A DNA stretch of 64,000 nt from the NCBI GenBank assembly GCA_964515595.1, contig CAZEUN010000001.1, forward strand, positions 246,282-310,281. Direction: 5' to 3'. This document shows positions 1 to 64,000 of the stretch, in pieces. A program made the position numbers and the translations under genes. The notes beneath the pieces are model-generated. The model saw only the letters and a program-made list of their open reading frames with translations, was not told the origin of the DNA and made no database searches. Every line of letters starts with the position of its first letter. Positions within the stretch are counted from its first letter, which is position 1. The DNA comes from an uncultured Oleiharenicola sp. Lineage in GTDB: Bacteria; Verrucomicrobiota; Verrucomicrobiia; Opitutales; Opitutaceae.

Positions 1-1895
1 GGGAGGTCCTGCCGGAACAGCAGGAACTGGTGACGATCCTGCGCTGCGCGCGTCCACTGGACCCAGCGCTTCATTTCGGCGCGTTGTTCCGGCGTCATTT
101 TCCGCGGATCACCGCACAGGAGGGGCAGCGTGCCGGCCAGCGACTGGAACGAGAGGACGCCCGCGGGGGAATCGATCTCGTAATTGCCGATCTGCAGCGA
201 CGCGGCGGGAATCGTGGGGGTGCGCCACCAGCCAAGCTGGCGCAGGCGGATCGCGCCGGTGGGCGCATCGGTGCTGAAGTTGGCCACCGAATTGCCCGCC
301 GCGTGCTGCACCAGCGCGAGGTCGGTGAGCTGCATGCCTCCCATCGCCTCGAAAGTGCAGTCGACGAACAGATTCGGCGCCGCGGCGTGGAGTTCGTCGA
401 AGAGCTGCCACGCGCCCTCGTAAATGGCGAGGAACGACTCGGCGCGGTCGCGGTGCCCGTGGTTGGTCGCGTAGCAACCGGTGAACGCCGGATCGAATCG
501 GTAGGCGCTCGTGGCCATGGAGAAGTCGAGCTTGATGTATTCCAGCCCGTATTCCCGCACCATCGCGAGCATCGTGTCCCGGATGTGGGCGCGCCAGCCC
601 GCGCTCGCCAGACAGGCGGAGGCGAGTTCCTCCTTCTTCGGATTGGCCAGGTCAACCGGCTCGCCGCTCGGGCCGCGCACCAGCCACTCCGGGTGCGCGC
701 GGAAGATCGCGCTGTCGCGATGCATCGAGGTGAAGGTGAACCACAGGCCGGGTTTCATGCCGAGCGCCTTGATGCGGTCGAAGACGGGCTTCAGCCCGTG
801 CGGAAACTTGGCCCGGTCCACGCTCCAGTCGCCCATCTTGTCCTCCCACCCGTCATCCACCACGAAGGTCTCGGCGCCGCACGCCGCCGCGGCGTCCGCC
901 ACGGCGAGCACCAGCTGCTCGTCGATGCGCGAGTGAAACGGGATCCAGGTGTTGTAGACCAGCGCCGGCAGACGCGGCAGCTGCGTCACCCGCGCGCCCA
1001 GGTATTTCCGGGTGTAGGTCGCGACCGTGGTGTTGAGCGCCGCGGCCGGGTCCGCGTTGCGATAAAGCGCGACAAACGTCCAGGGGCTTTCCCAGCTTTC
1101 GCCCGCGGACACCGTCCGGCGGAAGGGGAACCGCTGGTCCGCGCGCGTCAGGCCCACGGAAAAGCCGGTCCAGTCGGGCGAGTAAACGGAGGTGCGCTTC
1201 AGGACGCCGGGCGCCTCGTTCCCGAGGACAAAGCCGCAGTGGGAGCGCTCGTCGTGCACGAGGACGACGGAGTCGAAGGCATTCCCCTCGTAAGGCTCGA
1301 GGTGGCGGTAGCGGCCGTTGTTGAAGAACACCGGGCTGTGAATGAAATTCCACTGCGGGTTGAGCGCCTCGACGTCGACGGACTCGACCCGGACCGGCGC
1401 GGCGCCTTCATTGGCGATGCGCAGCCGCTTCCGCACCAGGGGCAAATCCGGGTAGAGGACATAGTCCAGTTCCACGCGCAGACGCGCCGGGCCTTGCTTC
1501 GCCCGCAGTGCGAGCGTGGCGCCCGAGCCGCCGGCCGCGCTCCACGGCGTGACCCCGATGAGCTCCCAGGCATCCCGACCGCTGTAAACCGTGCCGTCCG
1601 CCACGAAGGAAAACTCCGCGGGGTTCGCGCCGTGGATGGGGCGGCCCACCGGACGGCCCGGTGCGATCTTCGCGCCACGCGGCTCCTCCCCCTCGATGGC
1701 CAGGAAGTTCCCGGCATAGTCCGGCAGCCGGAAGGTCAGCGTGCTCACCTGCCCCTGCGGCGACACGGCCACGCCGCGTTGCACCGCGCCGTTGTCGAGC
1801 CAGAGCACGTTGTCCGCGAAGCGCGCGAAATCGGCGGCCAAGGCCGCCGGCGCCAGCGCGCACGCCGTGAGGAAGCGGAGAAAACGCGGAGTCAT
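1..1895 (-). CDS. GH36 alpha-galactosidase-like glycoside hydrolase, secreted; 3' end runs off the window
   Basis: Not in the ORF track because it has no stop in the window. Manual translation from ATG 1895 gives MTPRFLRFLTACALAPAALAA (signal peptide) ... VYNTWIPF ... FVVDDGWEDKMGDWSVDRAKFPHGLKP ... GMKPGLW ... YIKLDF (nucleophile Asp motif) ... LCGDPRKMTPEQRAEMKRW. Confidence 0.88.
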   Translation of the reverse strand, partial: MTPRFLRFLTACALAPAALAADFARFADNVLWLDNGAVQRGVAVSPQGQVSTLTFRLPDYAGNFLAIEGEEPRGAKIAPGRPVGRPIHGANPAEFSFVADGTVYSGRDAWELIGVTPWSAAGGSGATLALRAKQGPARLRVELDYVLYPDLPLVRKRLRIANEGAAPVRVESVDVEALNPQWNFIHSPVFFNNGRYRHLEPYEGNAFDSVVLVHDERSHCGFVLGNEAPGVLKRTSVYSPDWTGFSVGLTRADQRFPFRRTVSAGESWESPWTFVALYRNADPAAALNTTVATYTRKYLGARVTQLPRLPALVYNTWIPFHSRIDEQLVLAVADAAAACGAETFVVDDGWEDKMGDWSVDRAKFPHGLKPVFDRIKALGMKPGLWFTFTSMHRDSAIFRAHPEWLVRGPSGEPVDLANPKKEELASACLASAGWRAHIRDTMLAMVREYGLEYIKLDFSMATSAYRFDPAFTGCYATNHGHRDRAESFLAIYEGAWQLFDELHAAAPNLFVDCTFEAMGGMQLTDLALVQHAAGNSVANFSTDAPTGAIRLRQLGWWRTPTIPAASLQIGNYEIDSPAGVLSFQSLAGTLPLLCGDPRKMTPEQRAEMKRWVQWTRAAQDRHQFLLFRQDL

Positions 1896-3151
1896 CACTC
1901 CACTGACGCGGCCATCGCCAGCAGGAGCTCCCGCCCGAAGGCGGTGCGCTGCTCCGAAGTCGGATAGCCGTTGAGTTTTTTGCCGGGATTGACCCGCGCC
2001 TCGACGAGCGCCAGGGGCACGTTGTATTCCACCCACCACGGGGCCGGGGAACCCGCGGGCCGATCGAAACCACGCCGCATCCGCGTCGGCTGCGAAGGAT
2101 CGAACTGCGTGCGCCCGATGAGCAATTGATCGAGGCGCTCCAATCGCGGCACATCCGCGGCCGTGGGCGCCTGGGTGATCATGTATTCGCCGTTCGTGTT
2201 GTGCAGGTGCACGAACAGGGAAATCCGGCGGCCAGTCGCCGCATAGTCGCGGAGCGCCTTCTTGTAATACCAGATCTCGGGCGTCTGCTGCAGCCAGCGC
2301 GGCTCGCGCAGGTCGACCTCGTCCCAGTGCCGGTTGAAATCCCAGCCGTTCGCGTTGAACCGCACGCGACCCAGCGCCGAACCGTCCGGGTCCATCATCG
2401 GCGTGAACAGGAGGATGTATTTCTCCCGCAGCGCGCGGGCTTCCGGGTCGTCCGACACCGCAAACTTCATCGCGCCTTCCGCGATGAACGACGTCGGCGA
2501 TTCCCACGCATGGTCGCGCGCCTGCAGCCAGATGGTTTTCTTCTGCGCGTCCGGGGTCTGGAAGTCGGTCACGGTCACCACCGGGAGATCACGCCCGAGC
2601 ACGCTTTTCCCGACGACCTCGACGCGCGCATGCGGCGAGGCGGCGATTTCATCCAGCAGGCGCACCAGGCGCGAATGCGGGTAAGGCGGCACCATCGCAA
2701 ACCACACGGAATCCGTTTCCGGACGGATCCGCACGGTCTGCTCCTTCTTCGCGTCGTCCCACTCCAGGTTGGGCACCGACGCCCACTGCGCGTTGTCACC
2801 GCTGACGACCGGCCGCGACTCGGCGTTCACCGGCGAGTTCGGGCGGTCGTTGTATTCGCTCGGGAGGTAGCCCGTGAACGTGATTTTCAGGTCGCGGCCG
2901 CGGACGTTATCCATGCGGAAATAAAACCAGGTCGCCTGGCGATTGCGTCCGCGCCGGTCCTGCTGGCCGGGGACATGCACGCGGAATTCCGTTTCACCCA
3001 GCACCTCAACCAGGCCCATCGCGCCACCCTCGAAGCTGGCGCTGAAGCGCACCGCATCGGCCGGCCGGGATTCCTGCGCCGCCAGAGGCGGAAGGACCGC
3101 GAGCAGCAGGCTGACAAAGCGAAAGGCCGCGACCCGGGATAAAAGCTGCAT
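1895..3151 (-). CDS. M14-type zinc carboxypeptidase-like protein (cytosolic-carboxypeptidase-like), signal peptide
   Basis: FSASFEGG N-domain, PYP motif, ARDHAWE (HxxE), NPDG-like MMDPDG, DFNR, second Zn ligand in FVHLHN. Start placed at MQLLSR (3151). The stop overlaps the GH36 start (ATGA). Confidence 0.8.
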   Translation of the reverse strand: MQLLSRVAAFRFVSLLLAVLPPLAAQESRPADAVRFSASFEGGAMGLVEVLGETEFRVHVPGQQDRRGRNRQATWFYFRMDNVRGRDLKITFTGYLPSEYNDRPNSPVNAESRPVVSGDNAQWASVPNLEWDDAKKEQTVRIRPETDSVWFAMVPPYPHSRLVRLLDEIAASPHARVEVVGKSVLGRDLPVVTVTDFQTPDAQKKTIWLQARDHAWESPTSFIAEGAMKFAVSDDPEARALREKYILLFTPMMDPDGSALGRVRFNANGWDFNRHWDEVDLREPRWLQQTPEIWYYKKALRDYAATGRRISLFVHLHNTNGEYMITQAPTAADVPRLERLDQLLIGRTQFDPSQPTRMRRGFDRPAGSPAPWWVEYNVPLALVEARVNPGKKLNGYPTSEQRTAFGRELLLAMAASVE

Positions 3152-3222
3152 GAGGATGCGCACCGTCGCAACAGGTGCAGACAGCGCGCCGGGCGCGGGG
3201 TTCTCGAAGGAAAAGCGCGGCA

Positions 3223-5130
3223 TCATTGCGCGGGTTGGTCAAGTTGCGCCGAGAGCTGCTGCAGCCACTCCTCGATGTTCGTGTAGCCGTCATGGTCATC
3301 GTCGGCATTGGGCTTCGCGGGGATCGGCGTGGCCCAGTGCGACGGGTTCTGCGCATACACCGGCCAGCCGCCGGCTTCCGCGACGGAATTGCGCACCCGG
3401 CCCGGCCGGTCCTTCGCGACCGGAATCTTCGCCCCGCGCGCGATCTCGTCGATGATGCGACGCTCCATGGGATCGCGATCGTTTGGCCGGGCGCCGGCGG
3501 AACGCAGCACCACGTCAAAGGCCTCGCGCGCCGGCAACGGCTTGAAGCCGTCCAGGCCATGACCCTGCGCCGTCGGATCACGGTCAACCAGGTACGGCGT
3601 CAGATTGGGATCCACCAGCGGCGCCGGCGAGGCGCGTTCCCCGGGGTTATAAACGTTGTCGGCCTGGTAAATCTGCGTGCCCGCCGGCGGCTTCTGGCGC
3701 GCGATCGGGGACGCCGTCAGGCTCACCAGCGACGCGCCGTCGATGAAGGTGTTGCCCACGGCCGCCAGGTGGATCGGGTCCGACCAGTAGTCGGTGTGCC
3801 CGATCATCAGGAAGCGGTTGCGGCGGTTGTAGAGGACATTGTTCGCGAAGACGAAGTGCTTCGAATTCGCCCACGGGCCGCGCTCCAGGACGTGCGCGAT
3901 GATCGACCCCGTGAAGGAAAGCCGGCCCGCAGCCGAGGTGCCGGAGCCAAAGAGCGGCCCCATGGCGTGGCCCTGCGCGAGCGAAAGCAGATCGACACCC
4001 AATTTCCAACCCGAGCTGGCCGGGTTGCGGCCGGTGATGATCAGGCGCACTTTGAGGGACGCCAGCTTCGGCGGGATGATGAAACCCGTGGACCCGGTCA
4101 GCGACGTATAGGACACCGCGCCGGCGGCCGGCGCATACTGGTCAAATTCCTCGCTGGCCTGCAGCAACTGTCCGTCGGGATCCCGCACCTCGACCTTGAA
4201 CCTGGCGCGATCGGGTCCGGTGATGCCGCCCACGACCAGGTGCTCGTCGAGCCGGCGCGTGTCATCCGGAATGACCGGGACGATGTACTCGATCGCATCC
4301 CCCTCCGAGTCGGCCGGCACGAGTTGGTACGCACCACTCAGCGCCTGCGGGCTCGCCACCATTTCCGCCCCGGCGAAACCAAACGAGTGCGCCGTCAATT
4401 TTTCCGCCTCCAGCGGCAAATGGTGCGGGAAGGTGCCCTCGTCCACGTGGATCGCGCGGAACAGCGGCTCGGCGAACAGGCAGCGGCTGAAGGTGACGTC
4501 CTCCCAGGCGTTCCACGTGCTCGCAATTTCGTCGAGCGACCAGGCGAAGGTGCAGTGATCGAAGACGACATTGGTCAGGGTCCCGGTGCGCCCGCAACTG
4601 ACCTCGACCGCGTCGCGATTGTGCGTGTGCGGATCCGGCAGCCAGCGGTCGCCCGGGCGGATGCGCAGGTGCTCGATGAGCACATGGCTCCCCTGGACCA
4701 TCAACGACGCGCCGTGCAGCGCGATGCCCGGCGACGGTGCCGTCTGGCCCGCGAGGGTGAGATCGCCGTTCGCGATGACCAGTGTGCCGCCCAGCTCGAT
4801 CACGCCGCTGAGGTCGAACACCACCACGCGCGGCCCGCTCGCGCAAACGGCGGCGCGGAGCGATCCGGTGATCGGATCCTTGTTGTTGCCGTTGTCCGCG
4901 AGCGTCGTCACGTGGATGACGCGCGAGTTCGCCCCGAAGCCGGCGGAATTGGCCGCGCGGTCCAGACCGTAGCCGTAGACGCCCGGCAACAGTTGCGGGG
5001 CCGCGCGCAACGGCGTGAAGGCGGCCGCCCCCAGGGCTAAAACCAGCGAGAGACGCGCGGCGAGGCCGGCGGCCCGGCGCAGGCGCAACCAGCCGGCACC
5101 GAGGCAACCAGGGATCAGGATGAAATTCAT
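3223..5130 (-). CDS. PL1 pectate-lyase-like protein, paralog 1 (catalytic domain with internal insert, no C-terminal modules)
   Basis: VIHVTTLAD...GSLRAA...GPRVVVFDLSGVI, TLAGQTAPSPGI, HLRIRPGD, NRDA, FDHCTFAWSLDE, RGP, C-terminal DDDHDGYTNIEEWL. Start at MNFILIPG (5130). Confidence 0.85.
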   Translation of the reverse strand: MNFILIPGCLGAGWLRLRRAAGLAARLSLVLALGAAAFTPLRAAPQLLPGVYGYGLDRAANSAGFGANSRVIHVTTLADNGNNKDPITGSLRAAVCASGPRVVVFDLSGVIELGGTLVIANGDLTLAGQTAPSPGIALHGASLMVQGSHVLIEHLRIRPGDRWLPDPHTHNRDAVEVSCGRTGTLTNVVFDHCTFAWSLDEIASTWNAWEDVTFSRCLFAEPLFRAIHVDEGTFPHHLPLEAEKLTAHSFGFAGAEMVASPQALSGAYQLVPADSEGDAIEYIVPVIPDDTRRLDEHLVVGGITGPDRARFKVEVRDPDGQLLQASEEFDQYAPAAGAVSYTSLTGSTGFIIPPKLASLKVRLIITGRNPASSGWKLGVDLLSLAQGHAMGPLFGSGTSAAGRLSFTGSIIAHVLERGPWANSKHFVFANNVLYNRRNRFLMIGHTDYWSDPIHLAAVGNTFIDGASLVSLTASPIARQKPPAGTQIYQADNVYNPGERASPAPLVDPNLTPYLVDRDPTAQGHGLDGFKPLPAREAFDVVLRSAGARPNDRDPMERRIIDEIARGAKIPVAKDRPGRVRNSVAEAGGWPVYAQNPSHWATPIPAKPNADDDHDGYTNIEEWLQQLSAQLDQPAQ

Positions 5131-5411
5131 GTCGGGATTTCTAGGGATTTGCTGACGGGAAGGTGCTCGCCGGAGAGCGAGCGGAAAAGCGGCGGCGCGC
5201 GGTGAGAATCCGAGCGTACCTGACCACACGCCGTTCTACGATTCGCGAATCCGGCCGCTGGCCATGAAGCCAGTTGGATCGGTCAGGCGCGCGATCATCC
5301 GGGGGAACGACCAACGTGGGTTTCTTGAGGGTAAGGGGTTGCATGAGCGACCGGGCCAGCCCATCGGGGAAACCGTAAGGTAACGCCCCTGGCCGCAGTC
5401 ACTAGCGACTG

Positions 5412-5432
5412 ACGGTTAACACATGTGACCAA
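5412..5432. promoter_or_regulatory. Candidate operator ACGGTTAACACATGTGACCAA (CACATGTG palindromic core), upstream of PL1 paralog 1
   Basis: 21/21 identical to 21680-21700; intergenic. Confidence 0.7.
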
Positions 5433-5499
5433 ACCCACCGCGGTGCCGGCCGGGCGAGCCGCGCGGACGGGACTTTAAACACTCCGCCGGGCGGCAGTT

Positions 5500-5531
5500 G
5501 CCGGGCCGCGCGGGAAACCGCGCGGCCCGGC
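5500..5531. terminator. Perfect 14-bp GC hairpin downstream of PL1 paralog 2 (terminator or mRNA stabiliser; no U-tract)
   Basis: GCCGGGCCGCGCGG-GAAA-CCGCGCGGCCCGGC. Confidence 0.45.
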
Positions 5532-5590
5532 ACTCCCCCTGCCCTCGGCGGGCCGGGGCCAGGGGACTTTTCACTTGCCGCGATCGCTGC

Positions 5591-8500
5591 CTAGGGCGCG
5601 GTGACGAGCACGTCGTCGAAGTCCGCCGTCAGGCCGGACGTCATGAGTGCCGCGCCGCCGGTACCGGACGCGAACGTCGTATCGTTGGCGCGCACGAGCA
5701 GCTGGCCGTCGACATAGCCCCGCAGGCAGGTGCCGATCACTTCCAGCCGGAGCGTGTGCGGCGTGTTCAACACGACGGTGAAGGGCTCCGAGTCGAGCAC
5801 CGTGGACGTGTTGTTCACGAGTTTCTTCAGTTCGAGGACGTTGCTCTGGCCCAGCTTCAGGTAGTAGTAGTTGGTCGCGTCATTGAAGCGGGCGATCAAC
5901 CCGGCCCACTTGTTCGTCGGCAGCGAGTTCGTCGGCGTAATGTCGGCCTCGACCGATTGATTGGTGACGAATCCGCCCTGCCGCGTGCGGGAGTCGGTCG
6001 CGCCCGTGGCGCTCTGGCGGTACAGCGCTGACGCCGCCGCCCACGACCCGCTCAAGGGCGTCCAACGGCTCACGTTCCCATCATTGAAGGTCTCCGCCAC
6101 GAGCACGGCGCCATCCCGCGTCGCGCCGGCGCTCACGTTGTCGTATTTCACGTCCGCGCGGTACATGAGCAGCCCGGCCTTGCCCGGAGGCAGGGGCGTG
6201 CTGTCCGTGGTCTGCACCTTGAGGACGCCGTCGACGTAGAGCTCCAGCGTGGTGGTCGGATAGCCGGAGACGACAAATCGCACGGTGTGGACATCCCCGG
6301 GATTCGTGGTGACGTTCACCACGGAACCGAGCGTCGTGTAGACGGTGTTGAGCATTTTTTTGATCTCCACCGTCGAACCGGTGATCTTCGCGTAGTAGTA
6401 ATTGTCGACGCCGGTGTAGCGCGCGCACAGGCCAAACCAGGCCCCGGGCGCGGCGGGATCGAAGCCCACCAGTTTCGCATCGGCGGTCACGGAGTGATCG
6501 TCGCTGAAGCTGTTGTCGAGGATCGCAAACGGCGCGCTCGCCGCGAACTGGGTTTGCTCGTAGACCTTGTTCCCCGTCTCGGCCGTAACCTGCCAGGTGC
6601 CGCCGGTGCCGCCGCTCGTGGCCGTCCAGCCCGTCGTGGCGCTGTTCTCGAAATCGTGGAAGGTCGTCGCGCGCGGCACGAGGGCGACCCGGAAGTCGTC
6701 GTACACCCCCGAGGTGTTGCTGCGACTAAAGAGTCCGGCTTTGCCCGCGCCCAGGCCCGGTTGCCACACGTTGGGCAGACACGCGACGCCGTTCACGAGG
6801 ATGGCCGTCATGTTGCCCCGCCGCCGCACGGTCGCGTTGAATGGCACGCCCGCGCCGCCGGAATAGACACCAGACGCCACCGTTTGGGGCGAGCCGCCAT
6901 TCGTCACGCTGCTGACCTCGACGTCACCCGCGGTATTGAAGGTCACATAATTGTAGTTGCTCGAATTGACGTAATTATAGACGAGGCCGACGCGGTTGCC
7001 GGTGCCTCCCCAGGTCGTGGTCAGCGTGGCGCTGACGGAGTAATCCGTCGCCCAGGTGCCGCCGTCGTAGAGCGCGATGGCCGCCGTGGTGTTTACCGTT
7101 TGCTTATAGTTATGCGGGGTGGTGTTGACGACCCAGGCTCCGGAAAGCACCGACCAGTTGGGCGCCACGGTGGTGGTCTCGTCGAAAGTCTCCGTGCGCA
7201 CCACCGCTTCCGCCGTCGAGCCTTCCACCTGCGCGGCCAGTTGCTGCAGCCACTCCTCCATCACGGTGTAGCCGCTGGCCAACACGGTCGTGGCATTGCC
7301 GGGCACCGTCCAAGTCGCCGTGTTTTGTTGGGTTCCGTCCGTGGGCCAGCCGCCGGCATCGGCCACGGAATTCACCAGATTGCCCGGGCGGTTGGCCCGG
7401 ACATTGATGACCTGCGCCTGGGCCAGATTGGTCATGACTCCCCGTTCCGCCGAGTCGCGCTCGGCCGGGCGGGCGCCGGCGTAAAGCACCCCATCGGCGA
7501 AGGCCTGGTTCGGTGACACCGGGACGAAGCCCGCCAAGCCCGCCGGCTCCGGCAGCGTGGGATTGGAAGTGACGAGGCGATTGTCGCTGCTGAGCGGGCT
7601 GGCAAACGCGCCATACTCCGACGGGTTCTCGGCCCCACCCTTGTTCCAGTCATTGTTGCTCACGTGAATCTGTGCGAGCGTCCCTGTACTCGCCAGACCC
7701 GTGTTATAGTAGAGCCCGGTATCGCCGCCCCAGGATTTCCCCTCGATGAAACGGTTGCCGACGATCTCCGCCTTCATGCTGGAGATCGCATGAGGGCTCT
7801 CCGCCTCATGGCCGAGCATCATGAAACGGCTCAGCCGGTTATAGAGCACGTTGTTCGCGAACAGGAATTGTTTCGAATAAACCCAGGGGCCGCGTCCCAG
7901 GAGGTGGGCAAAAACGGAACCCGTGAAGCTCAGCCGCCCGCCGGTGTCACTCCCCCAACCCAGGAGCGGGCCCATCGCGTGGTTCTGAATGAGGCCGATC
8001 TGGTCGATGCCAACACTGACGGCGGCACCGGGCTGGCCGAGCAGCACGACCCGGATGCGATAAGGCAGGTAGTCCGCCGTGGAGCCGGGAATCGTGAAGT
8101 GCGGACGAGTGCCGGCAATATGCTCCCCGATGAAATCCACGCTGTCGTAAGTTTGGGCGGGGTTAAAATCCTGGCTGGTATAAGCCGGGGTGCTGGCGGT
8201 GCCCGCGTAGACCTCAACGCGAAAGGAACCGCGGCCCGGACCCGTGATCCCGGTGATCAACGGCACGTTGCCGGTCCGGTTGGTGGCGGCGGACTTGATG
8301 TTGAAGCAGTACTCAATGTAATCGCCGGTATGCCCGGAAACGAGGTGATAGTTGTTGCCGGAGCCAATCCCCTTGGTGGGGTCCGCTGACGGCGTATAGG
8401 TCGTTCCGCTCGTGACGATCGTCTGGACCACGGCCGGCTCGGTGCTGGACCGCGGAAAGGATTCGGCCTGCAACGGGACGTTGGCCGTCTTCGGCGGAAG

Positions 8501-9223
8501 GGTGCCGTCGTAGAACTGTCCCTCGTCGATGTGGATCGAATAAGCGAGCGGCTCGACGAAGGCGCAGCGGTTGAAAGTGACGCCGTCCCAGTTGTTCCAG
8601 AGCTGCACGGATTCATCGAGCGTCCATTGAAACGTGCAATGATCGATGACAATGTTCTCAAGTGAATTGGCGCCCGTGGCTCCCTCGATCCGGATTGCAT
8701 CCCGATTGTGCGTGGGGATGGCGTTCCAATCGTCACCCGGCCGGATCCGCAGGTGCTGGACCAGCACATTGTCCGCGCTGATGACGAACGACCCTCCCTT
8801 GATCGTGATGCCGGGCCAGGGTGCCGTCTGGCCGGCAATGGTGCAATCGGCCTTCGAGAGACTCAGATCGCGCTTCAACGTGATCGTGCCACTCTTCCGG
8901 AATACGATCACCCGGGCACCCGTGGTGGTCCGGGCGAGCACCTCGCGGAGCGAATTCGCGATCGTCGACTCACCGGCGCCGTAGTCGTCGAGGTTCGTCA
9001 CCTCGATGACTTCGAAGTTGCCCTTGAAGCCGGCGGCGGCGGTCGAGGTTCGCTCCAAGCCATAACCGTATACGCCCGGCAGCAGTTGCAGGGCCTGCAG
9101 GCGAAGGCCGCCCAGCAGGAGGAGGGCGAAGGCCGAAATTGCGGAAACAGCTCGGAGAAGTTTTCCGAACGGGGCATGGCAAACTACCGGGCGGGCGGAG
9201 CCCGCGGAGGTCAGATTTTTCAT
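5591..9223 (-). CDS. PL1 pectate-lyase-like protein, paralog 2 (internal insert plus three C-terminal ConA-like/CBM66-DUF1080-like beta-sandwich modules)
   Basis: Signal peptide; QLLPGVYGYG; TIAGQTAPWPGI; HLRIRPGD; IDHCTFQWTLDE; RGPW. Three repeats of (E/H)(T/D)F(D/E/N)...W....G.W...NYY...G..GL....(Y/F)D(D/N). Confidence 0.85.
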   Translation of the reverse strand: MKNLTSAGSARPVVCHAPFGKLLRAVSAISAFALLLLGGLRLQALQLLPGVYGYGLERTSTAAAGFKGNFEVIEVTNLDDYGAGESTIANSLREVLARTTTGARVIVFRKSGTITLKRDLSLSKADCTIAGQTAPWPGITIKGGSFVISADNVLVQHLRIRPGDDWNAIPTHNRDAIRIEGATGANSLENIVIDHCTFQWTLDESVQLWNNWDGVTFNRCAFVEPLAYSIHIDEGQFYDGTLPPKTANVPLQAESFPRSSTEPAVVQTIVTSGTTYTPSADPTKGIGSGNNYHLVSGHTGDYIEYCFNIKSAATNRTGNVPLITGITGPGRGSFRVEVYAGTASTPAYTSQDFNPAQTYDSVDFIGEHIAGTRPHFTIPGSTADYLPYRIRVVLLGQPGAAVSVGIDQIGLIQNHAMGPLLGWGSDTGGRLSFTGSVFAHLLGRGPWVYSKQFLFANNVLYNRLSRFMMLGHEAESPHAISSMKAEIVGNRFIEGKSWGGDTGLYYNTGLASTGTLAQIHVSNNDWNKGGAENPSEYGAFASPLSSDNRLVTSNPTLPEPAGLAGFVPVSPNQAFADGVLYAGARPAERDSAERGVMTNLAQAQVINVRANRPGNLVNSVADAGGWPTDGTQQNTATWTVPGNATTVLASGYTVMEEWLQQLAAQVEGSTAEAVVRTETFDETTTVAPNWSVLSGAWVVNTTPHNYKQTVNTTAAIALYDGGTWATDYSVSATLTTTWGGTGNRVGLVYNYVNSSNYNYVTFNTAGDVEVSSVTNGGSPQTVASGVYSGGAGVPFNATVRRRGNMTAILVNGVACLPNVWQPGLGAGKAGLFSRSNTSGVYDDFRVALVPRATTFHDFENSATTGWTATSGGTGGTWQVTAETGNKVYEQTQFAASAPFAILDNSFSDDHSVTADAKLVGFDPAAPGAWFGLCARYTGVDNYYYAKITGSTVEIKKMLNTVYTTLGSVVNVTTNPGDVHTVRFVVSGYPTTTLELYVDGVLKVQTTDSTPLPPGKAGLLMYRADVKYDNVSAGATRDGAVLVAETFNDGNVSRWTPLSGSWAAASALYRQSATGATDSRTRQGGFVTNQSVEADITPTNSLPTNKWAGLIARFNDATNYYYLKLGQSNVLELKKLVNNTSTVLDSEPFTVVLNTPHTLRLEVIGTCLRGYVDGQLLVRANDTTFASGTGGAALMTSGLTADFDDVLVTAP

Positions 9224-9441
9224 CGGGAATCAGGGAGGGAGGGTTGTCTAGCGGTGCTGCCGACCGGAAAATTATTCACGCGCGCTCCGTCCACCGGCCA
9301 GCCGGCCACGACGGGCATTGGGGTGCGGGGTCCGCGGGCGTGAAGCGGGAATCAGCGCCGAACCGTTCAGGCCGGCGCCGTTCCGTCAGTCATGGATGAA
9401 CCGGGAAAAACATTCCGACCAGGGTCGAAATGGAATGGAGG

Positions 9442-12180
9442 TCAGGGCGAAGTCACGATCACGTTGTCGAAGTCCGCCGCGACGTAGTTGGTGCCCAGCG
9501 CCGCCTTGCCGGCGGGCAGGCCGGCGCCGCTGTTGCTGGTGTCGGTTGCCTCCACCATCAGCACGCCGTTGACGTAACCGCGCAGCTGAACCGGGTTCGT
9601 GCCCGACACCTCCAGGCGCAGGTTGTACCATTCGCCGAGGGTCACGGGAGTCGACGCGTGAGCCGCCGGGGTGAACTCGGTCGGCACGCCAGCGGCCAAT
9701 TTCTTCAATTCCACCGTGTTCGCGTCCGCGCGCAGGAGGAGGTAGTAGGCATTCGACGCATCCGAATGACGCGCATAAACGGCCGCGAAGCGATTCGTGC
9801 CGCTCTCGGCCGCGATCTTCACGTCCGCCTGCACCGTCTGGGAACTCACGTTCGTGCCGGTCACCGTGCGGCCCGACACGGAGGCCTGGCTGGTGAACTG
9901 GTAGACCCCGCCGGCGGCCTGCCAATAGGCGGTCGGCGCATCGGGCGTCCAGCCCGCCGTGCTGTTGGTGTCAAAGTCGCTGAGCGATTGCTGCACATCG
10001 GTCGCGTACGGGCTCGCGAAAACATCGTCGAAGCGCGCCTCGGCGTAGTTGGTCCCGACTGCGGCGAAGCCCGGCGGGAGCGGATTGCTGTCCGTGGCGC
10101 TGAGGTTGACCACCGCGCTCGTGCTCAGGTTGGTGACTTGCGCCGCCAGCGACGCGGCCGCGCCGGGAGCGGGATTGTTGACGGAAATGCGCACGGCGTA
10201 GGTCGTGCCCGTGGTGATGCTGAAGTTCGCCTCGGCGAGCGTCGTGATCAAAGTGGAGCTCGCGCCCTGGGTGATCTTCTTCAGTTCCACCTTGGTGGTG
10301 GAACCGTTCCGGAGGGTGACGTAGTAGGCATTGAACGGATCCTGGTAGCGCGCGTAAACGCGCACGAACCCGTTCGCATTGGAGAAGTTCACCGGCTTCA
10401 CCTTCGCCTCGACCACCTGGTTGAAGAAATTCGTGTTGATCAGAAAGGCCTGCGCATCGCCGCCGGTGTACGTTTGCGCCAGCTCCTTGGTGCCGGTCGG
10501 GACCGACCAGGCGCCGGAAACATCATCCGGATACCAGCCTCTCATGTCGTCGTCGCTGAACGTGTCGAAGGTCGCGATGCGCTGGTCGCCCTCGATGTTC
10601 CAAGCCGCATAATGGAGTGCCTCCTCCAGGTTGGTGTAGCCATCGCCATCAGGATCCTGATCCGGATTGGCTGGCAGGACAAAGTTCGCGGTTCTAACGA
10701 GATCGACCGGCGCCCACGGATTGGTCGCGGGGTCCAATCGCTCAACGAACGAGTTCGACCGCGCCTGAATGTTGCCGAAAAGAGCGGCGTCAAGCGGGTC
10801 GCGGCGCGCCGTGAATTTGCCGGCGTTCGATACCAGCTTGGCCTCCAGCACCGTCCGGTCGGCGGCCAGCGTCGATCCGGGTACGACGCGCGTCGACCAG
10901 GGCGTCCACTTCCAGTCACCGGAATTGGCATGCGGGTCGGTGGTATACTCCTTGGTGACCGGAGGAGTCGTCGAGCGGTCGCGGAAAAACGACGAGTCAT
11001 ATTGGTTCGTCACCGGCGACGGGAACCAGCCCGCGGAAATCGGCGGGGTCGTGGAAGAAGCAAGATTCAGCAGGCGGTTTTCGGACAGATAAGTGGTCAC
11101 GTTCGGAGTGCTGTTATCGATCACGTAGAAACCTTGGGCGGCGTTACCCGTGCCTGTTTCCGGGATGGTCTGGTCACCATTGGGCCCATGGAGCGTATAG
11201 GGCTGGCGGAGCACCACGTTGCCGACGGCGGAAACCGTCAGGTCGAACAAGTCATCTCCCGCATCAATGGTGCCGATATATATGGCCCGCTTCTCCCCGT
11301 ATCTGGGGTTATAGATGAAGTTGTTCGCGATTTGCACACCGCGGGCCATGTCGCGAATGAGCGGATTCCGCTCCAAGTTGAAGGCCATCACGTTTCGGAT
11401 CAGGGAAACGTTGTCGGTGTGCGGTCCCACGACCGGTCCATAACCGTGCGCGCCTCCGTTGGGATGACCGGCGTAAATCACCGGTTGCCCCACTAACGAG
11501 CGAGAAATCGTGACGCCATCGACCTCCCCATAGGGCAGAGGTCCGTCGACGCCACCGGTGTCTCGTTTGTCGTCGGGGTCACTCGACCAAAATGACACCA
11601 CTTCGTCCGTGGACCAGCTGCACGAGACGTGATCGAAGACCACGTTCGACACCGTTCCGCTCGATGGCGTAATCTTGATGCAGTCGCGGTTGTCGATTCC
11701 CGCGAGTTTCCACTGATCGGTGACATTCGCATGCAGGTAGTTTCCCGGGCGGATCGCGAGGTGTTGCACCAGCACGTCGTGGCCCAGCACCATGATCGCG
11801 CCGTTGCGCAGCGTGATTCCCGGCCAAGGGGCCGTTTGGCCGGCGATAGTCAGGTAGCTGTGGTTGGCCCGGACGATCAAATCGCCCTGCAGCTGAATCA
11901 CCCCCGAAGTGTCGAAGACGATTACCGTGGGCGTATTGGCCAGGCTCGAGTGCTCCACACCATATCGCAAGGTGCCCGGCACCAAGCCGGCATTGTTCAA
12001 GGCGGGGTCATCCAGTCGGGTCACTCGATAGACGTTGGTGGCGCCGCGGGCGGCCGCGGACTGGCTACCGAAGCCAACAATGCCGGGGACGACCGGGATG
12101 GCTTGAAGGGATTGAAGGGAGACCAACAGCAAGCCGAGCGCGGGAAGCATTCGGCTGCGCATTGTACAGTGCGTTTTCAT
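9442..12180 (-). CDS. PL1 pectate-lyase-like protein, paralog 3 (canonical uninterrupted beta-helix plus two C-terminal ConA-like modules)
   Basis: TIAGQTAPWPGI; NRDC; FDHVSCSWSTDE; GHPNGGAHGYG short loop; RNPLIR (RxPxxR); DPDGDGYTNLEE. Start at MKTHCT (12180). Confidence 0.87.
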   Translation of the reverse strand: MKTHCTMRSRMLPALGLLLVSLQSLQAIPVVPGIVGFGSQSAAARGATNVYRVTRLDDPALNNAGLVPGTLRYGVEHSSLANTPTVIVFDTSGVIQLQGDLIVRANHSYLTIAGQTAPWPGITLRNGAIMVLGHDVLVQHLAIRPGNYLHANVTDQWKLAGIDNRDCIKITPSSGTVSNVVFDHVSCSWSTDEVVSFWSSDPDDKRDTGGVDGPLPYGEVDGVTISRSLVGQPVIYAGHPNGGAHGYGPVVGPHTDNVSLIRNVMAFNLERNPLIRDMARGVQIANNFIYNPRYGEKRAIYIGTIDAGDDLFDLTVSAVGNVVLRQPYTLHGPNGDQTIPETGTGNAAQGFYVIDNSTPNVTTYLSENRLLNLASSTTPPISAGWFPSPVTNQYDSSFFRDRSTTPPVTKEYTTDPHANSGDWKWTPWSTRVVPGSTLAADRTVLEAKLVSNAGKFTARRDPLDAALFGNIQARSNSFVERLDPATNPWAPVDLVRTANFVLPANPDQDPDGDGYTNLEEALHYAAWNIEGDQRIATFDTFSDDDMRGWYPDDVSGAWSVPTGTKELAQTYTGGDAQAFLINTNFFNQVVEAKVKPVNFSNANGFVRVYARYQDPFNAYYVTLRNGSTTKVELKKITQGASSTLITTLAEANFSITTGTTYAVRISVNNPAPGAAASLAAQVTNLSTSAVVNLSATDSNPLPPGFAAVGTNYAEARFDDVFASPYATDVQQSLSDFDTNSTAGWTPDAPTAYWQAAGGVYQFTSQASVSGRTVTGTNVSSQTVQADVKIAAESGTNRFAAVYARHSDASNAYYLLLRADANTVELKKLAAGVPTEFTPAAHASTPVTLGEWYNLRLEVSGTNPVQLRGYVNGVLMVEATDTSNSGAGLPAGKAALGTNYVAADFDNVIVTSP

Positions 12181-12360
12181 CAGGTTATGGGGTTGACTGC
12201 GAGTTGGTGCTGCCGATGAAAAACAATTCCTTGGTGACCTGATCGGAAATGGAGGGCCGCTGCTTGCCGGCGAGCCGTCGGGCGCATGCGGTCGCCATCC
12301 CCGGCCCCGCGACCAGCGCGGGCCCTCCATTGATTTTTTTATGGCGCGATGCTCATGCGA

Positions 12361-15300
12361 TCAGGGTGCGATCACGCTCACGTCGTCGAAGTCCGCCGCG
12401 GCGCCCGCGGTCGCGAGCACCAGCTGGCCGGCGGGGTACGCGTCGTCGACCGCCTGGAGCAACAGGTTGCCGTCGCGATAGACCTTGAAGGAATTCCCCA
12501 CGGCGTTGAGCCGGAGGGCGACAACGGTGCCAGCCGTCACCGGGGTCGTCGCGGTCGCGAGCGTGGTCACGGCGGCGCCCTCGACCTTGAGCAACTCGAG
12601 CTTGTTGCCGTCCCGCAGCGCGACCGCGTAGTGATGCGTCGCGTCCACGTAGCGGAAGAGGAAGCCCGCCCAGCCGCCGGTCTGGCCGAAGCTGCGCGGC
12701 GTCACATCCAACTCAACGATCTGATCCGCCCAACCCGGCTGGCCGGTCACCGCCCGCGCCGGCGCGGCCGGATCCGCCTGGCGGTAAACCTGCGAATTGG
12801 CCGATTCCACGGACCAGGTCCCGGCCTCGGCCACCCAGGCCGTCGCGCCGTGCTCAAAGTCATCGGTCGCCAGCACCGGGCTGATCGGCGTCGGGTCGAG
12901 GTGCACATCGTCAAAGGCCACCTCCGTGAAATACGTGAGCAAGCCCGGGGCGCCGGAGGCGAAGGTCGCGTCCGACGCCTGGAGCTTGAGCTGGCCGTTC
13001 ACGTAGCCCTTCAACGTTGTTCCGACCACCTCCAGGGCGAGGCGATAAGTCGTGTTGGGTGCGACCGTGAACGCGACCGGGTTCACCAGATTCGCCGCGG
13101 TGTTGTTCACGATCTTCTTCAACTCGATCGTGTTGTTGGTGCGCAGGACCAGATAGTAGTAGTCGTTCAGCCCCTGCCGGCGCGCGACCACGCCGAAGAA
13201 GCGGTTCGAGCCGCTCACCGACAGCAGTTTCACGTCGGCTTCGACGAGCGTGTCCGCCCAGTTCACGTCACGGGTCGCGCGAATCGCCACCGACGTCTTG
13301 TCGGATTGCCGCCACGTGTGCGTGCCGGGTTCCTCCGTGAGCGTCCAGGTGCCGCCATCCGGCGTCCAGGCCGCGGTCGAGCCGCTCTCGAAGGTGTCGA
13401 AGATCGCGTTGGCCACGCTGACCGTCACCGGCGCCGACTCCGTCAGGTGCCCGGCGGCGTCGCGGGCCACCGCCGTCAGCGCATAGGACGTCTCGGTGAG
13501 CGGCACGGTATTCCAGGCCGCCGTGTATGGCGGCGCGGTGACCTCCGCGCCCAAGGCGGTGCCATTGACCTTGAACTGCACGCCCGCGATTCCGACGTCG
13601 TCGCTGGACTCGGCGGTCAGGGTGACCACGCCGCCGACCTTTGCGCCGTCCGCGGGCGAGGTCAGCGTGATCGAGGGGGCGTGTTGGTCGGAGACCGTGA
13701 TCGCCACGGCCGCCGAAGTGGTCGCATGCCCCGCGGCATCCCGGGCGATGGCCGCCAGCGTGTGCGCACCGGGGGCCGTCGACGCCGTGTTCCAATTCGT
13801 CGCATAGGGCGGCGTTGCGAGCTCGGGGCCGAAGTTGGCGCCGTCGAGCAGGAACTGCACGCCGGTCACGGCCACGTCATCTGCCGCCGTGGCGCTGAGC
13901 GTCACCACACCGCCCAGCGACGTGCCGGCGGCCGGCGCGGTCAACGCGACCGTCGGCGGGATCTGGTCGGCAACGGTGACCTGCACCGCGGCCGAGGTCG
14001 TGAAGTTGCCCTCAAAATCGCGGGCCACGGCGGTCAGCACGTGGCTGCCCGGCGCCGTCGCGAGCGTGGGCCAGCTGACGCCGAACGGCGCGGTCATGTC
14101 CTCGAGACCGAGCGCGGCTCCGTCGAGTTGGAACTGCACAGCCGCAACGCCGGCGTTGTCCGTCGCCGTGGCGAGCACCTCGACCGTGCCGTTTACCGTG
14201 GCTGCCGCGGCGGGCGCCGTGATCGCCACGATCGGGGCGGTTTGATCGGACGGATTGGCGAGCGTGCCATTGCCATTGATCGTGAACCGGTCCGCAACCA
14301 CATGGCCGGCGAGCTGCGTGCTGCCATTGACAATCACCGTGCCCTGCGGGGCGATGATCGAACCGTAGCAGGCGACGTTGCCGTTCAACGTGATTCCGCC
14401 GGAGGCCACGCGCACCTCGAGCCATTCCGGATGCGCGGCATTGCCCAGGCTGGCGTTGAACGAAGTGCCGCTCGCGAGGGTCAGCACGACCGGCCCGACA
14501 ACCTCGAGCGCGCGGTTGCCGTTCAGCGTGAGGCCTTGCAAATTATAGACCGCGGGCGTGGTCGCACCGGCGATGCCCAGCTGGAAGTTGCTCCCGCCGT
14601 TCGCCGTGAAACGGCCGTAGGTGCCGGGGGGCACCGCCACGATGCCGACGTTGCCGTTGAGCGTGAGGTCGCGGAGTGTGGCGAAGTCGCCGGCCCCCTG
14701 CCCCGTCGAGTTGATCGACACATTCCTCGTGCCGGTCGGCGCCGGAGGAGCGCTCACGACGGGCAACGCAATCGGATCCACGTGCCGCAGCAGGCTGCCG
14801 AGACGCGCGTTGCCGTTGAGCGTAATGCGGTGCGTGGTCGGAGTCGCAGCGCCCGGACCGTCGCTCACGCCGCCATAAGTCGGATGGCCGTTGAGCTGGA
14901 CGGTCGGCGTGCCGGGCACAAGGAGCTGCCGGTCAACCGCCGCGTTGCCATTCAGGGTGATGTCTTCCGGCAGCAAAACCTGGATCGAGCCGCCCACCGC
15001 GCCGTTCAGCGTCGGGGCATGGTTCACCAGGATGTCCGGCAGGATCGTGAGCGTGGTCGTGATGCTGCCGGCGAAATTCGGATCGGTCACCGTGGCGACG
15101 ACCGTGTAGGTTCCCGGGAGCGTCGGCGGCGTGGTCGAGCCGTTGTAAGTGATCGTGACCGGCAGGCCGTCGGGGACCGTCGTGACCGTCGCGGGTTTCG
15201 CGCTGCCGGAATAAGAGAAGGCGAGCTGACCAAAGGCAACCGTCACCGGCACCTTATTGACCGTGAGCGTGGCGGGCACACTCGTGACCGAGCCAAACGC

Positions 15301-17982
15301 GTTCGTGACGACGACGGAATAGTCAGCCGCCGCGGAGGTTTGCACGGCCGGCAGGGTCAACGACGGCGCCGAGGGCGCGCCGAGCGCCACGCCGTTGCGC
15401 TGCCACTCGTACGTGAGTTCCGGGGTGCCGGTGGCCGCCACCGTGAAGGTGACGGTGTCGCCCGAGGTCACGGTCTGCGAGGCCGGTTGCGTGGCGATCG
15501 CCGGTTCATGGGTGAGCACCGTGACGGTGAAATCGCGCGTGCTGGTGTTGCCCGCCGCGTCCGTTGCCGTGACGTGCACGCTCGTCACGCCCGGCGCAAA
15601 CAGGCTGCCCGAGGCGGGCGTGACAGTCGGCGTCACATTGCCATCCACCGCATCGAGCGCGGAAACATCGAAGGACACGCTCGCGCCGTCGGGGCCGGTC
15701 GCATCGGTCGTCAGGTCGCCGGGCGCCGTGATGACGGGCGCGAGGATGTCGGTCCCCGTCACCGTGACATCGTCCACATTGGGCAGTCCGGCCGCGGTGC
15801 CCTGGATGCTGACCACATTATTGGTGCCGCCGGCCAGGGTCGCGGGGACATCCAGCAGAACCCAGGCACTCGCGCCGCCCGTCGGGGCGAACGTGACGCC
15901 CTGCGCCGCTCCATTCACGACCACGGTCGCGCTGCGCGCCGCGCCGTCCAGCGCGTAGCGAATCCGCAGATACCGGGCGCCGCCCGTGCCGCCGTCGACC
16001 TTGTAGAAAGTCACCGTGCCGGCGCCGGGCGCGGTCACGTACCCGGTGCCATCCGGGCCGGCGGTGCCGGTCACGATGACACTGCCGCCTCCGAGCTGGG
16101 CGAACTCCGCCTGGTAATTGTTGCCGGCCACCGCCGTGCCCTCGAGGGCGTCCGACAATTGCTGCAGCCATTGCTCGATGTTGGTGTAGCCATCGTGGTC
16201 GTCATCGTCGTTCGGATTCGCGGGCAACGTCCAGGTCGCGGGATTTTGCGCATAGACCGGCCAGCCGCCCGCCTCGATCACGTTGTTCTTGGTCTTGCCC
16301 GGACGCTGCAGGAGCGCGGGCTGCGTGGCGCCCACCGCGATGTCATTCATGACGCGGACTTCCATGATGTCGCGATCGTTCGGGCGCGCGCCCACGGAAA
16401 GGAGGACGGCCCGATAAGCTTCAGTGGACGGCAGCGGCATGTAGCCATCCGTGCCGTGGCCACCCTCGATCGGGCTGCTCGTGACGCGGTAAGGTTCAAG
16501 CAAGGGGTCGTAAAGCGGCGAGGCATTGGTACGATCGCCCGGATCGTAAGTGTTGTCGGTTTCGAACAGCCGCGAGCCGGCCGCAATTTTCTGGCGCGCG
16601 ATGGCGGGCCGGGCGGACGTGCCCATGTTCTGGCCATCGATAAACGTGTTGCCGACCATCGTCGCGTTCATCGGATCGGGCCAGTAGTCGGTGTTGCCCA
16701 TCATCGCGAAGCGGTTGCGCCGGTTATAAAACACGTTGTTCACCATCTGGAATTGCTTGGCGGCGACCCAAGGCCCGCGCTCGAGGATGTGCGCGATGAC
16801 GTTATTATTGAACGACAGGCGACCGGTACCTTCCTTGCCGGAACCGAAGAGCGGTCCCATGGCGTGGCCTTGGGAGAACGAAAAGAGATCAATGCCGATC
16901 TTCCAGCCGGTGCTGGCCGGATTCCGCCCCATCACGGTTACCCGGACCTTAAGCTCGGTGGTGCCGAGAGGGACCGTGAAGCCGTTGATATCGGTGCGCC
17001 CCACGTAGGAAACTGCCTCAGACGTCGGAGAGTACTCGTCGAACACGATGCTTTCCTGGAGCGATGTGCCGTCCATCGTCCACACCTGCAGCTTGAACCG
17101 GGCACGGTCGGGACCGGTGATGCCTCCCAGCACGATGTGTTCCTCGGTAAATTGATTGGTGGTCGGCAGCGTCTTGACGATGAAATCGAGCGTGGCGCCG
17201 TCGCCGGACGCTTCCCATTCGCGATACGAACCGCCGATGGCGGCGGGGTGTGTGACCGGGACCGGATCGCCGAAGCCCGTCGGCGTGACCGCGAGATCCT
17301 CCACCGCCGGCGGCACGTTATTGGGGAAGGTGCCCTCATCCAGGTGAATGGAGCGGAAAAGCGGCTCAGCGAAGATGCACTTGTTGAAAGTCACGTCTTC
17401 ATATGCATTCCACGTGCTGGCCATCTCATCGAGGGACCACGCGAACGTGCAGTGATCGAACACGACATTCCGGATCACCGTCGAGTTGCCGGAGTCCGCG
17501 GCCACGGCGTCACGGTTGCTGGTGTTGGGATTCGGCAGCCAGCGGTCGCCGGGGCGAACCCGCAGGTGCTGGATGAGAACGTTGCTCGTGGCCACGACGA
17601 GCGGCTGGCCGTGCAACGCGATGCCCGGCGACGGCGCGGTCTGCCCCGCGATGGTCAGGTTGGGTGACCGGATCGCGAGCACCTTCTGCAGTTCAATGAT
17701 CCCGCTGACGTCGAAGACGACGACGCGCGCGCCGCTGACCTTCACCGCGGCGCGCAGGGAGCCGGGCGTGGGCGTCGTGTCGTTCCCGTTGTCCGCGAGC
17801 GTCGTGACGTGAACGATCTTCGAGGTGGCCCCGAATCCCGCGGTGTTGCTGGCGCGGTCGAGGCCGTAGCCGTAGACTCCGGGGAGCAGTTGCGGGGCGG
17901 CTTGGAGGTTGGACAGTCCGAGCGAAAGCGCGGCGAAAGACAGGGCCTTCGTGATCACGCGCAGGATTTTGACAGATTTCAT
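12361..17982 (-). CDS. Giant multimodular PL1 pectate-lyase-like protein, paralog 4: PL1 with insert, CBM35/CBM6-like, HYR, Ig, MBG-like, LNGN-repeat solenoid, 3x bacterial Ig, 2x ConA-like
   Basis: PL1 motifs as in paralog 1. YQAE...G.GYV...RYA...VNG...PTGG...W...PNVD (CBM35-like). APVITAP...ASGSLF..G...TATDAAGN (HYR). TQPASQTV...TFTV...YEW (Ig). Three P(T/I)V.(I/L)TAP...D..GV..VQF..G..LG.E....P(F/Y)...W.T repeats. Confidence 0.87.
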   Translation of the reverse strand: MKSVKILRVITKALSFAALSLGLSNLQAAPQLLPGVYGYGLDRASNTAGFGATSKIVHVTTLADNGNDTTPTPGSLRAAVKVSGARVVVFDVSGIIELQKVLAIRSPNLTIAGQTAPSPGIALHGQPLVVATSNVLIQHLRVRPGDRWLPNPNTSNRDAVAADSGNSTVIRNVVFDHCTFAWSLDEMASTWNAYEDVTFNKCIFAEPLFRSIHLDEGTFPNNVPPAVEDLAVTPTGFGDPVPVTHPAAIGGSYREWEASGDGATLDFIVKTLPTTNQFTEEHIVLGGITGPDRARFKLQVWTMDGTSLQESIVFDEYSPTSEAVSYVGRTDINGFTVPLGTTELKVRVTVMGRNPASTGWKIGIDLFSFSQGHAMGPLFGSGKEGTGRLSFNNNVIAHILERGPWVAAKQFQMVNNVFYNRRNRFAMMGNTDYWPDPMNATMVGNTFIDGQNMGTSARPAIARQKIAAGSRLFETDNTYDPGDRTNASPLYDPLLEPYRVTSSPIEGGHGTDGYMPLPSTEAYRAVLLSVGARPNDRDIMEVRVMNDIAVGATQPALLQRPGKTKNNVIEAGGWPVYAQNPATWTLPANPNDDDDHDGYTNIEQWLQQLSDALEGTAVAGNNYQAEFAQLGGGSVIVTGTAGPDGTGYVTAPGAGTVTFYKVDGGTGGARYLRIRYALDGAARSATVVVNGAAQGVTFAPTGGASAWVLLDVPATLAGGTNNVVSIQGTAAGLPNVDDVTVTGTDILAPVITAPGDLTTDATGPDGASVSFDVSALDAVDGNVTPTVTPASGSLFAPGVTSVHVTATDAAGNTSTRDFTVTVLTHEPAIATQPASQTVTSGDTVTFTVAATGTPELTYEWQRNGVALGAPSAPSLTLPAVQTSAAADYSVVVTNAFGSVTSVPATLTVNKVPVTVAFGQLAFSYSGSAKPATVTTVPDGLPVTITYNGSTTPPTLPGTYTVVATVTDPNFAGSITTTLTILPDILVNHAPTLNGAVGGSIQVLLPEDITLNGNAAVDRQLLVPGTPTVQLNGHPTYGGVSDGPGAATPTTHRITLNGNARLGSLLRHVDPIALPVVSAPPAPTGTRNVSINSTGQGAGDFATLRDLTLNGNVGIVAVPPGTYGRFTANGGSNFQLGIAGATTPAVYNLQGLTLNGNRALEVVGPVVLTLASGTSFNASLGNAAHPEWLEVRVASGGITLNGNVACYGSIIAPQGTVIVNGSTQLAGHVVADRFTINGNGTLANPSDQTAPIVAITAPAAAATVNGTVEVLATATDNAGVAAVQFQLDGAALGLEDMTAPFGVSWPTLATAPGSHVLTAVARDFEGNFTTSAAVQVTVADQIPPTVALTAPAAGTSLGGVVTLSATAADDVAVTGVQFLLDGANFGPELATPPYATNWNTASTAPGAHTLAAIARDAAGHATTSAAVAITVSDQHAPSITLTSPADGAKVGGVVTLTAESSDDVGIAGVQFKVNGTALGAEVTAPPYTAAWNTVPLTETSYALTAVARDAAGHLTESAPVTVSVANAIFDTFESGSTAAWTPDGGTWTLTEEPGTHTWRQSDKTSVAIRATRDVNWADTLVEADVKLLSVSGSNRFFGVVARRQGLNDYYYLVLRTNNTIELKKIVNNTAANLVNPVAFTVAPNTTYRLALEVVGTTLKGYVNGQLKLQASDATFASGAPGLLTYFTEVAFDDVHLDPTPISPVLATDDFEHGATAWVAEAGTWSVESANSQVYRQADPAAPARAVTGQPGWADQIVELDVTPRSFGQTGGWAGFLFRYVDATHHYAVALRDGNKLELLKVEGAAVTTLATATTPVTAGTVVALRLNAVGNSFKVYRDGNLLLQAVDDAYPAGQLVLATAGAAADFDDVSVIAP

Positions 17983-18102
17983 GGGGCAGCGAAATTCGAC
18001 GATGGGTGCCGGGGGGCGTCCCTGCCCTCCCGGCCTCTATTTTTGCCGACGCCGCGGCGCCAGCGGCAGGCATGGGACGCCTGCCGTTGCCCTGCGCGGG
18101 GG

Positions 18103-21100
18103 TTAGAAGTCGAACGTGTTGCGAATCGACCAGCTCTGGGAGGCGCGAATGCGCCAGGCATTCACGGATCCGTCCGGCTGCGCGCTCACCGGGATCAGCT
18201 CATCGCCGACGCCGATGTTCGCGACGTTCAACTGGACGCCCCAGGTGAAGTGCTTGAGCTTGCGGCGGTAGCCGACATGGGCGTCGAAGTTGGTGATGCT
18301 CGGCGCATAGTAGGGATGCTTGATGTCGGGAACGATCCCGAACACCGGGTCGTCGATGACGGGGAAGCCGTAAGCGAGCCTGCCCTCCCAGCGCACGCCA
18401 CCGCCGATGCTGAAGCCCTTGAGACGGCCTTGGGTGAAGGTATAATTCGTGAGTGCATTCCAGCGCCACTCGCGGAGCTCATTCGCCGGGGCGTTCTCGT
18501 TCGCGAGGTAAGGCAGGAGCTGGCGGTAGTTGGTCTTCCAGGTGTCCGCCAGGGTCGTGCTGCCGGTTTCCGCCACGAACAGCGCGCCAGCCGGGCCATC
18601 GACCACCGGTTTCAGGTCTTCGAAGACGTGACGCAGGTTAAGCGCGACATTGCTGCGGAAGGCGCGGGCGTGGTTGCCATTGATGGCGAAGCGCCAGTTC
18701 CGCGTCGGGTTGAAGACTGCCTCGAATTCCTCGCCGGTGGAAACGACGTCCGCCGTCTCAAACACCTCGCTGTTGCGGCTGTCGCTCGTCAGCGTGGCGA
18801 CGATCTCACCGGTGACCGGATTCACCGTTGTGTTCTCCGTGAAGCGGAAGGTTTCGCGGAGTTGGGAACCGATCGGGCCGTCATACCAGGCGTTCCACGC
18901 GGCGACGCCGGTGGGGTTGGCGTTGTTCCGGCCCTCGAGATTCTCGGTGCGCACGTTTCTCATCATCGTAAGCAACTGGCCTTTCGGGGTGCTCAGGCCC
19001 GAGACCAGGGTCGAGGAGAGGCCCGACGTGGTCTTGTAGTGGCCGAAGCGCAGGACAAACTTGCCTTCGAAGGTGCTGAGCCGGACGCCGTATTCCTTGG
19101 TGTGGCCCGTCTCGGCGTCCATCAACTGGTCCCAAATGTCGTAGCGCTGGCCCGCGGGCCTGAAGTTGTCCGCCTCGTTGTAGGAAACGCTGAGTTCGGT
19201 GCCCCACGGCAGGTGCTTCTTGATGAAGTTCGGCGAATGCAGGACCAAGCCGTAGTTGAAGCTCGTCTGCGACTGATCCATCACCGGCAGCGGCTGAAAA
19301 TTATCGCCGACGATTGCCTTGCCGGTGTCGGGATCGATGGGCGCGGTGCCCGCATTGTAGGTCCGGACGTCGTCCTTGCGCCAACCGAGGGTGCTGACGA
19401 GGTTGCGGTCCAGCCAGAAGCTCTGCACGACGCCGACCAGGGAATCGACCTTCTCGCGGGTGTAGGTCACGTATCGGCGGGTACCGTCGATGTCGTGGTC
19501 GCCGTTGGTCTCGATGCCGAACGTGCGCTCCGACCAGGTGCCGGGCGTGGTCGAGCCGGCGGCGGGCGCGTTGTAGAAGAGGATCTTCGCGGAATCCATG
19601 TTGCTCGGCCACTGGTTGGTCGGAACCGAGACCGCGCCGGTGACGGGCGTGGCCGACGAGGCGACGCTGGGCCCGAGGTAGCGAATGATCGGCAGGCCGC
19701 GACGGCCGGAGCCGTTGTTGTCGACGATGCCCCACTGCGCCAGCGCGAAGTCCGCGCCCGGCACCGCGGCGAAGTTGCCGTCGGAAATGAACGCGGTGTT
19801 CTCCAATTTGGTATACGTGCCGGTGAAACGGTGCTCGCCCAGCAGGCGCCCGAGCCACGGACGGCTGCCGACCTTCCGCAGGTCGAGGTTGTAATAGGCG
19901 GTGGCGCGAGCGGTGTCGCGATCGGCGTTGCGCAGGTTGGCCTTGCTGTAAGCGACCGTGAATGGACGGCCGAAGTTCGGATTCGCCAGGCCGTTCGGCA
20001 GCTTTGTCTCCATATCCACGCGCAGGGTGTAGCCGCTGATGATGCTATCGAGGCCCATGGTGTTGCCGTTGTCCACGCTCTCGCGATTGGCGGCGAGTTC
20101 GAAGCCCGCCTTGCCGTCGAGCAGGCGCTGCTCGAGTGTGACGTTGTAAGTGTGGAAGCGGGCCCACTCGAATTTGTTCGGGCCATGCAACATGTGGTGG
20201 TAGAAGTCGAAGATCGCGGGGTCCGTGATCTGCGTGCTCTTCCAGAAGCCAGCCGTGATGTCATTCGCGTGCAGCAGGTTGTTCAGGATGTACGCGGAAT
20301 CGCGCAGGCCGCGCATTTCCGTCTGCACCTGCGTGCTCACGCCCGTGATGTTGTGGCCGGGGTAGTTGCCCGCGCGCAAACCCATCACGTCGGACCCGGG
20401 AATGCCCAGGTTCGGCGTGGTGCTGTTCGGATCGTTGTAGACGAGGACCATCTGGCGGCTGCCACCACCGATCGCCCCGATCTGCGCGCTGAAGATGCGC
20501 CCGGTGTTCCCGGGAGTGCCAAGCGAGGTCGGGGTGCCGTTCGCATTGAAGGCCGTGACCGGATACCCTAGCGCGGTGTTGCCCGCGCCGAGCATGCTGC
20601 CGGTGTTCGTGTTGGGATCCCAGACCGGGCGCCCGGCATCCCACCAGAAGGTATAGGCGTCGCCGGGCGGGCGGGATTCGGGCGCGTTCCCGGTCGTTTC
20701 GCCCCGTTCCGCGGAGGCGCGGATCGTGGTGTTGGTGTAGGGCCGCCAGGTGCCGGTGAGGAACAGGCGCTTGTTGCGGCGCCAGGCTTCCTCGATCTTG
20801 TAATGGCCGTCCTCGTAAACCGAGGCCACGCGCAGGGCCAGCTTGTTCTTCACCAGGACCTCATTGTGGTCGATGGTGCCGCGGAAGGAGCCAAACTGGT
20901 CGGTCCGCATCGTGATCTCCGTCGCGCGGCGGTTGGTCCGGGCGACGGCAAGGGAGTAGTTGATGATGCCCGAGGGACTGCCCAGGCCGAACAGCATGGC
21001 GTTCGGTCCGCGGCTGATTTCGACGCGGTCGGTGGCGTAATTGTCGAAGGGGATGCCGGTGATAAAGAAATCGCGGGCGACGTCGGCCGAGGTGAGGCCG

Positions 21101-21573
21101 CGCACGCGGGTGCTCGGGGATGCGCTCGCGAATGCACCGTCGTAGTCGGCCTCGTTGCCGTTCGGGTTCGCCACCGTCCCCGCGTCGGAGAAGTTGCCGC
21201 CGGCGCCGTTGACCTCGGTGCCGAGCGTGTAGACGAGCAGGCCGTTGAGATCGGTCGCCCCGATGTCGTTCATGAAATCCTTCGTCACGACGGAAATCGA
21301 CGAGGCGATGTCCCGGAGATCCGTCCGCAGCCGCGTGCCGGACTGCGCGGTCGAGGCGAGATAACCGCTATCCGCGTCGGCGTTCACTTCGAACGGCGAC
21401 AGGACCAGGGTCTCATTGGCGCGGGCAATGGTTTTCTTTTCTTTGCCGTCGGATGCCGCCGGCGCTTGCTGGGCGCTCAGCGCGCCCGTCAGCAGAGTGG
21501 CGAGCAACAGGGAAACGGCGCGGGTCCTCGTGGTCCGCGACCGTCCGGTGGGGTACAGGTCAGGTTGGTTCAT
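18103..21573 (-). CDS. TonB-dependent outer-membrane receptor
   Basis: ETLVLSPFEV, GYLA..AQSGTR, plug motifs (RVRGL, DRVEISRGPNAMLFGLGSPSG.IN), terminal aromatic residue (TFDF). Start at MNQPDLY (21573). Confidence 0.93.
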   Translation of the reverse strand: MNQPDLYPTGRSRTTRTRAVSLLLATLLTGALSAQQAPAASDGKEKKTIARANETLVLSPFEVNADADSGYLASTAQSGTRLRTDLRDIASSISVVTKDFMNDIGATDLNGLLVYTLGTEVNGAGGNFSDAGTVANPNGNEADYDGAFASASPSTRVRGLTSADVARDFFITGIPFDNYATDRVEISRGPNAMLFGLGSPSGIINYSLAVARTNRRATEITMRTDQFGSFRGTIDHNEVLVKNKLALRVASVYEDGHYKIEEAWRRNKRLFLTGTWRPYTNTTIRASAERGETTGNAPESRPPGDAYTFWWDAGRPVWDPNTNTGSMLGAGNTALGYPVTAFNANGTPTSLGTPGNTGRIFSAQIGAIGGGSRQMVLVYNDPNSTTPNLGIPGSDVMGLRAGNYPGHNITGVSTQVQTEMRGLRDSAYILNNLLHANDITAGFWKSTQITDPAIFDFYHHMLHGPNKFEWARFHTYNVTLEQRLLDGKAGFELAANRESVDNGNTMGLDSIISGYTLRVDMETKLPNGLANPNFGRPFTVAYSKANLRNADRDTARATAYYNLDLRKVGSRPWLGRLLGEHRFTGTYTKLENTAFISDGNFAAVPGADFALAQWGIVDNNGSGRRGLPIIRYLGPSVASSATPVTGAVSVPTNQWPSNMDSAKILFYNAPAAGSTTPGTWSERTFGIETNGDHDIDGTRRYVTYTREKVDSLVGVVQSFWLDRNLVSTLGWRKDDVRTYNAGTAPIDPDTGKAIVGDNFQPLPVMDQSQTSFNYGLVLHSPNFIKKHLPWGTELSVSYNEADNFRPAGQRYDIWDQLMDAETGHTKEYGVRLSTFEGKFVLRFGHYKTTSGLSSTLVSGLSTPKGQLLTMMRNVRTENLEGRNNANPTGVAAWNAWYDGPIGSQLRETFRFTENTTVNPVTGEIVATLTSDSRNSEVFETADVVSTGEEFEAVFNPTRNWRFAINGNHARAFRSNVALNLRHVFEDLKPVVDGPAGALFVAETGSTTLADTWKTNYRQLLPYLANENAPANELREWRWNALTNYTFTQGRLKGFSIGGGVRWEGRLAYGFPVIDDPVFGIVPDIKHPYYAPSITNFDAHVGYRRKLKHFTWGVQLNVANIGVGDELIPVSAQPDGSVNAWRIRASQSWSIRNTFDF

Positions 21574-21679
21574 AAGGCGTGGGTAACAGGCTTCGGGGAG
21601 GAAGGGGTGGGCCGATTCAAAGGAAATCCGACCCACACTGCGCACCGTAGCCGCTGGGCGGGCGTCAACCCAGCAACAC

Positions 21680-21700
21680 ACGGTTAACACATGTGACCAA
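21680..21700. promoter_or_regulatory. Candidate operator ACGGTTAACACATGTGACCAA upstream of the TonB-dependent receptor
   Basis: Identical to 5412-5432; additionally flanked by CACAC/GTGTG. Confidence 0.7.
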
Positions 21701-21712
21701 GGTGTGAATTTT

Positions 21713-23968
21713 TCAACGCGCCACTGCGGACGCATCCGCGAAGCCCACCGTCCAGCCGCCCTGCGCCGTGCGATGGAACTCCGCCGAGACCGGTTGCGGG
21801 AAGGTCAGTTCCACGCCGGGCAGCGCAACATGGCGGGCGCCGACCAGGAGCAACTCCTCCACCCCGACGGCGCCCGTGCGCGCGACCACGAGCCGCGCGC
21901 TGGCCGCGAGCGCCCCGCTCCGCCATTCGCGCGCGGCGCCCGCCGGCGCGAGCCAGAGGTCGTCCCGCCACCCGCGGCCGGAAACCGTGACGGCGCGCGC
22001 ACCCTCCGCGGGTTTTTCCTCGACCCGCTCCACTTGTTGCGCGCCGTCCGCCGTGCGCGGCAGCAGGGCGACGGTGAAATGCACCTGCGCGCCTTCGCTC
22101 GCAAGCGCGTGGGTTTCGAGTCGCGCTGGATCCACATCTACGCGCGGCTTCGTCGGCGCCCGGCGGGAAAACTGCGCGCCCGCCGGTGACACCGCGCGCA
22201 ATTCGAGCCCGCCCGCGCGGCCTTGTACGACGAGGCCCGCCCCGGCTCCGGCGGCGCCCGGTGCCGTCTGCGCGAGCCACTCGACCTTCACCGGCGAGTC
22301 GGCGGCCACCTCATCGAACACCAGCGCGTACCCGCCGCGCCGGTGGAGCACGTCACGGCGCACCTGGCGCGTATCCGCATAAACACGCGAGAGGTCGATG
22401 CCGGTCCAGCACCACCCCGGCGTGGCGGCGAACTCGTCAATCGTGCTGCGGGCCTCGGCATCCCAGCGCTGGTTTTTCCCGTTCACCAGCAGCGTGGTCT
22501 CCGCCTCGGTGGCGTTGGCGAAATATTCCCAGCGTGGCCCGCCCTCGCGGTCCCAGTAATCCTTTTCGCCCGAGCCCTTGCCGTAGCCAGGTGTGGTGAG
22601 CAGCCACTCGCCGCCGGCATTCCACGCGATCGCGCCGGCATCGAGGTGGCTGTGATAGCGGTTCGTGTAGCCGGACTTGATCGCGAGGAGATAGTCGTCG
22701 CGGCCCCAGCCGCTCCGCGTGCTCACGAGATCGATGCTCGCGGAAAACCGGTCGGGCGCGGCGGGCGCAACCTCGGCCACGCCCGGATCGAACCACAGCG
22801 CGGTCCAGCCGAGCATGTCCCAGCCGCTGTGCGTCGCATAGCGCGGCGAAAACGTCAGCCGCGTGGCGAGGTAGTTGCCCTCGCCGCGTCCATACTCCGA
22901 GGCGAGCCGGTAAAGGATGTGGTGCGGCCCGTAATAATCGCGGTCCGGCGCGTCGCCCCACGGGAGCACGCCCGCGAAGCCCGGCGTCGCGGCCGACGCG
23001 CGGTAGTCGATGTAGTTCCGCAGGTGCGGCTGCTGGTAATAGGCCGCGGAGCCGAGCACGTTGCGCGTGCCCTCGATGAACTCCATGATCGCGGTCAGGC
23101 TGTAGCTGCCGTACGGCACGCCTTCCGCGGAGCCGCCGTCGCTGGGGAAAAAATGAAACGCGTTGTCGAAGCTCAGCAGCGCGGCCGCGGCCCACTCCTC
23201 CGCCGCGGGGATTTCGCCGAGGAAGGCGACGGCGCACAGCCCGACGGCCGACGCGGCGACGTGATTGTGGTTCGAGTAGAACGGCCCGTCGCTGTAGAGC
23301 CCGCGGTGCAACACGGCCACGCGTTCCGCGATGACCTGGCGGATCCGCGCCTTTTCCTCCGCGCTCCACAAACCCGCGTGCAGGTCGTAGGCGATCGCAA
23401 TCCCGCGCGAAACGTGCGCCGCGGCCAGGTCGTTGTTGGCGATCATGCGCCAGTTGATGCCCCATTGCGGATACGCGCACGCGGTCAGCACCGTTTCGTG
23501 CAGCTTCGCCGCCACCGCCGGGTCGTCATGCAGCAGGAGCGCGATGCTGAGCAGCACGATGTTGTTGCCGACCTCGCGCTGCCAGAGTTCGCCCCGCGCC
23601 TCGTAGAGCGTGCGCGTCGGCGTCACCATCGCCTCCGGCGGGCGGTAGGCCGCGACGGGGGCCGCGAGAATCTCCCGCACGCCGGCGTCCATCGCATCAA
23701 ACCACCGGCGCGCCTCGCCGGTGGCGTTCGCATAGCGGGCGCGCAACCCCGGGAGCTGGTCCCGGCGATAAAAAAGCCGCGGACGCTCCGCCGGCAGCCG
23801 CTCGCGCCACTGCGGGCCCTCCGCGGCCGCGCGGGCGCGGGCGGGTTCCTCCCGCACCAGGTCGCCGACTTTCCACGGCGCGGCGGCCGCGAGACCGGTC
23901 GAGGCCACGCCCGCGAGGAGCGCACAGCCGAGGAACAGGCGGGGGACACGGGGCGAAGGCATGGTCAT
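21713..23968 (-). CDS. Heparinase II/III-like polysaccharide lyase (DUF4962-type alpha/alpha toroid plus Hepar_II_III beta domain)
   Basis: Signal peptide; NNDL..AH; SNHNH; DGGSAEGVPYGSY; PWGD; HSHLDAG; NATEAETTLLVNG. Confidence 0.82.
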   Translation of the reverse strand: MTMPSPRVPRLFLGCALLAGVASTGLAAAAPWKVGDLVREEPARARAAAEGPQWRERLPAERPRLFYRRDQLPGLRARYANATGEARRWFDAMDAGVREILAAPVAAYRPPEAMVTPTRTLYEARGELWQREVGNNIVLLSIALLLHDDPAVAAKLHETVLTACAYPQWGINWRMIANNDLAAAHVSRGIAIAYDLHAGLWSAEEKARIRQVIAERVAVLHRGLYSDGPFYSNHNHVAASAVGLCAVAFLGEIPAAEEWAAAALLSFDNAFHFFPSDGGSAEGVPYGSYSLTAIMEFIEGTRNVLGSAAYYQQPHLRNYIDYRASAATPGFAGVLPWGDAPDRDYYGPHHILYRLASEYGRGEGNYLATRLTFSPRYATHSGWDMLGWTALWFDPGVAEVAPAAPDRFSASIDLVSTRSGWGRDDYLLAIKSGYTNRYHSHLDAGAIAWNAGGEWLLTTPGYGKGSGEKDYWDREGGPRWEYFANATEAETTLLVNGKNQRWDAEARSTIDEFAATPGWCWTGIDLSRVYADTRQVRRDVLHRRGGYALVFDEVAADSPVKVEWLAQTAPGAAGAGAGLVVQGRAGGLELRAVSPAGAQFSRRAPTKPRVDVDPARLETHALASEGAQVHFTVALLPRTADGAQQVERVEEKPAEGARAVTVSGRGWRDDLWLAPAGAAREWRSGALAASARLVVARTGAVGVEELLLVGARHVALPGVELTFPQPVSAEFHRTAQGGWTVGFADASAVAR

Positions 23969-24105
23969 AGGGATATTGGATTACCCCACGAAAGCCAACG
24001 GGCGGGGGCCCGGTCGGCCGGTTCCTTCGTGGGCGGCGTTGGGATTGCCGCAGCGCCGGCAGCCGGGAAAACGAAGGACCGACCCGGTTCACGCAATGCC
24101 CCCGG

Positions 24106-24123
24106 CGGTAACACATGCGAACC
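24106..24123. promoter_or_regulatory. Operator variant CGGTAACACATGCGAACC in the divergent lyase/LacI intergenic region
   Basis: Matches the KTMRCACATGTGA consensus with one core mismatch. Confidence 0.55.
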
Positions 24124-24190
24124 AAAACCCCGGGATAAACGCGACGAGGACTTGCCCGCGGCGTCGAAACCACCTCTAAATAAGATGCCC

Positions 24191-25219
24191 ATGAGCGAAA
24201 TCCGCGTTACCCAGCTGGAAATCGCCCGCGCCGCGCGCGTGCATCGCACGACCGTGTCGCTGGCCCTCGCCGACAACCCGCGCATCCCCGCCAAGACCAA
24301 GGCCCGCATCAAGCGCATCGCGGAGAAGCTGGGCTACGCGCCCGATCCGATGCTGTCCGCCTTGATCGCCTACCGCACCAAGAAGCGCCCGGTGGCGTTT
24401 CACGGCACGCTGGCCTGGCTGGCCAACACCGAGTTCGGCTACGACTGGAAGCTCGTGCCGCACTTTCGCGATTACTATGAGGGCGCGACCGCGCGCGCGC
24501 GCGCCTGCGGGTTCCAGCTCGAGGCCTTCGATTTCAACACGCCCGGCATGCAGCCGCGGCGCATGGCCGGCATCCTCCGCGCCCGCAACGTGACCGGGGT
24601 GTTGCTCTGCCCCCAGCCGCTCGAGCGGATCCAGGGCAAGTTCGCGTGGGAGGATTTTTCCGCGGTGACCTTCGGCTACACGCTCGCCGAACTCGGCGTG
24701 CACACTGTGACGGCCGCCCACTACCGGGCGATGCGCCGCATCATGACCGAGCTGCGCCGCCGCGGCTACCAGCGCATCGGTTTCTCGTTCGCCCAAAGCC
24801 TGGTGGAACGCGATGACTACAACGTCCTCGCCGGCTTCCTCGTCGGCGAGGGCCACCTCGACCGCGCGCCGGACATCCCGCCGCTCTTCGGTGCGTCGCG
24901 CGATGCCGAGGTGGTCGGCCCGTGGCTCAAGCGGTACAAGCCCGATGTCATTGTCAGCGGCAATCACCTGATCCTCGATCTGCTCAAGGAGCTGAAGATC
25001 CGCGTGCCCGAGGACCTCGGCGCGGCCTGCCCGCTGCTCCCGAGCGCGGACACGGCGCTGGCCGGCATCGTCGAGGATTCCAAGCGGATCGGCGCGATCG
25101 CCGTGGACCAGGTGATCTCCATGATCAATCGCGGCGAGCGCGGCATTCCGGAACACCCCTTGCGCATCCACGTCGAAGGCGGCTGGCTCCCCGGCAAATC
25201 GCTGCGCCCGGTGCCATAG
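24191..25219 (+). CDS. LacI-family transcriptional regulator
   Basis: HTH VTQLEIARAARVHRTTVSLAL...AEKLGYAPDP and a periplasmic-binding-like C-domain (GYQRIG, VPEDLG). Start ATG 24191 or 24185; the 998-aa ORF-track call is an upstream over-extension. Confidence 0.93.
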   Translation: MSEIRVTQLEIARAARVHRTTVSLALADNPRIPAKTKARIKRIAEKLGYAPDPMLSALIAYRTKKRPVAFHGTLAWLANTEFGYDWKLVPHFRDYYEGATARARACGFQLEAFDFNTPGMQPRRMAGILRARNVTGVLLCPQPLERIQGKFAWEDFSAVTFGYTLAELGVHTVTAAHYRAMRRIMTELRRRGYQRIGFSFAQSLVERDDYNVLAGFLVGEGHLDRAPDIPPLFGASRDAEVVGPWLKRYKPDVIVSGNHLILDLLKELKIRVPEDLGAACPLLPSADTALAGIVEDSKRIGAIAVDQVISMINRGERGIPEHPLRIHVEGGWLPGKSLRPVP

Positions 25220-25236
25220 AGCCACTGGCTGCTGCT

Positions 25237-25264
25237 CCCGGGGAGGAGCTGGTTTACAAGCGAT
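25237..25264. promoter_or_regulatory. Second conserved intergenic motif (CCC.GG.AGGAGCT.GTTTACAAGCGAT), copy 1
   Basis: 25/28 identical to 37598-37625. Confidence 0.5.
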
Positions 25265-25343
25265 CCGACGCATTGTCCGGCGGCGCGCGCCCTGCATCGC
25301 TTGCAAGCAAGCTTCGACCAGGGGAGCCGCCTTCCCGCGACAC

Positions 25344-25358
25344 GCTCACTTGTGCGAC
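25344..25358. promoter_or_regulatory. Operator variant (reverse complement GTCGCACAAGTGAGC) upstream of DUF2264 #1
   Basis: Nearly identical to the 26676-26690 site. Confidence 0.5.
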
Positions 25359-25424
25359 TCTGGGTTGAATGGCGTCGGGCTGGACGCCATCCGATCGTCC
25401 CCCAACTCCATTCCGCCAATTCCT

Positions 25425-26645
25425 GTGAACCCTGACCGAAAGCCGGGCTCCCCCGAAACTGTGTCCGCGATCAATGACCGCGGCGCCGAAGACCGTGTGA
25501 ATTGGTGCGGCGTCGCCGCGCGACTCGCCACCCCGGTCCTCGAGGCCCTCGCGCAGCGGAAACTGAAGGTGGAAATGCCGGTGGAGAAAAACGAGGGCAA
25601 GCCCGGCGATCCCGGTTATCCCGGCGATCCGGGCGGGCACTCGCATCTCGAAGCGGTGGCGCGGCTGCTGAGCGGACTCGCTCCCTGGCTCGAGCTGGGC
25701 GCCGCCCCATCGCCCGAAGGCCAGGAGCGCGCCCGGTTCGCGGCGCTGGCCCGCGAGGGCATCGATGCGGCCACCGATCCCGCCTCGCCCGATTTCCTCA
25801 ATTTTTCCCGCGGCCGGCAACCGCTGGTCGACTCCGCCTTTCTCGCGCTCGCGCTGCTGCGGGCGCCGCATGCCCTGTGGAAAAGCCTCCCGCCCCGCGT
25901 GCAGGCGAACGTGACCGCCGCCCTCGCCGCTTCCCGCGTCATTCCCCCGACCAACGGCAACTGGCGGCTGTTCACCACGCTCGTCGAGGTTTTCCTGCAC
26001 CGCGCGGGGGAACGCCGCGACGACGCGCGGTTGTTCCAGGGCCTCGAGAGCCATCGCCGTTGGTACCTGGGTGACGGCATGTATGGGGACGGCCCGGAGT
26101 TTCACTGGGACTACTACAATTCCTTCGTCATCCAGCCGATGCTGGTCGAGGCCCTCGATGCCGTGGGCGGCGAGGCCGCGGAATGGCGGATTTTTGGGGA
26201 GCAAGCGCGGGCCCGCCTGACCCGGTGGGCGGCGATCCAGGAGCGGCTCATCGCCCCGGACGGTTCCTTTCCGCTCATCGGACGCTCGATTGCGTATCGC
26301 TGCGGGGCGTTCCAAGGCCTCGCGCTCGCTGCGTTGCGTCACGAGCTGCCGGCGGAATTGCCGCCCCCGCAGGCGCGGACGGCCCTGACCGCGGTGATTC
26401 GCCGCACGCTGGAGGCGCCGGGCACGTGGGATGCGCAGGGCTGGCTGCGCATCGGCCTGGCCGGTCATCAACCGGGATTGGGCGAAAACTATATCTCGAC
26501 CGGGAGCCTCTATCTTTGCGCCACCGCGCTGCTGCCGCTGGGCCTGCCCGCGACCGATCCGTTCTGGACCGGGCCCGCGCTGGCCACCACCTGGCAGAAA
26601 GGCTGGTCCGGTGAAAATCTGCCCGCGGATCATCACCTGCCCTGA
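25425..26645 (+). CDS. DUF2264 family protein (GH154-related), no clear signal peptide
   Basis: DR..W...AARLA.PVL.AL, HLEAVARLLSGLAPWLE, QPLVDSAFLA, NWRLF, WYLGDG.YGDG, DYYNSFVIQPML, GRSIAYR, YISTGSLY. Start uncertain (GTG 25425). Confidence 0.85.
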   Translation: MNPDRKPGSPETVSAINDRGAEDRVNWCGVAARLATPVLEALAQRKLKVEMPVEKNEGKPGDPGYPGDPGGHSHLEAVARLLSGLAPWLELGAAPSPEGQERARFAALAREGIDAATDPASPDFLNFSRGRQPLVDSAFLALALLRAPHALWKSLPPRVQANVTAALAASRVIPPTNGNWRLFTTLVEVFLHRAGERRDDARLFQGLESHRRWYLGDGMYGDGPEFHWDYYNSFVIQPMLVEALDAVGGEAAEWRIFGEQARARLTRWAAIQERLIAPDGSFPLIGRSIAYRCGAFQGLALAALRHELPAELPPPQARTALTAVIRRTLEAPGTWDAQGWLRIGLAGHQPGLGENYISTGSLYLCATALLPLGLPATDPFWTGPALATTWQKGWSGENLPADHHLP

Positions 26646-26675
26646 GTTCGCCCGGGCCGCGGATCGGCCCGGCGC

Positions 26676-26690
26676 AATCACATGTGCGAC
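26676..26690. promoter_or_regulatory. Operator AATCACATGTGCGAC upstream of the dehydrogenase/transporter operon
   Basis: Perfect CACATGTG core; reverse complement GTCGCACATGTGATT. Confidence 0.65.
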
Positions 26691-26774
26691 TGTGCCTCGC
26701 GTGGCGGATTTCACCCCCAAGCCCAGCGTGAGCCCATTCCCCCGGCCATCCGATGCCCGGAAACCATTTGCTCC

Positions 26775-27830
26775 ATGTCTTTGTCGCGTCCCGTGCCGCC
26801 CTCTCTCGCCGCCCCTTCGCTACCCCTGCTCGTGATTGCGCTTTCCGCACGCGAGCAGCGCCGGTTTCTCGGCGACAGCCTCAAGGAAGCCGCGTGGCTG
26901 CCGGACCTGGCGCGCTCCGTTGCCCCGACGGACGACGAGCTGACGCCCGCCAACTGGCGCGAATTCCTCCGCCGGACCCGGCCTGAGATCCTGATGACCT
27001 GCTGGAGCACGCCGCCCCTGCCCGTCGACTGGCTGGAATCCCCGGAGTGCTCGCTGCGCTACGTCTGCCACCTCGCCGGCTCGGTGCGCAAGGTGGTGCC
27101 GCGTTCCTTCCTGGTGCGGGGCGGGCTCGTGACCAACTGGGGCTCGTTCGCCGGGCCGTTCGCCGCCGAACACGCGCTGCTGCTCGCCCTCGCCTCGCTC
27201 CGCAACCTCAACGCCTGGCGCCCGTTCATCGCGCAGCCGGTCGGCGAGCGCGAACCCGAGCACATCGGCACGCGCTCCCTCCACGGCCGGCGCGTCGGGC
27301 TCCACGGTTTTGGCAGCATCGCGCGGGCCATGCTGCCGCTCCTGCGTCCCTTCGGCGTGAGCGTGAGCGCGTACTCCGCCGGCGTGCCCGACGCGACGAT
27401 CCGCGCGGAGGGCGTGCAACCCTGCGCCACGCTCGAGGAACTTTTCCGCAGCAGCGAAATCCTGTTCGAATGCGAGGCGCTCACGGGAGCGACGACGGGC
27501 TCGGTCAACGCCGCCGTCCTGCGCGGCCTTCCCGACGGCGCCGTCTTCGTCAACATCGGCCGCGGCCGGGTGGTCGATGAAGCCGCGCTCGTCCGCGAGG
27601 CGACCTCCGGCCGGATCCGGGTCGCCGTGGATGTGCTGGCGGAAGACATGACCGCCCGCACCCCGTTGACCCGGGTGCCGTCGGCCATCCTCTCCCCGCA
27701 CATCGCGGGTCCCTCGCACGACCAATACGGGCGTTGCGGCGAGCTCGCGTTTCAGAACATTCACCACTTTCTTAAGGGCGAACCCCCGGTCGCGCAGGTG
27801 ACCCTCGAAATCTACGACCGGTCCACGTGA
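26775..27830 (+). CDS. D-isomer-specific 2-hydroxyacid dehydrogenase family protein
   Basis: GLHGFGSIA Rossmann motif, FVNIGRG..VDE..L, SPHIAG. Start MSLSRP (26775). Confidence 0.88.
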   Translation: MSLSRPVPPSLAAPSLPLLVIALSAREQRRFLGDSLKEAAWLPDLARSVAPTDDELTPANWREFLRRTRPEILMTCWSTPPLPVDWLESPECSLRYVCHLAGSVRKVVPRSFLVRGGLVTNWGSFAGPFAAEHALLLALASLRNLNAWRPFIAQPVGEREPEHIGTRSLHGRRVGLHGFGSIARAMLPLLRPFGVSVSAYSAGVPDATIRAEGVQPCATLEELFRSSEILFECEALTGATTGSVNAAVLRGLPDGAVFVNIGRGRVVDEAALVREATSGRIRVAVDVLAEDMTARTPLTRVPSAILSPHIAGPSHDQYGRCGELAFQNIHHFLKGEPPVAQVTLEIYDRST

Positions 27831-27914
27831 TCGCGTAAATCGCCCCCCGAGATTCCTCCATTTACTGCGAGGACCCGGGCTTTCCTCCCCTGTCTGTTAC
27901 CCTACCCCTGTCTG

Positions 27915-29714
27915 ATGCTCCACCTGATCGATTACCTCATCATTGGTTTCTACTTCCTCTTTCTCGCGGGACTGGGCTGGTATTTCCGGCACGCGGCGGC
28001 GGATGCGAGCGAATTCTTCCGGGGGGGCGGCCGGATGGCGTGGTGGCTGGTCGGCGCCACGGCTTTCATGGGCGGATTCAGCGCGTGGACCTTCACCGGC
28101 GCCGCCGGACTGGCCTACGATCATGGCCTCGTGGTCATGATGATCTTCTGGGGCAACGCCGCAACGTATGTGCTGGCCGCATGGCGTTTCGCCCCATGGT
28201 TCCGTCAGCTGCGGGTCTTCACCGTGATGGAGTCCGTGCGCCAGCGTTTCGGAGCCGGCAATGAACAGATTTTCACCTGGCTGCAGTTGCCCCTGCAGGT
28301 CTTGGTCGCCGGCATCTGGCTTTACGGCCTCGCCATTTTTCTTTCGCCCGTCTTCCACCTCGACCTCCACGTCTGCATCCTGGCGTGCGGCGCCGTGGTG
28401 ATCGTGCTGTCCACCCTGGGCGGCTCCTGGGCGGTGTCGGCGGGCGACTTCATGCAGACCCTGCTGCTGATGCCGATCACGCTGCTCGCCGCCTGGTTCG
28501 CGCTGCAAAAGGCGGGCGGCGCGGAAGCGCTGGTCGCGCACCTGCCGCGCTCCCATTTCGACCTCACCGCCAGCACGGTGTCCGGTTACGGGGCGCTCTG
28601 GCTGACCGGGCAGGTGATCGACCGGATGATCCTGACCAACCGGCTCACCAACGCCGGCCGCTTTCTCTACGTCTCGGACAGCACGGGGGCGCGCAAGGCC
28701 AGCCTGCTCGCGGCCGGCTTGTTTGTGATTGGCACAATCATCTGGTTCATCCCGCCGCTGGCCGCGCGCAGCCTCGGTATCGACCTGCACGCCCGCTTTC
28801 CGACCCTGTCTTCGCCCGGGGAAGCAGCCTATGCCGTGATGGCGCTCGACACCCTGCCGCCGGGCCTGCTGGGCCTGCTGGTGACGGCCATCATCGCCGC
28901 CACGCTGACAGGCATGGATGACGGCCTTAACAAAAACGCCGGCATCTTCGTCCGCAGCGTCTACCGGCCGTTGCTACGGCCGCAGGCCAGCGAGCGCGAG
29001 CAAGTGCTCGTCGGTCGCATCGCCACCGTGTTCACGGGCGGTCTCATCATCCTCCTGGCGCTGAAATACAGCACCTGGCGCGACTTTGGCGTGCTCAAGC
29101 TCATGTTCAATTTCTCCGCCATGGTCGGCGTGCCCATCGGCGTGCCGATGTTCTGGTGCCTGTTCGCCCGCCGCACGCCCGACTGGTCCGCGTGGAGCAC
29201 GGTGCTGGTGGGTTTCATCGTCAGCGCGTCGATCGGGGCGCTGCCGCGCCAGGAATGGTTCCACTCCGCGCTCGTCGCGCAGGGTCAGGCCGACGCGCTC
29301 GCGTGGCTGCGCGCCAACGAATTTGGCGTCACGGTCGTGAGCGTGATGGCGGTGGGCTCGCTGTGGTTCTGGGCCACCGCATGGTGGGGAGGACAGCTTG
29401 ATCCGGTCCGCCAGCGGGAGGTGGATCAATTTCATGAGGTGATGCGGACGCCGGTCACGAAGAAGGAAACCGCTGGCGACCGCCCGGACGACACCCCCGC
29501 ACGCATCGCGCGCCTGTGCACCATTTACGCTGTGTTCCTCGGCACCATGTGCCTGCTGCCCAATTCGCTCCGGGGACGCGCAGGCATCGCCTTCTGCGCG
29601 CTGTTCTTCGTGGCGACCTGGGCGCTGCTCAGGCGGGCGGCCCGGCCGGCCCCACCCCTCGTCACGCCAGTGTCCCCGGCCGCGGAGCCGGCTGAAACTT
29701 CCCTCATCAAATGA
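27915..29714 (+). CDS. Sodium:solute symporter (SSS) family transporter
   Basis: Multiple TM helices; FFRGGGRMAWW, FSAWTF.GAAG, GL..LLV..I.AAT. Confidence 0.9.
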   Translation: MLHLIDYLIIGFYFLFLAGLGWYFRHAAADASEFFRGGGRMAWWLVGATAFMGGFSAWTFTGAAGLAYDHGLVVMMIFWGNAATYVLAAWRFAPWFRQLRVFTVMESVRQRFGAGNEQIFTWLQLPLQVLVAGIWLYGLAIFLSPVFHLDLHVCILACGAVVIVLSTLGGSWAVSAGDFMQTLLLMPITLLAAWFALQKAGGAEALVAHLPRSHFDLTASTVSGYGALWLTGQVIDRMILTNRLTNAGRFLYVSDSTGARKASLLAAGLFVIGTIIWFIPPLAARSLGIDLHARFPTLSSPGEAAYAVMALDTLPPGLLGLLVTAIIAATLTGMDDGLNKNAGIFVRSVYRPLLRPQASEREQVLVGRIATVFTGGLIILLALKYSTWRDFGVLKLMFNFSAMVGVPIGVPMFWCLFARRTPDWSAWSTVLVGFIVSASIGALPRQEWFHSALVAQGQADALAWLRANEFGVTVVSVMAVGSLWFWATAWWGGQLDPVRQREVDQFHEVMRTPVTKKETAGDRPDDTPARIARLCTIYAVFLGTMCLLPNSLRGRAGIAFCALFFVATWALLRRAARPAPPLVTPVSPAAEPAETSLIK

Positions 29715-30847
29715 ATCCCATCCGCTTCGGCATCGTCGGTCTCGGTCAAATGGGCGCCGTCCACGCCCGCAATCTCCACTCAGGCGCGGTCAAGCAAGGC
29801 ACGCTGGCCGCGGTCTGCGACAGTGACGCCACCCGGCTCGCCGCCTATGGCGACAAGGTCCAGGCCTTTCGCGACCTCGGCGCCATGGTGCGCAGCGGCG
29901 CGATCGACGCCCTCGTGATCGCCACGCCGCACTTCGGTCACCCCGACGCCGCGATCCAGGCCCTGGAGGCCGGCCTCCACGTGCTCGTGGAAAAGCCCAT
30001 CGCCGTGCACAAGGCCGACGCCGAGCGCATGCTCGCCGCCCACGCCGCCACCGGGGGGCGGTTGCAATTCGGCGCGGTCTTCAACCAGCGCACCCGCGCG
30101 CCTTATCGCAAGATCCGCCACCTCATCCAGTCGGGCGAACTCGGGCCGATCCGGCGCGTGCAGTGGACGCTGACAGACTGGTTCCGCTCCGACGCCTACT
30201 ATGCCTCGAGTCCGTGGCGCGCGAGTTGGGATGGCGAGGGCGGCGGCGTGCTGATCAACCAGGGCCCGCACCAGCTCGACCTGTGGTGCTGGCTGTTCGG
30301 GCGGCCGGAGCGCGTCCGGGCGTTCTGCCGTTTCGGCAAATATCACGCGATCGACGTCGAGGACGACGTCACGGCCTACTTCGAGCTGCCCGGCGGCGCG
30401 ACCGGCACGTTCATCATCTCCACCGGCGAGGCGCCCGGCACCAGCCGGCTCGAGATCTCCGCCGACCGCGGGCGCGTCGTCTTCGAAAACAACGAGCTGC
30501 GCTTCACCCGCAACGAAATCCCCGCCCTGGAATTCTCGCGCACCACGAAGGACATCTGGGGCCGGCCGCCCACGTGGGAGGTCACGATCCCCGTCACGGG
30601 GACCGACGGCCAGCACCTCGAGATCGTGCAGAATTTCACCGATGCCATCCAGGGCCGCGCGCCCCTCATCGCCCCCGCGGCCGAGGGCCTCGCGTCCGTC
30701 GAGCTCGCCAACGCCATGCTCCTGTCCACCTGGCTCGACCGCACGATCGACCTGCCGCTGGACGGACGCGTCTTCCAGGGCGAACTGGAAAAGCGCATCG
30801 CCGCCTCGGCCGCCAAGCGCCGCCCACCGGAGGCCGCCGCGTCATGA
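29711..30847 (+). CDS. Gfo/Idh/MocA family oxidoreductase
   Basis: GIVGLGQMG, IATPH..H, HVLVEKP, GGGVLINQGPHQLD. Confidence 0.92.
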   Translation: MNPIRFGIVGLGQMGAVHARNLHSGAVKQGTLAAVCDSDATRLAAYGDKVQAFRDLGAMVRSGAIDALVIATPHFGHPDAAIQALEAGLHVLVEKPIAVHKADAERMLAAHAATGGRLQFGAVFNQRTRAPYRKIRHLIQSGELGPIRRVQWTLTDWFRSDAYYASSPWRASWDGEGGGVLINQGPHQLDLWCWLFGRPERVRAFCRFGKYHAIDVEDDVTAYFELPGGATGTFIISTGEAPGTSRLEISADRGRVVFENNELRFTRNEIPALEFSRTTKDIWGRPPTWEVTIPVTGTDGQHLEIVQNFTDAIQGRAPLIAPAAEGLASVELANAMLLSTWLDRTIDLPLDGRVFQGELEKRIAASAAKRRPPEAAAS

Positions 30848-31614
30848 AACTCTCCCAGGTCGCCGCCCAGCTTTATACCGTCCGCAAATTCTGCGGGGAC
30901 GCCGCCGCCCTGGTCGCCACGGCGAAACGCCTGCGCACGATCGGCTACACCGCCGTCCAGCTCAGCGGCGTCGCCCCGCTGCCCGAGGCCGAACTCGTCG
31001 CCATCTTCCGCGGCGAGGGCCTGACGATCTGCGCCACCCACGAACCCGGGAAAAAGATCCTCGAGGAAACCGACGCGGTGATCGCGCGCCTGCACGCGCT
31101 CGGCTGCAAGTACACCGCGTACCCCTCGCCCGCCGGCATCGACCTCGGCGACGCCGCCCAGGTGGAGACCCTCGCGCGCAAGCTGGCTGTCGCCGGCGCC
31201 CGGCTGCATGACGCGGGCCTGACGCTTGGCTACCACAACCACGGGTTCGAGTTCGTGAAATTCCGCGACGGCACCGTGCTCGACTACCTGTTCGCCACCA
31301 CGGATCGGCACCACCTGGTTTCCGAGCTCGACACGTTCTGGGTGCACTACGGCGGCCACAACGTCCTCGACTGGTGCCGCAAGCTCCGCGGCCGGCTGCC
31401 GTTCATCCATCTCAAGGACTACGGCATCAACACCAAGAACGCCCACGAGTACCGCGAAATCGGCGCGGGCTCGCTGCCCTTCCGGGAGATCATCGCCGAG
31501 ACCGACACGGGCGGCTGCGAGTGGTACATCGTCGAGCAGGACGAAACCCCCGGCGACCCGTTCGTTTCCCTGCAACAGAGTTTCAACTACATCAAGGATC
31601 ACCTCATCAGCTGA
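30844..31614 (+). CDS. Sugar phosphate isomerase/epimerase (xylose-isomerase-like TIM barrel)
   Basis: AQLYTVR, GYHNH..E, ELDTFW, IHLKD, EIGAG, YIVEQD. ATGA overlap with the upstream gene. Confidence 0.9.
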   Translation: MKLSQVAAQLYTVRKFCGDAAALVATAKRLRTIGYTAVQLSGVAPLPEAELVAIFRGEGLTICATHEPGKKILEETDAVIARLHALGCKYTAYPSPAGIDLGDAAQVETLARKLAVAGARLHDAGLTLGYHNHGFEFVKFRDGTVLDYLFATTDRHHLVSELDTFWVHYGGHNVLDWCRKLRGRLPFIHLKDYGINTKNAHEYREIGAGSLPFREIIAETDTGGCEWYIVEQDETPGDPFVSLQQSFNYIKDHLIS

Positions 31615-31619
31615 CGCCC

Positions 31620-32804
31620 ATGTCGCGCCCCGCCCGCCTGTTCGCCGCCCTTTTTCTCATGACGCTTTCCGCCTCCGCCGCGGAGGTTGGCGCCACCCAG
31701 CCGCTGAACCTCCCCCTGCCCGATCCGCTCCTCGCCGCCGACGGCCGGCGCGTCACCAGCGCCGAAGAATGGACCCGGGAGCAGCGCCCGCGCCTCCTCG
31801 AGTTATTCCGGGAAAACATCTACGGCCGCAACCCCGTGGAGCGTCCGGCGCAACTGAAGTTCGAGGTCCGCGACCAGGCCACCGCCCTCGGCGGCAAGGC
31901 ACAGCGGAAACAGGTGCGCATCACCTACGGTGGCCCGGGCGGCGAAGGGCACATCGATGCGACGCTCTACCTCCCGGCCGCGGCCGCGCCGCGCGGCGTG
32001 TTCCTGCTGATCGTGAACCGCGTGCGCACGCTGATCGACGAGGCGGAAACGAAACCGTCGGAATACTGGCCCGTCCCGCAGCTCATCGCCCGCGGCTATG
32101 CCACGGTGGCGTTTCACTATTCCGACACGGCGGTCGACAAGGTCGCCGACCAGTTCCAGCACGGCGTGTTTCCGGTGTACGGCCCGGCCCCGCGCCGGCC
32201 GGACTCCTGGGGCGCGATCGGCGCGTGGGCCTGGGGCGCCAGCCGCGTGATCGACTACCTGGAAACGGATGCCGCCGTGGCCGGCCAGCCGGTCGCGGTC
32301 ATCGGCCAGTCGCGCGGCGCCAAGGCCGCGCTGTGGTGCGGCGCGCAGGACCCGCGCGTCGCGCTCACCATCAGCAACGAATCCGGCAGCACCGGCGCGG
32401 CGCTCACCCGCCGGAAGGTCGGCGAAACCGTCGAGATCATCTCGCGCGTCTTCCCGCACTGGTTCGCCCCAAACTACCGCCGCTTCGCCAACCATGAGGC
32501 CGACCTGCCCGTCGACCAGCACGAGTTGATCGCACTCGTCGCGCCGCGCCTGGTCTACGTGGGCAGCGCCGAGGGCGATACCTGGTCCGACCCGACCTCC
32601 GAGTTCGCGGCGTGCGTGGAAGCGGGCCGCGTCTACCAACTTTTTGGCCTCGCGGGCGTCGGCGATCCGATGATGCCGAAAGTCGATTCCCCCCGTCAGG
32701 ACGGCGCAATCGGCTATCACATGCGCGCCGGCGCGCACAATCTGCTGCTGGTCGATTGGAACCACTACATGGATTTCGCGGACCGGCACTGGACGAAGCG
32801 TTAG
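31620..32804 (+). CDS. CE15 glucuronoyl-esterase-like alpha/beta hydrolase, secreted
   Basis: LPDPL, WGAIGAWAWG.SR..DYL, GQSRGAKAALW..A.D.R, ESG..GAAL.R, LPVDQHEL.AL.APR, YHMRAG.H. Confidence 0.85.
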   Translation: MSRPARLFAALFLMTLSASAAEVGATQPLNLPLPDPLLAADGRRVTSAEEWTREQRPRLLELFRENIYGRNPVERPAQLKFEVRDQATALGGKAQRKQVRITYGGPGGEGHIDATLYLPAAAAPRGVFLLIVNRVRTLIDEAETKPSEYWPVPQLIARGYATVAFHYSDTAVDKVADQFQHGVFPVYGPAPRRPDSWGAIGAWAWGASRVIDYLETDAAVAGQPVAVIGQSRGAKAALWCGAQDPRVALTISNESGSTGAALTRRKVGETVEIISRVFPHWFAPNYRRFANHEADLPVDQHELIALVAPRLVYVGSAEGDTWSDPTSEFAACVEAGRVYQLFGLAGVGDPMMPKVDSPRQDGAIGYHMRAGAHNLLLVDWNHYMDFADRHWTKR

Positions 32805-32819
32805 TTTTTTCGCCGGCTT

Positions 32820-33929
32820 ATGAACCGCCTCTTCCGTTCCGGCCGGCCGCTCGCCATCACGATGTGGGATTTCTCGTGGCTCGAGCGCCGGTGGCCCGGC
32901 GCCGGCTACGAGGACTGGGGCGCCGCCCTCGATCAACTGGTGGAGCGGGGCTACGACGCCGTCCGCATCGACGCCTATCCGCACCTGGTGGCGGCGGATC
33001 CGGCCAGGACCTGGGAGATCATCCCGCCCTGGGACCAGTCGCACTGGGGCGCCCAGGCGCGCGTGGACGTCCAGGTGTGGCCGGCCCTCCCGGAGTTCAT
33101 CCGCCAGTGCGCCGCGCGCGGCGTGCTGGTCGCGCTCTCCACCTGGTTTCAGGACGACGCCACGCACCAGCGTGAAACGCTGGCGAACGCCGCCGCCCAT
33201 GCCGGCATCTGGCTGCGCACGCTGGAGCTCCTCGAAAAGGAAAACCTCCTCGACCACGTGCTCTACGTGGACCTCTGCAACGAGTGGCCGTTTCCGCACT
33301 GGGCGCCGTTCTTTCGCCAACCCGCCGGCACCGCTCCCGGCGACTGGCGCACGCCGGGCTCGCTGGCGTGGATGCGGGAAAGCGTGGAACGCGTTCGCGC
33401 GCGTTACCCCGACCTGCCCTATACCTATTCCTTCAGCGACTGCCTCGATGATCCGTCGTCGCATTCGGTGGACGTCGGGTTTCTCGATTTCCTCGAGCCG
33501 CATTGCTGGATGGCGAGCATGACCGAGTTCTACGCGCGCGTGGACTACAACTTCGAGCGGTTCGACCCGCGCGGCTACCGCCACGTCGCCGACCGCGCCG
33601 AGCGCCTCTATCGCAGCGACCCGGATCATTGGAAAGCGGGCCTCGCCGCGATCATCGACCGCCGCGTTGCCTGGAGCCTCCGGCAAAACAAGCCGCTCGT
33701 CACGACCGAGGGCTGGTCAATCGTCGACTACAAGGACGGCCCGCGCCTCCCCTGGGACTGGGTGATGGAGCTCAACGCCTGGGCGGTCGAACGCGTGGCC
33801 GCCACCGGCCGCTGGGCCGCGGTCTGCACGAGCAATTTTGCGGGGCCGCAGTTTCACGGCATGTGGCGCGACGTGGCCTGGCACCAGCGTCTCAACCGCC
33901 TTATCAAATCCGGCGCCCTGCCGCGCTAA
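32820..33929 (+). CDS. Cellulase-like (PF12876-type) TIM-barrel putative glycosidase
   Basis: AITMWDFSWLERRWPGAGYEDW, RGYDAVRIDAYPHL, DLCNEWP, TTEGW. Confidence 0.75.
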   Translation: MNRLFRSGRPLAITMWDFSWLERRWPGAGYEDWGAALDQLVERGYDAVRIDAYPHLVAADPARTWEIIPPWDQSHWGAQARVDVQVWPALPEFIRQCAARGVLVALSTWFQDDATHQRETLANAAAHAGIWLRTLELLEKENLLDHVLYVDLCNEWPFPHWAPFFRQPAGTAPGDWRTPGSLAWMRESVERVRARYPDLPYTYSFSDCLDDPSSHSVDVGFLDFLEPHCWMASMTEFYARVDYNFERFDPRGYRHVADRAERLYRSDPDHWKAGLAAIIDRRVAWSLRQNKPLVTTEGWSIVDYKDGPRLPWDWVMELNAWAVERVAATGRWAAVCTSNFAGPQFHGMWRDVAWHQRLNRLIKSGALPR

Positions 33930-34066
33930 GACACGCTCCACCCTTTTAACTTTCCGATCCCGATCCACCATGTCCCAGGCATCGGTCCGTGACCGGCGGT
34001 CACCCCACCGGATCATTCACTGTTTCCGGGACGACAGCCTGCCTATCCCCCAAGCCCGCTAAAACC

Positions 34067-35482
34067 ATGACGCGCTCAACCCTTTCCCGCCGCAATTTCC
34101 TGAAGACGTCCGTTCTCGCCGGTGCGGGTTTGTCGCTGGGCAGTCGTGCGCGGGGCGCAGCCGACCCCTCCATCGACCTGGGCCGCGTGCCGCCGCGCCC
34201 CGCCGGTCAGCGGCCAGTCCACCAACTCACCACGCCGCCGCTCGAGCGCGTGCGCATCGGCGTGATCGGGCTGCATCGCGGGCTGGCACACGTGCGCGAT
34301 GCGCTGGGTCTCGAGTTTGTCGACATCGTCGCCGTCTGCGACGTGCGCGAGGACCGCACCAACGCCGCGGCCGATCGCTGCGTGAAGGCCGGCCGGCCGC
34401 GGCCGGCCACTTATTCGGGCACGGAGACGATTTGGGAGCGGCTGGCCGACCGCGACGATCTTGACGTCGTCTACGTCGCCACCCCATGGGACTGGCACGT
34501 GCCGATGTGCCTGCGCGCGATGCAGCGAGGCAAGCACGCGTTCGTCGAGGTCGCCGCCGCGGTCACGGTGGCCGAGTGCTGGCAGCTGGTCGACACCAGC
34601 GAGCGCACCCAGCGCCACTGCGTCATGCTGGAAAACTGCTGCTACGGCGAGAACGAGCTGTTCGTCCTCAACCTCGCCCGCGCCGGTGTGTTCGGCACGC
34701 TGAAGCATGCGGAGTGCGCGTATCTCCACGACCTGCGCGACGTGCTGTTCCAGCTCGGCTCGGAGGGCGACTGGCGCCGCAACTACCACTGGCAGCAGGA
34801 CGGCAACCTCTATCCCACGCACGGCCTCGGCCCGGTCGCCCAGTACCTTGGCGTCGGCCGCGGCGACCAGTTCAAGTTGCTCGTCTCGATGAGCTCGCTC
34901 GAGGCTGGGCTGACGGAGCACCGGGACGCGACGAAGCCCAACGGCGGCCGGCACGCGGCGGAGAAATACGTCTGCGGCGACATGAACACCTCCATTCTCA
35001 AGACGGAGCGCGGCCGCACCATCCTGCTGCAGCACGACGTGGTGAGTCCGCGGCCTTACAGCCGCATCAACGCACTCTGCGGCACGCAGGCGACCTTCTT
35101 CGATTATCCCCCGCGGCTCGCCCTCGACCAGCCCGCCGCGTACGGGCTCGAGGCCAGGGGCGCGCACGAGTGGCTGAACGAAAGGGATCTCGCCAGGATG
35201 CGGGAGAAGTTCACGCACCCGCTTTGGCGGAAACTCGCGGACCGTGCCGCGAGCTCCGGTCATGGCGGCATGGATTTTGTGATGAACTACCGTCACCTCG
35301 ACTGCATCCGCCGGGGGGGGACTCCCGACAGCGACGTCTACGACGCCGCCGCCTGGAGCTGCATCGTCGAGCTTTCCACCCGCTCCGTGGCGACCGGCAG
35401 CAGGCCGGTCACCTTCCCGGATTTCACCCGGGGCCTCTGGAAAACGATGCCCCTGGTCGGCATCGCCGAAGTGCGCCCATGA
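34067..35482 (+). CDS. GH109-type NAD+-dependent glycosidase (Gfo/Idh/MocA fold), Tat-exported
   Basis: SRRNFLK Tat motif; ATPWDWH, EVAAA, MLENCCY, YPTHGLGP, HGGMD, DVYDAA.WS. Confidence 0.88.
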   Translation: MTRSTLSRRNFLKTSVLAGAGLSLGSRARGAADPSIDLGRVPPRPAGQRPVHQLTTPPLERVRIGVIGLHRGLAHVRDALGLEFVDIVAVCDVREDRTNAAADRCVKAGRPRPATYSGTETIWERLADRDDLDVVYVATPWDWHVPMCLRAMQRGKHAFVEVAAAVTVAECWQLVDTSERTQRHCVMLENCCYGENELFVLNLARAGVFGTLKHAECAYLHDLRDVLFQLGSEGDWRRNYHWQQDGNLYPTHGLGPVAQYLGVGRGDQFKLLVSMSSLEAGLTEHRDATKPNGGRHAAEKYVCGDMNTSILKTERGRTILLQHDVVSPRPYSRINALCGTQATFFDYPPRLALDQPAAYGLEARGAHEWLNERDLARMREKFTHPLWRKLADRAASSGHGGMDFVMNYRHLDCIRRGGTPDSDVYDAAAWSCIVELSTRSVATGSRPVTFPDFTRGLWKTMPLVGIAEVRP

Positions 35483-35490
35483 TCGGCGCG

Positions 35491-35595
35491 CAAACCCCAA
35501 AGGCCAAAGTTCCAAACCCCAAATAAATCCCTCACTCCCCGATGAAACTGATTTGTACTTCGACCCTGTTTGGCCTTTGGACGTTTGGCGTTTGG
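35491..35595. repeat. CCAAA/TTTGG short-unit inverted-repeat element, copy 1; the right arm lies inside the next gene's 5' end
   Basis: caaaccccaaaggccaaagttccaaaccccaaa ... tttggcctttggacgtttggcgtttgg; homologous in opposite orientation to 47377-47463. Confidence 0.65.
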
Positions 35596-37575
35596 AGTCT
35601 GGCCGCCCCAGCGATCGCAGCGGCTGAATCACCCGCCCCGGAACCCCGGCTCCAACTGGTGTCACCGCTCAACCCCACGCTGAGCCCGTACACCGGCTAC
35701 ACGCGCCAGCACTGGCTGGAGATCACGGAACGGCTCCTGGCAGGCGTCCTGCCGCATTTCACCCCGGACGGCACGCCCCGGCTGCCCGCGCCGGCGGGCG
35801 AGACGGCGTTCAACTCCGGCAGCATGCCCGCGAGCGTCGTGCCGGTGGACAAGCAGGCGTTCGAGCGGATCATGATGCTCAGCGTGATCTACTCGGGGGC
35901 GACCGGCCGTGACACCGTGCCCGGCTACAACGGCTCGATCACCGAACCCTTCCGTCGCGGCATGATGCAGGCCCTCGATCCCCAAAGCCCGCACTACTGG
36001 GGACCGCCCGCCAACGCGGAGCATGCGGGTTCGATCTTCGCGCTCGGGGCCATGCTGAGCCCGAAGTATTTCTGGGACGCGTTCACTCCCGCCCAGCGCA
36101 CGCTGGTCCTGAACTACCTCGAGCAGCTCAGCGCCGGACGATCCTACGACAACAACCACTACCTCTTTCACCTCACCCCCACGCCCCTGCTCGAGGCCAA
36201 CGGGCGCGACGGGCGGCGCGCGCCGCACACGGCCATGCTCGAGCGGTTGTACGGGATGTACCGCGGCGACGGCTGGTTCATCGACGGCAGCAATCTCTCG
36301 TTCGACAAATACAACGCGTGGGGCTTCCACCTCTACGACCAGGTCGTGTACCGGTTCGATGCGCCGTGGCGGAAACAGTTTGGCCCGCGCATCGAGGACT
36401 CGACGCGGCGCTTCCTGGACACCTACGCATACACCATCGGCCGCGATGGCGGCCCCGTGCCGTGGGGGCGGTCGCTCTCCTACCGGTTTGCGGAACTGGC
36501 CGCGCTGGGCTGGGCCTCGTGGAACGGCACCAACCCGCTGCCGCCCGGCGAGGCGCGGCGCCTCGCGTCCGGCGTGCTCCGCTATTTCTGGGAGCACGGC
36601 GCGCAGGACCCGGACGGCCTGCTCCAAGTCGGATTCCGCGGCACCAATGCCGCCGTCGCGGAATTCTACAACGGCCCAGGCACGTCGTATTGGGCCGCCC
36701 ATGGCCTGATCGCGCTGATGATCCCGGCCACGGACCCGTTCTGGACCGCGACCGAGCAGCCGATGCCCGCGGACACGGGCGCGCATACGATCGTGATCGA
36801 AGGCGCCCAGATGGTCGCGCGGACGCTCCCCGACGGCGAGGCGCGCGTCTATCCTGCGGGCCAGCCCTTCTCCCGGGCGCACGACCATTGGCAACGCGGC
36901 GTGAAGTACCAACAGCACGCCTACTCGAGCGCCCTCGGCTGGTGCACCCTCGGGGAAGGCACCGACCTCGGCGCCGGCCGCACCGGCGCGTCGGTCGACG
37001 GCAAGGCCTGGCAGTATCGCGACCATGCGCGCGTCCTGTCGATCGCCCCCGACCACCTCGCGAGCGCGTGGGGACTGGACGTGTCGTTGAGTTACCAGCC
37101 GGCGGTCGATGACCGTTACGAATTCGTCACGCACACGCTGCTCGGCACGACAGGCGAGCTGCACATTTTCTGGCACCGGAGCCCGCAACCGCTGTACCTC
37201 CACCTCGGTGGCTACGGCATCGGCAGCCCCGATGTGGCCTCGATTCAAACGCGGCAGGACGCAAACCACATCGAGTTGCAGACCCCGGAGTATCGCTCGG
37301 TGCTGCGGGTCTACGAGGCCCCGGCCGGGGCGCTGACCCATGAGGTGCTGACGCCGCGCGAAGGCTGGAAGCAGGCGCACCTCTTCGACCTCGCCGGGAC
37401 CTTCCCCCTCTGGCGCAGCGCCGCGCCGGTTCCGGCCAACACGCCGGTCATCCTCTATGTGGATGGCGGGCGCAACCGGCCCGTGGCGGAGCCCGACGTG
37501 CGCATCGAGCATGCCCCGGGAAAACTCACGGTCCATCTGGACGGGAAGACGCAGGTGATATCCGTGCCATGGTAA
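35542..37575 (+). CDS. DUF2264 family protein #2, long form with C-terminal beta domain and signal peptide
   Basis: YTGYTRQHWLEIT.RLL.G, DNNHYLF, YRGDGWFIDG, FDKYNAWGFH.Y, WGRSLSYR, YNGPGTSYWA. Confidence 0.8.
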   Translation: MKLICTSTLFGLWTFGVWSLAAPAIAAAESPAPEPRLQLVSPLNPTLSPYTGYTRQHWLEITERLLAGVLPHFTPDGTPRLPAPAGETAFNSGSMPASVVPVDKQAFERIMMLSVIYSGATGRDTVPGYNGSITEPFRRGMMQALDPQSPHYWGPPANAEHAGSIFALGAMLSPKYFWDAFTPAQRTLVLNYLEQLSAGRSYDNNHYLFHLTPTPLLEANGRDGRRAPHTAMLERLYGMYRGDGWFIDGSNLSFDKYNAWGFHLYDQVVYRFDAPWRKQFGPRIEDSTRRFLDTYAYTIGRDGGPVPWGRSLSYRFAELAALGWASWNGTNPLPPGEARRLASGVLRYFWEHGAQDPDGLLQVGFRGTNAAVAEFYNGPGTSYWAAHGLIALMIPATDPFWTATEQPMPADTGAHTIVIEGAQMVARTLPDGEARVYPAGQPFSRAHDHWQRGVKYQQHAYSSALGWCTLGEGTDLGAGRTGASVDGKAWQYRDHARVLSIAPDHLASAWGLDVSLSYQPAVDDRYEFVTHTLLGTTGELHIFWHRSPQPLYLHLGGYGIGSPDVASIQTRQDANHIELQTPEYRSVLRVYEAPAGALTHEVLTPREGWKQAHLFDLAGTFPLWRSAAPVPANTPVILYVDGGRNRPVAEPDVRIEHAPGKLTVHLDGKTQVISVPW

Positions 37576-37597
37576 TCCTCATGCCCACCGCCTCATT

Positions 37598-37625
37598 CCC
37601 CGGCAGGAGCTTGTTTACAAGCGAT
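37598..37625. promoter_or_regulatory. Second conserved intergenic motif, copy 2, immediately upstream of GH1
   Basis: CCCCGGCAGGAGCTTGTTTACAAGCGAT; 25/28 identical to 25237-25264. Confidence 0.5.
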
Positions 37626-37642
37626 TCCCCTTCCTGAAGCGC

Positions 37643-38989
37643 ATGAAACATCCCTATTCCTTCCCGCGCAGTTTCGCCTGGGGCGTGGCGACGGCCGCGC
37701 CGCAGATCGAGGGCGCCGCCGCGGCGGACGGCAAAGGCGAGTCGATCTGGGACCGATTCGCCCGCCGCCCCGGCGCCGTGCGCGGCCGCGCCACACCGGC
37801 GGTGGCGTGCGATCACTACCGGCGGTTTGCGGACGACATCGCCCTGATGGCGCAACTCGGGGTGAAGCACTACCGCTTCTCGCTCGCGTGGCCGCGGATC
37901 CATCCCGACGGCGGCACGGCGGTGAATCGCCCGGGCCTCGATTTTTATCACCGCCTGCTCGACGCGTGCGGGCGGCACGGGGTCGAGCCCTGGGCGACGC
38001 TGTATCACTGGGATTTGCCGCAGGCGCTGGAAGACCGGGGCGGCTGGACCCAGCGCGCGACCGCCGACGCCTTTGCCCGCTATGCCGAAACCGTCACGCG
38101 CGCCTTCGGGAAGCGCGTGCGCCGCTGGTTCACGTTGAACGAAATTCCGACGTTCATCGGGCACGGCTACCGGCTCGGGGTGCACGCACCCGGCCGGAAG
38201 GAGTCGCCGGCGACAATCGCGCAGGCGTTCCATCACGCCCTGCTCGCCCACGGGCACGGCGTGGCCGCCGTCCGGGAGTTCGCCGGGTCCCGGGCTCGCG
38301 TCGGGCTCGCGCACGATTTGCTCGTGCCGATACCCGTCACGGAAACGCCCGCCGACATCGCCGCGGCCGAGGGCGAACTCGCCGCCCGCAACGCGCACCT
38401 GCTGGCGCCGGTTTTCCACGGCCGCTACGCCAGCGCGACCTTGCGCCGGCGCGGACAGGCGCAGCCGGCGATCCGGCGCGGCGACCTGGCCCTGATCTCG
38501 CAACCGGTCGATTTCCTCGGGCTGAACATCTACAGCGGCGACTTCGTGCGCGCCGCGCGCGGGGGCCGCGCCGAGGTGCTCCCCTGGCCGCCGCAGTATC
38601 CGACCGCCGGGCTCGACTGGCTGCGGCTGGCGCCGCAGTCGATCTACTGGGCGCTGCGGCACTGTCATTCGCTCTATCGTCCGAAGGAACTTTATATCAC
38701 GGAAAACGGCGCCGGCTACGACGAGCCCGCCGCCGTGACGGCCGAGCCCGTCGATTTGCACCGCCGGGATTACCTGCGCAACCACCTGTTGCACGTGCAG
38801 CGCGCCGCGGCCGAGGGCATCCCGTGCCGCGGCTACTTCGCGTGGTCCTTCCTGGACAATTTCGAATGGGCCGAAGGCTACGCCAAGCGCTTCGGGCTGG
38901 TGCACGTGAATTACGCCAGCCAGCGGCGCACGCCCAAGCTCAGCGCCCGCTGGTATGCCGGCGTGATCCGCGAAAACCGCGTGCTCTGA
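37643..38989 (+). CDS. GH1 beta-glucosidase
   Basis: FAWGVATAAPQIEG, CDHYRR, YRFSLAWPRI, TLYHWDLPQ, TLNE (acid/base), YITENG (nucleophile), DNFEW.EGY..RFG. Confidence 0.95.
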   Translation: MKHPYSFPRSFAWGVATAAPQIEGAAAADGKGESIWDRFARRPGAVRGRATPAVACDHYRRFADDIALMAQLGVKHYRFSLAWPRIHPDGGTAVNRPGLDFYHRLLDACGRHGVEPWATLYHWDLPQALEDRGGWTQRATADAFARYAETVTRAFGKRVRRWFTLNEIPTFIGHGYRLGVHAPGRKESPATIAQAFHHALLAHGHGVAAVREFAGSRARVGLAHDLLVPIPVTETPADIAAAEGELAARNAHLLAPVFHGRYASATLRRRGQAQPAIRRGDLALISQPVDFLGLNIYSGDFVRAARGGRAEVLPWPPQYPTAGLDWLRLAPQSIYWALRHCHSLYRPKELYITENGAGYDEPAAVTAEPVDLHRRDYLRNHLLHVQRAAAEGIPCRGYFAWSFLDNFEWAEGYAKRFGLVHVNYASQRRTPKLSARWYAGVIRENRVL

Positions 38990-39011
38990 CCCTGACACCG
39001 CCGCCCGCCGC

Positions 39012-41051
39012 ATGATCGCTTTCCATTTCCTCGATTACGTGGTGGTCATCGGCTACGCCCTCCTCGTCGTGGGCCTGGGCCGGCGCGTCGGTCGAAAACC
39101 CGGCAACACCAGCCAGGAGGGATTCTTTTTGGCGGGACGGAAACTCGGGAAAACCTACCAGTTTTTCCTGAACTTCGGAAACTCCACCGATGCCAACGGC
39201 GCCGTCAGCACCGCCAGCCTCGTCTATCAGCAAGGCGTCTCGGCGGTGTGGCTGGCTTTCCAGATGGTTTTCATGAACCCGTACTTCTGGTTCATGAACG
39301 TGTGGTTCCGCCGCGCGCGCCTGATCACGATGGCCGACCTGATCGACGACCGCCTCGGCAGCCGCCGGCTCTCGCAATTCTACGCGATCGTGCAGGTCCT
39401 GGTCGCCGTGATCGTCTTCATCGGCTTCGGCAATGTCGTCACCTACAAGATCTGCGCCGCGCTGGTCGTGAAGGCCGAGTCGGCCTGGACCGCGGAGGAG
39501 CGCACGTCCGTCGAGGACTATCACGTCTTCCGGCAACTCACGGTCGCGGCGGACGCCGGCGGGCTGGATGCGGCCGGCCAGTCCCGGCTGGAGATCCTGC
39601 GCGAGCGCAACAACCGCGGCGAACTGCGAGGCACCATCACCGGCCTGCGTCCGCTGACATTCTATCTCGTCTACACCCTCGTGGTCGGCCTCTACATCGT
39701 CAGCGGCGGCATGGCGGCCACCGCGGTGAATGAAATCGTGCAGTGCACGCTGATCTTCGCCTTCTCCCTGATGCTGATCCCGATCGGGTTCCACGCGATC
39801 GGCGGCCTCGGCGCGCTGGCGGCGAAAGTGCCGCGGGCCACCTTCGAACTGTTCGGGCAGGAGGGCGTGAGCCAGGTGACCGGCTGGACGGTCGCCGCGG
39901 TGTTTGCCGTCTCGTGGGTGCAGATCACCGGGATCATGGGCAACATGAGCATCGGCGGCTCGGCGAAGAGCGAATACGCGGCGCGCTTCGGCGCGGTGTC
40001 GGGCACGTATGCGAAACGCTTCATGATCATGATGTGGGCGGTCTGCGGCTTGATCGCGTGCGCGCTTTACACGGGCGACAAGGCGCTGGCGGACCCGGAC
40101 ATGGTCTGGGGCCACATGTCGCGCGACCTGCTCGGGCCCGGCCTCCTGGGCATCATGCTGGCCGGCATCCTCGCGGGCAACATGTCGACCGTGGCCGCCC
40201 AGACGATGTCGGTCTCGGCCCTCGTCGTGCGCAATGTCTGGCGGCATTTCCGTCCGGCCATGGACGAGGCCGGCGCGGTCGCGGCCGGACGCTGGACCAT
40301 CGTGCTCGTGCTGGCGCTGGGCATCGTGGCTGCGCTCAGTTCGGACAACATCTTCGCGTTCTTTCAATTGATGCTGACGATCAACGTGCCGTTCGGCGCG
40401 TCGGTGCTGCTGATGTTCTTCTGGCGGCGGCTCACGGCGCCGGCCGTCTGGACCGCCGTGTTGCTGTCGACGCTGGTCAACATCGTGGCGCCGCTCGCCT
40501 TGCTGCAGTTCGAGTCGATCCGCCTCAATCCGGCCCTGACCGTGCGCGTCGAGGACGCGGCCGGCCGCCGCACGCCGGTCTATTTCGACGCGGTGGCCCG
40601 GCTGCGTCCGCAGGATCCCGCGAGCCCCCTCGAGGGACGCAGTCGCCTCCACACCGAACTCTATTTGTTGAAGTGCGTGGGCGTGCCGGTGGAAACCATG
40701 ACCCCCGGCCACCGGCTGGCCGCCCGATTCTTCTTCGATGCGCTCTTCCCCTTCATCTGGTTGATCGGTGTCAGCCTGGCCACGCGGCCGCCCGCGGAAG
40801 CCCGCATCAGGCGATTCTTCGGCAAGATGAAAACGCCCGTCGCCGAAACGCCCGACCTCGACCTGCGCGAGATGGCGAAGACCGAGCAGGATCCGCACCG
40901 GTTCGATCATACCAAGCTCTTTCCGCGGTCGAGCTGGGAGTTCACGAAATGGAACCGCGTGGATGCGATCGGCTTCCTCTCCTGCTGCGCCATCTCGGGC
41001 GCGATCGTGATCCTGTTCTGGCTCATCTGCCGCGGGCTCGGCCCGCGCTAG
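39012..41051 (+). CDS. Sodium:solute symporter (SSS) family transporter #2
   Basis: FFLAGRKLG, many TM segments, LGIMLAG.LA..MST; long extramembrane loops. Confidence 0.85.
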   Translation: MIAFHFLDYVVVIGYALLVVGLGRRVGRKPGNTSQEGFFLAGRKLGKTYQFFLNFGNSTDANGAVSTASLVYQQGVSAVWLAFQMVFMNPYFWFMNVWFRRARLITMADLIDDRLGSRRLSQFYAIVQVLVAVIVFIGFGNVVTYKICAALVVKAESAWTAEERTSVEDYHVFRQLTVAADAGGLDAAGQSRLEILRERNNRGELRGTITGLRPLTFYLVYTLVVGLYIVSGGMAATAVNEIVQCTLIFAFSLMLIPIGFHAIGGLGALAAKVPRATFELFGQEGVSQVTGWTVAAVFAVSWVQITGIMGNMSIGGSAKSEYAARFGAVSGTYAKRFMIMMWAVCGLIACALYTGDKALADPDMVWGHMSRDLLGPGLLGIMLAGILAGNMSTVAAQTMSVSALVVRNVWRHFRPAMDEAGAVAAGRWTIVLVLALGIVAALSSDNIFAFFQLMLTINVPFGASVLLMFFWRRLTAPAVWTAVLLSTLVNIVAPLALLQFESIRLNPALTVRVEDAAGRRTPVYFDAVARLRPQDPASPLEGRSRLHTELYLLKCVGVPVETMTPGHRLAARFFFDALFPFIWLIGVSLATRPPAEARIRRFFGKMKTPVAETPDLDLREMAKTEQDPHRFDHTKLFPRSSWEFTKWNRVDAIGFLSCCAISGAIVILFWLICRGLGPR

Positions 41052-41073
41052 AGTGCGCCGCGACCGCCCAATC

Positions 41074-42120
41074 ATGACCCTTCCCATCGGCATCGTCGGG
41101 CTTCGCTTTGGCAAACTGGTTCTCGAACGCATCGCCGCCGGCGAGGGCCGTCACCATGTGCGCGTCGCCGCGGTGTGCGACCTGGATCCCGCCCTGGCCG
41201 GGCGCATCGGCGCAGACTGGGGTGTCCCGGCGTTCTCATCGCTGGACGCATTGCTGGCGGACCCGGCCATCCCGACCATCGGTTTGTTCACGCCCCCGGC
41301 GGGGCGCGCGGCCCTGATTCGCCGCTGCCTCGCGGCGGGCAAGGACGTGATGACCACCAAACCCTTCGAACTCGACGCGCGCGCGGCGGCCGACGTCCTG
41401 AAGGAGGCGCGGCAGCAAGGCCGCGTGGTTCACCTGAATTCGCCGAGCCCGGGTCCCGCGGATGTCGCGCAAATCCAGGCCTGGATGCGCGAGCACGACC
41501 TCGGCCGTCCCGTCGCCGCACGCGCCGAGATGCTCACGAGCGTGCGGGAGCAGGCCGATGGCTCCTGGTATGACGACCCCGCGCGGTGCCCCCTCGCGCC
41601 GGTGTTTCGCATCGGCATCTATTTGATCAACGATCTCGTGACGCTGTTTGGCTCCGCGAGCCAGGTGTTCGCCCAGGGCGAGCGCGTGCGCACCGGCCGG
41701 CCCACGCCCGACCAGGCGCAGCTGTCCCTGCGCTTTCGCGACGGCGGGCTCGGCAGCATCTATGCGACCTATTGCTGCGACGACGGCGGGCGTTACCTCA
41801 ACAGCCTGCTGCTGCATTGCGAGCGCGGCACGATCCACCGGAACCTCGCGCCGGACCTGGCCTGGCAATCCGGACCTTTTTTCAGCGCCCAGCTCGACCT
41901 CGTCATGGGCAGCTCGCGGGAACGGCGTCACGTGGCTTCCCGGCGGATCGACCTGGTCAGCGGCGAATACGAATGGGCGACGTTTGCCGACGCGGTCCGG
42001 GCGCGCCGGCCGCTCGATGCAGCCACGTGCGGAATTGTCGTCGAAGGAATCCGCGTCGTGGAAGCCATGGGGCGCAGCGAACGCACGGGCGCGCCCGTCG
42101 AACTGCCGGCGCTGGCTTGA
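41074..42120 (+). CDS. Gfo/Idh/MocA family oxidoreductase #2
   Basis: GIVGLRFG, KDV.TTKP; start MTLPIG (41074). Confidence 0.85.
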   Translation: MTLPIGIVGLRFGKLVLERIAAGEGRHHVRVAAVCDLDPALAGRIGADWGVPAFSSLDALLADPAIPTIGLFTPPAGRAALIRRCLAAGKDVMTTKPFELDARAAADVLKEARQQGRVVHLNSPSPGPADVAQIQAWMREHDLGRPVAARAEMLTSVREQADGSWYDDPARCPLAPVFRIGIYLINDLVTLFGSASQVFAQGERVRTGRPTPDQAQLSLRFRDGGLGSIYATYCCDDGGRYLNSLLLHCERGTIHRNLAPDLAWQSGPFFSAQLDLVMGSSRERRHVASRRIDLVSGEYEWATFADAVRARRPLDAATCGIVVEGIRVVEAMGRSERTGAPVELPALA

Positions 42121-42206
42121 GCATCAAACGGGAGCCGGGGCGGCGACGGCCCGCAGTCTCAGTCGCGCGGCCTGATCCAGGCGCGCGTCGACTGCCGGAC
42201 TCAGGA

Positions 42207-43532
42207 TCAGCGGCTGGGGTTGAGGATTTCGGTGCCCGCGAGCAGGAGCACGCCGCGGACGTGCTCACCGTCATCAAATCGTTCGCGCCCGGCGTAGTAA
42301 TCCAAGGTCAGGCCGATGCCCGTCCCGCGCACCGCACCCTTGATGACACCTTCCGGCGTGAGATCGCTGGCCGCCACGCCGGCAAAGGCCCGGCGCGCGA
42401 CTGTCATGTCCTCCGCCGGCAGCCAGCCGCGGTTCACCCCGCGGGCGATCGCGTAGGCGAACATGAGCGTGGCGGAGGTTTCCGGCCAGATATCGGTCCG
42501 GTCGACGACATTGGTCCACACGCCGGACGCCGGTTGGTATTGCTTCAAGCCCGCCACCTGGCGGCGGAAGATGTCGAGCAGCGCCGGGCGGTCCGGGTGA
42601 TCCGCGGGCAGCGCGGACAGCACCTCCGCCGTCGTCACCGCGATCCAGCCGTTCGCGCGGCTCCACTTGAACGGCGAAGCCTGGCGTAGCGGGACGCTGT
42701 ATCCGTGAAACCAAACGCCGTCGGTATCCTGCAGGCGGGCGGCCATGTTGATGATCTGATGGGCCGCATCCGTGAGGTGCTGGCCGTTGCCGGTGTAGGC
42801 CGCCCAGCGCACGAGGAACGGGCAGCTCATGTAGAGATCGTCGGCCCAGATCGTGCCCATCGGCCAGGTCTTGCCCTGCGCGGTCATGGCCGGCCGCCAG
42901 AACGTGCCGTCGGGCAGGCGCTCCTGCTCGTCGACGATCCAGTGCGCGACCCGCGCCACCACGAGCTTCTCCTCCGCGGTGACTTTGTCGGGAGCGCGGA
43001 GCATGCCCTCGAGGAAGGCGGCGCCCATGGCGCCGCAATTGTCGAGGTTGCCTAGGCGAAGGAGCCCCATGAGCGGGCTTTTCCGCTCGAACGCCTTCAC
43101 GGCCTCCACGTCGCCTTTCGGACGAGGCACGGTTTCAAGCCAGGCCCAGTAGCGGCCCACGATGCGATTGTGTTCCAGCACCCAGTCGAGGATATCCCGG
43201 TCGCCGGTGGCATCGACCGAACGCATCATGCCATAGAGCGTGACGCCCCACGGGTAATACCACTCGATGCCCGCCGGCGCACGGGCCGCCGCCGCGGCGG
43301 CGAGGGTGTCGACAGGCGCATAATCGCCATCTGCAAGCGGCGCCCGCGGCACAATATGGCCCTTCGGCAGGACCGGACTGGAAACGTCGCGCTGGTGCCG
43401 GGCGACCACGCGCAGGATTTCCCGGATGGAGGCGTCACTTTGGCCGGTGAAATCGACGGATGACTTGCTCGACGTGCTGGCAATCCCGGAGCAAGCCAGG
43501 CCGAGAAGAAGAGTCAGGAGGGGTGTTTTCAT
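42207..43532 (-). CDS. GH105/GH88 unsaturated glycuronyl hydrolase, secreted or lipoprotein-like
   Basis: LDNCG, WADDLYM..PFL, W.HG, WSRANGW, ETSAT, GTG.G; N-terminus LLLGLACS. Confidence 0.88.
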   Translation of the reverse strand: MKTPLLTLLLGLACSGIASTSSKSSVDFTGQSDASIREILRVVARHQRDVSSPVLPKGHIVPRAPLADGDYAPVDTLAAAAAARAPAGIEWYYPWGVTLYGMMRSVDATGDRDILDWVLEHNRIVGRYWAWLETVPRPKGDVEAVKAFERKSPLMGLLRLGNLDNCGAMGAAFLEGMLRAPDKVTAEEKLVVARVAHWIVDEQERLPDGTFWRPAMTAQGKTWPMGTIWADDLYMSCPFLVRWAAYTGNGQHLTDAAHQIINMAARLQDTDGVWFHGYSVPLRQASPFKWSRANGWIAVTTAEVLSALPADHPDRPALLDIFRRQVAGLKQYQPASGVWTNVVDRTDIWPETSATLMFAYAIARGVNRGWLPAEDMTVARRAFAGVAASDLTPEGVIKGAVRGTGIGLTLDYYAGRERFDDGEHVRGVLLLAGTEILNPSR

Positions 43533-43671
43533 GTTATCAGAACCATGGGAAAGCCCCGCTGCGCGGCCGAACCCGTCAGCCAGTCAGCCCGAGGTAGTTT
43601 TCAGCGCGGTCTCGCTGCGGGGAGGGCCGCCAGCAGGCCACATCCGCGGTCCACCAGCCATTTTGCCGACA

Positions 43672-43686
43672 GTAGCACATGTGACC
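43672..43686. promoter_or_regulatory. Operator GTAGCACATGTGACC upstream of GH105
   Basis: Perfect CACATGTG core; flanks match the 5412/21680 sites. Confidence 0.65.
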
Positions 43687-43860
43687 GGTCTCTCTATAGA
43701 GATGGCAGATGGAGAGCCGTCGCGGGTCGACGGGCCATGGGGCGCGGCGCATGCGGCCCGGCCCCGCGGCAAGCGCGGGCCCTACATCTCGAGCCAGGTG
43801 GCACCAACCCTACTCCGTTACGTGGCTGTCTTCCTGAACGACAAACCCCGCCCTGCGTCC

Positions 43861-44038
43861 CCCTCTCAAGCCGGAACCAATCAGGAGAAACCGCGAAGGA
43901 CGCGAAGAAACGCGAAAATCACGAGTCAGACATGATCCTCGGTGATGCCTTGCCGTACGTATTCTTTCGTGATCCCGGGCAAAATCAGAATTTTCCCGGT
44001 AGTCCTTCGCGAACCTTCGCGCCCTTCGCGGTTCAATT
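43861..44038. repeat. MITE-like/REP-like element, copy 1 (CGCGAAG-unit terminal inverted repeats)
   Basis: Arms aaccgcgaaggacgcgaagaaacgcgaa (43889-43916) and ttcgcgaaccttcgcgcccttcgcggtt (44006-44033); interior homologous to 55632-55803. Confidence 0.75.
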
Positions 44039-44083
44039 CCTTAGTTCCGGCTTAAGCGGAGATTTCGGCGTGGCGCCAGCGGA

Positions 44084-44123
44084 GATCCCCTCGAGAGGGG
44101 TGGCGCGCAGCGCCGGGGTGTGT
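44084..44123. repeat. REP-like palindromic unit GATCCCCTCGAGAGGGGTGGCGCGCAGCG..., copy 1
   Basis: Matches 55541-55582 with a 2-nt indel and 1 substitution. Confidence 0.7.
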
Positions 44124-44134
44124 GCGGCACCCGA

Positions 44135-44683
44135 TCAGGGCTGGTATGAAAACACGAAGCCCTGCTGGGTGGTCACTTCGATTTTCCTGCCCTGCACAAA
44201 ACGCAGCCCGCGATACTCCTCCCCGTCCGCCGGCTTGATGTCCTTCACGTACTTGGTCGGCCCCACCAATTCGTCGTACGTCGCCTTATCCACGCCGTTT
44301 TCCAAATAGAACTGGTCGGCCGCCGCGGCCAGTTGCCGCAGGTTGTTCATGACTTTTCTCTTCAGTTCGGGCGGCGGTTCCGACGCGACTTGCTTGATCG
44401 GCGCCACGATCAGGGGCAATCGATAGTCCAGCTTGTCCTTGGTGACGACGAGGACGCCGGTCTTTTCGTCCAGGCTGCGCGCCGTGTAGCCCGCGTACTC
44501 CTGCCCGGCGGAAATCCATTTGGTGCCGCCATTCGCCTTGTCGCGCAGCCCGAAAACCAATCCCTGGTCGTCCCGGAAGAATCCGAAGAACTCGATGCCC
44601 GCCTCGGCGCCCCGCAGGCCGGTGGCCGCGAGGGCGAGGCTGGCCGCAATCAACGCGCCGCGAAACTGGGTGAGAGCGAGCAT
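44135..44683 (-). CDS. Small exported protein with C-terminal pilin-like globular domain
   Basis: Signal peptide MLALTQFRGALIAASLALAA; C-terminal VMNNLRQLAAAADQFYLENG...LVG.TKYVK resembles the body of Opitutaceae type IV pilin-like proteins (from recall, not searched). Confidence 0.6.
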   Translation of the reverse strand: MLALTQFRGALIAASLALAATGLRGAEAGIEFFGFFRDDQGLVFGLRDKANGGTKWISAGQEYAGYTARSLDEKTGVLVVTKDKLDYRLPLIVAPIKQVASEPPPELKRKVMNNLRQLAAAADQFYLENGVDKATYDELVGPTKYVKDIKPADGEEYRGLRFVQGRKIEVTTQQGFVFSYQP

Positions 44684-44817
44684 GAGAGACGTGCGTGGGC
44701 GGCCGGGCCGCCGGCGGACGCATGCGAGCACGGGCGCCCTGCGCCCGCAAGCCTGTTGCGTGCGCCGCCCCGTCACTTCGCGCTAGACTCCCTCCGGCGG
44801 TTTGCGGTTAATTGCGC

Positions 44818-45606
44818 ATGGCCTGCACTGTTTTCACCATCGCCAACCAAAAAGGCGGCGTCGGCAAGACCACCACCGCGGTGAACCTCGCGGCGGCCCT
44901 GGCCGAGCGCAAGATCCACACGCTCGTCGTGGATCTCGACCCGCAGGCCAACGCGACCAGCGCGCTGGGGGTCGAAAAGTTCGAGGGCAAGAGCCTGTAC
45001 CGGCCCCTGCACGGGGAAGGCAGCGCGTTTGAAATGCTGACGCCCACCCAGTGGCCGCACCTCGCGCTGATCCCGTCCGAGGTGGACCTGGCCGCCATCG
45101 AGATCGAGCTGGCCCAGCAGCAGAACTACCTCATGCGCCTGCGCACGGTGCTCGAGCCGATCCGCAATTCCGGCGGTTACCGCGCCATCATCATCGATTG
45201 CCCGCCGGCGCTCGGCATGCTATCGATGAATTCCCTCGCCGCCGCCGACCATTTGCTGATCGCGCTGCAGTGCGAATACATGGCCTTGGAGGGCCTCGGC
45301 CAGATCCTCAAGGTCGTCGACCGCCTGAAGAACGCCGGGGTCAACCCGAACCTCGATGTCGGCGGCATTGTGATGACGATGTACGACAGCCGCATCAACC
45401 TGGCCAAGCAGGTGGTCGAGGAGGTCCGCTCGCATCTGCCGGACAAGATTTTCCACACGCTCATCCCGCGCACCGTGCGCCTGAGCGAGGCCCCGAGCTT
45501 CGGGAAGCCGATCTTCGCCTACGACCCGACCGGGCCCGGCGCGGTGGCTTACCGGGCGCTGGCGAAGGAGGTCGCGGAGCGATTCGGCCTGGCGGCCAAG
45601 GAATGA
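44818..45606 (+). CDS. parA: ParA/Soj family ATPase
   Basis: NQKGGVGKTTTAVNLAA, DLDPQANAT, IIDCPPALG, LQCEYMALEG, IPRTVRLSEAPSFG. Confidence 0.9.
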   Translation: MACTVFTIANQKGGVGKTTTAVNLAAALAERKIHTLVVDLDPQANATSALGVEKFEGKSLYRPLHGEGSAFEMLTPTQWPHLALIPSEVDLAAIEIELAQQQNYLMRLRTVLEPIRNSGGYRAIIIDCPPALGMLSMNSLAAADHLLIALQCEYMALEGLGQILKVVDRLKNAGVNPNLDVGGIVMTMYDSRINLAKQVVEEVRSHLPDKIFHTLIPRTVRLSEAPSFGKPIFAYDPTGPGAVAYRALAKEVAERFGLAAKE

Positions 45607-45607
45607 T

Positions 45608-45682
45608 GGAGGGCCCAGCTCCCGCTGGGCCGCGAATGCAATCGCGCACTCGCACGCCGGTCCAGCGGGAGCTGGGCCCTCC
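45608..45682. repeat. REP doublet: perfect 21-bp inverted repeat
   Basis: ggagggcccagctcccgctgg (45608-45628) / ccagcgggagctgggccctcc (45662-45682). Confidence 0.75.
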
Positions 45683-45745
45683 ACCCACGCTTGCGATTTT
45701 CTCCCCCGTGTTCTGACTTCTGTCCCTTCCCTCTGATCTTCCGGC

Positions 45746-46558
45746 ATGCTCTCCACCCTGAACAAATACCGCGCGGCCTTTTCCGTCGGCCTCCAGAGCA
45801 ACCTGGTCTATCGCGTCAATTTCGGCATCCGGGGTTTCTTTTCGTTTTTCCACCTCATCGTGGTGTTCATCCTGTGGAGCGCGGCCTACGGCACCAAGGG
45901 CGACATCAACGGCTTCACCTTTGCGCAGACCTTCACCTACTTCGTCGCGCTGATCGTCGTGCAGTTCATGATCGGTGCGTTCAACGAGGACTACCAGATC
46001 AGCGAGGAAATCCGCAACGGCCTCATCAACCAGTTCCTGCTCAAACCGATCAATTATTTCGGGTACCGCTTCAGCATCTATTTGTCCGCACGCCTCGTCA
46101 CCGGCGGCCTGATCCTGGTCCCGCTCCTGGTCCTCTACCCGCTCCTGCGCGAGCACCTGGCCATGCCCACGGAGGCGTGGCGGTTCTTCGCCGTCGTGCC
46201 GGCCCTGATGATGTCGGCGCTCATCCAGTTCGGCATCGCCTACCTGTTCGGCCTGCTGAGCTTCTGGTTCCTCGAAATCCAGGGCCTGGTCATTCTTTCG
46301 ATGGCGCTCGAGTCCGTGCTGGGCGGACAGATTTTCCCGCTCGATCTCCTGCCACCGGCGTTCTTCGGCTTCTCCGCCGGCCTGCCTTATTTCTACCAGA
46401 TGTATTTCCCAGTCGCGCTGCTTACCGGGCGGATCGACGACCCGGCCGTGATCGTCCCCATGCTGCAAATCCAGGCGTTCTGGGTCGTCGTCATCCTGAC
46501 GGCCGGCCAGGTGCTGTGGCGCCGCGGACTCCGCCTGCATACCGCCGTGGGCGGCTGA
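45746..46558 (+). CDS. ABC-2 family transporter permease (DUF990/ABC2_membrane_6 type)
   Basis: Six TM segments; IRNG.INQFLLKP, G.IFPLDLLP, LPYFYQMYFP. Confidence 0.85.
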   Translation: MLSTLNKYRAAFSVGLQSNLVYRVNFGIRGFFSFFHLIVVFILWSAAYGTKGDINGFTFAQTFTYFVALIVVQFMIGAFNEDYQISEEIRNGLINQFLLKPINYFGYRFSIYLSARLVTGGLILVPLLVLYPLLREHLAMPTEAWRFFAVVPALMMSALIQFGIAYLFGLLSFWFLEIQGLVILSMALESVLGGQIFPLDLLPPAFFGFSAGLPYFYQMYFPVALLTGRIDDPAVIVPMLQIQAFWVVVILTAGQVLWRRGLRLHTAVGG

Positions 46559-46562
46559 AGCC

Positions 46563-47360
46563 ATGACGACCCTCGCCCATTACGCCCGCATCTGGCTGAC
46601 ATCCGCGCGCTATTCCGTGATGCGCACGCTGATGTTCCGCGGCGACTTCTTCATCTGGGCGCTGGTCGAGCTGTTCTGGATGTCGGTGAACGTCCTGATG
46701 GTGTCGGTGATCTACGACCACACCAACCACGTCGCCGGCTGGACCAAGTACGAGATGATGCTGCTCATCGGCACCTCCATGCTGATCCAGCGCTTCCTCA
46801 TGGGATTCTTCTGGAGCAGCATTTTCGAAATGGGCCGGAACATCCGCAGCGGCAACTTCGACTTCTTCCTCGCGCAGCCGGGCAACGTCATGTTCATGGC
46901 GACGACGCGCAAGCTCGACCCGGACAGCCTCGTCAACTCGCTCGTCGCGATCGCCCTCGTGGTTTACTCGGCGATGAAGCTCAACCTGCACCCCGGCGCG
47001 GCGGACATTGCCCTCTACGCGCTGCTGGTCGCCTGCGGCGTCGTGATCCATTACAGCGTCCTCGTGCTGTGCATCGCGATGGCGTTCTGGATCACCAGCG
47101 CCCAGGGCATCGAGGGAAGCTATTTCACGCTGAGCGAATTCTCCCGGCTCCCGCGGCAGGCGTTCCGCGGCCTGGCCAACGTCGCGTTCGTCTGGGTGCT
47201 GCCGATGGTCGTCGTCAGCAACGTTCCCGCCAGCACCCTGATCCACGGCCTCAGCCTCCCGCAGGCCGGCTGGATCGTGGGCATCACCGCCTTCTGGTTC
47301 ACGCTCGCCGTGGTCGTCTTCCACCGCGGGCTACGCCGCTACACGAGCGCGAGCAGCTGA
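46563..47360 (+). CDS. ABC-2 family transporter permease, second subunit
   Basis: IRSGNFDFFLAQP, FSRLP..AF, GLRRYTSASS. Confidence 0.85.
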   Translation: MTTLAHYARIWLTSARYSVMRTLMFRGDFFIWALVELFWMSVNVLMVSVIYDHTNHVAGWTKYEMMLLIGTSMLIQRFLMGFFWSSIFEMGRNIRSGNFDFFLAQPGNVMFMATTRKLDPDSLVNSLVAIALVVYSAMKLNLHPGAADIALYALLVACGVVIHYSVLVLCIAMAFWITSAQGIEGSYFTLSEFSRLPRQAFRGLANVAFVWVLPMVVVSNVPASTLIHGLSLPQAGWIVGITAFWFTLAVVVFHRGLRRYTSASS

Positions 47361-47376
47361 GCCGGGCTCCGCCCGG

Positions 47377-47463
47377 CAAAGGCCAAACGCCAAATCCCCC
47401 ATGCCAGACGAATCCACCTGCTTCGAAATTGGGGTTTGTTTGGCGTTTGGAATTTGGCCTTTG
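47377..47463. repeat. CCAAA/TTTGG inverted-repeat element, copy 2
   Basis: caaaggccaaacgccaaatcccc ... ggggtttgtttggcgtttggaatttggcctttg; its reverse complement aligns with 35498-35530. Confidence 0.65.
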
Positions 47464-47478
47464 TGATTTTGCTTCACC

Positions 47479-48204
47479 GTGCCTGAAAGATTCAAAAACC
47501 TCGAGATCCGCCTCGGCTACTCCTTTCGAAGCCAGGCTCTGCTGCTGGAAGCCCTGACGCATCCCTCCTACCTGCAGGACCACCCGAAGGCCGGCCCGCA
47601 CAACCAGCGGCTCGAGTACCTGGGTGACTCGGTGCTCCAATTGATCCTCACCGAGGCGCTCTACAAGGAATTCGTCACGGAGCGGGAAGGCGTGCTCAGC
47701 CGCCGCCGCGCGATGTTGTCGAGGGGCGGTTTCCTGACGCAGATGGCCCACGACCTCGGCATCGAGGCGGCGCTGCGCATCAGCAAGAGCGAGGAGGAAA
47801 CCGGCGGCCGCGGCCGCGCCTCGATCATGGAGGACGCCTTCGAAGCCCTCGTCGGCGCGCTCTACCTCGACAGCGACTTTGCCACGACGCGCGAGCGCGT
47901 GCTGGCCTGGTATGGACCGCTCACGCGCCACCTCGGGGACTCCGAGGATGCCGAGAATCCCAAGGGCCGGTTGCAGGAACTCATCCAGCCGGAACACGGC
48001 AACAATGCCCTGCGCTACGAGGTGACCGGCACCTCCGGCCCGCGCCACGCGCGGGAATATGCCGTCGCCGTTTTCCTGAACGACGTCCAACTCGGCACCG
48101 GCACCGGCCCCTCGAAGAAGGTCGCGGAGGAAGTCGCCGCGCGCGTCGCGCTGGCCACCCTGCGCGTGGAAAGCGCCAAGCTCCAGCCTCCGGCCGCCAG
48201 CTAG
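47479..48204 (+). CDS. rnc: Ribonuclease III
   Basis: EALTHPS, NQRLEYLGDSVL, EDAFEALVGALYLD, dsRBD NPKGRLQE...GPSKKVAEE.AA. Confidence 0.95.
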   Translation: MPERFKNLEIRLGYSFRSQALLLEALTHPSYLQDHPKAGPHNQRLEYLGDSVLQLILTEALYKEFVTEREGVLSRRRAMLSRGGFLTQMAHDLGIEAALRISKSEEETGGRGRASIMEDAFEALVGALYLDSDFATTRERVLAWYGPLTRHLGDSEDAENPKGRLQELIQPEHGNNALRYEVTGTSGPRHAREYAVAVFLNDVQLGTGTGPSKKVAEEVAARVALATLRVESAKLQPPAAS

Positions 48205-48324
48205 CACTCCTGCGTCGCGTCCTGAACACACCATTCCTCCGTTCGCTCATTCCGAACGGAGCGAAGGAATGGTACTTTCAAAGAAGTTGCCCGCCGGGCG
48301 GGAGCGTGCACCTTCCTCCCTTCC

Positions 48325-51797
<3,473 letters not shown>

Positions 51798-51801
<4 letters not shown>

Positions 51802-52814
51802 CTCTCCGAGGCTCCCGTGCCGTTTCCCTCCCGCTTCTCGCATCCGCCGGCCTTTTTCTGGGGTTGATTTCGCTCCGAGCCCAAGTGGCCCAAACGCCGC
51901 CGGACAATCTTAACCTGCGCTACGCCAATGGCATAGTGGCGATTGCGGAGGACAAGATCATCACCGTCGATGACATCCGCCGGGAAATCGGCCCCCTCGT
52001 CCCTGAGATCCAAAAACAGGCCCGCAACGAGAAGGAATTCAACGAAAAGCTCGAGGCGCTCCAAGAGGACGTCGTTCAAAACCTCATCGATCGCGTCCTG
52101 ATCGTGAAGGACTTCTATTCCGACGAGAAGCGCAAGGTGCCGGAGAGCTACGTCGATAACGCCGTCGCGGAAACCATCATCACGCAGTTCGACGGCGACC
52201 GGAGCAAGTTCCTCGCCTACCTCCGCAGCCGCGGCATCTCGCAGAAGGATTACCGCAAGGAGCAGGAAGAGGACATGATCTACGGCTACATGCGCCAGCA
52301 GAAGGCGAAGTCGGCCAGCACGATCAGCCCGGTGAAAATCGAGGCGTTCTACACCGAGAACAAGGACCGGTTCTACCAGGAGGACAGCGTCCACCTTCGT
52401 CTCATCCAGGTCACCCGCACCCCGGAGGACACCGACGACACGCTGAAGGCCCGGGCGTCCACCATCATGACGGAGCTCGCCGCCGGCGCCGATTTCGGCG
52501 AGGTGGCCCGCAAGTACAGCCAGGACACCCGCAAGGGCAAGGGTGGCGACTGGGGCTGGCAGCGCCGCTCCGACCTGCGCAAGGAATTCAGCGACGTCAT
52601 CTTCAATCTGGAGAAGGGCCAGCGCAGCGACCCGCTGATCATGCCCGAGGGCGCCTTCATTTTCTTCGTCGAGGACCGCAAGCACGCCGGCATCCTGCCG
52701 CTCGACGAAGTCCGTCCTGATATCGAGAAAGCGTTGGTGCAACAAGGTTCACGCCAGGCGACCGAGCGCTGGTTGGAAAAGCTGCGACGCAACGCTTACG
52801 TGAAGCACTTCTAA
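51798..52814 (+). CDS. SurA-like parvulin-type peptidyl-prolyl isomerase
   Basis: GIVAIAEDKIIT, LID..LI, DFGEVARKYSQD..KGGDWGW; overlaps the mfd stop. Confidence 0.85.
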
Positions 52815-52854
52815 GTTTCCCTGCTCGTGGGCCAGCGGGCGAAAACCCCGGCCC

Positions 52855-53577
52855 ATGAACCACGAACCTTACTCCCCTCTCCGCCTCCGCGACCTCGCGG
52901 TGAGCGACCGCCCGCAAGAGCGTTTGGAAAAGCTCGGCCCCGCCGCGCTCAGCGATACCGAACTCCTCGCCATGCTGCTTCGCAGCGGCAGCAAGGGACA
53001 CAACGTCGTCAGCATTGCCCAGCGCCTGATCGCCGAGGCCGGCTCCCTGGCGGCGCTGGTCAAATGGACCGAACCCGACTTCCGCCGCCTGACCGGCATC
53101 GGCCGGATCAAGGCCCTGCAACTGGTGACCGTGATGGAGATTGTCCGCCGCGGCCTGAACCGGCCGGCGGAAACGGAGGAGCCGGTGTTGAACCGGCCGG
53201 AGCTCATCCACGCGCATTTTCGCGCGCAAATCGCGGGCCTGGCGGTGGAAAAATTCTGGGTGCTTTGCCTCAACCGGAAAAACCGGCTGCTCAAGCAGGT
53301 CGAGATCACCTCCGGCACCGCGACGAGTTCCCTCGCCCACCCGCGCGAGGTTTTTCGCGAGGCAATCCGCCAGGGCGCCACCGCCGTGGTCTGCGTGCAC
53401 AATCACCCGAGCGGCGACCCCGCGCCCAGCGCCGCGGATGTGCAGGTCACGCGTCAGCTCCGCGACGCCGCCAAGGCCGTGGACATCGAGTTACTGGATC
53501 ATGTGGTGGTCGGCCGCCCCGGCGCGGACCCGCAGGGCCGCGGGTATTATAGTTTCCGGGAGGCGGGGGTGATTTAG
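52855..53577 (+). CDS. radC: RadC/JAB-domain protein
   Basis: RPQERL...G..ALSDTELLA.LL, HPREVF, HNHPSGDPAPS.AD, LLDHVVV. Confidence 0.93.
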   Translation: MNHEPYSPLRLRDLAVSDRPQERLEKLGPAALSDTELLAMLLRSGSKGHNVVSIAQRLIAEAGSLAALVKWTEPDFRRLTGIGRIKALQLVTVMEIVRRGLNRPAETEEPVLNRPELIHAHFRAQIAGLAVEKFWVLCLNRKNRLLKQVEITSGTATSSLAHPREVFREAIRQGATAVVCVHNHPSGDPAPSAADVQVTRQLRDAAKAVDIELLDHVVVGRPGADPQGRGYYSFREAGVI

Positions 53578-53590
53578 AGGTCCGAATTTG

Positions 53591-53658
53591 GGTGGGAGGG
53601 GTTTTATACCCCGACTTGCATGGCGACCGTCCCGTCGGGGTATAAAACCCCTCCCACC
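53591..53658. repeat. REP doublet (REPIN-like): perfect 25-bp inverted repeat
   Basis: ggtgggaggggttttataccccgac (53591-53615) / gtcggggtataaaacccctcccacc (53634-53658), 18-nt spacer, GTGG foot. Confidence 0.8.
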
Positions 53659-53715
53659 AGGAATCATCTCTCACCAAGAATCCTTTTCGAATGCCTCACA
53701 TTCGCAAAAAACCTC

Positions 53716-53745
53716 TTGGCAAAGCCCAACACCGCCTCATACCTT
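53716..53745 (+). promoter_or_regulatory. Sigma70-like promoter for tRNA-Tyr
   Basis: TTGGCA-N18-TACCTT, about 20 nt upstream of the tRNA. Confidence 0.45.
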
Positions 53746-53765
53746 CACCGTTCGTTCTTTTTGAT

Positions 53766-53853
53766 GGTGGAGTATCCAAGTGGCCAAAGGACGTTGACTG
53801 TAAATCAATTCGGCTCTTGCCGTTCACTGGTTCGACTCCAGTCTCCACCACCA
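53766..53853 (+). tRNA. tRNA-Tyr(GTA)
   Basis: Acceptor stem GGTGGAG/CTCCACC, anticodon loop CTGTAAA, long variable arm, GGTTCGACTCC T-arm, encoded CCA. Confidence 0.96.
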
Positions 53854-53859
53854 CTTTAG

Positions 53860-53897
53860 AAGTCCCGCAATCCGAGAGGGTTGCGGGACTTTTTATT
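53860..53897 (+). terminator. Rho-independent terminator after tRNA-Tyr
   Basis: AAGTCCCGCAATCC-GAGA-GGGTTGCGGGACTT followed by TTTATTT. Confidence 0.85.
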
Positions 53898-53966
53898 TAC
53901 CCAAGCCATAACGCTTCACCCAAATGTAGGGCCCGCGCTGGTCGCGGGGCCGTTGATTGGAGGTAA

Positions 53967-53989
53967 CAGCGGTCGTCAGACCGCTGGCG
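53967..53989. repeat. Palindromic unit CAGCGGTCGTCAGACCGCTGGCG, upstream of cls
   Basis: 22/23 identical to 55841-55863, same orientation. Confidence 0.65.
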
Positions 53990-54083
53990 ACAGCCGTCTG
54001 ACGACGGCTGCTACATGGGAACAGCTGGCCTCCCCGCCACTCCGCTTGCCAACTGCCCATCGCTCGCGATTCTCAGTCACGCG

Positions 54084-55532
54084 ATGGACACGTTGAAGCA
54101 CTACTACGACGCCTTCGTCGAGCACCCGATCACCAACGGCTTGCTCCCGCATCTGCTGACGGTCGCCGGCTTCCTTCTCGCCTTCTTCGCGATCGCCCGG
54201 CTGATGAGCCAGCGCAAGCAACCGGGCAACACCTTCGCGTGGCTGTTCGCCATCGCCTTCGTGCCGTACATCGGCGTGCCGCTTTATCTGATCTTCGGCG
54301 GACGCAAGGTGAAACAACTCGCCGCCCGCAAGGCCCAGTTGTGTCCTGTCATTCCCAACGCCGCGACCTCCCCCTCGGCGGACAAATCCGTCGCCCGCGT
54401 CCTCCTGCTCAACGGCGCGTGTCCGCCGATCGGCGGCAATCGCGTGAGTTTCCTGACCTCCGGCGAGGAATCCTACGAGCGATTGGAATACGGCATCCTG
54501 CATGCCCGGCACAGCATCCACCTGATGACCTTCATCCTCGGCCGCGATGTGGTCGGGAAACGGGTGGTCAAGCTGCTCGCGCAGCGCGCGCGGGAGGGCG
54601 TGAAGGTCCGTTTGCTGCTCGACGGCCTCGGCTGCTTTCGCAGCGCGGGGCGGTTCTGCAACCCGATCCGCGAGGCGGGCGGCGAGGTCGTGCGCTTCAT
54701 GCCGGTGATGCCGTTGCAGACGCCGCACTCGGCCAATCTGCGCAATCATCGCAAGATCGCCATCTTCGATCACCAGGTCGCCGCGCTCGGCGGACGCAAC
54801 CTCGCGGTCGAGTACATGGGCCCGCATCCGCTCAAGCGCCGCTGGCGCGACCTCGGCGGCGTGATCGAGGGCCCGGCGGTGCGGCTGCTCGACGAGATCT
54901 TCATCGCGGACTGGGCCTTCGCCTCGGGCCAGTCGCTCGCCGCGCTCCAGAAGGAACTGCCCGCGGAGATTCCGGCGGTGGCCGGCACGAGCGAGGTGCA
55001 GATTGTGGCCAGCGGACCGGACGTCGCCGGCGATCCCCTTTACGAAGGCATCCTGTCCCTGGTGCAACAAGCCCAGCGGAGCGTGTGGATCGTGACGCCG
55101 TACTTCATTCCCGATGAAGTCCTCTTCCGCTCGCTGCTGGTGCAGGCACGCGCCGGCATCGATGTCCGTCTCGTCGTGCCCGCCAAGTCGAACCATCCCA
55201 TCACCGATCTCGCCCGCCGGCACTACCTGCGCGGTCTCCACGCCGCGGGGGTCAAGGTGTTGCTCTACGGCCCCGGCATGATCCACGCGAAGATGCTCCT
55301 GGTGGACGAGGAAACCGGCTTGTTCGGGTCCGCGAACATGGATCTGCGGAGCCTGTTCCTGAACTTCGAAGTCGGCGCCGTGACGTACTCGTCCGCGGAA
55401 GCCCGGGCCATTGCCAACTGGATGAAGGAAATCTTCGCCCATGCCCGGCCCATGCCCGAGCCGCGGCGCGAATCCCGGCTGTTTCCCACCATCGGCGAGG
55501 AAATCGCCCGATTGCTGGCGCCGCTGCTGTAG
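54084..55532 (+). CDS. cls: Cardiolipin synthase (PLD superfamily)
   Basis: Two N-terminal TM helices (PLDc_N, PYIGVPLYL.FG); HKD motifs NHRKIAIFD and IHAKMLLVD; GSANMD.RS..LNFE. Confidence 0.92.
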   Translation: MDTLKHYYDAFVEHPITNGLLPHLLTVAGFLLAFFAIARLMSQRKQPGNTFAWLFAIAFVPYIGVPLYLIFGGRKVKQLAARKAQLCPVIPNAATSPSADKSVARVLLLNGACPPIGGNRVSFLTSGEESYERLEYGILHARHSIHLMTFILGRDVVGKRVVKLLAQRAREGVKVRLLLDGLGCFRSAGRFCNPIREAGGEVVRFMPVMPLQTPHSANLRNHRKIAIFDHQVAALGGRNLAVEYMGPHPLKRRWRDLGGVIEGPAVRLLDEIFIADWAFASGQSLAALQKELPAEIPAVAGTSEVQIVASGPDVAGDPLYEGILSLVQQAQRSVWIVTPYFIPDEVLFRSLLVQARAGIDVRLVVPAKSNHPITDLARRHYLRGLHAAGVKVLLYGPGMIHAKMLLVDEETGLFGSANMDLRSLFLNFEVGAVTYSSAEARAIANWMKEIFAHARPMPEPRRESRLFPTIGEEIARLLAPLL

Positions 55533-55540
55533 GCGTCCAA

Positions 55541-55582
55541 GATCCCCTCTCGAGAGGGGTGGCGCGCAGCGGCGGGGTGTGT
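55541..55582. repeat. REP-like palindromic unit, copy 2
   Basis: Homologous to 44084-44123. Confidence 0.7.
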
Positions 55583-55631
55583 TGAGGGCGCTCCGAGGAC
55601 TGCAGGCAGCCGGACGTTCCCTGCCCCCCGT

Positions 55632-55803
55632 CCCTCTCAAGCCAGAACCATTCATTGGAAACCGCGAAGGACGCGAAGAAACGCGAAAATCGCGAGTCAG
55701 ACCTGATCCTCGGTGATGCCTGGCCGTAATCACTCTTTCGTGACCATGGGCAGAATTTCCCCGATAGCTCTTCGCGGACCTTCGCGCCCTTCGCGGTTCA
55801 ATT
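55632..55803. repeat. MITE-like element, copy 2
   Basis: Arms at 55660-55687 and 55771-55798; interior aligns with 43861-44038. Confidence 0.75.
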
Positions 55804-55840
55804 GCATCGTTCCCTCTCAAGAGGGGCTCCCCACAGGGAG

Positions 55841-55863
55841 CAGCGGTCGTCAGGCCGCTGGCG
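55841..55863. repeat. Palindromic unit CAGCGGTCGTCAGGCCGCTGGCG, downstream of cls
   Basis: Direct repeat of 53967-53989. Confidence 0.65.
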
Positions 55864-55873
55864 GCGTATTCGC

Positions 55874-55907
55874 AAAATAAAAAAGGCGGGCTCAGCGAGC
55901 CCGCCTT
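55874..55907 (-). terminator. Rho-independent terminator of the desaturase gene
   Basis: AAGGCGGGCTC-AGC-GAGCCCGCCTT, with an A-tract on the plus strand (U-tract on the minus strand). Confidence 0.85.
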
Positions 55908-55929
55908 GGTCATTCAATTTCGCGGAACC

Positions 55930-57099
55930 TCAGGCCACCACCGCGGCGCGTTCCAACAGGTGGAGGGCGGCGGCGAGTTCGCGGCGCATTTCTTCCAAGG
56001 CGGCGCGCAGCTCCTCGATCTGGTGATGGGCCCGCTCGGTGTACTCGGCCTTTTTCTCGGCGTACTCCGCCTTCATGGCGATGGCCTTCTCGGCGTATTG
56101 CGACTTCAACAGGGCCCAGCGTTCCCCGAGCTCGTGCAGCTTGGCATCCTTGGCCTGCAGCAGGGCGTGCAGGCGGGCGTTGGCACTGACCTTCGGGCAG
56201 GCGATGTGCGCCCCCAGGCGACGGCGGGCGTCAGCCAGTTGGGCGAGCAGGATCTTGTCCTCCGGCACGCGCCGCAGGCCGGTCACCAGACGGAGCTTCT
56301 CGAGCGTCCAGATCGTCCACTTCGTCGGATCCCACTGCCACCACTTAACCCCGTTGCGGTAGTCGTGCTGGAACTCGTGGTGATAATTGTGATACCCCTC
56401 GCCGAACGTGAAGAGCGCCATGAACCAGCTGTCGCGGGCGCTGCACTTGTTGGAATACGGCTGGTTGCCCACCGTATGGCAGAGCGAGTTGATGAAAAAC
56501 GTCATGTGTTGCACCGCGACGACGCGGGCCACGCCGGCGATCAACAGGCCGCCCAGGGCGCCCACCCAGCCATTATGCAGGTAACCCAGCGCGGGCGGGA
56601 TCACGAAGCTGACCACGATCGCAATCGCGATGCAGTACTTGGTCTGCCACATCACGAGCGGGTCCTTGCGCAGGTCGGCGACATTGTCCCACGGCGGCGC
56701 GGGCGTGGTCTTGAAAAGAATCCAGCCCATGTGCGCCCAAAAGAATCCCTTCGAGATGTCATAGGGATCATCGTCGTGATCCACGTGCTTGTGGTGGCGG
56801 CGGTGATCGGAAACCCACGCCAGCACGGAATTTTCAAAGGCCGCCGCGCCGAAAATCAGCGTGGCGAGCCGCACCGGCCACTTCGCCTGGAAGGCCATGT
56901 GCGAGAACAGACGGTGATAGCCGAGCGTGATGCTCAGGCCGGTCGCGATGGCCAAAAAGAGGAACATGCCGGCTTGAAAAAGATCCAGACCGTACTTCCA
57001 CAGATAGACCGGCACGGCCGTGCACGTCACAATTGTCGTTCCGATGAGGAACGAACTGTTGACCCAATCGACGCGTTCAAACGGGATGCGTAGTTTCAC
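55930..57099 (-). CDS. Delta-9-type fatty acid (acyl-CoA/acyl-lipid) desaturase with C-terminal helical extension
   Basis: His boxes GYHRLFSH, DHRRHH, GEGYHNYHH; DPTKW. Confidence 0.92.
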   Translation of the reverse strand: MKLRIPFERVDWVNSSFLIGTTIVTCTAVPVYLWKYGLDLFQAGMFLFLAIATGLSITLGYHRLFSHMAFQAKWPVRLATLIFGAAAFENSVLAWVSDHRRHHKHVDHDDDPYDISKGFFWAHMGWILFKTTPAPPWDNVADLRKDPLVMWQTKYCIAIAIVVSFVIPPALGYLHNGWVGALGGLLIAGVARVVAVQHMTFFINSLCHTVGNQPYSNKCSARDSWFMALFTFGEGYHNYHHEFQHDYRNGVKWWQWDPTKWTIWTLEKLRLVTGLRRVPEDKILLAQLADARRRLGAHIACPKVSANARLHALLQAKDAKLHELGERWALLKSQYAEKAIAMKAEYAEKKAEYTERAHHQIEELRAALEEMRRELAAALHLLERAAVVA

Positions 57100-57192
57100 G
57101 ATGCCGCCAGAGTGTGAAGCACTCGCCCGGGTGCGAGCGAAAACTAGGGGATATTTCTCCCGTTCTTGGGCGACTTTTTTTGAACGGCCCGT

Positions 57193-57936
57193 TCAATTCC
57201 CCACCCGCCCCAGGCGCCCGGCCAGCGGCCACGCCACCCGTCGCGCCGCAGGTCCCCACAGGGGAGCAAGTTCGGCCTCGAGCGCGGCCACCGGGTCGAA
57301 CCCGTTGGCCTTGATGAACCGCGCCACCGCCGACCAACTGCGCAGGTAGTGGGTGAATTCAAGGAGAATCCACTCGAGTTCCATCGCCGCGGCGGGAAAG
57401 CGCTCTTCCGGAAATTCAAAATCCAGTTCGCGGTAACCGGTCTCCGGATGATGGCGCTCCGGCGGCCAGTAGGGCCCCACCGTGCCCGCATAGAAACGAT
57501 GCACGACCGCGTCGATTTCCGGCGTGACCTCGCTCAAGCCATAGGTCCACAGCGCGATCACGCCCCCCGGACGCAGCACGCGCCGGGCCTCCGCATAAAA
57601 CCTCGGCCGGTCGAACCAGTGGGCCGCCTGGGCCACGGTGATCAGATCGACCGACCCCGCCGCGAGCATCGGCGCCGTTTCGCCGGCGGCGTGATAGCTG
57701 ACCCGCGGGTGCGCGACGGCCTGCGCCAATTGCGCCGCGCTGGGATCGGTCGCCACGACCTGCTCAAAATGCGCCGCGAGGGCGACGGCCGCCTGGCCAT
57801 TGCCCGTGCCCGCGTCCCAGGCGAGGGTCCACCCGGGTGCCAGGCGGGCCAGTTCGACGAACAACGCGGCGGGATACGTCGGCCGCGCCTTGGCGTAGGT
57901 CGCCGCCTGCGTCGAGAAATGGTCCTTGAAACTCAT
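57193..57936 (-). CDS. Class I SAM-dependent methyltransferase
   Basis: YAKARPTYP, WDAGTGNGQAA, DLITVAQAAHWFD. Confidence 0.9.
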   Translation of the reverse strand: MSFKDHFSTQAATYAKARPTYPAALFVELARLAPGWTLAWDAGTGNGQAAVALAAHFEQVVATDPSAAQLAQAVAHPRVSYHAAGETAPMLAAGSVDLITVAQAAHWFDRPRFYAEARRVLRPGGVIALWTYGLSEVTPEIDAVVHRFYAGTVGPYWPPERHHPETGYRELDFEFPEERFPAAAMELEWILLEFTHYLRSWSAVARFIKANGFDPVAALEAELAPLWGPAARRVAWPLAGRLGRVGN

Positions 57937-58080
57937 GCCGGCAGCATGCGTTTCGCGCCGGGCGGGACCAGTATCTTCCCCCTGTAGCGGCGGTCCATGA
58001 CGGCCGGTGTTCAGGTGAAGCGCGATACCCTCGACGCGCTGCCGCCATCAGCGTCTGGAGGGCAGGACGCTCCACCCGCC

Positions 58081-59442
58081 TCACACCGCGTGCTTCGCGA
58101 CGTAGGCCTTGATCGCCGCGGCGTCGGCGGGCAGGCGGTGCTTGATGATCGGGCGGGACTTGAGGGCCTCCAGCGCCGGATGCGTCACGGTCTCGCCGGT
58201 CGCGGCCTGGATCGCCTCGGGAAATTTCGCCGGATGCGCGGTGGCCAGCACCACGCTGGTGCGCGCCGGATTCAAATCCTTGAAACCGCAGGCGGTGTGC
58301 GGATCCACCACGTAATGGTAGCGCTGGTAAACCTGGCGGATGATCGCGGAAATCTCCCCGTCATCGGCCCGCGACGAGCTGAACGCCGACTTGTTCAGCA
58401 CATCGAACCGGTAGGCCCCGGTGGCCTTGATCTGCGCCATCACCGCCTTCACGCGGGTGGGATTCTCATCGAGCGCATAATAGAGGAAGCGCTCGAAGTT
58501 CGACGCGACCTGGATGTCCATCGACGGCGCCAGGCTCGCGTGGACCGCCTCGCTGCGGTACTCGGCGGTGGTGAACAGCCGGTGGAGGATATCGTTGCGA
58601 TTGGTGGCGACCTTGAAGCCGCGGATCGGCACGCCCATCCGCTGCAGCAGCCACCCGGCAAAGACATTGCCGAAATTGCCGGTCGGCACGACGAACTCCA
58701 CGTTGGCCCGCGCGGCCGCCGGCAGGCGGAGCCAGGCCGACAGGTAGTAAATGCACTGGCCGAGCACGCGCGCCAGGTTGATCGAATTCACGGCCGACAG
58801 CCGCTGCGCGGCCGCGAACTCCTGGTCGGCGAAAATCTCCTTCAGCACGCGCTGCGCATCGTCGAAGCTGCCGTCGATCGCGAGGGCGTGGACGTTTCCC
58901 GCGCCGGTGCAGGTCATCTGCCGTTCCTGGAGCGCCGACACCCGCCCCTCGGGATAAAGGATGAAGATCGCGGTCTTCGGCTTGCCGAGCAGCCCGTGGA
59001 TGGCCGCGGCGCCGGTGTCGCCCGACGTGGCGCCGAGGACATTGATCCCCTGCCCGCGCTGCGCGCACTGGTACTCGTAGAGGTTGCCGAGCAGTTGCAG
59101 GGCGAAATCCTTGAACGCGAGCGTCTGCCCGTGAAAGAGCTCGAGCACGTACAGCTGGTCGTCGAGGCGGCGCAGCGGCGCCAGCGTCTCGGCATGGCCG
59201 AACGTGCCGTAGGTCTTGCGCACGATCGTGCGCAGGGCCGCGGGCTCGATGTCCGTGGCGAACAACTGCAGGAATGCAAAGGCCAGGTCGGCGAACCCGA
59301 GCGATTCCCATGACGCCAGGAGCGGCGCGATGGCCGGCAGCTTCTGCGGCAGGTAAAGCCCGCCGTCCGGCGCGAGCCCGATGGCCACGGCCTCGGTGAA
59401 GCTGACGGGTTCGGCCTGGCCGCGGGTGCTGACGAATTTCAT
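58081..59442 (-). CDS. thrC: Threonine synthase
   Basis: MKFVSTRG, GLAPDGGLYLP, ELFHGQTLAFKDFA (PLP Lys), ATSGDTG.AA, NSIN..R, VPTGNFGN, LATAHPAKF. Confidence 0.96.
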   Translation of the reverse strand: MKFVSTRGQAEPVSFTEAVAIGLAPDGGLYLPQKLPAIAPLLASWESLGFADLAFAFLQLFATDIEPAALRTIVRKTYGTFGHAETLAPLRRLDDQLYVLELFHGQTLAFKDFALQLLGNLYEYQCAQRGQGINVLGATSGDTGAAAIHGLLGKPKTAIFILYPEGRVSALQERQMTCTGAGNVHALAIDGSFDDAQRVLKEIFADQEFAAAQRLSAVNSINLARVLGQCIYYLSAWLRLPAAARANVEFVVPTGNFGNVFAGWLLQRMGVPIRGFKVATNRNDILHRLFTTAEYRSEAVHASLAPSMDIQVASNFERFLYYALDENPTRVKAVMAQIKATGAYRFDVLNKSAFSSSRADDGEISAIIRQVYQRYHYVVDPHTACGFKDLNPARTSVVLATAHPAKFPEAIQAATGETVTHPALEALKSRPIIKHRLPADAAAIKAYVAKHAV

Positions 59443-59456
59443 CGCCGGGTTAGCTA

Positions 59457-59521
59457 GCCACAAAAGGCACAAAAAGCACAAAAATTACGCATCCGTTTGG
59501 GCTTTTTGTGCTTTTTATGGC
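59457..59521. repeat. CACAAAA-unit imperfect inverted repeat between aspartate kinase and thrC
   Basis: gccacaaaaggcacaaaaagcacaaaaa ... tttttgtgctttttatggc. Confidence 0.65.
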
Positions 59522-59534
59522 CAAGGATCGGATG

Positions 59535-60749
59535 CTATTTGCTCAGCCCGAAGGCCTCGTGCGCGGCGCGGACGGCGTCGTCGGCCTTGGCCCGGTCGAT
59601 CGCGAGGGTGATCTTGATTTCCGACGTGCTGATCAACTGGATGTTGATGCCCTTCTCGCCGAGCGCGGTGAAGAGCGCCGCGGCCACGCCGGCGTGCGTG
59701 CGCATGCCGACGCCGACCACGGAGAGCTTGGCGATGTTGTCGAAGGCCTTGACCTCGCCGCCGCCGAGTTTCTTGAGCACGGCCGGCAGCACGCGCACGG
59801 CGTTCTGCGCGTCGTCGCGCTGCACGGTGAAGGTGATGTCGGCCGCGCCGGTGTGCGCCACGTTCTGGACGATCATGTCCACGTTGACATTGGCTTCGGC
59901 GAGCGCGGTGAAAACGATGGCGGCGGCGGACGGCTTGTCCGGCAGCCCGGTGATGACGACCTTGGCCTGGTCCTTGTCGACCGCGACCCCGCGGACGACG
60001 ACTTTTTCCATGGAGGCGACTTCTTCTTTCACGATGGTTCCCGGGTTGTGGTTAAAGCTGGAGCGGACCTCGAAGACGACGCCGTACTTCTTGGCGAATT
60101 CGACGGAGCGCGATTGCATGACCTTCGAGCCGAGGCTCGCGAGCTCGAGCATCTCGTCGTAGCTGATCTCATCGATCTTCTGCGCGGTCTTCACGATGCG
60201 CGGGTCGGTGGTGTAAACGCCGTCGACATCCGTGTAGATCTCGCACTTGTCCGCCTTGCACGCCGCGGCCAGCGCAATCGCCGTGAGGTCGGAGCCGCCG
60301 CGGCCGAGCGTGGTGATCTGGCCCGCCTCGTTGATGCCTTGAAAGCCGGCGACGATGCACACCTTGCCGGCCTTGAGGTCCTGCATGATGCCCTTTGGAG
60401 CGATCTGCTTGATCTTGGCCTTGGTGAAAACCTGGTCCGTGACGATGCCCGCCTGGGCGCCGGTGTAGGAAACGGCCGGCACCCCGATCGCATGCAGCGC
60501 CATGGCGGTCAGCGCGATGGTCTCCTGTTCGCCGATGGCGAGGAGCATGTCCATCTCGCGTGAGTCCGGCCGGTCGTTGATGGACTTGGCCCGGGCAATC
60601 AATTCGTTCGTCACGCCCGACCGGGCCGAGACGACCACCACGAGGCTGTGGCCTTCCGCCACCGATTTCTGAATGCGCTTCGCGACATTCTTGATGCGAT
60701 CGACGTCGCCCACCGAGGTGCCGCCGTATTTCTGAACGATGAGAGCCAT
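59535..60749 (-). CDS. lysC: Aspartate kinase (two ACT domains)
   Basis: VQKYGGTSVG, VVVVSA, TTLGRGGSDLTA, YTDVDGVYTTDPR, EMLELAS.G.KV, STSEIKI. Start MALIVQ (60749). Confidence 0.95.
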   Translation of the reverse strand: MALIVQKYGGTSVGDVDRIKNVAKRIQKSVAEGHSLVVVVSARSGVTNELIARAKSINDRPDSREMDMLLAIGEQETIALTAMALHAIGVPAVSYTGAQAGIVTDQVFTKAKIKQIAPKGIMQDLKAGKVCIVAGFQGINEAGQITTLGRGGSDLTAIALAAACKADKCEIYTDVDGVYTTDPRIVKTAQKIDEISYDEMLELASLGSKVMQSRSVEFAKKYGVVFEVRSSFNHNPGTIVKEEVASMEKVVVRGVAVDKDQAKVVITGLPDKPSAAAIVFTALAEANVNVDMIVQNVAHTGAADITFTVQRDDAQNAVRVLPAVLKKLGGGEVKAFDNIAKLSVVGVGMRTHAGVAAALFTALGEKGINIQLISTSEIKITLAIDRAKADDAVRAAHEAFGLSK

Positions 60750-60770
60750 GGATGAAGCCCGCTTAAATGG

Positions 60771-60970
60771 CTGACGCGGACCGGCTTTGGCAAGACACGA
60801 GTGCGGGCCTCGCGTCATAAGCCCACCGTGGAACCAGTTGCGGAAGCGCGGGATAAGATAGTCCTGAAGCTTGCTACGGCGCAATCATCGAAGCCGCGCT
60901 CAAGCTTGCCGCGTGTGGGTGAAGGAATTGGAATTGAAGTAGGCCCCTCAGGCTGGCCCGGTCCGGTCAG
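60771..60970. ncRNA. Candidate ~200-nt structured RNA (rod with internal bubble and side hairpins; 6S-like RNA or leader switch)
   Basis: Nested helices: 60771-60784/60958-60970, GGGCCT/AGGCCC, GCCCAC/GTGGGT, GCGCGG/CCGCGT, AAGCTTG/CAAGCTT. G-U wobbles favour the plus strand. Identity not established. Confidence 0.5.
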
Positions 60971-61015
60971 ATCGGACCGACTGCCGACATCACCCCCATC
61001 CAAGCGATGACTTTC

Positions 61016-61312
61016 TCAACGCTCCATGCTACCCAGCAGACGCCGCCCATGGATCACCGCGACAATGCGGACGACGTTCCCATCAATCTCATACAGCAGC
61101 CGGTATTCGTAGATAAACACTTCCCGAAAGTTCTCCCGTCCAATCTCCGGCACCACCCGGCCACGCCAAGGCAGGATCTGCAGGGCACGCCCTGCCGCCA
61201 GGATTTTTCCAACCACCGCGGAGGCATAACGCGGTGAGTCCTTCGCGATGTAGGCGGCAATGCCTTGCAGATCATCCCGGACCTGCGGCGACCAAGTTAC
61301 TTCAAAATCCAT
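61016..61312 (-). CDS. RelE/ParE-family type II toxin
   Basis: V.WS.Q...DL..I..YIA.DS..YA..V..KI...GR.VPE...RE.F...YRL.YEI...V.I.AVIHGRR. Confidence 0.88.
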   Translation of the reverse strand: MDFEVTWSPQVRDDLQGIAAYIAKDSPRYASAVVGKILAAGRALQILPWRGRVVPEIGRENFREVFIYEYRLLYEIDGNVVRIVAVIHGRRLLGSMER

Positions 61313-61485
61313 CTGGCCAGGTCCTGCTCCATGACGGCTTGCGATATGCCGCCCTCGGAGACGAGGCGTTGCTGGCCCAGCTTGATTTTCTCGAGCATGA
61401 ATAGGTGGTGCTGGATGTCCTCCAGCGTTGCATCATCGGGAAGTTTTTTAATCATCTCGACGGCCTCTGATTTGTCCGCGCCCAT
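61297..61485 (-). CDS. Cognate antitoxin (62 aa)
   Basis: Small acidic ORF upstream of and overlapping the toxin by 16 nt; LPDDATLEDI...KIK.G pattern. Confidence 0.75.
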   Translation of the reverse strand: MGADKSEAVEMIKKLPDDATLEDIQHHLFMLEKIKLGQQRLVSEGGISQAVMEQDLARWILK

Positions 61486-61559
61486 GCGCGGAACCTAGTC
61501 CGGGCATCACCAAAGTCCAGAGCGCTTTGGGCGGGCGCCAGCTGGGACGACATCGCCAA

Positions 61560-62246
61560 CTAAGCCGCCGGCTTCTTCGAGAACTTGTTCTCGGTGCCGG
61601 CGAGCAGGCGCTTGATGTTCTCGCGGTGGCGGAAGACGACGAACAGGCCGAGCAGGGTCACGACAATGTTGAGCGGGAGCGGATTGCCCAGGAGCCAGCC
61701 GGCGACCGGCACCACCACCGCGGCGATGATCGAGCCGAGCGAAACATAGCGGGTCGCATAAAACGTGATCACCCAAACGCCGGCGCCGATCAGGCAGGCG
61801 ACCGGCATCAGCACCAGCACGCCGCCGGCCGCCGTGGCGACGCCCTTGCCGCCCTTGAACTTGGTGAAGAGCGAAAACGAGTGCCCGAGCACGGCGCCGA
61901 TCACGCCCGCGAGTCCGAGCAGGCGCCAGTCGTCGCCATGGATCGTCGTGGCGCCGCCGCCCCGCTCCAAGTCGACCGACACGCTCAGCGTTGTCCAGGC
62001 GAGCAAGGCCCACGAGGAGGCGACCGCACCTTTCAAGGCATCCAGCGCGAAGACCAGGTTGCCGGCCCGCTTGCCCTTGGCGCCGAATTTCTCGCCCAGC
62101 ACCCGCTTGACGTTCGTCGCGCCGGGATTCCCGCTGCCCTCCTTGAAAATATCCACGCCGTGCGCCCGGGCTACCATCGCGCCGAACGGCAGTGACCCGA
62201 GCAGGTATCCGATGAAGGCTGAGGCGAAGAGCCAGACGTTGAACAT
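61560..62246 (-). CDS. plsY: Glycerol-3-phosphate acyltransferase PlsY
   Basis: YLLGSLPFG, GSGNPGATNV.R, DALKG, GHSFS.F..FKGGKGVAT, RHRENIKRL..G.E. Confidence 0.95.
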   Translation of the reverse strand: MFNVWLFASAFIGYLLGSLPFGAMVARAHGVDIFKEGSGNPGATNVKRVLGEKFGAKGKRAGNLVFALDALKGAVASSWALLAWTTLSVSVDLERGGGATTIHGDDWRLLGLAGVIGAVLGHSFSLFTKFKGGKGVATAAGGVLVLMPVACLIGAGVWVITFYATRYVSLGSIIAAVVVPVAGWLLGNPLPLNIVVTLLGLFVVFRHRENIKRLLAGTENKFSKKPAA

Positions 62247-63835
62247 CAGAGTTTGACCACCGCAGCCTGCTTGATGGCGCGATGACTGGTCAACTCCTTA
62301 AGGGCCGCCTCCGAAGGCGCACTGTCGAGATTCAGCACGCACAGCGCCGTGCCGCCGGCGTTGTTGCGGCTCAGCGACATGGCGGCGATGTTCACCCTGT
62401 CCCGGCCAAAGAGCGTCCCGACCATGCCGATGATGCCGGGCTCGTCGTGGTTCTCGTAAATGAGCAGGGTGCCCGCCGGCGACGCCTCCACCTCCCGGTC
62501 GTTCAACGCCACCAGGCGCGGCGCGTTGGCCTTGCCGAGGAGCGTGCCGCTGGCGCTGACGCTCGTGCCGTCCGCCGCGACCGCTTTCACCTCCATCAAT
62601 TCGGTGTAGTCGGTGTCGGCCGAGGACTTGATGACCTCGGACTTCACGCCGAGGCGGTCGAGGTTGAGCGGGGCGTTGACGTAGTTCACGCTCTCGCCGC
62701 TGATGCGGCGCAGGTAGCCGCGCTGGATCGACCGCGTGACCGCGGTGGCGTCGAGGTCGGCCATCCGGCCCCAGTACGTGATGCGCAGCGTGCTCACCGG
62801 ACCGGGGGCAATCTGCTGCACCAGCGTGCCCAGTTTCGCCCCGAGTTCGAGATACGGGCCGAGCACCTTCAACGCCGCCGCGTCGATCGTCGGCATGTTG
62901 ACGGCGTTGCGGATGACGCCGCCGTTAAGAACATCGGTGATCTGCTCGGCCACCTCGACGCCCACGGCGTCCTGCGCCTCGGCCGTGGAGGCGCCGAGAT
63001 GCGGGGTGAGCGTGACGTTCGGCAGCGTGCGCAGCTCGCTGTCCTTCGCGAGCGGCTCCTCTTCGAAAACATCGAGGCCGGCCGCCGCCACCTGGCCGGA
63101 CTTCAGCGCGGCGATCAACGCCGCCTCCTTGATGATGCCACCGCGCGCGCAGTTGAAGATGCGCAGGCCCTTCTTCGTTTTCGCGAAGGCCGCCTCATCG
63201 ATCATGTACTTGGTCTGGTCCGTCAGCGGCATGTGCACCGTGATGTAATCCGCCTGCTTCAGCAATTCGTCGAGCGTGACCGCCTCCACCTGGATCGCCT
63301 TGGCCCGGCTCGGCGCGAGGTAGGGATCGTAGGCCAGCACGCGCATGCCGAACGCCTGCGCGCGCTTCGCGACCTCGGCGCCGATGCGGCCAAGTCCGAC
63401 GATGCCCAGGTTCTTCTTGAAAAGCTCGATGCCCGAGAAGCTCTTGCGGTCCCACTGCCCCGCCCTCATCGACGCCGCGGCCTGCGGCACCGGGCGCGCC
63501 CCGCAGAGGAGATGGGTGAACGTGAGCTCCGCGGTGGCCACGGTATTGCCGGAGGGCGTGTTCATCACGATGACGCCCCGCTCGGTGGCCGCCTCGACAT
63601 CGACATTGTCGACGCCCACGCCGGCGCGTCCGACAACCTTCAGCAGCGGCGCCGCGGCGATCACCTCGGCGGTGATCTTCGTTTCCGAACGCACGGCGAT
63701 CGCGTGCACATCCTTGACGAGCTCGAGCAGTTTCGCCGGCGGCGTGTTGTAAGCCTCGACGACTTCGAAGCCGGGCTGGGCCCGAAAATAAGCGACGCCC
63801 GAAGGCGAGATTTTATCCGCGACCAGGATCTTCAT
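62246..63835 (-). CDS. serA: D-3-phosphoglycerate dehydrogenase (type I, ASB+ACT)
   Basis: VRSETK, GRAGVGVDNVD, GLGRIG, NCARGG, AGLDVFEEEP, TPHLGAST.EAQ, NIAAMSLSR. Start MKILVAD (63835). Confidence 0.96.
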   Translation of the reverse strand: MKILVADKISPSGVAYFRAQPGFEVVEAYNTPPAKLLELVKDVHAIAVRSETKITAEVIAAAPLLKVVGRAGVGVDNVDVEAATERGVIVMNTPSGNTVATAELTFTHLLCGARPVPQAAASMRAGQWDRKSFSGIELFKKNLGIVGLGRIGAEVAKRAQAFGMRVLAYDPYLAPSRAKAIQVEAVTLDELLKQADYITVHMPLTDQTKYMIDEAAFAKTKKGLRIFNCARGGIIKEAALIAALKSGQVAAAGLDVFEEEPLAKDSELRTLPNVTLTPHLGASTAEAQDAVGVEVAEQITDVLNGGVIRNAVNMPTIDAAALKVLGPYLELGAKLGTLVQQIAPGPVSTLRITYWGRMADLDATAVTRSIQRGYLRRISGESVNYVNAPLNLDRLGVKSEVIKSSADTDYTELMEVKAVAADGTSVSASGTLLGKANAPRLVALNDREVEASPAGTLLIYENHDEPGIIGMVGTLFGRDRVNIAAMSLSRNNAGGTALCVLNLDSAPSEAALKELTSHRAIKQAAVVKL

Positions 63836-63910
63836 GGGTCCGGTCAGGAAGCCGGGAGGAGCCGGCCAAGGCAACCTTCCGGCCGGGTTATGACTTAGGG
63901 CATGCGGGAA

Positions 63911-63938
63911 AACCTGAGACCTGAAACCTGAGACCTGA
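63911..63938. repeat. Four tandem heptamers (A/G)ACCTGA
   Basis: AACCTGA GACCTGA AACCTGA GACCTGA upstream of serA. Confidence 0.7.
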
Positions 63939-64000
63939 GTCGATCCGGTTTAGCGGCGGGAAACGGCCCACCGCACCGGCAACTCAGTTTGCTTAGCGCT

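Follow-up and report, generated by a model that had tools for sequence, protein, structure and literature searches.

A CBM84-like domain nested in the catalytic beta-helix of predicted family PL1 polysaccharide lyases from Opitutaceae-type Verrucomicrobia

Introduction

Subfamily 2 of polysaccharide lyase family PL1 (PL1_2) is represented by PfPL1 of Pseudoalteromonas fuliginea (9buj) and PelZ of Dickeya. The catalytic module of these enzymes is a parallel beta-helix with the motifs RPGD, NRD, a vWiDH-like 'VVFDHC', 'WS.DE', a His-loop-His segment and a catalytic Arg in 'RxP'. It carries a C-terminal alpha-helical adornment that ends in an EF-hand-like 'D.DGYTN.EEW'. The role of Arg220 in PfPL1, and the Ca-binding EF-hand-like motif at its C-terminus, have been described (PMC11229556). 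In VexL (PL1_13, 6fi2), the Vi-antigen lyase, the PL1 beta-helix acts on a non-pectin bacterial polyuronide; the role of Arg232 has been described and Arg235 binds the substrate carboxylate (PMC6003464). The turn loops that frame the PL1 groove vary from one enzyme to another and are believed to govern substrate recognition, as seen in VexL, where specificity is set by these loops and Lys195 on an earlier turn contacts the substrate (PMC6003464).

Carbohydrate-binding modules (CBMs) of family CBM84 (MiXBM, 7ehg; the PXL module in 6f2p; PspCBM84 in 6fhj) are terminal on PL8 xanthan lyases, the GH9 xanthanase PspXan9 and the endo-xanthanase MiXen, and increase enzyme affinity for xanthan (PMC10881899; PMC10049358). 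Some CBM35 modules bind uronates, such as 2w47, complexed with delta-4,5-anhydrogalacturonic acid. CBMs are normally arranged as beads on a string, joined by linkers to their catalytic domains. Nested domains are known from other glycan-active catalytic domains, namely PA14 in GH3 beta-glucosidases, the insertion domain of GH18 chitinases and the 'dorsal fin' on the beta-helix of the P22 tailspike. In these a folded module within an active-site loop forms one wall of the substrate site and fixes chain-length or side-chain specificity. Their folds and families are different from those described below, and the analogy is one of principle only.

The window analysed here is a stretch of 64,000 nucleotides. 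In it the original prediction had placed a folded-looking module within the catalytic beta-helix of three out of four PL1 paralogs.

Four PL1-type genes in the window

All four PL1 genes (P1 to P4) are on the minus strand, a point on which the original prediction was silent.

P1: 3223-5130, minus strand; predicted secreted PL1_2-like lyase bearing the insert, 635 aa from the ATG used by homologues (the longest ORF reaches 5229)
P2: 5591-9223, minus strand; 1210 aa, predicted PL1_2-like lyase (aa ~46-667), then C-terminal ConA-like/DUF1080-like repeats
P3: 9442-12330, minus strand; ORF of 962 aa, insert-less PL1_2-like paralog with C-terminal lectin-like repeats
P4: 12361-17982, minus strand; 1873 aa, multidomain, predicted PL1_2-like lyase with the insert, on the N-terminal side of its other modules

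P1 is the smallest insert-bearing paralog, lacks extra terminal modules and is identical to database protein P0001 (635 aa). In P4 the lyase is followed, in order, by a weak CBM6/35-like module, HYR, Ig, MBG, three Big_7 and two ConA-like/DUF1080-like modules. The first of these directly follows the catalytic module.

P4 appended CBM6/35-like module: 15733-16155, minus strand; aa ~610-750

This segment was matched by Pfam CBM_35 (E = 5.5e-4) and CBM_6 (E = 6.2e-4), both under the gathering score, and was not matched by a profile HMM of the insert.

The PL1 assignment of the original prediction was borne out by profile, structural and motif evidence. The NCBIfam PelZ (PL1) model matched P1-P4 with E values of about 1e-31 to 1e-35 (P1, 5e-35), the match being split into two stretches in P1, P2 and P4 and continuous in P3 (75-373). 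Scores against the PelZ equivalog NF041900 were 109-122 bits, relative to a curated cut-off of 840 bits; judged by sequence, P1-P4 are homologues of PelZ and not its orthologues. PfPL1 was recovered by phmmer and by profile search (family profile E = 3.9e-53). Pfam PF00544 (Pectate_lyase_4) did not match P1-P4 at E <= 0.01. Among the homologues listed it was carried by P0107 only, and the PF00544 model is thus insensitive for this branch of PL1.

The AF2 model of P1 (pLDDT 92.5) contained a right-handed parallel beta-helix similar to solved PL1 structures. Its top Foldseek match was PfPL1 (9buj, E = 4.6e-16, 15% identity in the structural alignment); further matches were 6fi2, 1pxz, 7xks and 1bn8, including VexL, Jun a 1 and BsPel. 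From their sequences, P1, P2 and P4 are secreted family PL1 proteins of the PelZ/PfPL1-like subfamily 2, with predicted lyase activity.

Catalytic core

The PfPL1/PelZ motifs listed above are common to the paralogs. The catalytic Arg was conserved in 58/58 aligned homologues and aligns to PfPL1 Arg220.

P1 Arg417: 3880-3882, minus strand; predicted catalytic base, in ERGPW, 30 residues past the end of the insert
P1 C-terminal 'GYTNIEEWL', within DDDHDGYTNIEEWLQQL: 3262-3288, minus strand; pseudo-EF-hand-like motif closing the PL1_2 module

A motif of the 'GYTNIEEWL' type is also present in P2, P3 and P4, with conserved G, Y, T, E and L columns. We infer that it corresponds to the EF-hand-like end of PfPL1. 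Invariant in all 41 insert-bearing sequences were R158, D161, D173, D191/H192, D200/E201, H228, H388, R417, N430/N431 and Y434.

The second Arg of the core (VexL R235; PfPL1 R223 by alignment, in 'RTPR') is Trp in 41/41 insert-bearing sequences, P1, P2 and P4 included, and Leu in P3. Arg is found here in 5 of the 17 insert-less relatives, hence the position does not strictly define the branch. In the PfPL1 paper the second catalytic Arg is given as 'Arg235'; counting along 9buj puts Glu at position 235 and makes Arg223 the partner in RxPR. Arg223 was used for PfPL1 in all comparisons, and Arg232 plus Arg235 for VexL. Given the change of this Arg to Trp, the substrate of the insert clade, or even its activity, may differ from that of known PL1 enzymes.

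Position of the insert

P1 insert: 3970-4446, minus strand; aa 229-387, 159 aa, CBM84-like beta-sandwich nested in the beta-helix
P2 insert: 7982-8530, minus strand; aa 232-414, 183 aa, the same module with ~24 extra residues close to its N-terminus
P4 insert: 16867-17343, minus strand; aa 214-372, 159 aa, 46% identical to the P1 insert
P3 short loop AGHPNGGAHGYGP: 11434-11472, minus strand; position equivalent to the insert of the other paralogs

These three intervals had been proposed beforehand and proved correct to the base, their minus-strand translations giving exactly 159, 183 and 159 codons. As predicted, each insert starts right behind '(A/S)IH' and stops right ahead of 'HAMGP', and P3 is short at this site, where it reads YAGHPNGGAHGYGP. 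The insert alignment also contained the shared motifs that had been listed: (L/V)(E/Q)A(E), Y, GITGP(D/G)R, F and (L/I/V)G(V/I)D. The insert HMM matched the segments with E values of 1.9e-64 to 2.6e-64 (P1), 6e-61 to 1.7e-60 (P4) and 1.8e-39 to 5e-39 (P2), a resemblance well past anything due to chance, and gave nothing besides these three when the window was translated in all six frames.

The two conserved histidines are separated by 159-183 residues in P1, P2 and P4 and by 3-6 in P3 and PfPL1. In PfPL1 and PelZ a 3-residue loop (P-K-G; H191-P-K-G-H195 in PfPL1) stands in place of the domain, and the family profile fell on PfPL1 as two blocks abutting at residue 195, 25 residues ahead of Arg220. 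Neither of the known relatives that were checked, PfPL1 (the one solved PL1_2 structure) and the PelZ model, has the insert, in line with the original prediction. An inserted domain is likewise absent from VexL, which unlike the insert clade has kept the second Arg (R235) and is periplasmic.

The loop lies on the beta-helix turn between the acidic pair (WSLDE) and the catalytic Arg (ERGPW). Alignment thus upheld the proposal that the module sits beside the active site and is not appended at a terminus. A splice point one helix turn before an invariant catalytic Arg would place the module at the substrate groove, and by this alignment and the general topology of PL1 it would project from the groove rim at the catalytic centre.

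Fold and relatives of the insert

Disorder would have spoken against the original prediction; the insert is predicted to be folded, with pLDDT of 90-98 within the full AF2 model and 93.1 for the P1 insert alone. The model is an all-beta domain whose fold superposes on the beta-sandwich of 7ehg and 6f2p. In Foldseek 7ehg was best (TM 0.70 by query and 0.82 by target, rmsd 2.9 A, ~150 columns, 22% identity), followed by 6f2p and then by CBM35/6/4/36/61. The proposed CBM6/35-like jelly-roll therefore stands as a CBM-type beta-jelly-roll, but the nearest family appears to be CBM84 and not CBM6/35 proper.

Searched against PDB sequences, the insert profile recovered CBM84 modules only, the similarity being weak at ~22% identity (7ehg, 3.8e-5; 6f2p, 3e-4; 6fhj, 6e-3). 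The insert and CBM84 have in common the C-terminal signature 'tG(R/K)N.(A/S)S.G(W/Y)KL.(I/L)D..sL' and a 'GG.Y....N....IEY.vP' segment. The aligned CBM84s lack the 'GITGPDR' loop that is conserved in the insert.

P1 Arg308: 4207-4209, minus strand; insert residue 80, in 'GPDR', a nearly invariant column (R80)

Arg308 is without a counterpart in the three aligned CBM84 structures and is a candidate substrate or interface contact.

Pfam at E <= 10 returned no family for the three isolated inserts, including the CBM6/35 models PF03422, PF16990 and PF18099. Remote relatives were recovered with profile E values of 1e-23 to 1e-6, in regions annotated by Pfam as CBM_6, CBM_35, CBM_35_2 or Golvesin_C. 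These relatives, about 300 in number, occur on GH5, GH28 and PL6-like enzymes as appended modules of the CBM6/35 type, and none is nested. These terminal modules share the fold class of the insert and are remotely homologous to it, the relation to CBM6/35 being transitive only (via the insert profile) plus fold. On the evidence of the model, the insert is a complete beta-sandwich of the CBM84/CBM6/CBM35 kind with putative glycan binding.

Distribution and covariation

The insert-bearing homologues (n = 41) fall into a single clade, and every named or located member belongs to the Verrucomicrobiota. The clade amounts to 12 full-length clusters among 1.84 billion representatives; among the homologues found, the nested-insert architecture is rare and confined to Opitutaceae-type Verrucomicrobia. 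A search for related loci with one peptide pattern, taken from the insert alignment and extended into its flanks, gave at least 7 loci and is not a census. In the literature searched on inserted CBMs in PL1 and on Opitutaceae PL1 the architecture is not described, an absence that is no proof of novelty.

In a neighbour-joining tree of core columns the insert-bearing sequences were monophyletic, with insert-less P0060 ('IHVDEG...'; loop '...VDEGATTTDP-H...') as sister; by this sequence comparison the insert is of single origin. P3 fell in a different PL1_2 branch, and its core is 30-33% identical to those of P1, P2 and P4. It had been put forward as a built-in insert-free control, a use for which this distant, non-isogenic paralog is poorly suited.

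D230, E231, G418, W420 and R436 were invariant in the insert clade alone. The change of RxPR to RGPW is common to the clade, and the loop Lys of PfPL1 (K193) is lost from it. Mean pairwise identity within the clade was 41% for the insert versus 52% for the core, a sequence difference that fits a specificity element and fits equally well a less constrained decoration. Terminal CBM6/35 modules are also present in many insert-bearing homologues, probably including P4, so the insert is no substitute for an ordinary terminal CBM.

Proposed role of the nested module

The analysis shows the sequence, fold, homology, insertion point and single origin of the insert; that it contacts substrate and affects specificity, and what the substrate is, we infer. 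The nested module would most likely act as a wall or subsite built into the enzyme, making it specific for a branched acidic glycan. Cleavage would still proceed by beta-elimination via the invariant Arg (P1 R417). On its non-reducing side the groove would gain from the module a fixed wall or additional subsites, by which the module would select or position a decorated uronate-containing polysaccharide. The clade-specific changes (the HxDE motif, Arg-x-Pro-Arg to Arg-Gly-Pro-Trp, and the new invariant Arg436) would cooperate with it. The module would have been gained once in an Opitutaceae-type ancestor and then multiplied by gene duplication. Taken whole, as a PL1_2 lyase with a loop-replacing module at the groove, a role in specificity and a single acquisition, this explanation is rather probable. 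The acidic polysaccharide cut by P1, P2 and P4 has, on these sequence grounds, probably been changed by the insert.

A more specific version is conceivable, and we hold it tentatively. The CBM84-like domain would be integral to the active site. Together with the Arg to Trp change and Arg436, and possibly with Arg308 in place of the lost loop Lys, it would form a subsite, new on the minus side, that accepts a neutral or branched sugar. PL1 would thereby have been retargeted from homogalacturonan to a heteropolymeric acidic glycan, xanthan-like or another bacterial or plant glucuronate-containing polymer. If so, the clade would constitute a new subfamily of PL1 whose specificity is also new, and its module would be the first CBM built into a polysaccharide-lyase beta-helix.

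In either form, a CBM-type module is here built into the PL1 catalytic beta-helix at the turn adjoining the catalytic Arg. Should the module shape the groove, this would be an instance of natural specificity engineering through domain insertion in beta-helix lyases, and the clade could reveal PL1 activity on a non-pectin acidic glycan. As a small, lineage-restricted clade with several paralogs per genome in a glycan-utilisation cluster, it offers a tractable entry to polysaccharide degradation in Opitutaceae, which is poorly understood. P1, with 635 aa and no other modules, is a good experimental target.

The same position at the catalytic turn would suit a steric lid or end-stop, which without affinity of its own blocks one end of the groove and converts an endo-lyase into an exo- or oligosaccharide-specific one. 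The groove of insert-less PfPL1 is open and shallow (PMC11229556), and the remodelled residues adjoining the catalytic Arg fit a reshaped, possibly closed active site. The fold of the insert and its only detectable relatives are, however, those of bona fide polysaccharide-binding modules, and we consider a pure lid unlikely. A lid and a binding module are not mutually exclusive.

Less probable again is a structural or surface-display decoration, serving stability, oligomerisation or attachment to the envelope or to proteins, with no part in substrate recognition. The insert is conserved less than the core, and P2 and P4 are large, multidomain and probably surface-associated. The conserved insert residues E15 and D152 may, as we presume from CBM6/35 structures, be merely the structural Ca site of a CBM6/35-type fold. 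Against this, the active-site-loop position is kept in 41/41 homologues and covaries with W420, R436 and D230/E231; a terminus would be the easier place for a decoration, and it is there that these proteins already bear other modules.

We think it very unlikely that the insert-bearing proteins are no longer lyases and that their beta-helix binds glycan, for example as surface lectins feeding a TonB-dependent transporter. Such a change would agree with the loss of the loop Lys (PfPL1 K193), the replacement of the second Arg (R223) by Trp and the adjoining TonB-dependent receptor gene. The second Arg position is variable in insert-less relatives too, though, and the catalytic Arg, acidic and His motifs are strictly invariant in a clade whose cores are on average only 52% identical, a pattern that points to selection on catalysis.

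An artefact, be it mis-assembly, a frameshift or an ORF arising by chance in GC-rich DNA (long spurious ORFs do occur), is refuted by GC3 in the called frames, by the same architecture in >40 homologues whose assemblies (NCBI, JGI, ENA and Logan) are independent, and by the confident single-chain fold prediction.

Gene neighbourhood

Long spurious ORFs are found on both strands of the window, which has a GC content of 61-70%. For annotation of the context, ORFs of the window were picked by GC3, which is 0.83-0.86 in the called frames. The genes around P1-P4 encode a TonB-dependent receptor, a heparinase II/III-like protein, GH88/105, a CE15-like esterase and two DUF2264 proteins, and further GH1, a GH36-like protein, sugar transporters and dehydrogenases. 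The neighbourhood is a glycan-utilisation cluster. The ORF at 18103-21735 (1210 aa) was considered as a fifth paralog, P0121 having the same length, and was rejected; it is the TonB-dependent receptor.

Gene models and insert boundaries

The window had a G+C content of 61-70% and carried long ORFs on both strands. Real frames were selected by third-position GC (0.79-0.86), and the genes of the lyase region were thereby assigned to the minus strand; the original prediction had given no strand. The four neighbouring genes for secreted PL1 subfamily 2-like lyases were as follows.

3223-5130, minus: P1, 635 aa from the ATG used by homologues, including the identical database protein P0001 (longest ORF to 5229)
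5591-9223, minus: P2, 1210 aa
9442-12330, minus: P3, 962 aa
12361-17982, minus: P4, 1873 aa

The intervals originally predicted for the inserts of P1, P2 and P4 were base-exact, giving exactly 159, 183 and 159 residues on minus-strand translation. Each insert was immediately preceded by '(A/S)IH' and followed by 'HAMGP'. At the same position P3 read 'AGH-PNGGA-HGYGP'.

The host protein as a PL1 lyase

The Pfam pectate-lyase model gave no match on P1-P4. NCBIfam PelZ matched all four (E = 2e-31 to 5e-35) with scores far under the equivalog cut-off and, as had been predicted, the match was split into two stretches on P1, P2 and P4 and was a single stretch on P3. Among solved structures, the catalytic part had a single sequence relative, PfPL1 (PDB 9buj), the first structure of PL1 subfamily 2 (PMC11229556). 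A 58-sequence family profile aligned with it in two blocks (profile 49-224 with residues 33-195; profile 379-561 with residues 195-395), and profile positions 225-378 therefore have no PfPL1 counterpart. The local PfPL1 sequence is H191-P-K-G-H195-H196, with the catalytic 'S-R220-T-P-R223' 25 residues downstream.

An AlphaFold2 model of P1 built from the 58-sequence alignment had a mean pLDDT of 92.5 and a pTM of 0.89. Its best PDB match was 9buj (E = 4.6e-16), followed by VexL, Jun a 1 and Bacillus pectate lyases. At the C-terminus of P1, the helices and the 'DDDHDGYTNIEEWLQQL' motif probably represent the alpha-helical adornment and the pseudo-EF-hand known from PfPL1. In the PfPL1 paper, catalysis is ascribed to Arg220 and Arg235 (PMC11229556). 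As aligned here, 9buj has Glu at position 235 and its motif reads R220-T-P-R223; the numbers Arg232 and Arg235 belong to VexL, and Arg235 in that paper is probably a numbering slip.

Fold and nearest families of the insert

Within the full P1 model the insert (residues 229-387) was all-beta with block pLDDT of 90-98, and modelled by itself from 25 insert sequences it reached 93.1; it is thus predicted to be folded, not disordered. Foldseek with the isolated insert returned 7ehg (MiXBM; TM 0.70/0.82, rmsd 2.9 Å, 22% identity), a module within the Paenibacillus xanthan lyase 6f2p, and CBM35, CBM6, CBM4, CBM36, CBM61, MAM and Cry domain III structures (E ~1e-4). When the insert profile was searched against PDB sequences, only 7ehg (3.8e-5), 6f2p residues 767-899 (3e-4) and 6fhj residues 921-970 (6e-3) were found. 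The signature 'tG(R/K)N.(A/S)S.G(W/Y)KL.(I/L)D..sL' was common to these three and the insert. The three modules are CBM84-type xanthan binders, which increase the substrate affinity of xanthan-degrading enzymes (PMC10881899; PMC10049358). Pfam CBM models gave no match to the insert even at E <= 10. The label 'CBM6/35-like' holds for fold and superfamily; the nearest named family is CBM84.

Distribution of the module

The insert profile was searched against 1.84 billion representative proteins (E <= 1e-3), giving 324 matches. In the top group (E <= 7e-30), comprising 12 full-length clusters and three fragments (one ranked lower), the module lay at approximately residues 200-415 with PL1 sequence flanking both sides. 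Below a gap in E values, from 4e-23, it was terminal or between other modules, on hosts including GH5, GH28 and chondroitinase-B-like enzymes, and the same coordinates were labelled CBM_6, CBM_35, CBM_35_2 or Golvesin_C by Pfam. The module is therefore part of a widespread family of appended CBMs, whereas its nested form was found by this search only in a single small group.

All insert-bearing proteins with a source name were from Lacunisphaera, Opitutaceae or Verrucomicrobiota, and no functional name was found on any among the database homologues. A single peptide pattern, hence giving a lower bound, located at least 7 loci in 185,579 species genomes, all Verrucomicrobiota. Neither the single solved PL1_2 structure (PfPL1) nor the PelZ model contained the insert, in keeping with the novelty originally proposed, and no account of a PL1 beta-helix with a CBM nested in it turned up in full-text literature searches. 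The nested-module PL1 architecture is real, rare and lineage-restricted; an artefact is ruled out by the many independent assemblies. P1 makes the architecture experimentally tractable, and interest is moderate until function is demonstrated.

Phylogeny and active-site residues

In a neighbour-joining tree made from beta-helix core columns only, the 41 insert-bearing sequences were monophyletic, which points to one insertion event. Their sister, P0060, is a database homologue with no insert in which 'IHVDEG' is already present in a 19-residue loop. P3 grouped away from the clade, with the homologues P0104, P0107 and P0116. It had been proposed as an insert-free control, a role weakened by its core identity of only 30-33% to P1, P2 and P4; it is a distant paralog on another branch.

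Residues invariant in the insert clade (P1 numbering) were R158/G160/D161, R172/D173, D191/H192, W197, D200/E201, E221, H228, H388, G391, R417, N430/N431 (N431 in 40/41), Y434 and N460. Invariance of these canonical motifs despite a mean core identity of 52% within the clade argues for retained catalysis, and a role as non-catalytic binding proteins is accordingly improbable. Invariant in this clade only were D230 and E231 (right after His228), G418 (39/41), W420 ('RGPW') and R436, a new Arg at 'YNR' in every insert-bearing homologue. The corresponding sites were as follows.

3871-3885, minus: ERGPW of P1, second Arg of PL1 'RxPR' changed to Trp
approximately 7883-7894 (computed by hand), minus: RGPW of P2, second Arg changed to Trp
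16768-16782, minus: ERGPW of P4, second Arg changed to Trp
11359-11373, minus: ERNPL of P3, for comparison

W420 aligned with PfPL1 R223, the counterpart of VexL R235, a residue that makes a bidentate salt bridge to the substrate carboxylate (PMC6003464). The PfPL1 loop lysine K193 was missing in the clade. Judged from these alignments, acquisition of the module seems to have been accompanied by remodelling of the catalytic centre.

Predicted position at the groove and proposed mechanism

By model DSSP and motif order, WSLDE, His-[insert]-His and ERGPW lie on three consecutive turns, each in the loop that follows the third strand. Such turn loops border the substrate groove in PL1 enzymes and are the main structural difference among those of differing specificity (PMC6003464). 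Being one turn N-terminal of the catalytic Arg, the module is expected to lie beside the minus (non-reducing) subsites and would contact the groove. The proteins are probably active lyases in which the PL1 module would cleave the substrate and the CBM84-like module, serving as a fixed wall of the groove or as an additional subsite in it, would set specificity for a decorated uronate-containing glycan. Many clade members carry terminal CBM6/35 modules besides the insert, and P4 an appended, weakly matching CBM6/35-like one, so the insert is not just a substitute for a targeting CBM. That it acts as a steric lid converting endo to exo action is a good deal less likely than this wall or subsite role, and a structural or display decoration less likely again.

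Genomic neighbourhood

The genes around the lyases form a glycan-utilization cluster, composed of the four lyases and the genes listed here as far as 43583, several dehydrogenases among them.

3-1892, minus: GH36/melibiase-like gene, running past the window start
1895-3226, minus: M14 carboxypeptidase-like gene downstream of P1, its start overlapping the P1 stop by 4 nt (3223-3226)
18103-21735, minus: TonB-dependent receptor (Plug domain), 1210 aa, immediately upstream of the lyase genes
21713-23968, minus: heparinase II/III-like/DUF4962-like protein, its ORF overlapping the receptor ORF by 23 nt
25125-43583: two DUF2264 proteins, 2-hydroxyacid dehydrogenase, two SSF transporters, GFO/IDH/MocA oxidoreductases, PF12876 ('sugar-binding cellulase-like') protein, GH109-like, GH1
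31212-32801: CE15-like glucuronoyl esterase
42210-43583, minus: GH88/105
44812-64000: housekeeping genes (ParA-like ATPase, ABC-2 permeases, RNase III, Mfd/TRCF, SurA-like PPIase, RadC, cardiolipin-synthase-like PLD, fatty-acid desaturase, methyltransferase, threonine synthase, aspartokinase, phosphoglycerate dehydrogenase)

Together, the receptor and heparinase-like genes have the look of a verrucomicrobial PUL-like operon; no SusD partner was seen. The M14 peptidase-like gene is odd within a glycan locus. Housekeeping genes past approximately 44 kb place the locus on the chromosome and not on an obvious mobile element. None of the canonical pectin set (GH28, CE8, CE12) was among the Pfam matches of the surrounding genes, and classical pectin may therefore not be the target. 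Combined with the affinity to CBM84 and the replacement of Arg by Trp, this absence hints, speculatively, at a non-homogalacturonan acidic heteroglycan as substrate.

Additional modules of P2, P3 and P4

The appended CBM6/35-like module of P4 (aa ~610-750; 15733-16155, minus) directly follows the catalytic module. Its Pfam matches were sub-threshold (E ~6e-4) and the insert HMM did not match it; nested and terminal CBM-like modules are therefore present in one protein. After the lyase, P4 carries HYR, Ig/I-set, MBG, a DUF7305-like stretch and three Big_7 domains, then lectin-like repeats. This layout suggests an enzyme anchored at the cell surface or displayed on a stalk; at 1873 aa, P4 is unusually large.

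The C-termini of P2, P3 and P4 have two or three ConA-like, DUF1080/3-keto-disaccharide-hydrolase-like or GH59-C-lectin-like repeats.

5594-7306, minus: C-terminal repeats of P2
9445-10533, minus: C-terminal repeats of P3
12364-13485, minus: C-terminal repeats of P4

The motif 'YYY..L....LEL.K' was common to them, and all Pfam matches were sub-threshold or barely above. They may be putative lectins or putative enzymes; xanthanase activity has been noted in a review for a DUF1080 protein.

Compared with P1, P2 and P4, P3 shows two smaller additions (~11500-11600, minus; aa ~245-285): an 8-residue 'NYLHANVT' insertion after RPG, and a 19-residue acidic Gly-rich insertion, 'DPDDKRDTGGVDGPLPYGE', in the loop after WSTDE. 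This is a different solution at the adjoining groove turn.

Follow-up and report, generated by a model that had tools for sequence, protein, structure and literature searches.

The locus lies on the minus strand of a 64,000-nucleotide stretch of DNA (the window) from a Lacunisphaera-like Opitutaceae bacterium (Verrucomicrobiota) from groundwater, and the sequencing runs that contain its sequence are groundwater metagenome DNA runs only (RNA runs: 0). A single TonB-dependent receptor (TBDR; 18103..21573, 1156 aa) is followed in the direction of transcription by four co-oriented paralogous lyase genes, Ly4 (12361..17982, 1873 aa), Ly3 (9442..12180), Ly2 (5591..9223, 1210 aa) and Ly1 (3223..5130, 635 aa). 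Ly3 is 912 aa long; the database gene call places its start at the ATG at 12150, which gives 902 aa. All five genes are intact minus-strand ORFs with the high GC3 of real genes. The arrangement, paralog sizes and paralog contents given in the original prediction are borne out, although its listing order followed plus-strand coordinates and is the reverse of transcription. The functional unit reaches further than 3223–21573 on both sides and also takes in genes for a PL35-like lyase, a LacI-type regulator and a GH36 enzyme.

The receptor has a signal peptide, a plug domain (PF07715, E 1.9e-6, above its cut-off), ~850 residues after the plug and a C-terminal Phe (...NTFDF). Matches over the plug and the first strands of the barrel are to FptA/FhuA-type receptors (PDB 3qlb, E 7.9e-12, residues 27–303), and PF00593 is not matched. 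The first gene upstream of it encodes the PL35-like lyase (21713..23968, minus strand; DUF4962 and Heparinase II/III C, Pfam PF07940 and PF16332), which among solved structures is closest to the PL35 chondroitinase 9o3q (E 6.7e-16) and is syntenic in the Lacunisphaera MAG L003 at 76% identity. Divergent from the lyase operon is the LacI-family regulator (24185..25219, plus strand), the translation of which begins MPMSEIRVTQLEIARAARVH (HTH); L003 has a position-matched ortholog with 91% identity, and in L012 and L013, too, related lyases are flanked by LacI genes. At the other end, the start of an M14 (CCP-like) zinc carboxypeptidase gene with a signal peptide (1895..3226, minus strand; PF00246 and PF18027; solved relatives 4b6z and 3k2k) overlaps the Ly1 stop (ATGA), and its own stop is overlapped by the start of a gene for a GH36/Melibiase-like α-galactosidase (3..1895, minus strand; Pfam family match) that leaves the window. 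The neighborhood comprises PL35-like, GH88/105, CE15, GH109, GH1 and GH36 genes, SSF transporters and oxidoreductases. SusD-like Pfam families are absent from every gene in the window, and classical pectin genes (GH28, CE8, CE12, kdu/uxa) are absent from the 64 kb, so that the substrate is not fixed as pectin.

The catalytic domains of the four lyases are homologous, as proposed, with protein identities of 58% between Ly1 and Ly4, ~40% between Ly1 and Ly2 and ~32% for Ly3 (N-terminal half), and DNA repeats agree. Their earlier assignment to PL1 is correct as a relationship to PL1 subfamily 2 (PL1_2), but the relationship is distant and curated models are not satisfied. All four match NCBIfam PelZ (E 1e-31 to 1e-35) at 109–122 bits against an equivalog cut-off of 840, and none matches the Pfam pectate lyase family PF00544 at E<=0.01, which makes the family assignment a remote one. 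Among solved structures PfPL1 (9buj, PL1_2) is the best relative, with E 7.6e-19 for Ly1, 8.7e-11 for Ly3 and 5.3e-49 for the family profile. The AF2 model of Ly1 (pLDDT 95) is a right-handed parallel β-helix, for which Foldseek gives 9buj as top match (E 2.8e-18; only 16% identity to PfPL1 in the structural alignment) and also finds VexL, Jun a 1 and the B. subtilis enzyme Pel. In common with the PL1_2 enzymes PfPL1, BT_4115/4116/4119 and Dickeya PelZ are the right-handed β-helix with a C-terminal helical meander, an N-terminal (P)G..GYG motif, the catalytic Arg in (E/S)R(G/N/T)P and the pseudo-EF-hand DxDxDGYTNxEEWL.

In PfPL1, R220 is the proposed proton abstractor (Brønsted base) and a second Arg, 'Arg235', neutralizes the carboxylate (PMC11229556). 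The Arg aligned to R220 is invariant in 55 of 55 sequences, including all four paralogs, where it occurs as E-R-G-P in Ly1, Ly2 and Ly4 and E-R-N-P in Ly3; in the PfPL1 alignment, neither chain-index numbering nor a constant offset gives an Arg at both 220 and 235. D129, D147, H148, D156, E157, H184 and H344 are also present in all four. With the catalytic Arg retained along with the conserved acidic residues and histidines, all four lyases look active at the level of sequence. The pseudo-EF-hand Ca site seen in PfPL1 reads DDDHDGYTNIEEWL in Ly1 and Ly4 and DPDGDGYTNLEE in Ly3, and is degenerate in Ly2 (TTVLASGYTVMEEWL).

A large domain within the catalytic module had been overlooked in the earlier domain list. 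In Ly1, Ly2 and Ly4 a CBM-like β-sandwich of 155–180 aa is spliced into the β-helix. The Ly1 insertion (mature residues 187–343; 3970..4440, minus strand) forms a separate β-sandwich in the model, and those of Ly2 (180 aa; 7982..8527, minus strand) and Ly4 (16867..17340, minus strand, between the conserved motifs IHxDEG and GHAMGP) are placed by alignment with the others. The flanks align to PfPL1 residues 33–192 and 194–311, and the boundaries fall exactly between residues 192 and 194. The insertion loop is 29 residues before the catalytic Arg, an estimated one helical coil; from this spacing, the module would sit at the edge of the substrate groove, where it would contribute to substrate recognition. 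Judged by model and profile comparison, the inserted domain most resembles the CBM84 xanthan-binding module: the best structural matches are MiXBM (7ehg; TM 0.81 and 22–23% identity to the Ly1 insertion) and the Paenibacillus xanthan lyase 6f2p, and the insertion family profile matches 7ehg weakly (E 1.9e-4), while a single insertion sequence has no PDB or Pfam match and distant homologs resemble CBM6/35. Known CBM84 modules are terminal on PL8, GH9 and GH5 enzymes, whereas the module of these lyases lies within a PL1-type helix. CBM84 modules raise enzyme activity on a branched acidic polymer (PMC10881899).

A search of 1.84 billion representative proteins with the insertion gave 16 matches at E<1e-10, about a dozen of which carry it at residues ~210–400, the remainder being a 16-stretch repeat protein, one protein with the match at 725–842 and two short fragments. 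Weaker matches are terminal CBM-like modules of GH28, GH26, GH5 and PL6 enzymes. The insertion clade is monophyletic, rare and named from Verrucomicrobiota only; Ly3 is an ordinary insertion-less relative.

The graded terminal appendages described previously (none on Ly1, three ConA-like modules on Ly2, two on Ly3 and a long composite series on Ly4) are confirmed by profile, Pfam and model evidence. The seven ConA-like modules (3 in Ly2, 2 in Ly3 and 2 in Ly4, the last at 12364..13410 on the minus strand by module alignment and profile) are mutually alignable, and their joint profile matches, along its entire length, the CBM66 from the levanase SacC of B. subtilis (4azz/4b1l; E 4.3e-11 for 4b1l). 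Identity is 20–26% among the modules and to CBM66, and here they occur as tandem copies on lyases. One module matches PF06439 (DUF1080; E 2e-8), a match also recorded for Ly3-type relatives. Since enzymatic activity is reported for some DUF1080 proteins, such as a Thermogutta endoglucanase active on xanthan (PMC10881899), the CBM66/DUF1080-like modules may by analogy have a catalytic role. Ly4 in addition carries a CBM35 (residues 620–745; 15748..16164, minus strand) identified by phmmer against CBM35 structures (2w87, 2w46 and 2vzp; E 4.5e-10 for 2w87 to 2.5e-9 for 2vzp), with Pfam CBM_35/CBM_6 in relatives, as well as Pfam matches to HYR, Ig, MBG and 3 x Big_7. Its β-solenoid (~aa 984–1243; 14254..15033, minus strand) consists of regular short strands in the AF2 model (pLDDT ~85–92); Foldseek gives weak matches only, to ice-binding-protein solenoids, and catalytic β-helices are not matched. 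Terminal module content (CBM35, CBM66-like, Ig and solenoid) varies from paralog to paralog and is shuffled between genomes.

Taken together, the array probably forms the enzyme-rich part of a polysaccharide utilization locus that is linked to a TBDR and has no SusD, and in which the lyases would act on a uronic-acid-containing polysaccharide. Most likely, the four Sec-exported, PL1_2-related β-helix lyases would cleave the polymer, which is not demonstrably pectin, by Arg-mediated β-elimination, and the receptor would import the resulting unsaturated oligosaccharides. The PL35-like lyase, GH88/105, CE15, GH36, the M14 peptidase and the divergent sugar-catabolic operon would complete breakdown, probably under the control of the adjacent LacI regulator. 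The locus would be an uncharacterized variant of an otherwise familiar sugar-harvesting locus. It differs from Bacteroidota-type loci in missing an adjacent SusC/SusD pair and resembles them in logic only. The B. thetaiotaomicron homogalacturonan locus has three PL1_2 enzymes (PMC11229556), and like the present one combines several PL1_2 paralogs in one receptor-linked locus. Relative to PL1_2 systems, this locus is without SusD and pectin accessory genes and comes from the phylum Verrucomicrobiota, and relative to PL1_2 enzymes, three of its four lyases have a CBM-like domain in the helix, with CBM66-like and CBM35 appendages besides. SusD-less TBDR-CAZyme loci of Proteobacteria were reportedly described by Blanvillain et al. 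in 2007 as the Xanthomonas 'CUT loci'. In CUT loci, genes for a TBDR, for degradative enzymes exported by type II secretion, for a transporter of the inner membrane and for a LacI-type regulator lie together; the clustering of TBDR, enzymes, transporter and LacI would be similar here, but the phylum and the enzyme families differ.

How the lyases leave the periplasm or anchor had been called unexplained. All four are predicted to have Sec-type signal peptides with A-x-A type cleavage sites, and by eye none of the four has a PEP-CTERM, LPXTG/sortase, T9SS-like tail or lipobox, both as originally proposed; T9SS or PEP-CTERM Pfam matches are likewise absent from the four lyases. Ly1 ends ...LDQPAQ, and the other three (...DDVLVTAP, ...DNVIVTSP and ...DDVSVIAP) close with the conserved C-terminus of the CBM66-like module. 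Type II secretion substrates, Dickeya pectate lyases included, have no linear sorting tail, so the tail-less ends present no anomaly and are what is expected of type II substrates or of periplasmic proteins. The second of these possibilities would dispense with an extracellular export step, in that a large receptor would import long oligosaccharides or polymer to be cut by the lyases in the periplasm in a 'selfish' mode. The presence of type I signal peptides only, with neither sorting tail nor lipobox on any of the four, the periplasmic location of the structural relative VexL (a depolymerase according to the Foldseek match title) and the lack of terminal binding modules on Ly1 all fit such a mode. 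We nevertheless regard it as unlikely, because Ly2–Ly4 bear 2–10 modules for binding or spacing (CBM35, CBM66-like, Ig, solenoid) of a kind typical of enzymes that attack insoluble or polymeric material outside the cell, an enzyme of 1873 aa whose solenoid and Ig region resembles a stalk is an improbable inhabitant of the periplasm, and Dickeya exports its PL1 lyases by type II secretion. The lyases would probably work extracellularly, after type II secretion. Their genes may be separately transcribed, since the intergenic gaps of 120–460 nt have GC-rich hairpins and a terminator-like hairpin (9432–9411) follows the Ly3 stop; a shared operator was not found.

A bolder proposal, to which we give only a small chance, is that the clade of Ly1, Ly2, Ly4 and ~50 relatives constitutes a new lyase subfamily in which the CBM84-like module would be an integral wall of the active-site cleft. 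The pectate-lyase scaffold would then have been retargeted away from pectin, to a branched acidic exopolysaccharide of bacteria or algae (xanthan-like or GalA/GlcA-rich). The conserved, translationally coupled M14 carboxypeptidase would be a true pathway partner that might, for example, strip the polymer or its oligosaccharides of amino-acid or peptide substituents.

The mature N-terminus QLLPGVYGYGL does follow the predicted signal peptide in Ly1, Ly2 and Ly4 (VVPGIVGFG in Ly3), but its reading as a sign of local duplication is not supported, as QLLPGVYGYG is a family-wide consensus across many genomes and its GYG is present in PfPL1 too. A bootstrapped NJ tree of the catalytic domains, with insertion columns left out, resolves at 99–100% bootstrap the insertion clade, the sister Ly1 and Ly4 clades (100), a pair of Ly2 with P0182 of L009 and a separate insertion-less Ly3 clade (99). 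Proposed as a check, the catalytic-domain phylogeny does not place the four paralogs in one local cluster: Ly3 is in its own clade, and Ly2 branches deeply within the insertion clade, with ~40% identity to all other members and only 44% to P0182. The synteny check shows lyases linked to the TBDR in at least three genomes of relatives (L003, L009, L011), where receptor orthologs (72–80% identity) lie directly upstream of Ly4. The order receptor–Ly4–Ly1 recurs in L003/L002, L009 and L011, as part of a shared core of receptor–Ly4–Ly1–(variable paralog)–M14 carboxypeptidase; M14 is syntenic with lyases in L002, L006, L009/10 and L012, and in L009 a gene of the Pfam family of GH36 comes after M14. 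Elsewhere in the insertion clade, the more distant genes are orphans that lack a receptor.

The earlier model was that one lyase gene had been duplicated locally in tandem and that the copies then sub-functionalized by gaining appendages. One tandem duplication is likely, given that the Ly1 and Ly4 clades are sisters and that these genes are adjacent in L009 and L011, and the homologous 3′ ends of the CBM66-like modules (DNA repeat family D5) could mediate recombination. The Ly1/Ly4 duplication is, however, old by sequence comparison and predates the split from Lacunisphaera-like relatives in the tree, as orthologs elsewhere are 69–79% identical (13 for Ly1, at 73–79%; for Ly4, proteins of 1875–1877 aa in L009 and L011), compared with 58% between Ly1 and Ly4. 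Together with the divergence of Ly2, the separate Ly3 clade, the family-wide N-terminal motif, the lower GC of Ly2 and Ly3 and the lack of Ly3 from L002/3, L009 and L011, where other paralogs occupy the variable slot, this makes a local fourfold origin very doubtful. On sequence grounds the array is best described as a conserved core (receptor–Ly4–Ly1–M14) with variable extra paralogs rather than a recent local fourfold duplication.

VexL (6fi2), the depolymerase of Vi antigen (poly-α-1,4-GalNAcA), shares the PL1-type β-helix and has a bacterial acidic polysaccharide rather than plant pectin as substrate. Its two-Arg, metal-independent machinery is as proposed for PfPL1 (PMC11229556). The similarity to VexL is more distant (Foldseek E 1.1e-7, profile E 6.9e-11), and VexL differs in being a periplasmic, single-domain protein from a capsule export locus. 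Turnover or remodeling of the bacterium's own acidic exopolysaccharide or capsule by VexL- or AlgL-type lyases, in place of nutrient uptake, would agree with VexL being among the closest folds, with the missing pectin genes and with a distant family member that adjoins a glycosyltransferase cluster (L015), but is highly improbable in view of the tight, repeated linkage to TBDR, LacI, SSF transporters, GH88/105 and catabolic oxidoreductases and of a window free of glycosyltransferase or export genes. That the β-helix domains are non-catalytic binding or adhesin modules, as the lack of a Pfam pectate-lyase match and the many adhesin-like modules (HYR, Ig, MBG, solenoid) might suggest, is scarcely credible when the catalytic Arg and acidic/His constellation is invariant across 55 homologs, all four paralogs included, and Ly1 is a bare catalytic module.

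The four-lyase array behind a TonB-dependent receptor (TBDR) proposed in the original prediction is real, and its genes read as described across 3223-21573, but the functional unit is wider on both sides. Genuine genes in this window of about 0.66 GC are recognisable by a GC3 above 0.8, and on the minus strand they are transcribed in the order PL35-like lyase (DUF4962 plus Heparinase II/III-C, 21713-23968, directly upstream of the receptor), TBDR (1156 aa, 18103-21573), the exported PL1-like paralogues Ly4 (1873 aa, 12361-17982), Ly3 (912 aa, or 902 aa if the ATG at 12150 is used, 9442-12180), Ly2 (1210 aa, 5591-9223) and Ly1 (635 aa, 3223-5130), an M14 carboxypeptidase (1895-3226), and a Melibiase-like GH36 with a signal peptide that is cut by the left window edge (3-1895). 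The Ly1 stop and M14 start overlap in ATGA, and the M14 stop and GH36 start in TGATG; since the GH36 gene both overlaps M14 and is open at the edge, the operon extends past the window. A LacI-family regulator (24185-25219, plus strand) diverges from the lyase arm, and past it lies a sugar-catabolic operon (25350-42120, plus strand) encoding two DUF2264 proteins, a 2-hydroxyacid dehydrogenase, two SSF transporters, two GFO/IDH/MocA oxidoreductases, a xylose-isomerase-like TIM barrel, CE15, a PF12876 protein, GH109 and GH1. We take its DUF2264, GFO/IDH/MocA and TIM-barrel set to resemble the oxidative 3-keto-glycoside cleavage pathway; a literature search found no paper on DUF2264. A minus-strand GH88/105 gene follows, and past about 44 kb the window holds only housekeeping genes. 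The PL35-like enzyme is a second lyase type, unrelated to the PL1-like paralogues, with a PL35 chondroitinase as its closest solved relative (E 6.7e-16), and the presence of such a second type suggests that the uronate linkages of the target polymer are of at least two kinds. Its signal peptide (23950-23968, minus strand) contains ...RLFLGC..., a possible, non-canonical lipobox that is absent in all four PL1-like lyases.

The PL1 label given earlier to the paralogues holds as distant kinship with PL1 subfamily 2 (PL1_2) and not as a Pfam assignment, the catalytic regions of Ly1-Ly4 having no Pfam match. All four match the NCBIfam PelZ model (E 1e-31 to 1e-35) with scores far under its cut-off, and so are relatives rather than PelZ equivalogs. 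The sole significant solved relative is 9buj (E 7.6e-19 for Ly1, 8.7e-11 for Ly3), which is PfPL1, the first PL1_2 structure, in which Arg220 was named as proton abstractor and a C-terminal pseudo-EF-hand was described (PMC11229556). Modelled with AlphaFold from 55 homologues, mature Ly1 has a pLDDT of 95, and Foldseek places PfPL1 at the top of its matches (E 2.8e-18), followed by VexL, Jun a 1 and B. subtilis Pel. The arginine matching PfPL1 R220 (R373 in mature Ly1) is invariant in 55/55 sequences, D129, D147, H148, D156, E157, H184, H344 and N386/387 (same numbering) are conserved in all four paralogues, and the pseudo-EF-hand is present as a DxDxDGYTNxEEWL motif closing the catalytic module. 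From these residues, all four lyases look catalytically competent. In Ly2 the pseudo-EF-hand site (residues ~640-665; 7230-7290, minus strand) has lost its acidic residues, reading TTVLASGYTVMEEWL versus DDDHDGYTNIEEWL in Ly1 and Ly4. Close homologues are all annotated "hypothetical".

One feature of these enzymes was missed in the original prediction. Between the IHxDEG and GHAMGP motifs, Ly1, Ly2 and Ly4 carry 155-180 additional residues that Ly3 lacks. PfPL1 aligns to the family profile as two separate segments, 33-192 and 194-311, which places the insertion exactly in its 192-194 loop, and the C-terminal boundary (H344) falls 29 residues ahead of the catalytic R373. In the Ly1 model the insertion forms a separate beta-sandwich whose top Foldseek match is MiXBM (7ehg; TM 0.81, 22-23% identity), followed by the CBM of a Paenibacillus xanthan lyase; the family profile also matches 7ehg weakly (E 1.9e-4). 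The 7EHG entry is listed under the xanthan lyase MXL, whose xanthan-binding module belongs to CBM family 84 (PMC10881899). As a single isolated sequence the insertion has no Pfam match, and phmmer against the PDB returned nothing meaningful. A profile of the three insertions run against 1.84 billion representative proteins gave only 16 matches at E<1e-10. Roughly twelve lie at residues ~210-400 of homologous lyases, and the remainder are in a repeat protein (16 short stretches), at 725-842 of one protein and in two fragments of ~150 aa; weaker matches were terminal CBM6/35-like modules on GH28, GH26, GH5 and PL6-type enzymes. If the 29-residue spacing is taken as about one helical coil, a reading from sequence and not from coordinates, the insertion would border the substrate groove. 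The Ly2 insertion has an extra segment of ~25 residues.

In a neighbour-joining tree of 145 catalytic domains, computed with the insertion columns excluded and bootstrapped on an 86-sequence subset, the 51 insertion-bearing proteins form a single clade (100%), and its named members are all Lacunisphaera, Opitutaceae or Verrucomicrobiota. Within it, the clade of Ly1 and its 12 orthologues (100%) is sister (100%) to that of Ly4 and its two orthologues (99%), and Ly2 is a deep branch with P0182, a lyase from another genome, as sole partner (100%). Ly3 falls in a separate insertion-less clade (99%), in which the common architecture is, as in Ly3 itself, a catalytic domain with two DUF1080 modules. 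Ly1 is 58% identical to Ly4 versus 73-79% to its orthologues elsewhere, so the Ly1/Ly4 duplication is old. The shared N-terminus QLLPGVYGYG, previously read as a sign of local duplication, is the consensus of the entire family and loses that meaning. Recent duplication or gene conversion was also considered and rejected, as there are no long near-identical DNA repeats and paralogue blocks are 60-78% identical.

Comparison with other genomes shows a core of receptor, Ly4, Ly1 and M14 plus a position at which additional paralogues vary. A Lacunisphaera MAG (loci L003 and L002) has 2HADH-DUF2264-LacI / PL35-like-TBDR-Ly4 ... Ly4-Ly1-M14, with neither Ly2 nor Ly3; L009 has TBDR-Ly4-Ly1, a Ly2-like gene (44% identical), M14 and Melibiase; L011 has TBDR-Ly4-Ly1 and a 1005-aa paralogue; and L006, from another Opitutaceae, has a three-gene array with M14, including one Ly3-type domain with a Ly4-type tail. 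The more distant L012 reads LacI-TBDR-M14-DUF4185-unknown-lyase, the lyase carrying 2 x CBM35, and other distant members are orphan genes with no receptor nearby. In the window, Ly3 and Ly2 stand between Ly4 and Ly1 and have GC contents of 0.63 and 0.64 versus 0.67-0.68. None of the relatives compared has the segment carrying them (5131-12360) between its Ly4 and Ly1. Ly2, Ly3 and Ly4 are homologous over 75 nt at their 3' ends (repeat family D5), a block that could have mediated recombination. The GH36 Pfam family also lies downstream of M14 in L009. The M14 protein, a signal-peptide-bearing, cytosolic-carboxypeptidase-like zinc carboxypeptidase translationally coupled to Ly1, recurs beside these lyases in five other loci (L002, L006, L009/L010, L012), even at 47% lyase identity; why a locus for polysaccharides should encode a peptidase is not obvious.

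The terminal appendages had been listed correctly. Seven C-terminal ConA-like modules (three in Ly2, two each in Ly3 and Ly4) are mutually alignable, and their profile matches the entire CBM66 module of the levanase from B. subtilis (E 4e-11), which places them in the DUF1080/PF06439 family. Because one DUF1080 protein is reported as an endoglucanase (PMC10881899), a catalytic role for these modules is conceivable. Ly4 further contains a CBM35 (residues 620-745), Pfam matches to HYR, Ig, MBG and three Big_7, and a predicted beta-solenoid (~984-1243). The structures closest to the CBM35 are presumably uronic-acid-binding CBM35s, which serves as a lead only; the literature search found nothing on this specificity. 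The solenoid was considered as a second catalytic beta-helix and rejected, since Foldseek gives only weak ice-binding-protein-like solenoids and no similarity to catalytic helices. One protein of L006 (5554-9822) joins an insertion-less catalytic domain of Ly3 type to a Ly4-type MBG-solenoid-Ig-2xCBM66 tail, and accessory modules have evidently been swapped between the two lyase clades.

The locus is best read as a SusD-less, receptor-linked polysaccharide utilisation locus. The exported lyases would depolymerise a uronic-acid-containing polymer, the TBDR would import the products, and the PL35-like lyase, GH88/105, CE15, GH36 and the catabolic operon would then process them. The exit of the lyases had been called unexplained for want of a sorting tail. 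T2SS substrates carry no PEP-CTERM, sortase, T9SS or lipobox signals, the Dickeya PL1 lyases being the textbook case, and periplasmic residents lack them too, so their absence is normal. The window contains no T2SS genes, and the missing tail and lipobox are equally expected of lyases that stay in the periplasm, a location we consider unlikely. No feature of the locus singles out pectin as the substrate, and the pectin genes GH28, CE8, CE12 and kdu/uxa are missing from it. The window sequence is present only in four groundwater metagenome DNA runs, with no RNA run among the matching runs. Given the CBM84-like insertion, the similarity to VexL, the PL35-like neighbour and this groundwater habitat, a microbial or algal acidic exopolysaccharide is no less likely a substrate than pectin.

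The arrangement of tandem PL1_2 paralogues beside an import receptor has a precedent in the B. thetaiotaomicron homogalacturonan PUL (PMC11229556), and in this familiar respect the finding is useful more than surprising. What appears to be new is a rare clade whose named members are all Verrucomicrobiota and whose catalytic helix contains a CBM-like domain, together with CBM66-like arrays, module shuffling between paralogues and a conserved M14 partner. The literature search found none of these described, and nothing on Opitutaceae pectate lyases with TonB receptors. In soil, freshwater and groundwater, Verrucomicrobiota play a major part in breaking down complex acidic polysaccharides; they are poorly characterised, and their CAZymes are mostly annotated "hypothetical". 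The conserved unit described here is compact, comprising receptor, lyases, M14 peptidase and regulator, and its lyase set may reveal a new PL1 specificity and exemplify how substrate range changes through domain insertion and module shuffling between tandem paralogues.

An Rfam scan of the whole window gave no matches, and hence no riboswitch or leader; the 460-nt Ly2-Ly1 spacer has neither an ORF nor an Rfam match, and no shared palindromic LacI-type operator was found in seven intergenic regions. Promoter and terminator counts across the window were no higher than in shuffles, and of the predicted sites only those following the stops of Ly3 and M14 are suggestively placed. The intergenic gaps of the array span 120-460 nt and contain GC-rich hairpins, including a terminator-like hairpin with a T-run 10 nt past the Ly3 stop (9411-9432, minus strand) and a 13-bp GC hairpin after the Ly2 stop (5500-5545, minus strand), and the array may comprise several transcription units.

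Follow-up and report, generated by a model that had tools for sequence, protein, structure and literature searches.

A polar TG-centred motif, probably the operator of a local LacI/GalR-type regulator, recurs upstream of the transcription units of a verrucomicrobial polysaccharide locus

Results

Genes and candidate operators of the locus

The window, that is, the whole stretch of 64,000 nucleotides analysed, contains a 40-kb polysaccharide locus of an Opitutaceae (Lacunisphaera-like) bacterium, the features of which are listed in Table 1. The DNA originated from a groundwater metagenome. The 635-aa gene downstream of S1 is possibly co-transcribed with an M14 peptidase gene (1895-3226). What the initial annotation labelled PL1 is no more than a remote resemblance to PelZ, scoring 110-120 bits where the cut-off is 840, and the basis of the label GH105 is a Pfam Glyco_hydro_88 match.

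Table 1. Predicted operators, putative promoter elements and genes of the locus, in window coordinates
Feature	Position	Strand	Remarks
635-aa protein	3223..5130	-	N-terminal PelZ-like beta-helix stretch; S1 target
S1, predicted operator GTCACATGTGTTAA	5416..5429	-	Inside 21-nt exact copy of S2; upstream of 635-aa PelZ-like gene; predicted -35 TAGTGA 5399-5404; predicted -10 TACCTT 5377-5382
S2-driven operon (presumed)	5591..21573	-	TonB-dependent receptor (TBDR) 18103-21573; 1873-aa Big_7/MBG/Ig protein 12361-17982; 962-aa PelZ-like protein 9442-12330; 1210-aa PelZ-like protein 5591-9223
S2, predicted operator GTCACATGTGTTAA	21684..21697	-	Centre 117 nt upstream of TBDR ATG 21573; predicted -35 TGGGTT 21667-21672; predicted -10 TACGGT 21644-21649
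Heparinase II/III-like polysaccharide lyase gene	21713..23968	-	S3 target
S3, predicted operator TTCGCATGTGTTAC	24108..24121	-	Divergent lyase/LacI region, pointing to lyase gene; predicted -35 TTGCGT 24091-24096; no nAnnnT at spacer 15-19
LacI/GalR-family regulator, 344 aa	24185..25219	+	Helix-turn-helix VHRTTVSLAL, hinge PDPMLSAL
S4, predicted operator CTCACTTGTGCGAC	25345..25358	+	Upstream of DUF2264 gene 25425-26645; predicted -35 TGGCGT 25370-25375; predicted -10 GATCGT 25393-25398
S5, predicted operator ATCACATGTGCGAC	26677..26690	+	Centre 91 nt upstream of dehydrogenase ATG 26775; predicted -35 TGGCGG 26702-26707; predicted -10 CAGCGT 26724-26729
S5-driven operon (presumed)	26775..42120	+	In order: 2-hydroxyacid dehydrogenase, SSF transporter, GFO/IDH/MocA oxidoreductase, AP_endonuc_2 TIM barrel, CE15 glucuronyl esterase, cellulase-like protein, GH109-like protein, DUF2264, GH1, SSF transporter, GFO/IDH/MocA oxidoreductase
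S6, predicted operator GTCACATGTGCTAC	43672..43685	-	Centre 146 nt upstream of GH88/GH105-family gene 42207-43532; predicted -35 TGGCTG 43655-43660; no nAnnnT at spacer 15-19

Recurrence of the motif in the window

The octamer CACATGTG occurs in four exact copies in the 64-kb window (5420, 21688, 26679 and 43676), against 0.87 expected, and none of 100 dinucleotide shuffles contained four or more copies. Two further copies carry one mismatch (CACATGCG at 24112-24119 and CACTTGTG at 25347-25354). S1 and S2 are identical at 21 of 21 positions (5412-5432 and 21680-21700), and the DNA surrounding them is unrelated. After the start codons had been revised against orthologs (TBDR, ATG 21573; dehydrogenase, ATG 26775; DUF2264, GTG 25425; 635-aa gene, ATG 5130), all six sites were intergenic, with one site ahead of each transcription unit of the locus.

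A position weight matrix, trained on the same six sites that it scores, gave at least 16 bits for each of them and 13 bits for the next best match, and no seventh site was detected in the window. No match fell in the short gaps between the genes of the S2 operon, in the intergenic gaps (<=90 nt) of the S5 operon or among the housekeeping genes at 44-64 kb (~20 kb). The recurrence of six sites reported in the initial annotation is real, and its view of a cis-regulatory motif limited to the locus, one per transcription unit, agrees with the absence of any other match in the window. The consensus that it gave, (G/T)T(A/C)(A/G)CACATGTGA, is right for the window when read as the reverse complement, but the middle A is over-specified. 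No description of the motif was found in the literature searched, in keeping with the suggestion that it is possibly unreported. Together, the results support the sites as a real cis-regulatory motif associated with the single LacI-family gene of the window.

Conservation and spread of the motif

In orthologous loci encoding 73-91% identical LacI proteins, the sites stand as conserved islands within diverged intergenic DNA. S2 and S5 were each conserved in six orthologous regions, including the TACGGT and TGGCGG blocks, respectively. The S3 ortholog in locus L001 reads GGTCGCATGTGTTACC, and the variable base of the S4 orthologs is C, G, A and G in L001, L012, L020 and L021, respectively. S1 was absent from the orthologs L099, L100 and L101 and is therefore lineage-specific, so that the conservation for which the initial annotation had proposed a check extends to islands such as S2 and S5, but not to S1.

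The search was extended to 825 kb of metagenomic sequence, comprising the window and 101 fetched LacI-centred loci. The matrix gave 64 matches of at least 14 bits against one in the reversed sequence, a count that overstates the number of independent events because orthologous sites are not independent. All matches in the 825 kb lay beside LacI-subfamily genes or adjoining sugar-utilisation genes, typically 60-90 nt upstream of the LacI ATG or 20-100 nt past the LacI stop, and neither the housekeeping promoters of the window nor other parts of the locus flanks contained any. Sites and LacI-subfamily genes were found together in more than 50 loci.

Architecture of the site

As read from the aligned sequences, the conserved unit is a 14-bp imperfect even palindrome, GTCAC-nTGT-GYKAC, with its axis between the central T and G. 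In the logo built from 52 non-redundant sites, positions +/-3, +/-6 and +/-7 follow the palindrome, and +/-4 and +/-5 do so in part. The centre is TG in all 52 sites as opposed to the canonical CG, which was restricted to the rare distant paralogs L047 and L061; a non-canonical centre, together with an unusual recognition helix, had been noted in the initial annotation. The palindrome of CACATGTG itself is not the constrained symmetry: any of the four bases can stand at its fourth position in orthologous and paralogous sites, and the axis is shifted by one base in the 3' direction.

Across paralogs, co-variation follows a palindrome made up of a 5-nt arm, nTGT and a second 5-nt arm. Perfect forms (CCGTCAC-CTGT-GTGACGG) occur among the sites; those of the window are imperfect, the arms pairing at 3 of 5 positions in S1, S2, S5 and S6. 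Paralog groups keep the CTGT centre and change both arms jointly, as in GTCGC/GCGAC, TTAAA/GTTAA, GTAAA/GTTAC, CTCTC/GTGAG and TTGAC/GTCAC. All four proteins with a Cys recognition helix (TVCLAL) were associated with arms [GT]TAA[AC]...GTTA[AC], and both VAR.TVSYAL proteins with TGAC...GTCA. Paralogs encoded on the same contig (L053/L062 and L065/L066) differ in their arms. We propose a recognition code in which the recognition helix would specify the arms and the hinge the centre. The arms are almost the same in the window group and in the L015-type paralogs, the main difference being at position -2 (A vs C), and thus cross-talk or a shared binder may exist between them. A CRP/Clp-type site (TGTGA-N6-TCACA) was ruled out, the arms here being GTCAC/GTGAC with a 4-bp gap.

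Polarity and promoter geometry

The site has a polarity because its centre is asymmetric, and every site showed the same polarity relative to the downstream gene. At positions +19 to +21, which lie outside the matrix, T, K and G were found in 51, 49 and 49 of the 52 sites, respectively, and no signal was detected at the mirror positions. The site end was separated from this putative -35 by 11 bp in 51/52 sites. At a spacer of 16-18, 31/52 sites carried the pattern nAnnnT, compared with 2-7/52 for control spacers (~10-fold enrichment), and the variant-arm paralogs showed the same TKG/nAnnnT arrangement downstream. A scan for the strict sigma-70 consensus found no promoter in the site regions, and a sigma-54 GG-N10-GC reading was rejected because it fits S2 and S6 alone.

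On these statistical grounds, T(T/G)G and nAnnnT were read as putative -35 and -10 elements. Because T(T/G)G lies 11 bp downstream of the site and nAnnnT 16-18 bp further, the operator centre would fall near -53.5, on the upstream side of the core promoter. With TGG/TTG + YGG, the putative -35 elements are weak, which is what promoters that depend on an activator would be expected to show. S3, centred 146 nt from the lyase ATG (23968) and 70 nt from the LacI ATG (24185), does lie before the LacI gene as initially described, but points to the divergent lyase promoter; autoregulation of the LacI gene through S3 is possible.

The LacI-family protein

The protein encoded at 24185-25219 is the sole LacI homolog in the window. 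Its helix-turn-helix domain matched PF00356 (36.7 bits; cut-off 27), PDB sequence matches were confined to the DNA-binding domain (E ~1e-5), and Pfam gave no C-terminal domain match in this protein; PF13377 is precomputed for its homologs. The AlphaFold model (pLDDT 86.8, low confidence at residues 58-70) matched full-length PurR, LacI, CcpA, CelR and RbsR in Foldseek (E 1e-17 to 1e-18, ~355 columns). The model indicates a full LacI/GalR fold, including the C-terminal periplasmic-binding-protein-like (type I) effector/dimerisation domain. The hinge YxPDPMLSAL aligned with YRANAQARAL of 3bil, with the final Leu kept, in a region modelled at low confidence. PDPMLSAL is invariant across the subfamily alongside the invariant operator centre, and the recognition helix VHRTTVSLAL has no Arg after VS.

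Discussion

Proposed mechanism and alternatives

The six sites are probably operators of the LacI/GalR-fold regulator of the locus, working by contact with RNA polymerase. The regulator would bind all six, and the local regulon would span all transcription units of the polysaccharide locus. The helix-turn-helix motifs of the dimer would read the two 5-nt arms, and the invariant hinge helices would read the central nTGT, standing in for the canonical nCGn. Contact is preferred over occlusion because the site lies outside the core promoter with fixed polarity and spacing; near -53.5, the regulator would touch RNA polymerase stereospecifically. A plain promoter-occluding operator is unlikely, given the polar sites and their fixed distance to the -35-like TTG/TGG; no overlap with the putative -35, -10 or start region was seen in ~50 promoters. 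The analysis demonstrates the sites, with their conservation, polarity, association with the LacI subfamily and constant spacing to TKG and nAnnnT; binding by LacI, promoter assignment, mode of action, effector and operon boundaries are what we infer here.

Regarding the sign of regulation, analogy with CcpA at ackA/pta and GalR at galP2 inclines us slightly towards ligand-dependent activation; contact repression, as by GalR at galP1, is a possible reading that we do not favour. Most LacI-family proteins are repressors that their ligands release from DNA, and activation would therefore need ligand-promoted binding, which is less common. More broadly, and tentatively, a large, so far undescribed LacI/GalR subfamily of Opitutaceae and other Verrucomicrobiota might comprise ligand-dependent, class-I-like activators of polysaccharide-utilisation promoters. 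Their polar CTGT/ATGT-centre operator would be read by the PDPMLSAL hinge and would keep a set orientation and phase, 11 bp ahead of a weak -35, with one particular dimer subunit facing RNA polymerase.

The same protein and sites could instead constitute a conventional repressor at about -53.5, which would block the alpha-CTD/UP-element or trap RNA polymerase until released by a polysaccharide breakdown product. In this family ligand usually lowers the affinity for DNA, and such allostery suits a catabolic locus without extra assumptions. LacI-family regulators of local sugar pathways are overwhelmingly repressors, and 72% are autoregulated (PMC4052901); GalR at OE (-60.5) represses galP1 through contact (PMC4693257). 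However, in ~50 promoters the operator is clear of the -35, -10 and start, the gap to the -35 is exactly 11 bp, CcpA sites upstream of -35 are the activating ones (PMC3463425), and the weak -35 elements are again those of activator-dependent promoters. We regard such a repressor as a credible minority view.

It is improbable that the motif is not bound by LacI and is instead an upstream promoter element or the site of another factor, such as an alternative sigma or a carbon regulator of global reach, shared by many sugar loci. Its polarity and its constant distance to the -35 do resemble a promoter, and two LacI groups only 56% identical have nearly the same arms; however, the arm-centre-arm layout is typical of LacI-family operators, the arms differ between paralog groups in a palindromic manner that follows the recognition-helix residues, and the unlike arms of the same-contig paralogs argue against a common factor, as do the lack of matches at housekeeping promoters in the window or flanks and of any sigma or second regulator gene in the locus. 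Even less probable is an RNA element, a short hairpin with a 5-bp stem and a CUGU/AUGU loop in 5' leaders. Such a hairpin could form from perfect sites like GTCAC-CTGT-GTGAC, and its loop, being strand-specific, would account for the polarity, but the incomplete pairing of the arms in S1, S2, S5 and S6 and the conservation of individual bases beyond pairing speak against it, and the sites would not be transcribed because the predicted -35/-10 lie downstream of them. Chance matches or remnants of repeats or mobile elements, to which the exact 21-mer shared by S1 and S2 might point, are effectively refuted by the unrelated flanks of the two copies, the retention of sites at orthologous positions across many assemblies, and near-zero shuffle and reversal controls.

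Significance

In soil, fresh water and the gut, much of the breakdown of complex glycans is due to Verrucomicrobiota; we know of practically no account of how they switch on degradation loci, and of no established promoter model for the phylum. The operators proposed above offer a testable regulon of six promoters and ~20 genes, a binding-site model transferable to dozens of paralogous loci, a simple code of protein-DNA recognition (arms with recognition helix, centre with hinge) and a promoter model for the phylum (TTG/TGG -35, nAnnnT -10). If the fixed upstream geometry means activation, this would be the first known LacI subfamily with positive control as the default. In that case, the polar TG centre would provide a natural system for studying the recognition of an asymmetric operator by a symmetric dimer.

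Comparison with known systems

In the RegPrecise survey of LacI regulons, the centre was CG for 1173/1303 factors and another pair for 49 (~4%), and Verrucomicrobia lay outside its scope (Ravcheev et al. 2014, PMC4052901). The present locus resembles the local LacI/GalR sugar regulons of that survey in its locus-encoded LacI-fold regulator with a site near its own gene, and in having one 14-20 bp even palindrome per catabolic or transport operon, 30-140 nt upstream of the start codon (PMC4052901). It differs from them in the TG (nTGT) centre, the polar site at its constant 11-bp distance from the downstream -35, and the unusual recognition helix VHRTTVSLAL and hinge PDPMLSAL.

LacI-family repressors of Xanthomonas and Caulobacter control adjoining TonB-dependent receptors and glycan-degrading enzymes from canonical CG-centred operators overlapping the promoters. 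The LacI-type regulator beside a TonB-dependent receptor is a shared trait, whereas the phylum, protein subfamily and site geometry are different. Bacteroidota PUL regulators (hybrid two-component systems, SusR, ECF sigma/anti-sigma) likewise exert substrate-dependent control over a receptor-plus-enzyme locus, but belong to wholly different families, no genes of which occur in this locus.

At the gal operon of E. coli, a GalR dimer at OE (-60.5/-55.5) contacts the RNA polymerase alpha-CTD, inhibiting P1 and activating P2 (PMC4693257). An upstream LacI-family dimer in contact with RNA polymerase is also proposed here; however, gal uses a second operator and HU-dependent looping, whereas each promoter here has a single site, no second operator being seen in the locus. 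CcpA bound to cre at ackA, pta and ilvB of Bacillus subtilis is similarly a LacI-family dimer upstream of the -35. The ackA cre is centred near -56.5, close to the value of about -53.5 estimated here. Such cre sites upstream of -35 activate in a helix-face-dependent manner (PMC3463425). In contrast to CcpA, a global protein that needs HPr-Ser-P and represses from most of its sites, the regulator described here is local and every one of its candidate sites lies upstream.

Candidate operators in the carbohydrate locus

The window (G+C 66%) contains a single carbohydrate locus, which spans 3.2-43.6 kb and is followed from 44.8 kb on by housekeeping genes (ParA, ABC-2, RNase III, Mfd, SurA-like, RadC, cardiolipin synthase, threonine synthase, aspartate kinase, PlsY, and SerA). 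The LacI family is represented by one gene only in the 64 kb. Homologs of its product carry the names of Opitutaceae, i.e. Lacunisphaera, Rariglobus, and strains TAV4 and TAV5. The closest genome locus, and the one close ortholog obtained in a GTDB genome scan with the single LacI protein, was that of a Lacunisphaera MAG (LacI 91% identical), and the window sequence was found in groundwater metagenome DNA runs only.

The candidate operators (S1-S6) and the genes of the locus are listed in the table. The sequence CACATGTG was observed in four copies against 0.87 expected, a number never reached in shuffles, and one-base variants were located at 24112 (CACATGCG) and 25347 (CACTTGTG). All six sites were intergenic once the start codons were corrected against orthologs, which confirmed the six recurring intergenic sites of the initial annotation, as well as the identity of 5412-5432 with 21680-21700, whose flanks are unrelated. 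The site centers are 73-146 nt upstream of the start codons (292 nt for S1), and a scan of the 64 kb with the position weight matrix of the site detected no further site of comparable score.

Candidate operators, predicted promoter elements, and genes of the carbohydrate locus (window positions)
Feature	Position	Strand	Target gene	Predicted -35	Spacer (bp)	Predicted -10
S1	5416-5429	-	PelZ-like, 635 aa	TAGTGA	16	TACCTT
S2	21684-21697	-	TonB-dependent receptor	TGGGTT	17	TACGGT
S3	24108-24121	-	lyase	TTGCGT		none found
S4	25345-25358	+	DUF2264	TGGCGT	17	GATCGT
S5	26677-26690	+	dehydrogenase	TGGCGG	16	CAGCGT
S6	43672-43685	-	GH88/GH105	TGGCTG		none found
PelZ-like protein, 635 aa	3223-5130	-
PelZ-like protein, 1210 aa	5591-9223	-
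PelZ-like protein, 962 aa	9442-12330	-
Big_7/MBG/Ig protein, 1873 aa	12361-17982	-
TonB-dependent receptor	18103-21573	-
Heparinase II/III-like lyase	21713-23968	-
LacI-family gene	24185-25219	+
DUF2264 gene	25425-26645	+
15-kb gene row, 2-hydroxyacid dehydrogenase to GFO/IDH/MocA oxidoreductase	26775-42120	+
DUF2264/SSF/oxidoreductase cassette, first copy	25425-30847	+
DUF2264/SSF/oxidoreductase cassette, second copy	35542-42120	+
GH88/GH105-family gene	42207-43532	-
Intergenic region upstream of GH88/GH105	43533-44134
Terminator-like hairpins	43891-43941
213-aa ORF	44135-44776	-

The three PelZ-like proteins are large paralogs with a common N-terminal stretch resembling pectate lyase PelZ. 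This resemblance is weak (110-120 bits, far under the NCBIfam cut-off of 840), and Pfam gave no match or just a GH59 C-terminal lectin domain; the paralogs may be lyases or hydrolases of a new family with a beta-helix scaffold. The Big_7/MBG/Ig protein of about 1870 aa always comes after the TonB-dependent receptor in orthologous loci (L006, L009, L018, and L100), no SusD-like gene was seen, and the protein may act as a surface glycan-binding partner in Verrucomicrobial loci. The 15-kb row includes two SSF transporters, a CE15 esterase, a GH109-like protein, GH1, and a second DUF2264, and the long plus-strand row carries two copies of a cassette in which DUF2264 is combined with an SSF transporter and a GFO/IDH/MocA oxidoreductase. 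The core LacI-DUF2264-dehydrogenase-SSF was found again beside different enzymes (GH5, cellulase, and GH2) in paralogous loci. The intergenic region containing S6 is unusually long (~600 nt) and also holds several terminator-like hairpins; the 213-aa ORF flanking it had no family match.

Extent and symmetry of the candidate operator

The refined matrix, trained on the same collection as it scored, gave 64 matches of at least 14 bits in all loci (825 kb) and 1 in the reversed sequence. Each match adjoins a LacI-subfamily gene or neighboring locus genes, in a collection made up of loci centered on LacI genes. The logo of 52 non-redundant sites reads G T C A C n T | G T G Y K A C, and the site counts overstate independent events since orthologous sites are of common descent. 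With positions counted from the site center (+ toward the target gene), complementarity was present at +/-3, +/-6, and +/-7, in about half of the sites at +/-4 and +/-5, and never at +/-1 (T/G).

Loci with a LacI of only 50-60% identity, including that of Lacunisphaera limnophila (L015), have TCAC-C-TGTG at the same two places and share the core layout (receptor, LacI, DUF2264, dehydrogenase, and SSF transporter). The variable base of the DUF2264 site is T, C, G, or A in window orthologs, indicating that the A which makes CACATGTG palindromic is unconstrained. Distant paralogs retained the center CTGT with both arms altered jointly (GTCGC/GCGAC, TTAAA/GTTAA, GTAAA/GTTAC, CTCTC/GTGAG, CTCTW/AAGAG, and TTGAC/GTCAC), and this decided between two possible symmetry axes. 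Thus, the CACATGTG palindrome, initially taken as the symmetry of the site, was abandoned. As read from the aligned sequences, the site plan is the arm-center-arm operator of the LacI family with TG replacing the usual CG, in agreement with the earlier proposal that the core is unlike the classical LacI type. Among 1303 LacI-family factors surveyed, the center was CG in 1173 and another pair in 49 (PMC4052901). Rare subfamily sites with the canonical CG center were observed in L047 (~6085, +; CTCAC-CCGT-GTGAG) and L061 (2526, +; TTCAC-ACGT-GAGAA).

Conservation in orthologous loci

Orthologous loci (L001, L006-L014, and L018-L021; LacI 73-91% identical) were gathered by exact-protein look-ups and one metagenome scan, and their gene order was preserved. 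The conservation proposed as a check was seen, in position and orientation, for the sites before the receptor, in the lyase/LacI gap, before DUF2264, and before the dehydrogenase, but not for S1, which had no equivalent upstream of the 635-aa gene in three orthologous contexts (L099, L100, and L101). In the receptor and dehydrogenase upstream alignments, the site was an invariant island, and the remaining DNA was ~48% identical. The 635-aa gene of L100 comes directly after the Big_7 gene within the receptor gene row, and two additional PelZ-like genes lie between them in the window. Given its absence from orthologous contexts, S1 was judged to have been copied recently from the 21-mer of S2; this gene arrangement and the exact 21-nt match with unrelated flanks suggest a recent rearrangement that brought in a new operator-promoter copy.

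Proposed link between the candidate operator and the LacI protein

The window LacI has a significant LacI helix-turn-helix domain but resembles family members of solved structure only remotely in sequence; a PDB sequence search matched its DNA-binding domain only, and the Pfam periplasmic-binding-protein models did not match its strongly diverged effector domain. The predicted structure superposes full-length on PurR, LacI, CcpA, CelR, and RbsR, and the family relationship of the effector domain is visible through this predicted fold alone. Conservation among 36 aligned subfamily members was highest in the DNA-binding region, and the invariant hinge Y-x-PDPML-x-x-L matches the invariant site center. 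The arms were [GT]TAA[AC]...GTTA[AC] for proteins with the recognition helix TVCLAL (4/4) and TGAC...GTCA for those with VAR.TVSYAL (n=2), and two paralogs on one contig had different arms. The L061 protein is the sole one with an altered hinge (PDPMLMAL, not PDPMLSAL) and its site is CG-centered, which hints that the differing residue selects TG or CG. By the usual comparative-genomic standard, the site can be provisionally assigned to the LacI-subfamily factor.

Polarity and predicted promoter geometry

In gene orientation, the six window sites share one reading direction, as do all sites elsewhere: those upstream of LacI always face away from it, toward the divergent receptor or lyase, and those after LacI always face the next gene. 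Outside the matrix, T at +19 (51/52), T or G at +20 (49/52), and G at +21 (49/52) were conserved, and no conservation was found at the mirror positions of the 52 aligned sites. When +19 was taken as the -35 start, nAnnnT, likewise outside the matrix, occurred at 16-18 bp spacing in 31 of the 52 sites, compared with 2-7 in three-spacer control windows. The blocks TACGGT and TGGCGG were kept in ortholog alignments, and the variant-arm paralog sites had TTG or TGG exactly 11 bp downstream. The fixed +19 to +21 element and the nAnnnT spacing would therefore place the operator center at about -53.5 and its end 11 bp upstream of the predicted -35. This promoter model was derived from position-specific conservation, after a strict sigma-70 scan around all six sites had detected no promoter.

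Several other readings of the motif were rejected. The final T (+10) required for the right arm as an extended -10 (TGnTAnnnT) is not conserved, and a sigma-54 element with the TGG at +19 within GG-N10-GC fits, by inspection, no sites other than S2 and S6. An RNA hairpin, a CRP-like site, and a repeat or chance match were also rejected.

The LacI start codon is 60-90 nt away from S3 and its equivalents; these sites could overlap the LacI promoter, and LacI autoregulation may occur. A search for this promoter next to the divergent sites yielded no convincing -35/-10. In the paralog group of 54-58% identity, an A-rich stretch and then CTCGCG are conserved on the LacI side, at a distance of 35-45 nt from the operator in the direction of the start codon (L015, 7935-8000; L016, L022, L025-L027, L031, L033, and L042). 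This box may belong to the promoter or leader of LacI; it did not appear in the group of the window itself.

Proposed mode of regulation and comparison with known systems

The lack of core-promoter overlap, together with one spacing and one orientation in about fifty promoters, argues for contact with RNA polymerase rather than steric repression, and a regulator at about -53.5 would make this contact stereospecifically. Based on this geometry and the weak -35 elements, the regulator probably activates, if by no means certainly; activation would need a product of the locus enzymes to promote DNA binding or polymerase contact. The family prior is for repressors, and repression through contact is accordingly a tentative alternative, against which the same geometry and weak -35 elements speak; any other explanation is improbable. 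Positive and negative control from upstream sites both have precedents in this family. At ackA, pta, and ilvB, the CcpA sites located upstream of the -35 are activating in a helix-face-dependent manner (PMC3463425), and GalR at OE contacts alpha-CTD, by which galP1 is inhibited and galP2 activated (PMC4693257).

No relevant literature was found on the motif, Verrucomicrobia LacI regulons, or DUF2264, nor any describing the subfamily, a TG-centered polar operator, its fixed upstream position, or the promoter model, and the main LacI regulon survey is without Verrucomicrobia (PMC4052901). As far as this search goes, the motif is unreported, as had been suspected. Signature peptides of the subfamily were found in more than 550 metagenomic stretches. 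In summary, local LacI-family regulons of sugar loci that encode a receptor and enzymes are a well-known kind of system; what appears to be new is the large LacI subfamily, its putative TG-centered polar operator, and the fixed position of the latter upstream of a predicted -35, with the conserved -35/-10-like elements providing a promoter model for the phylum.
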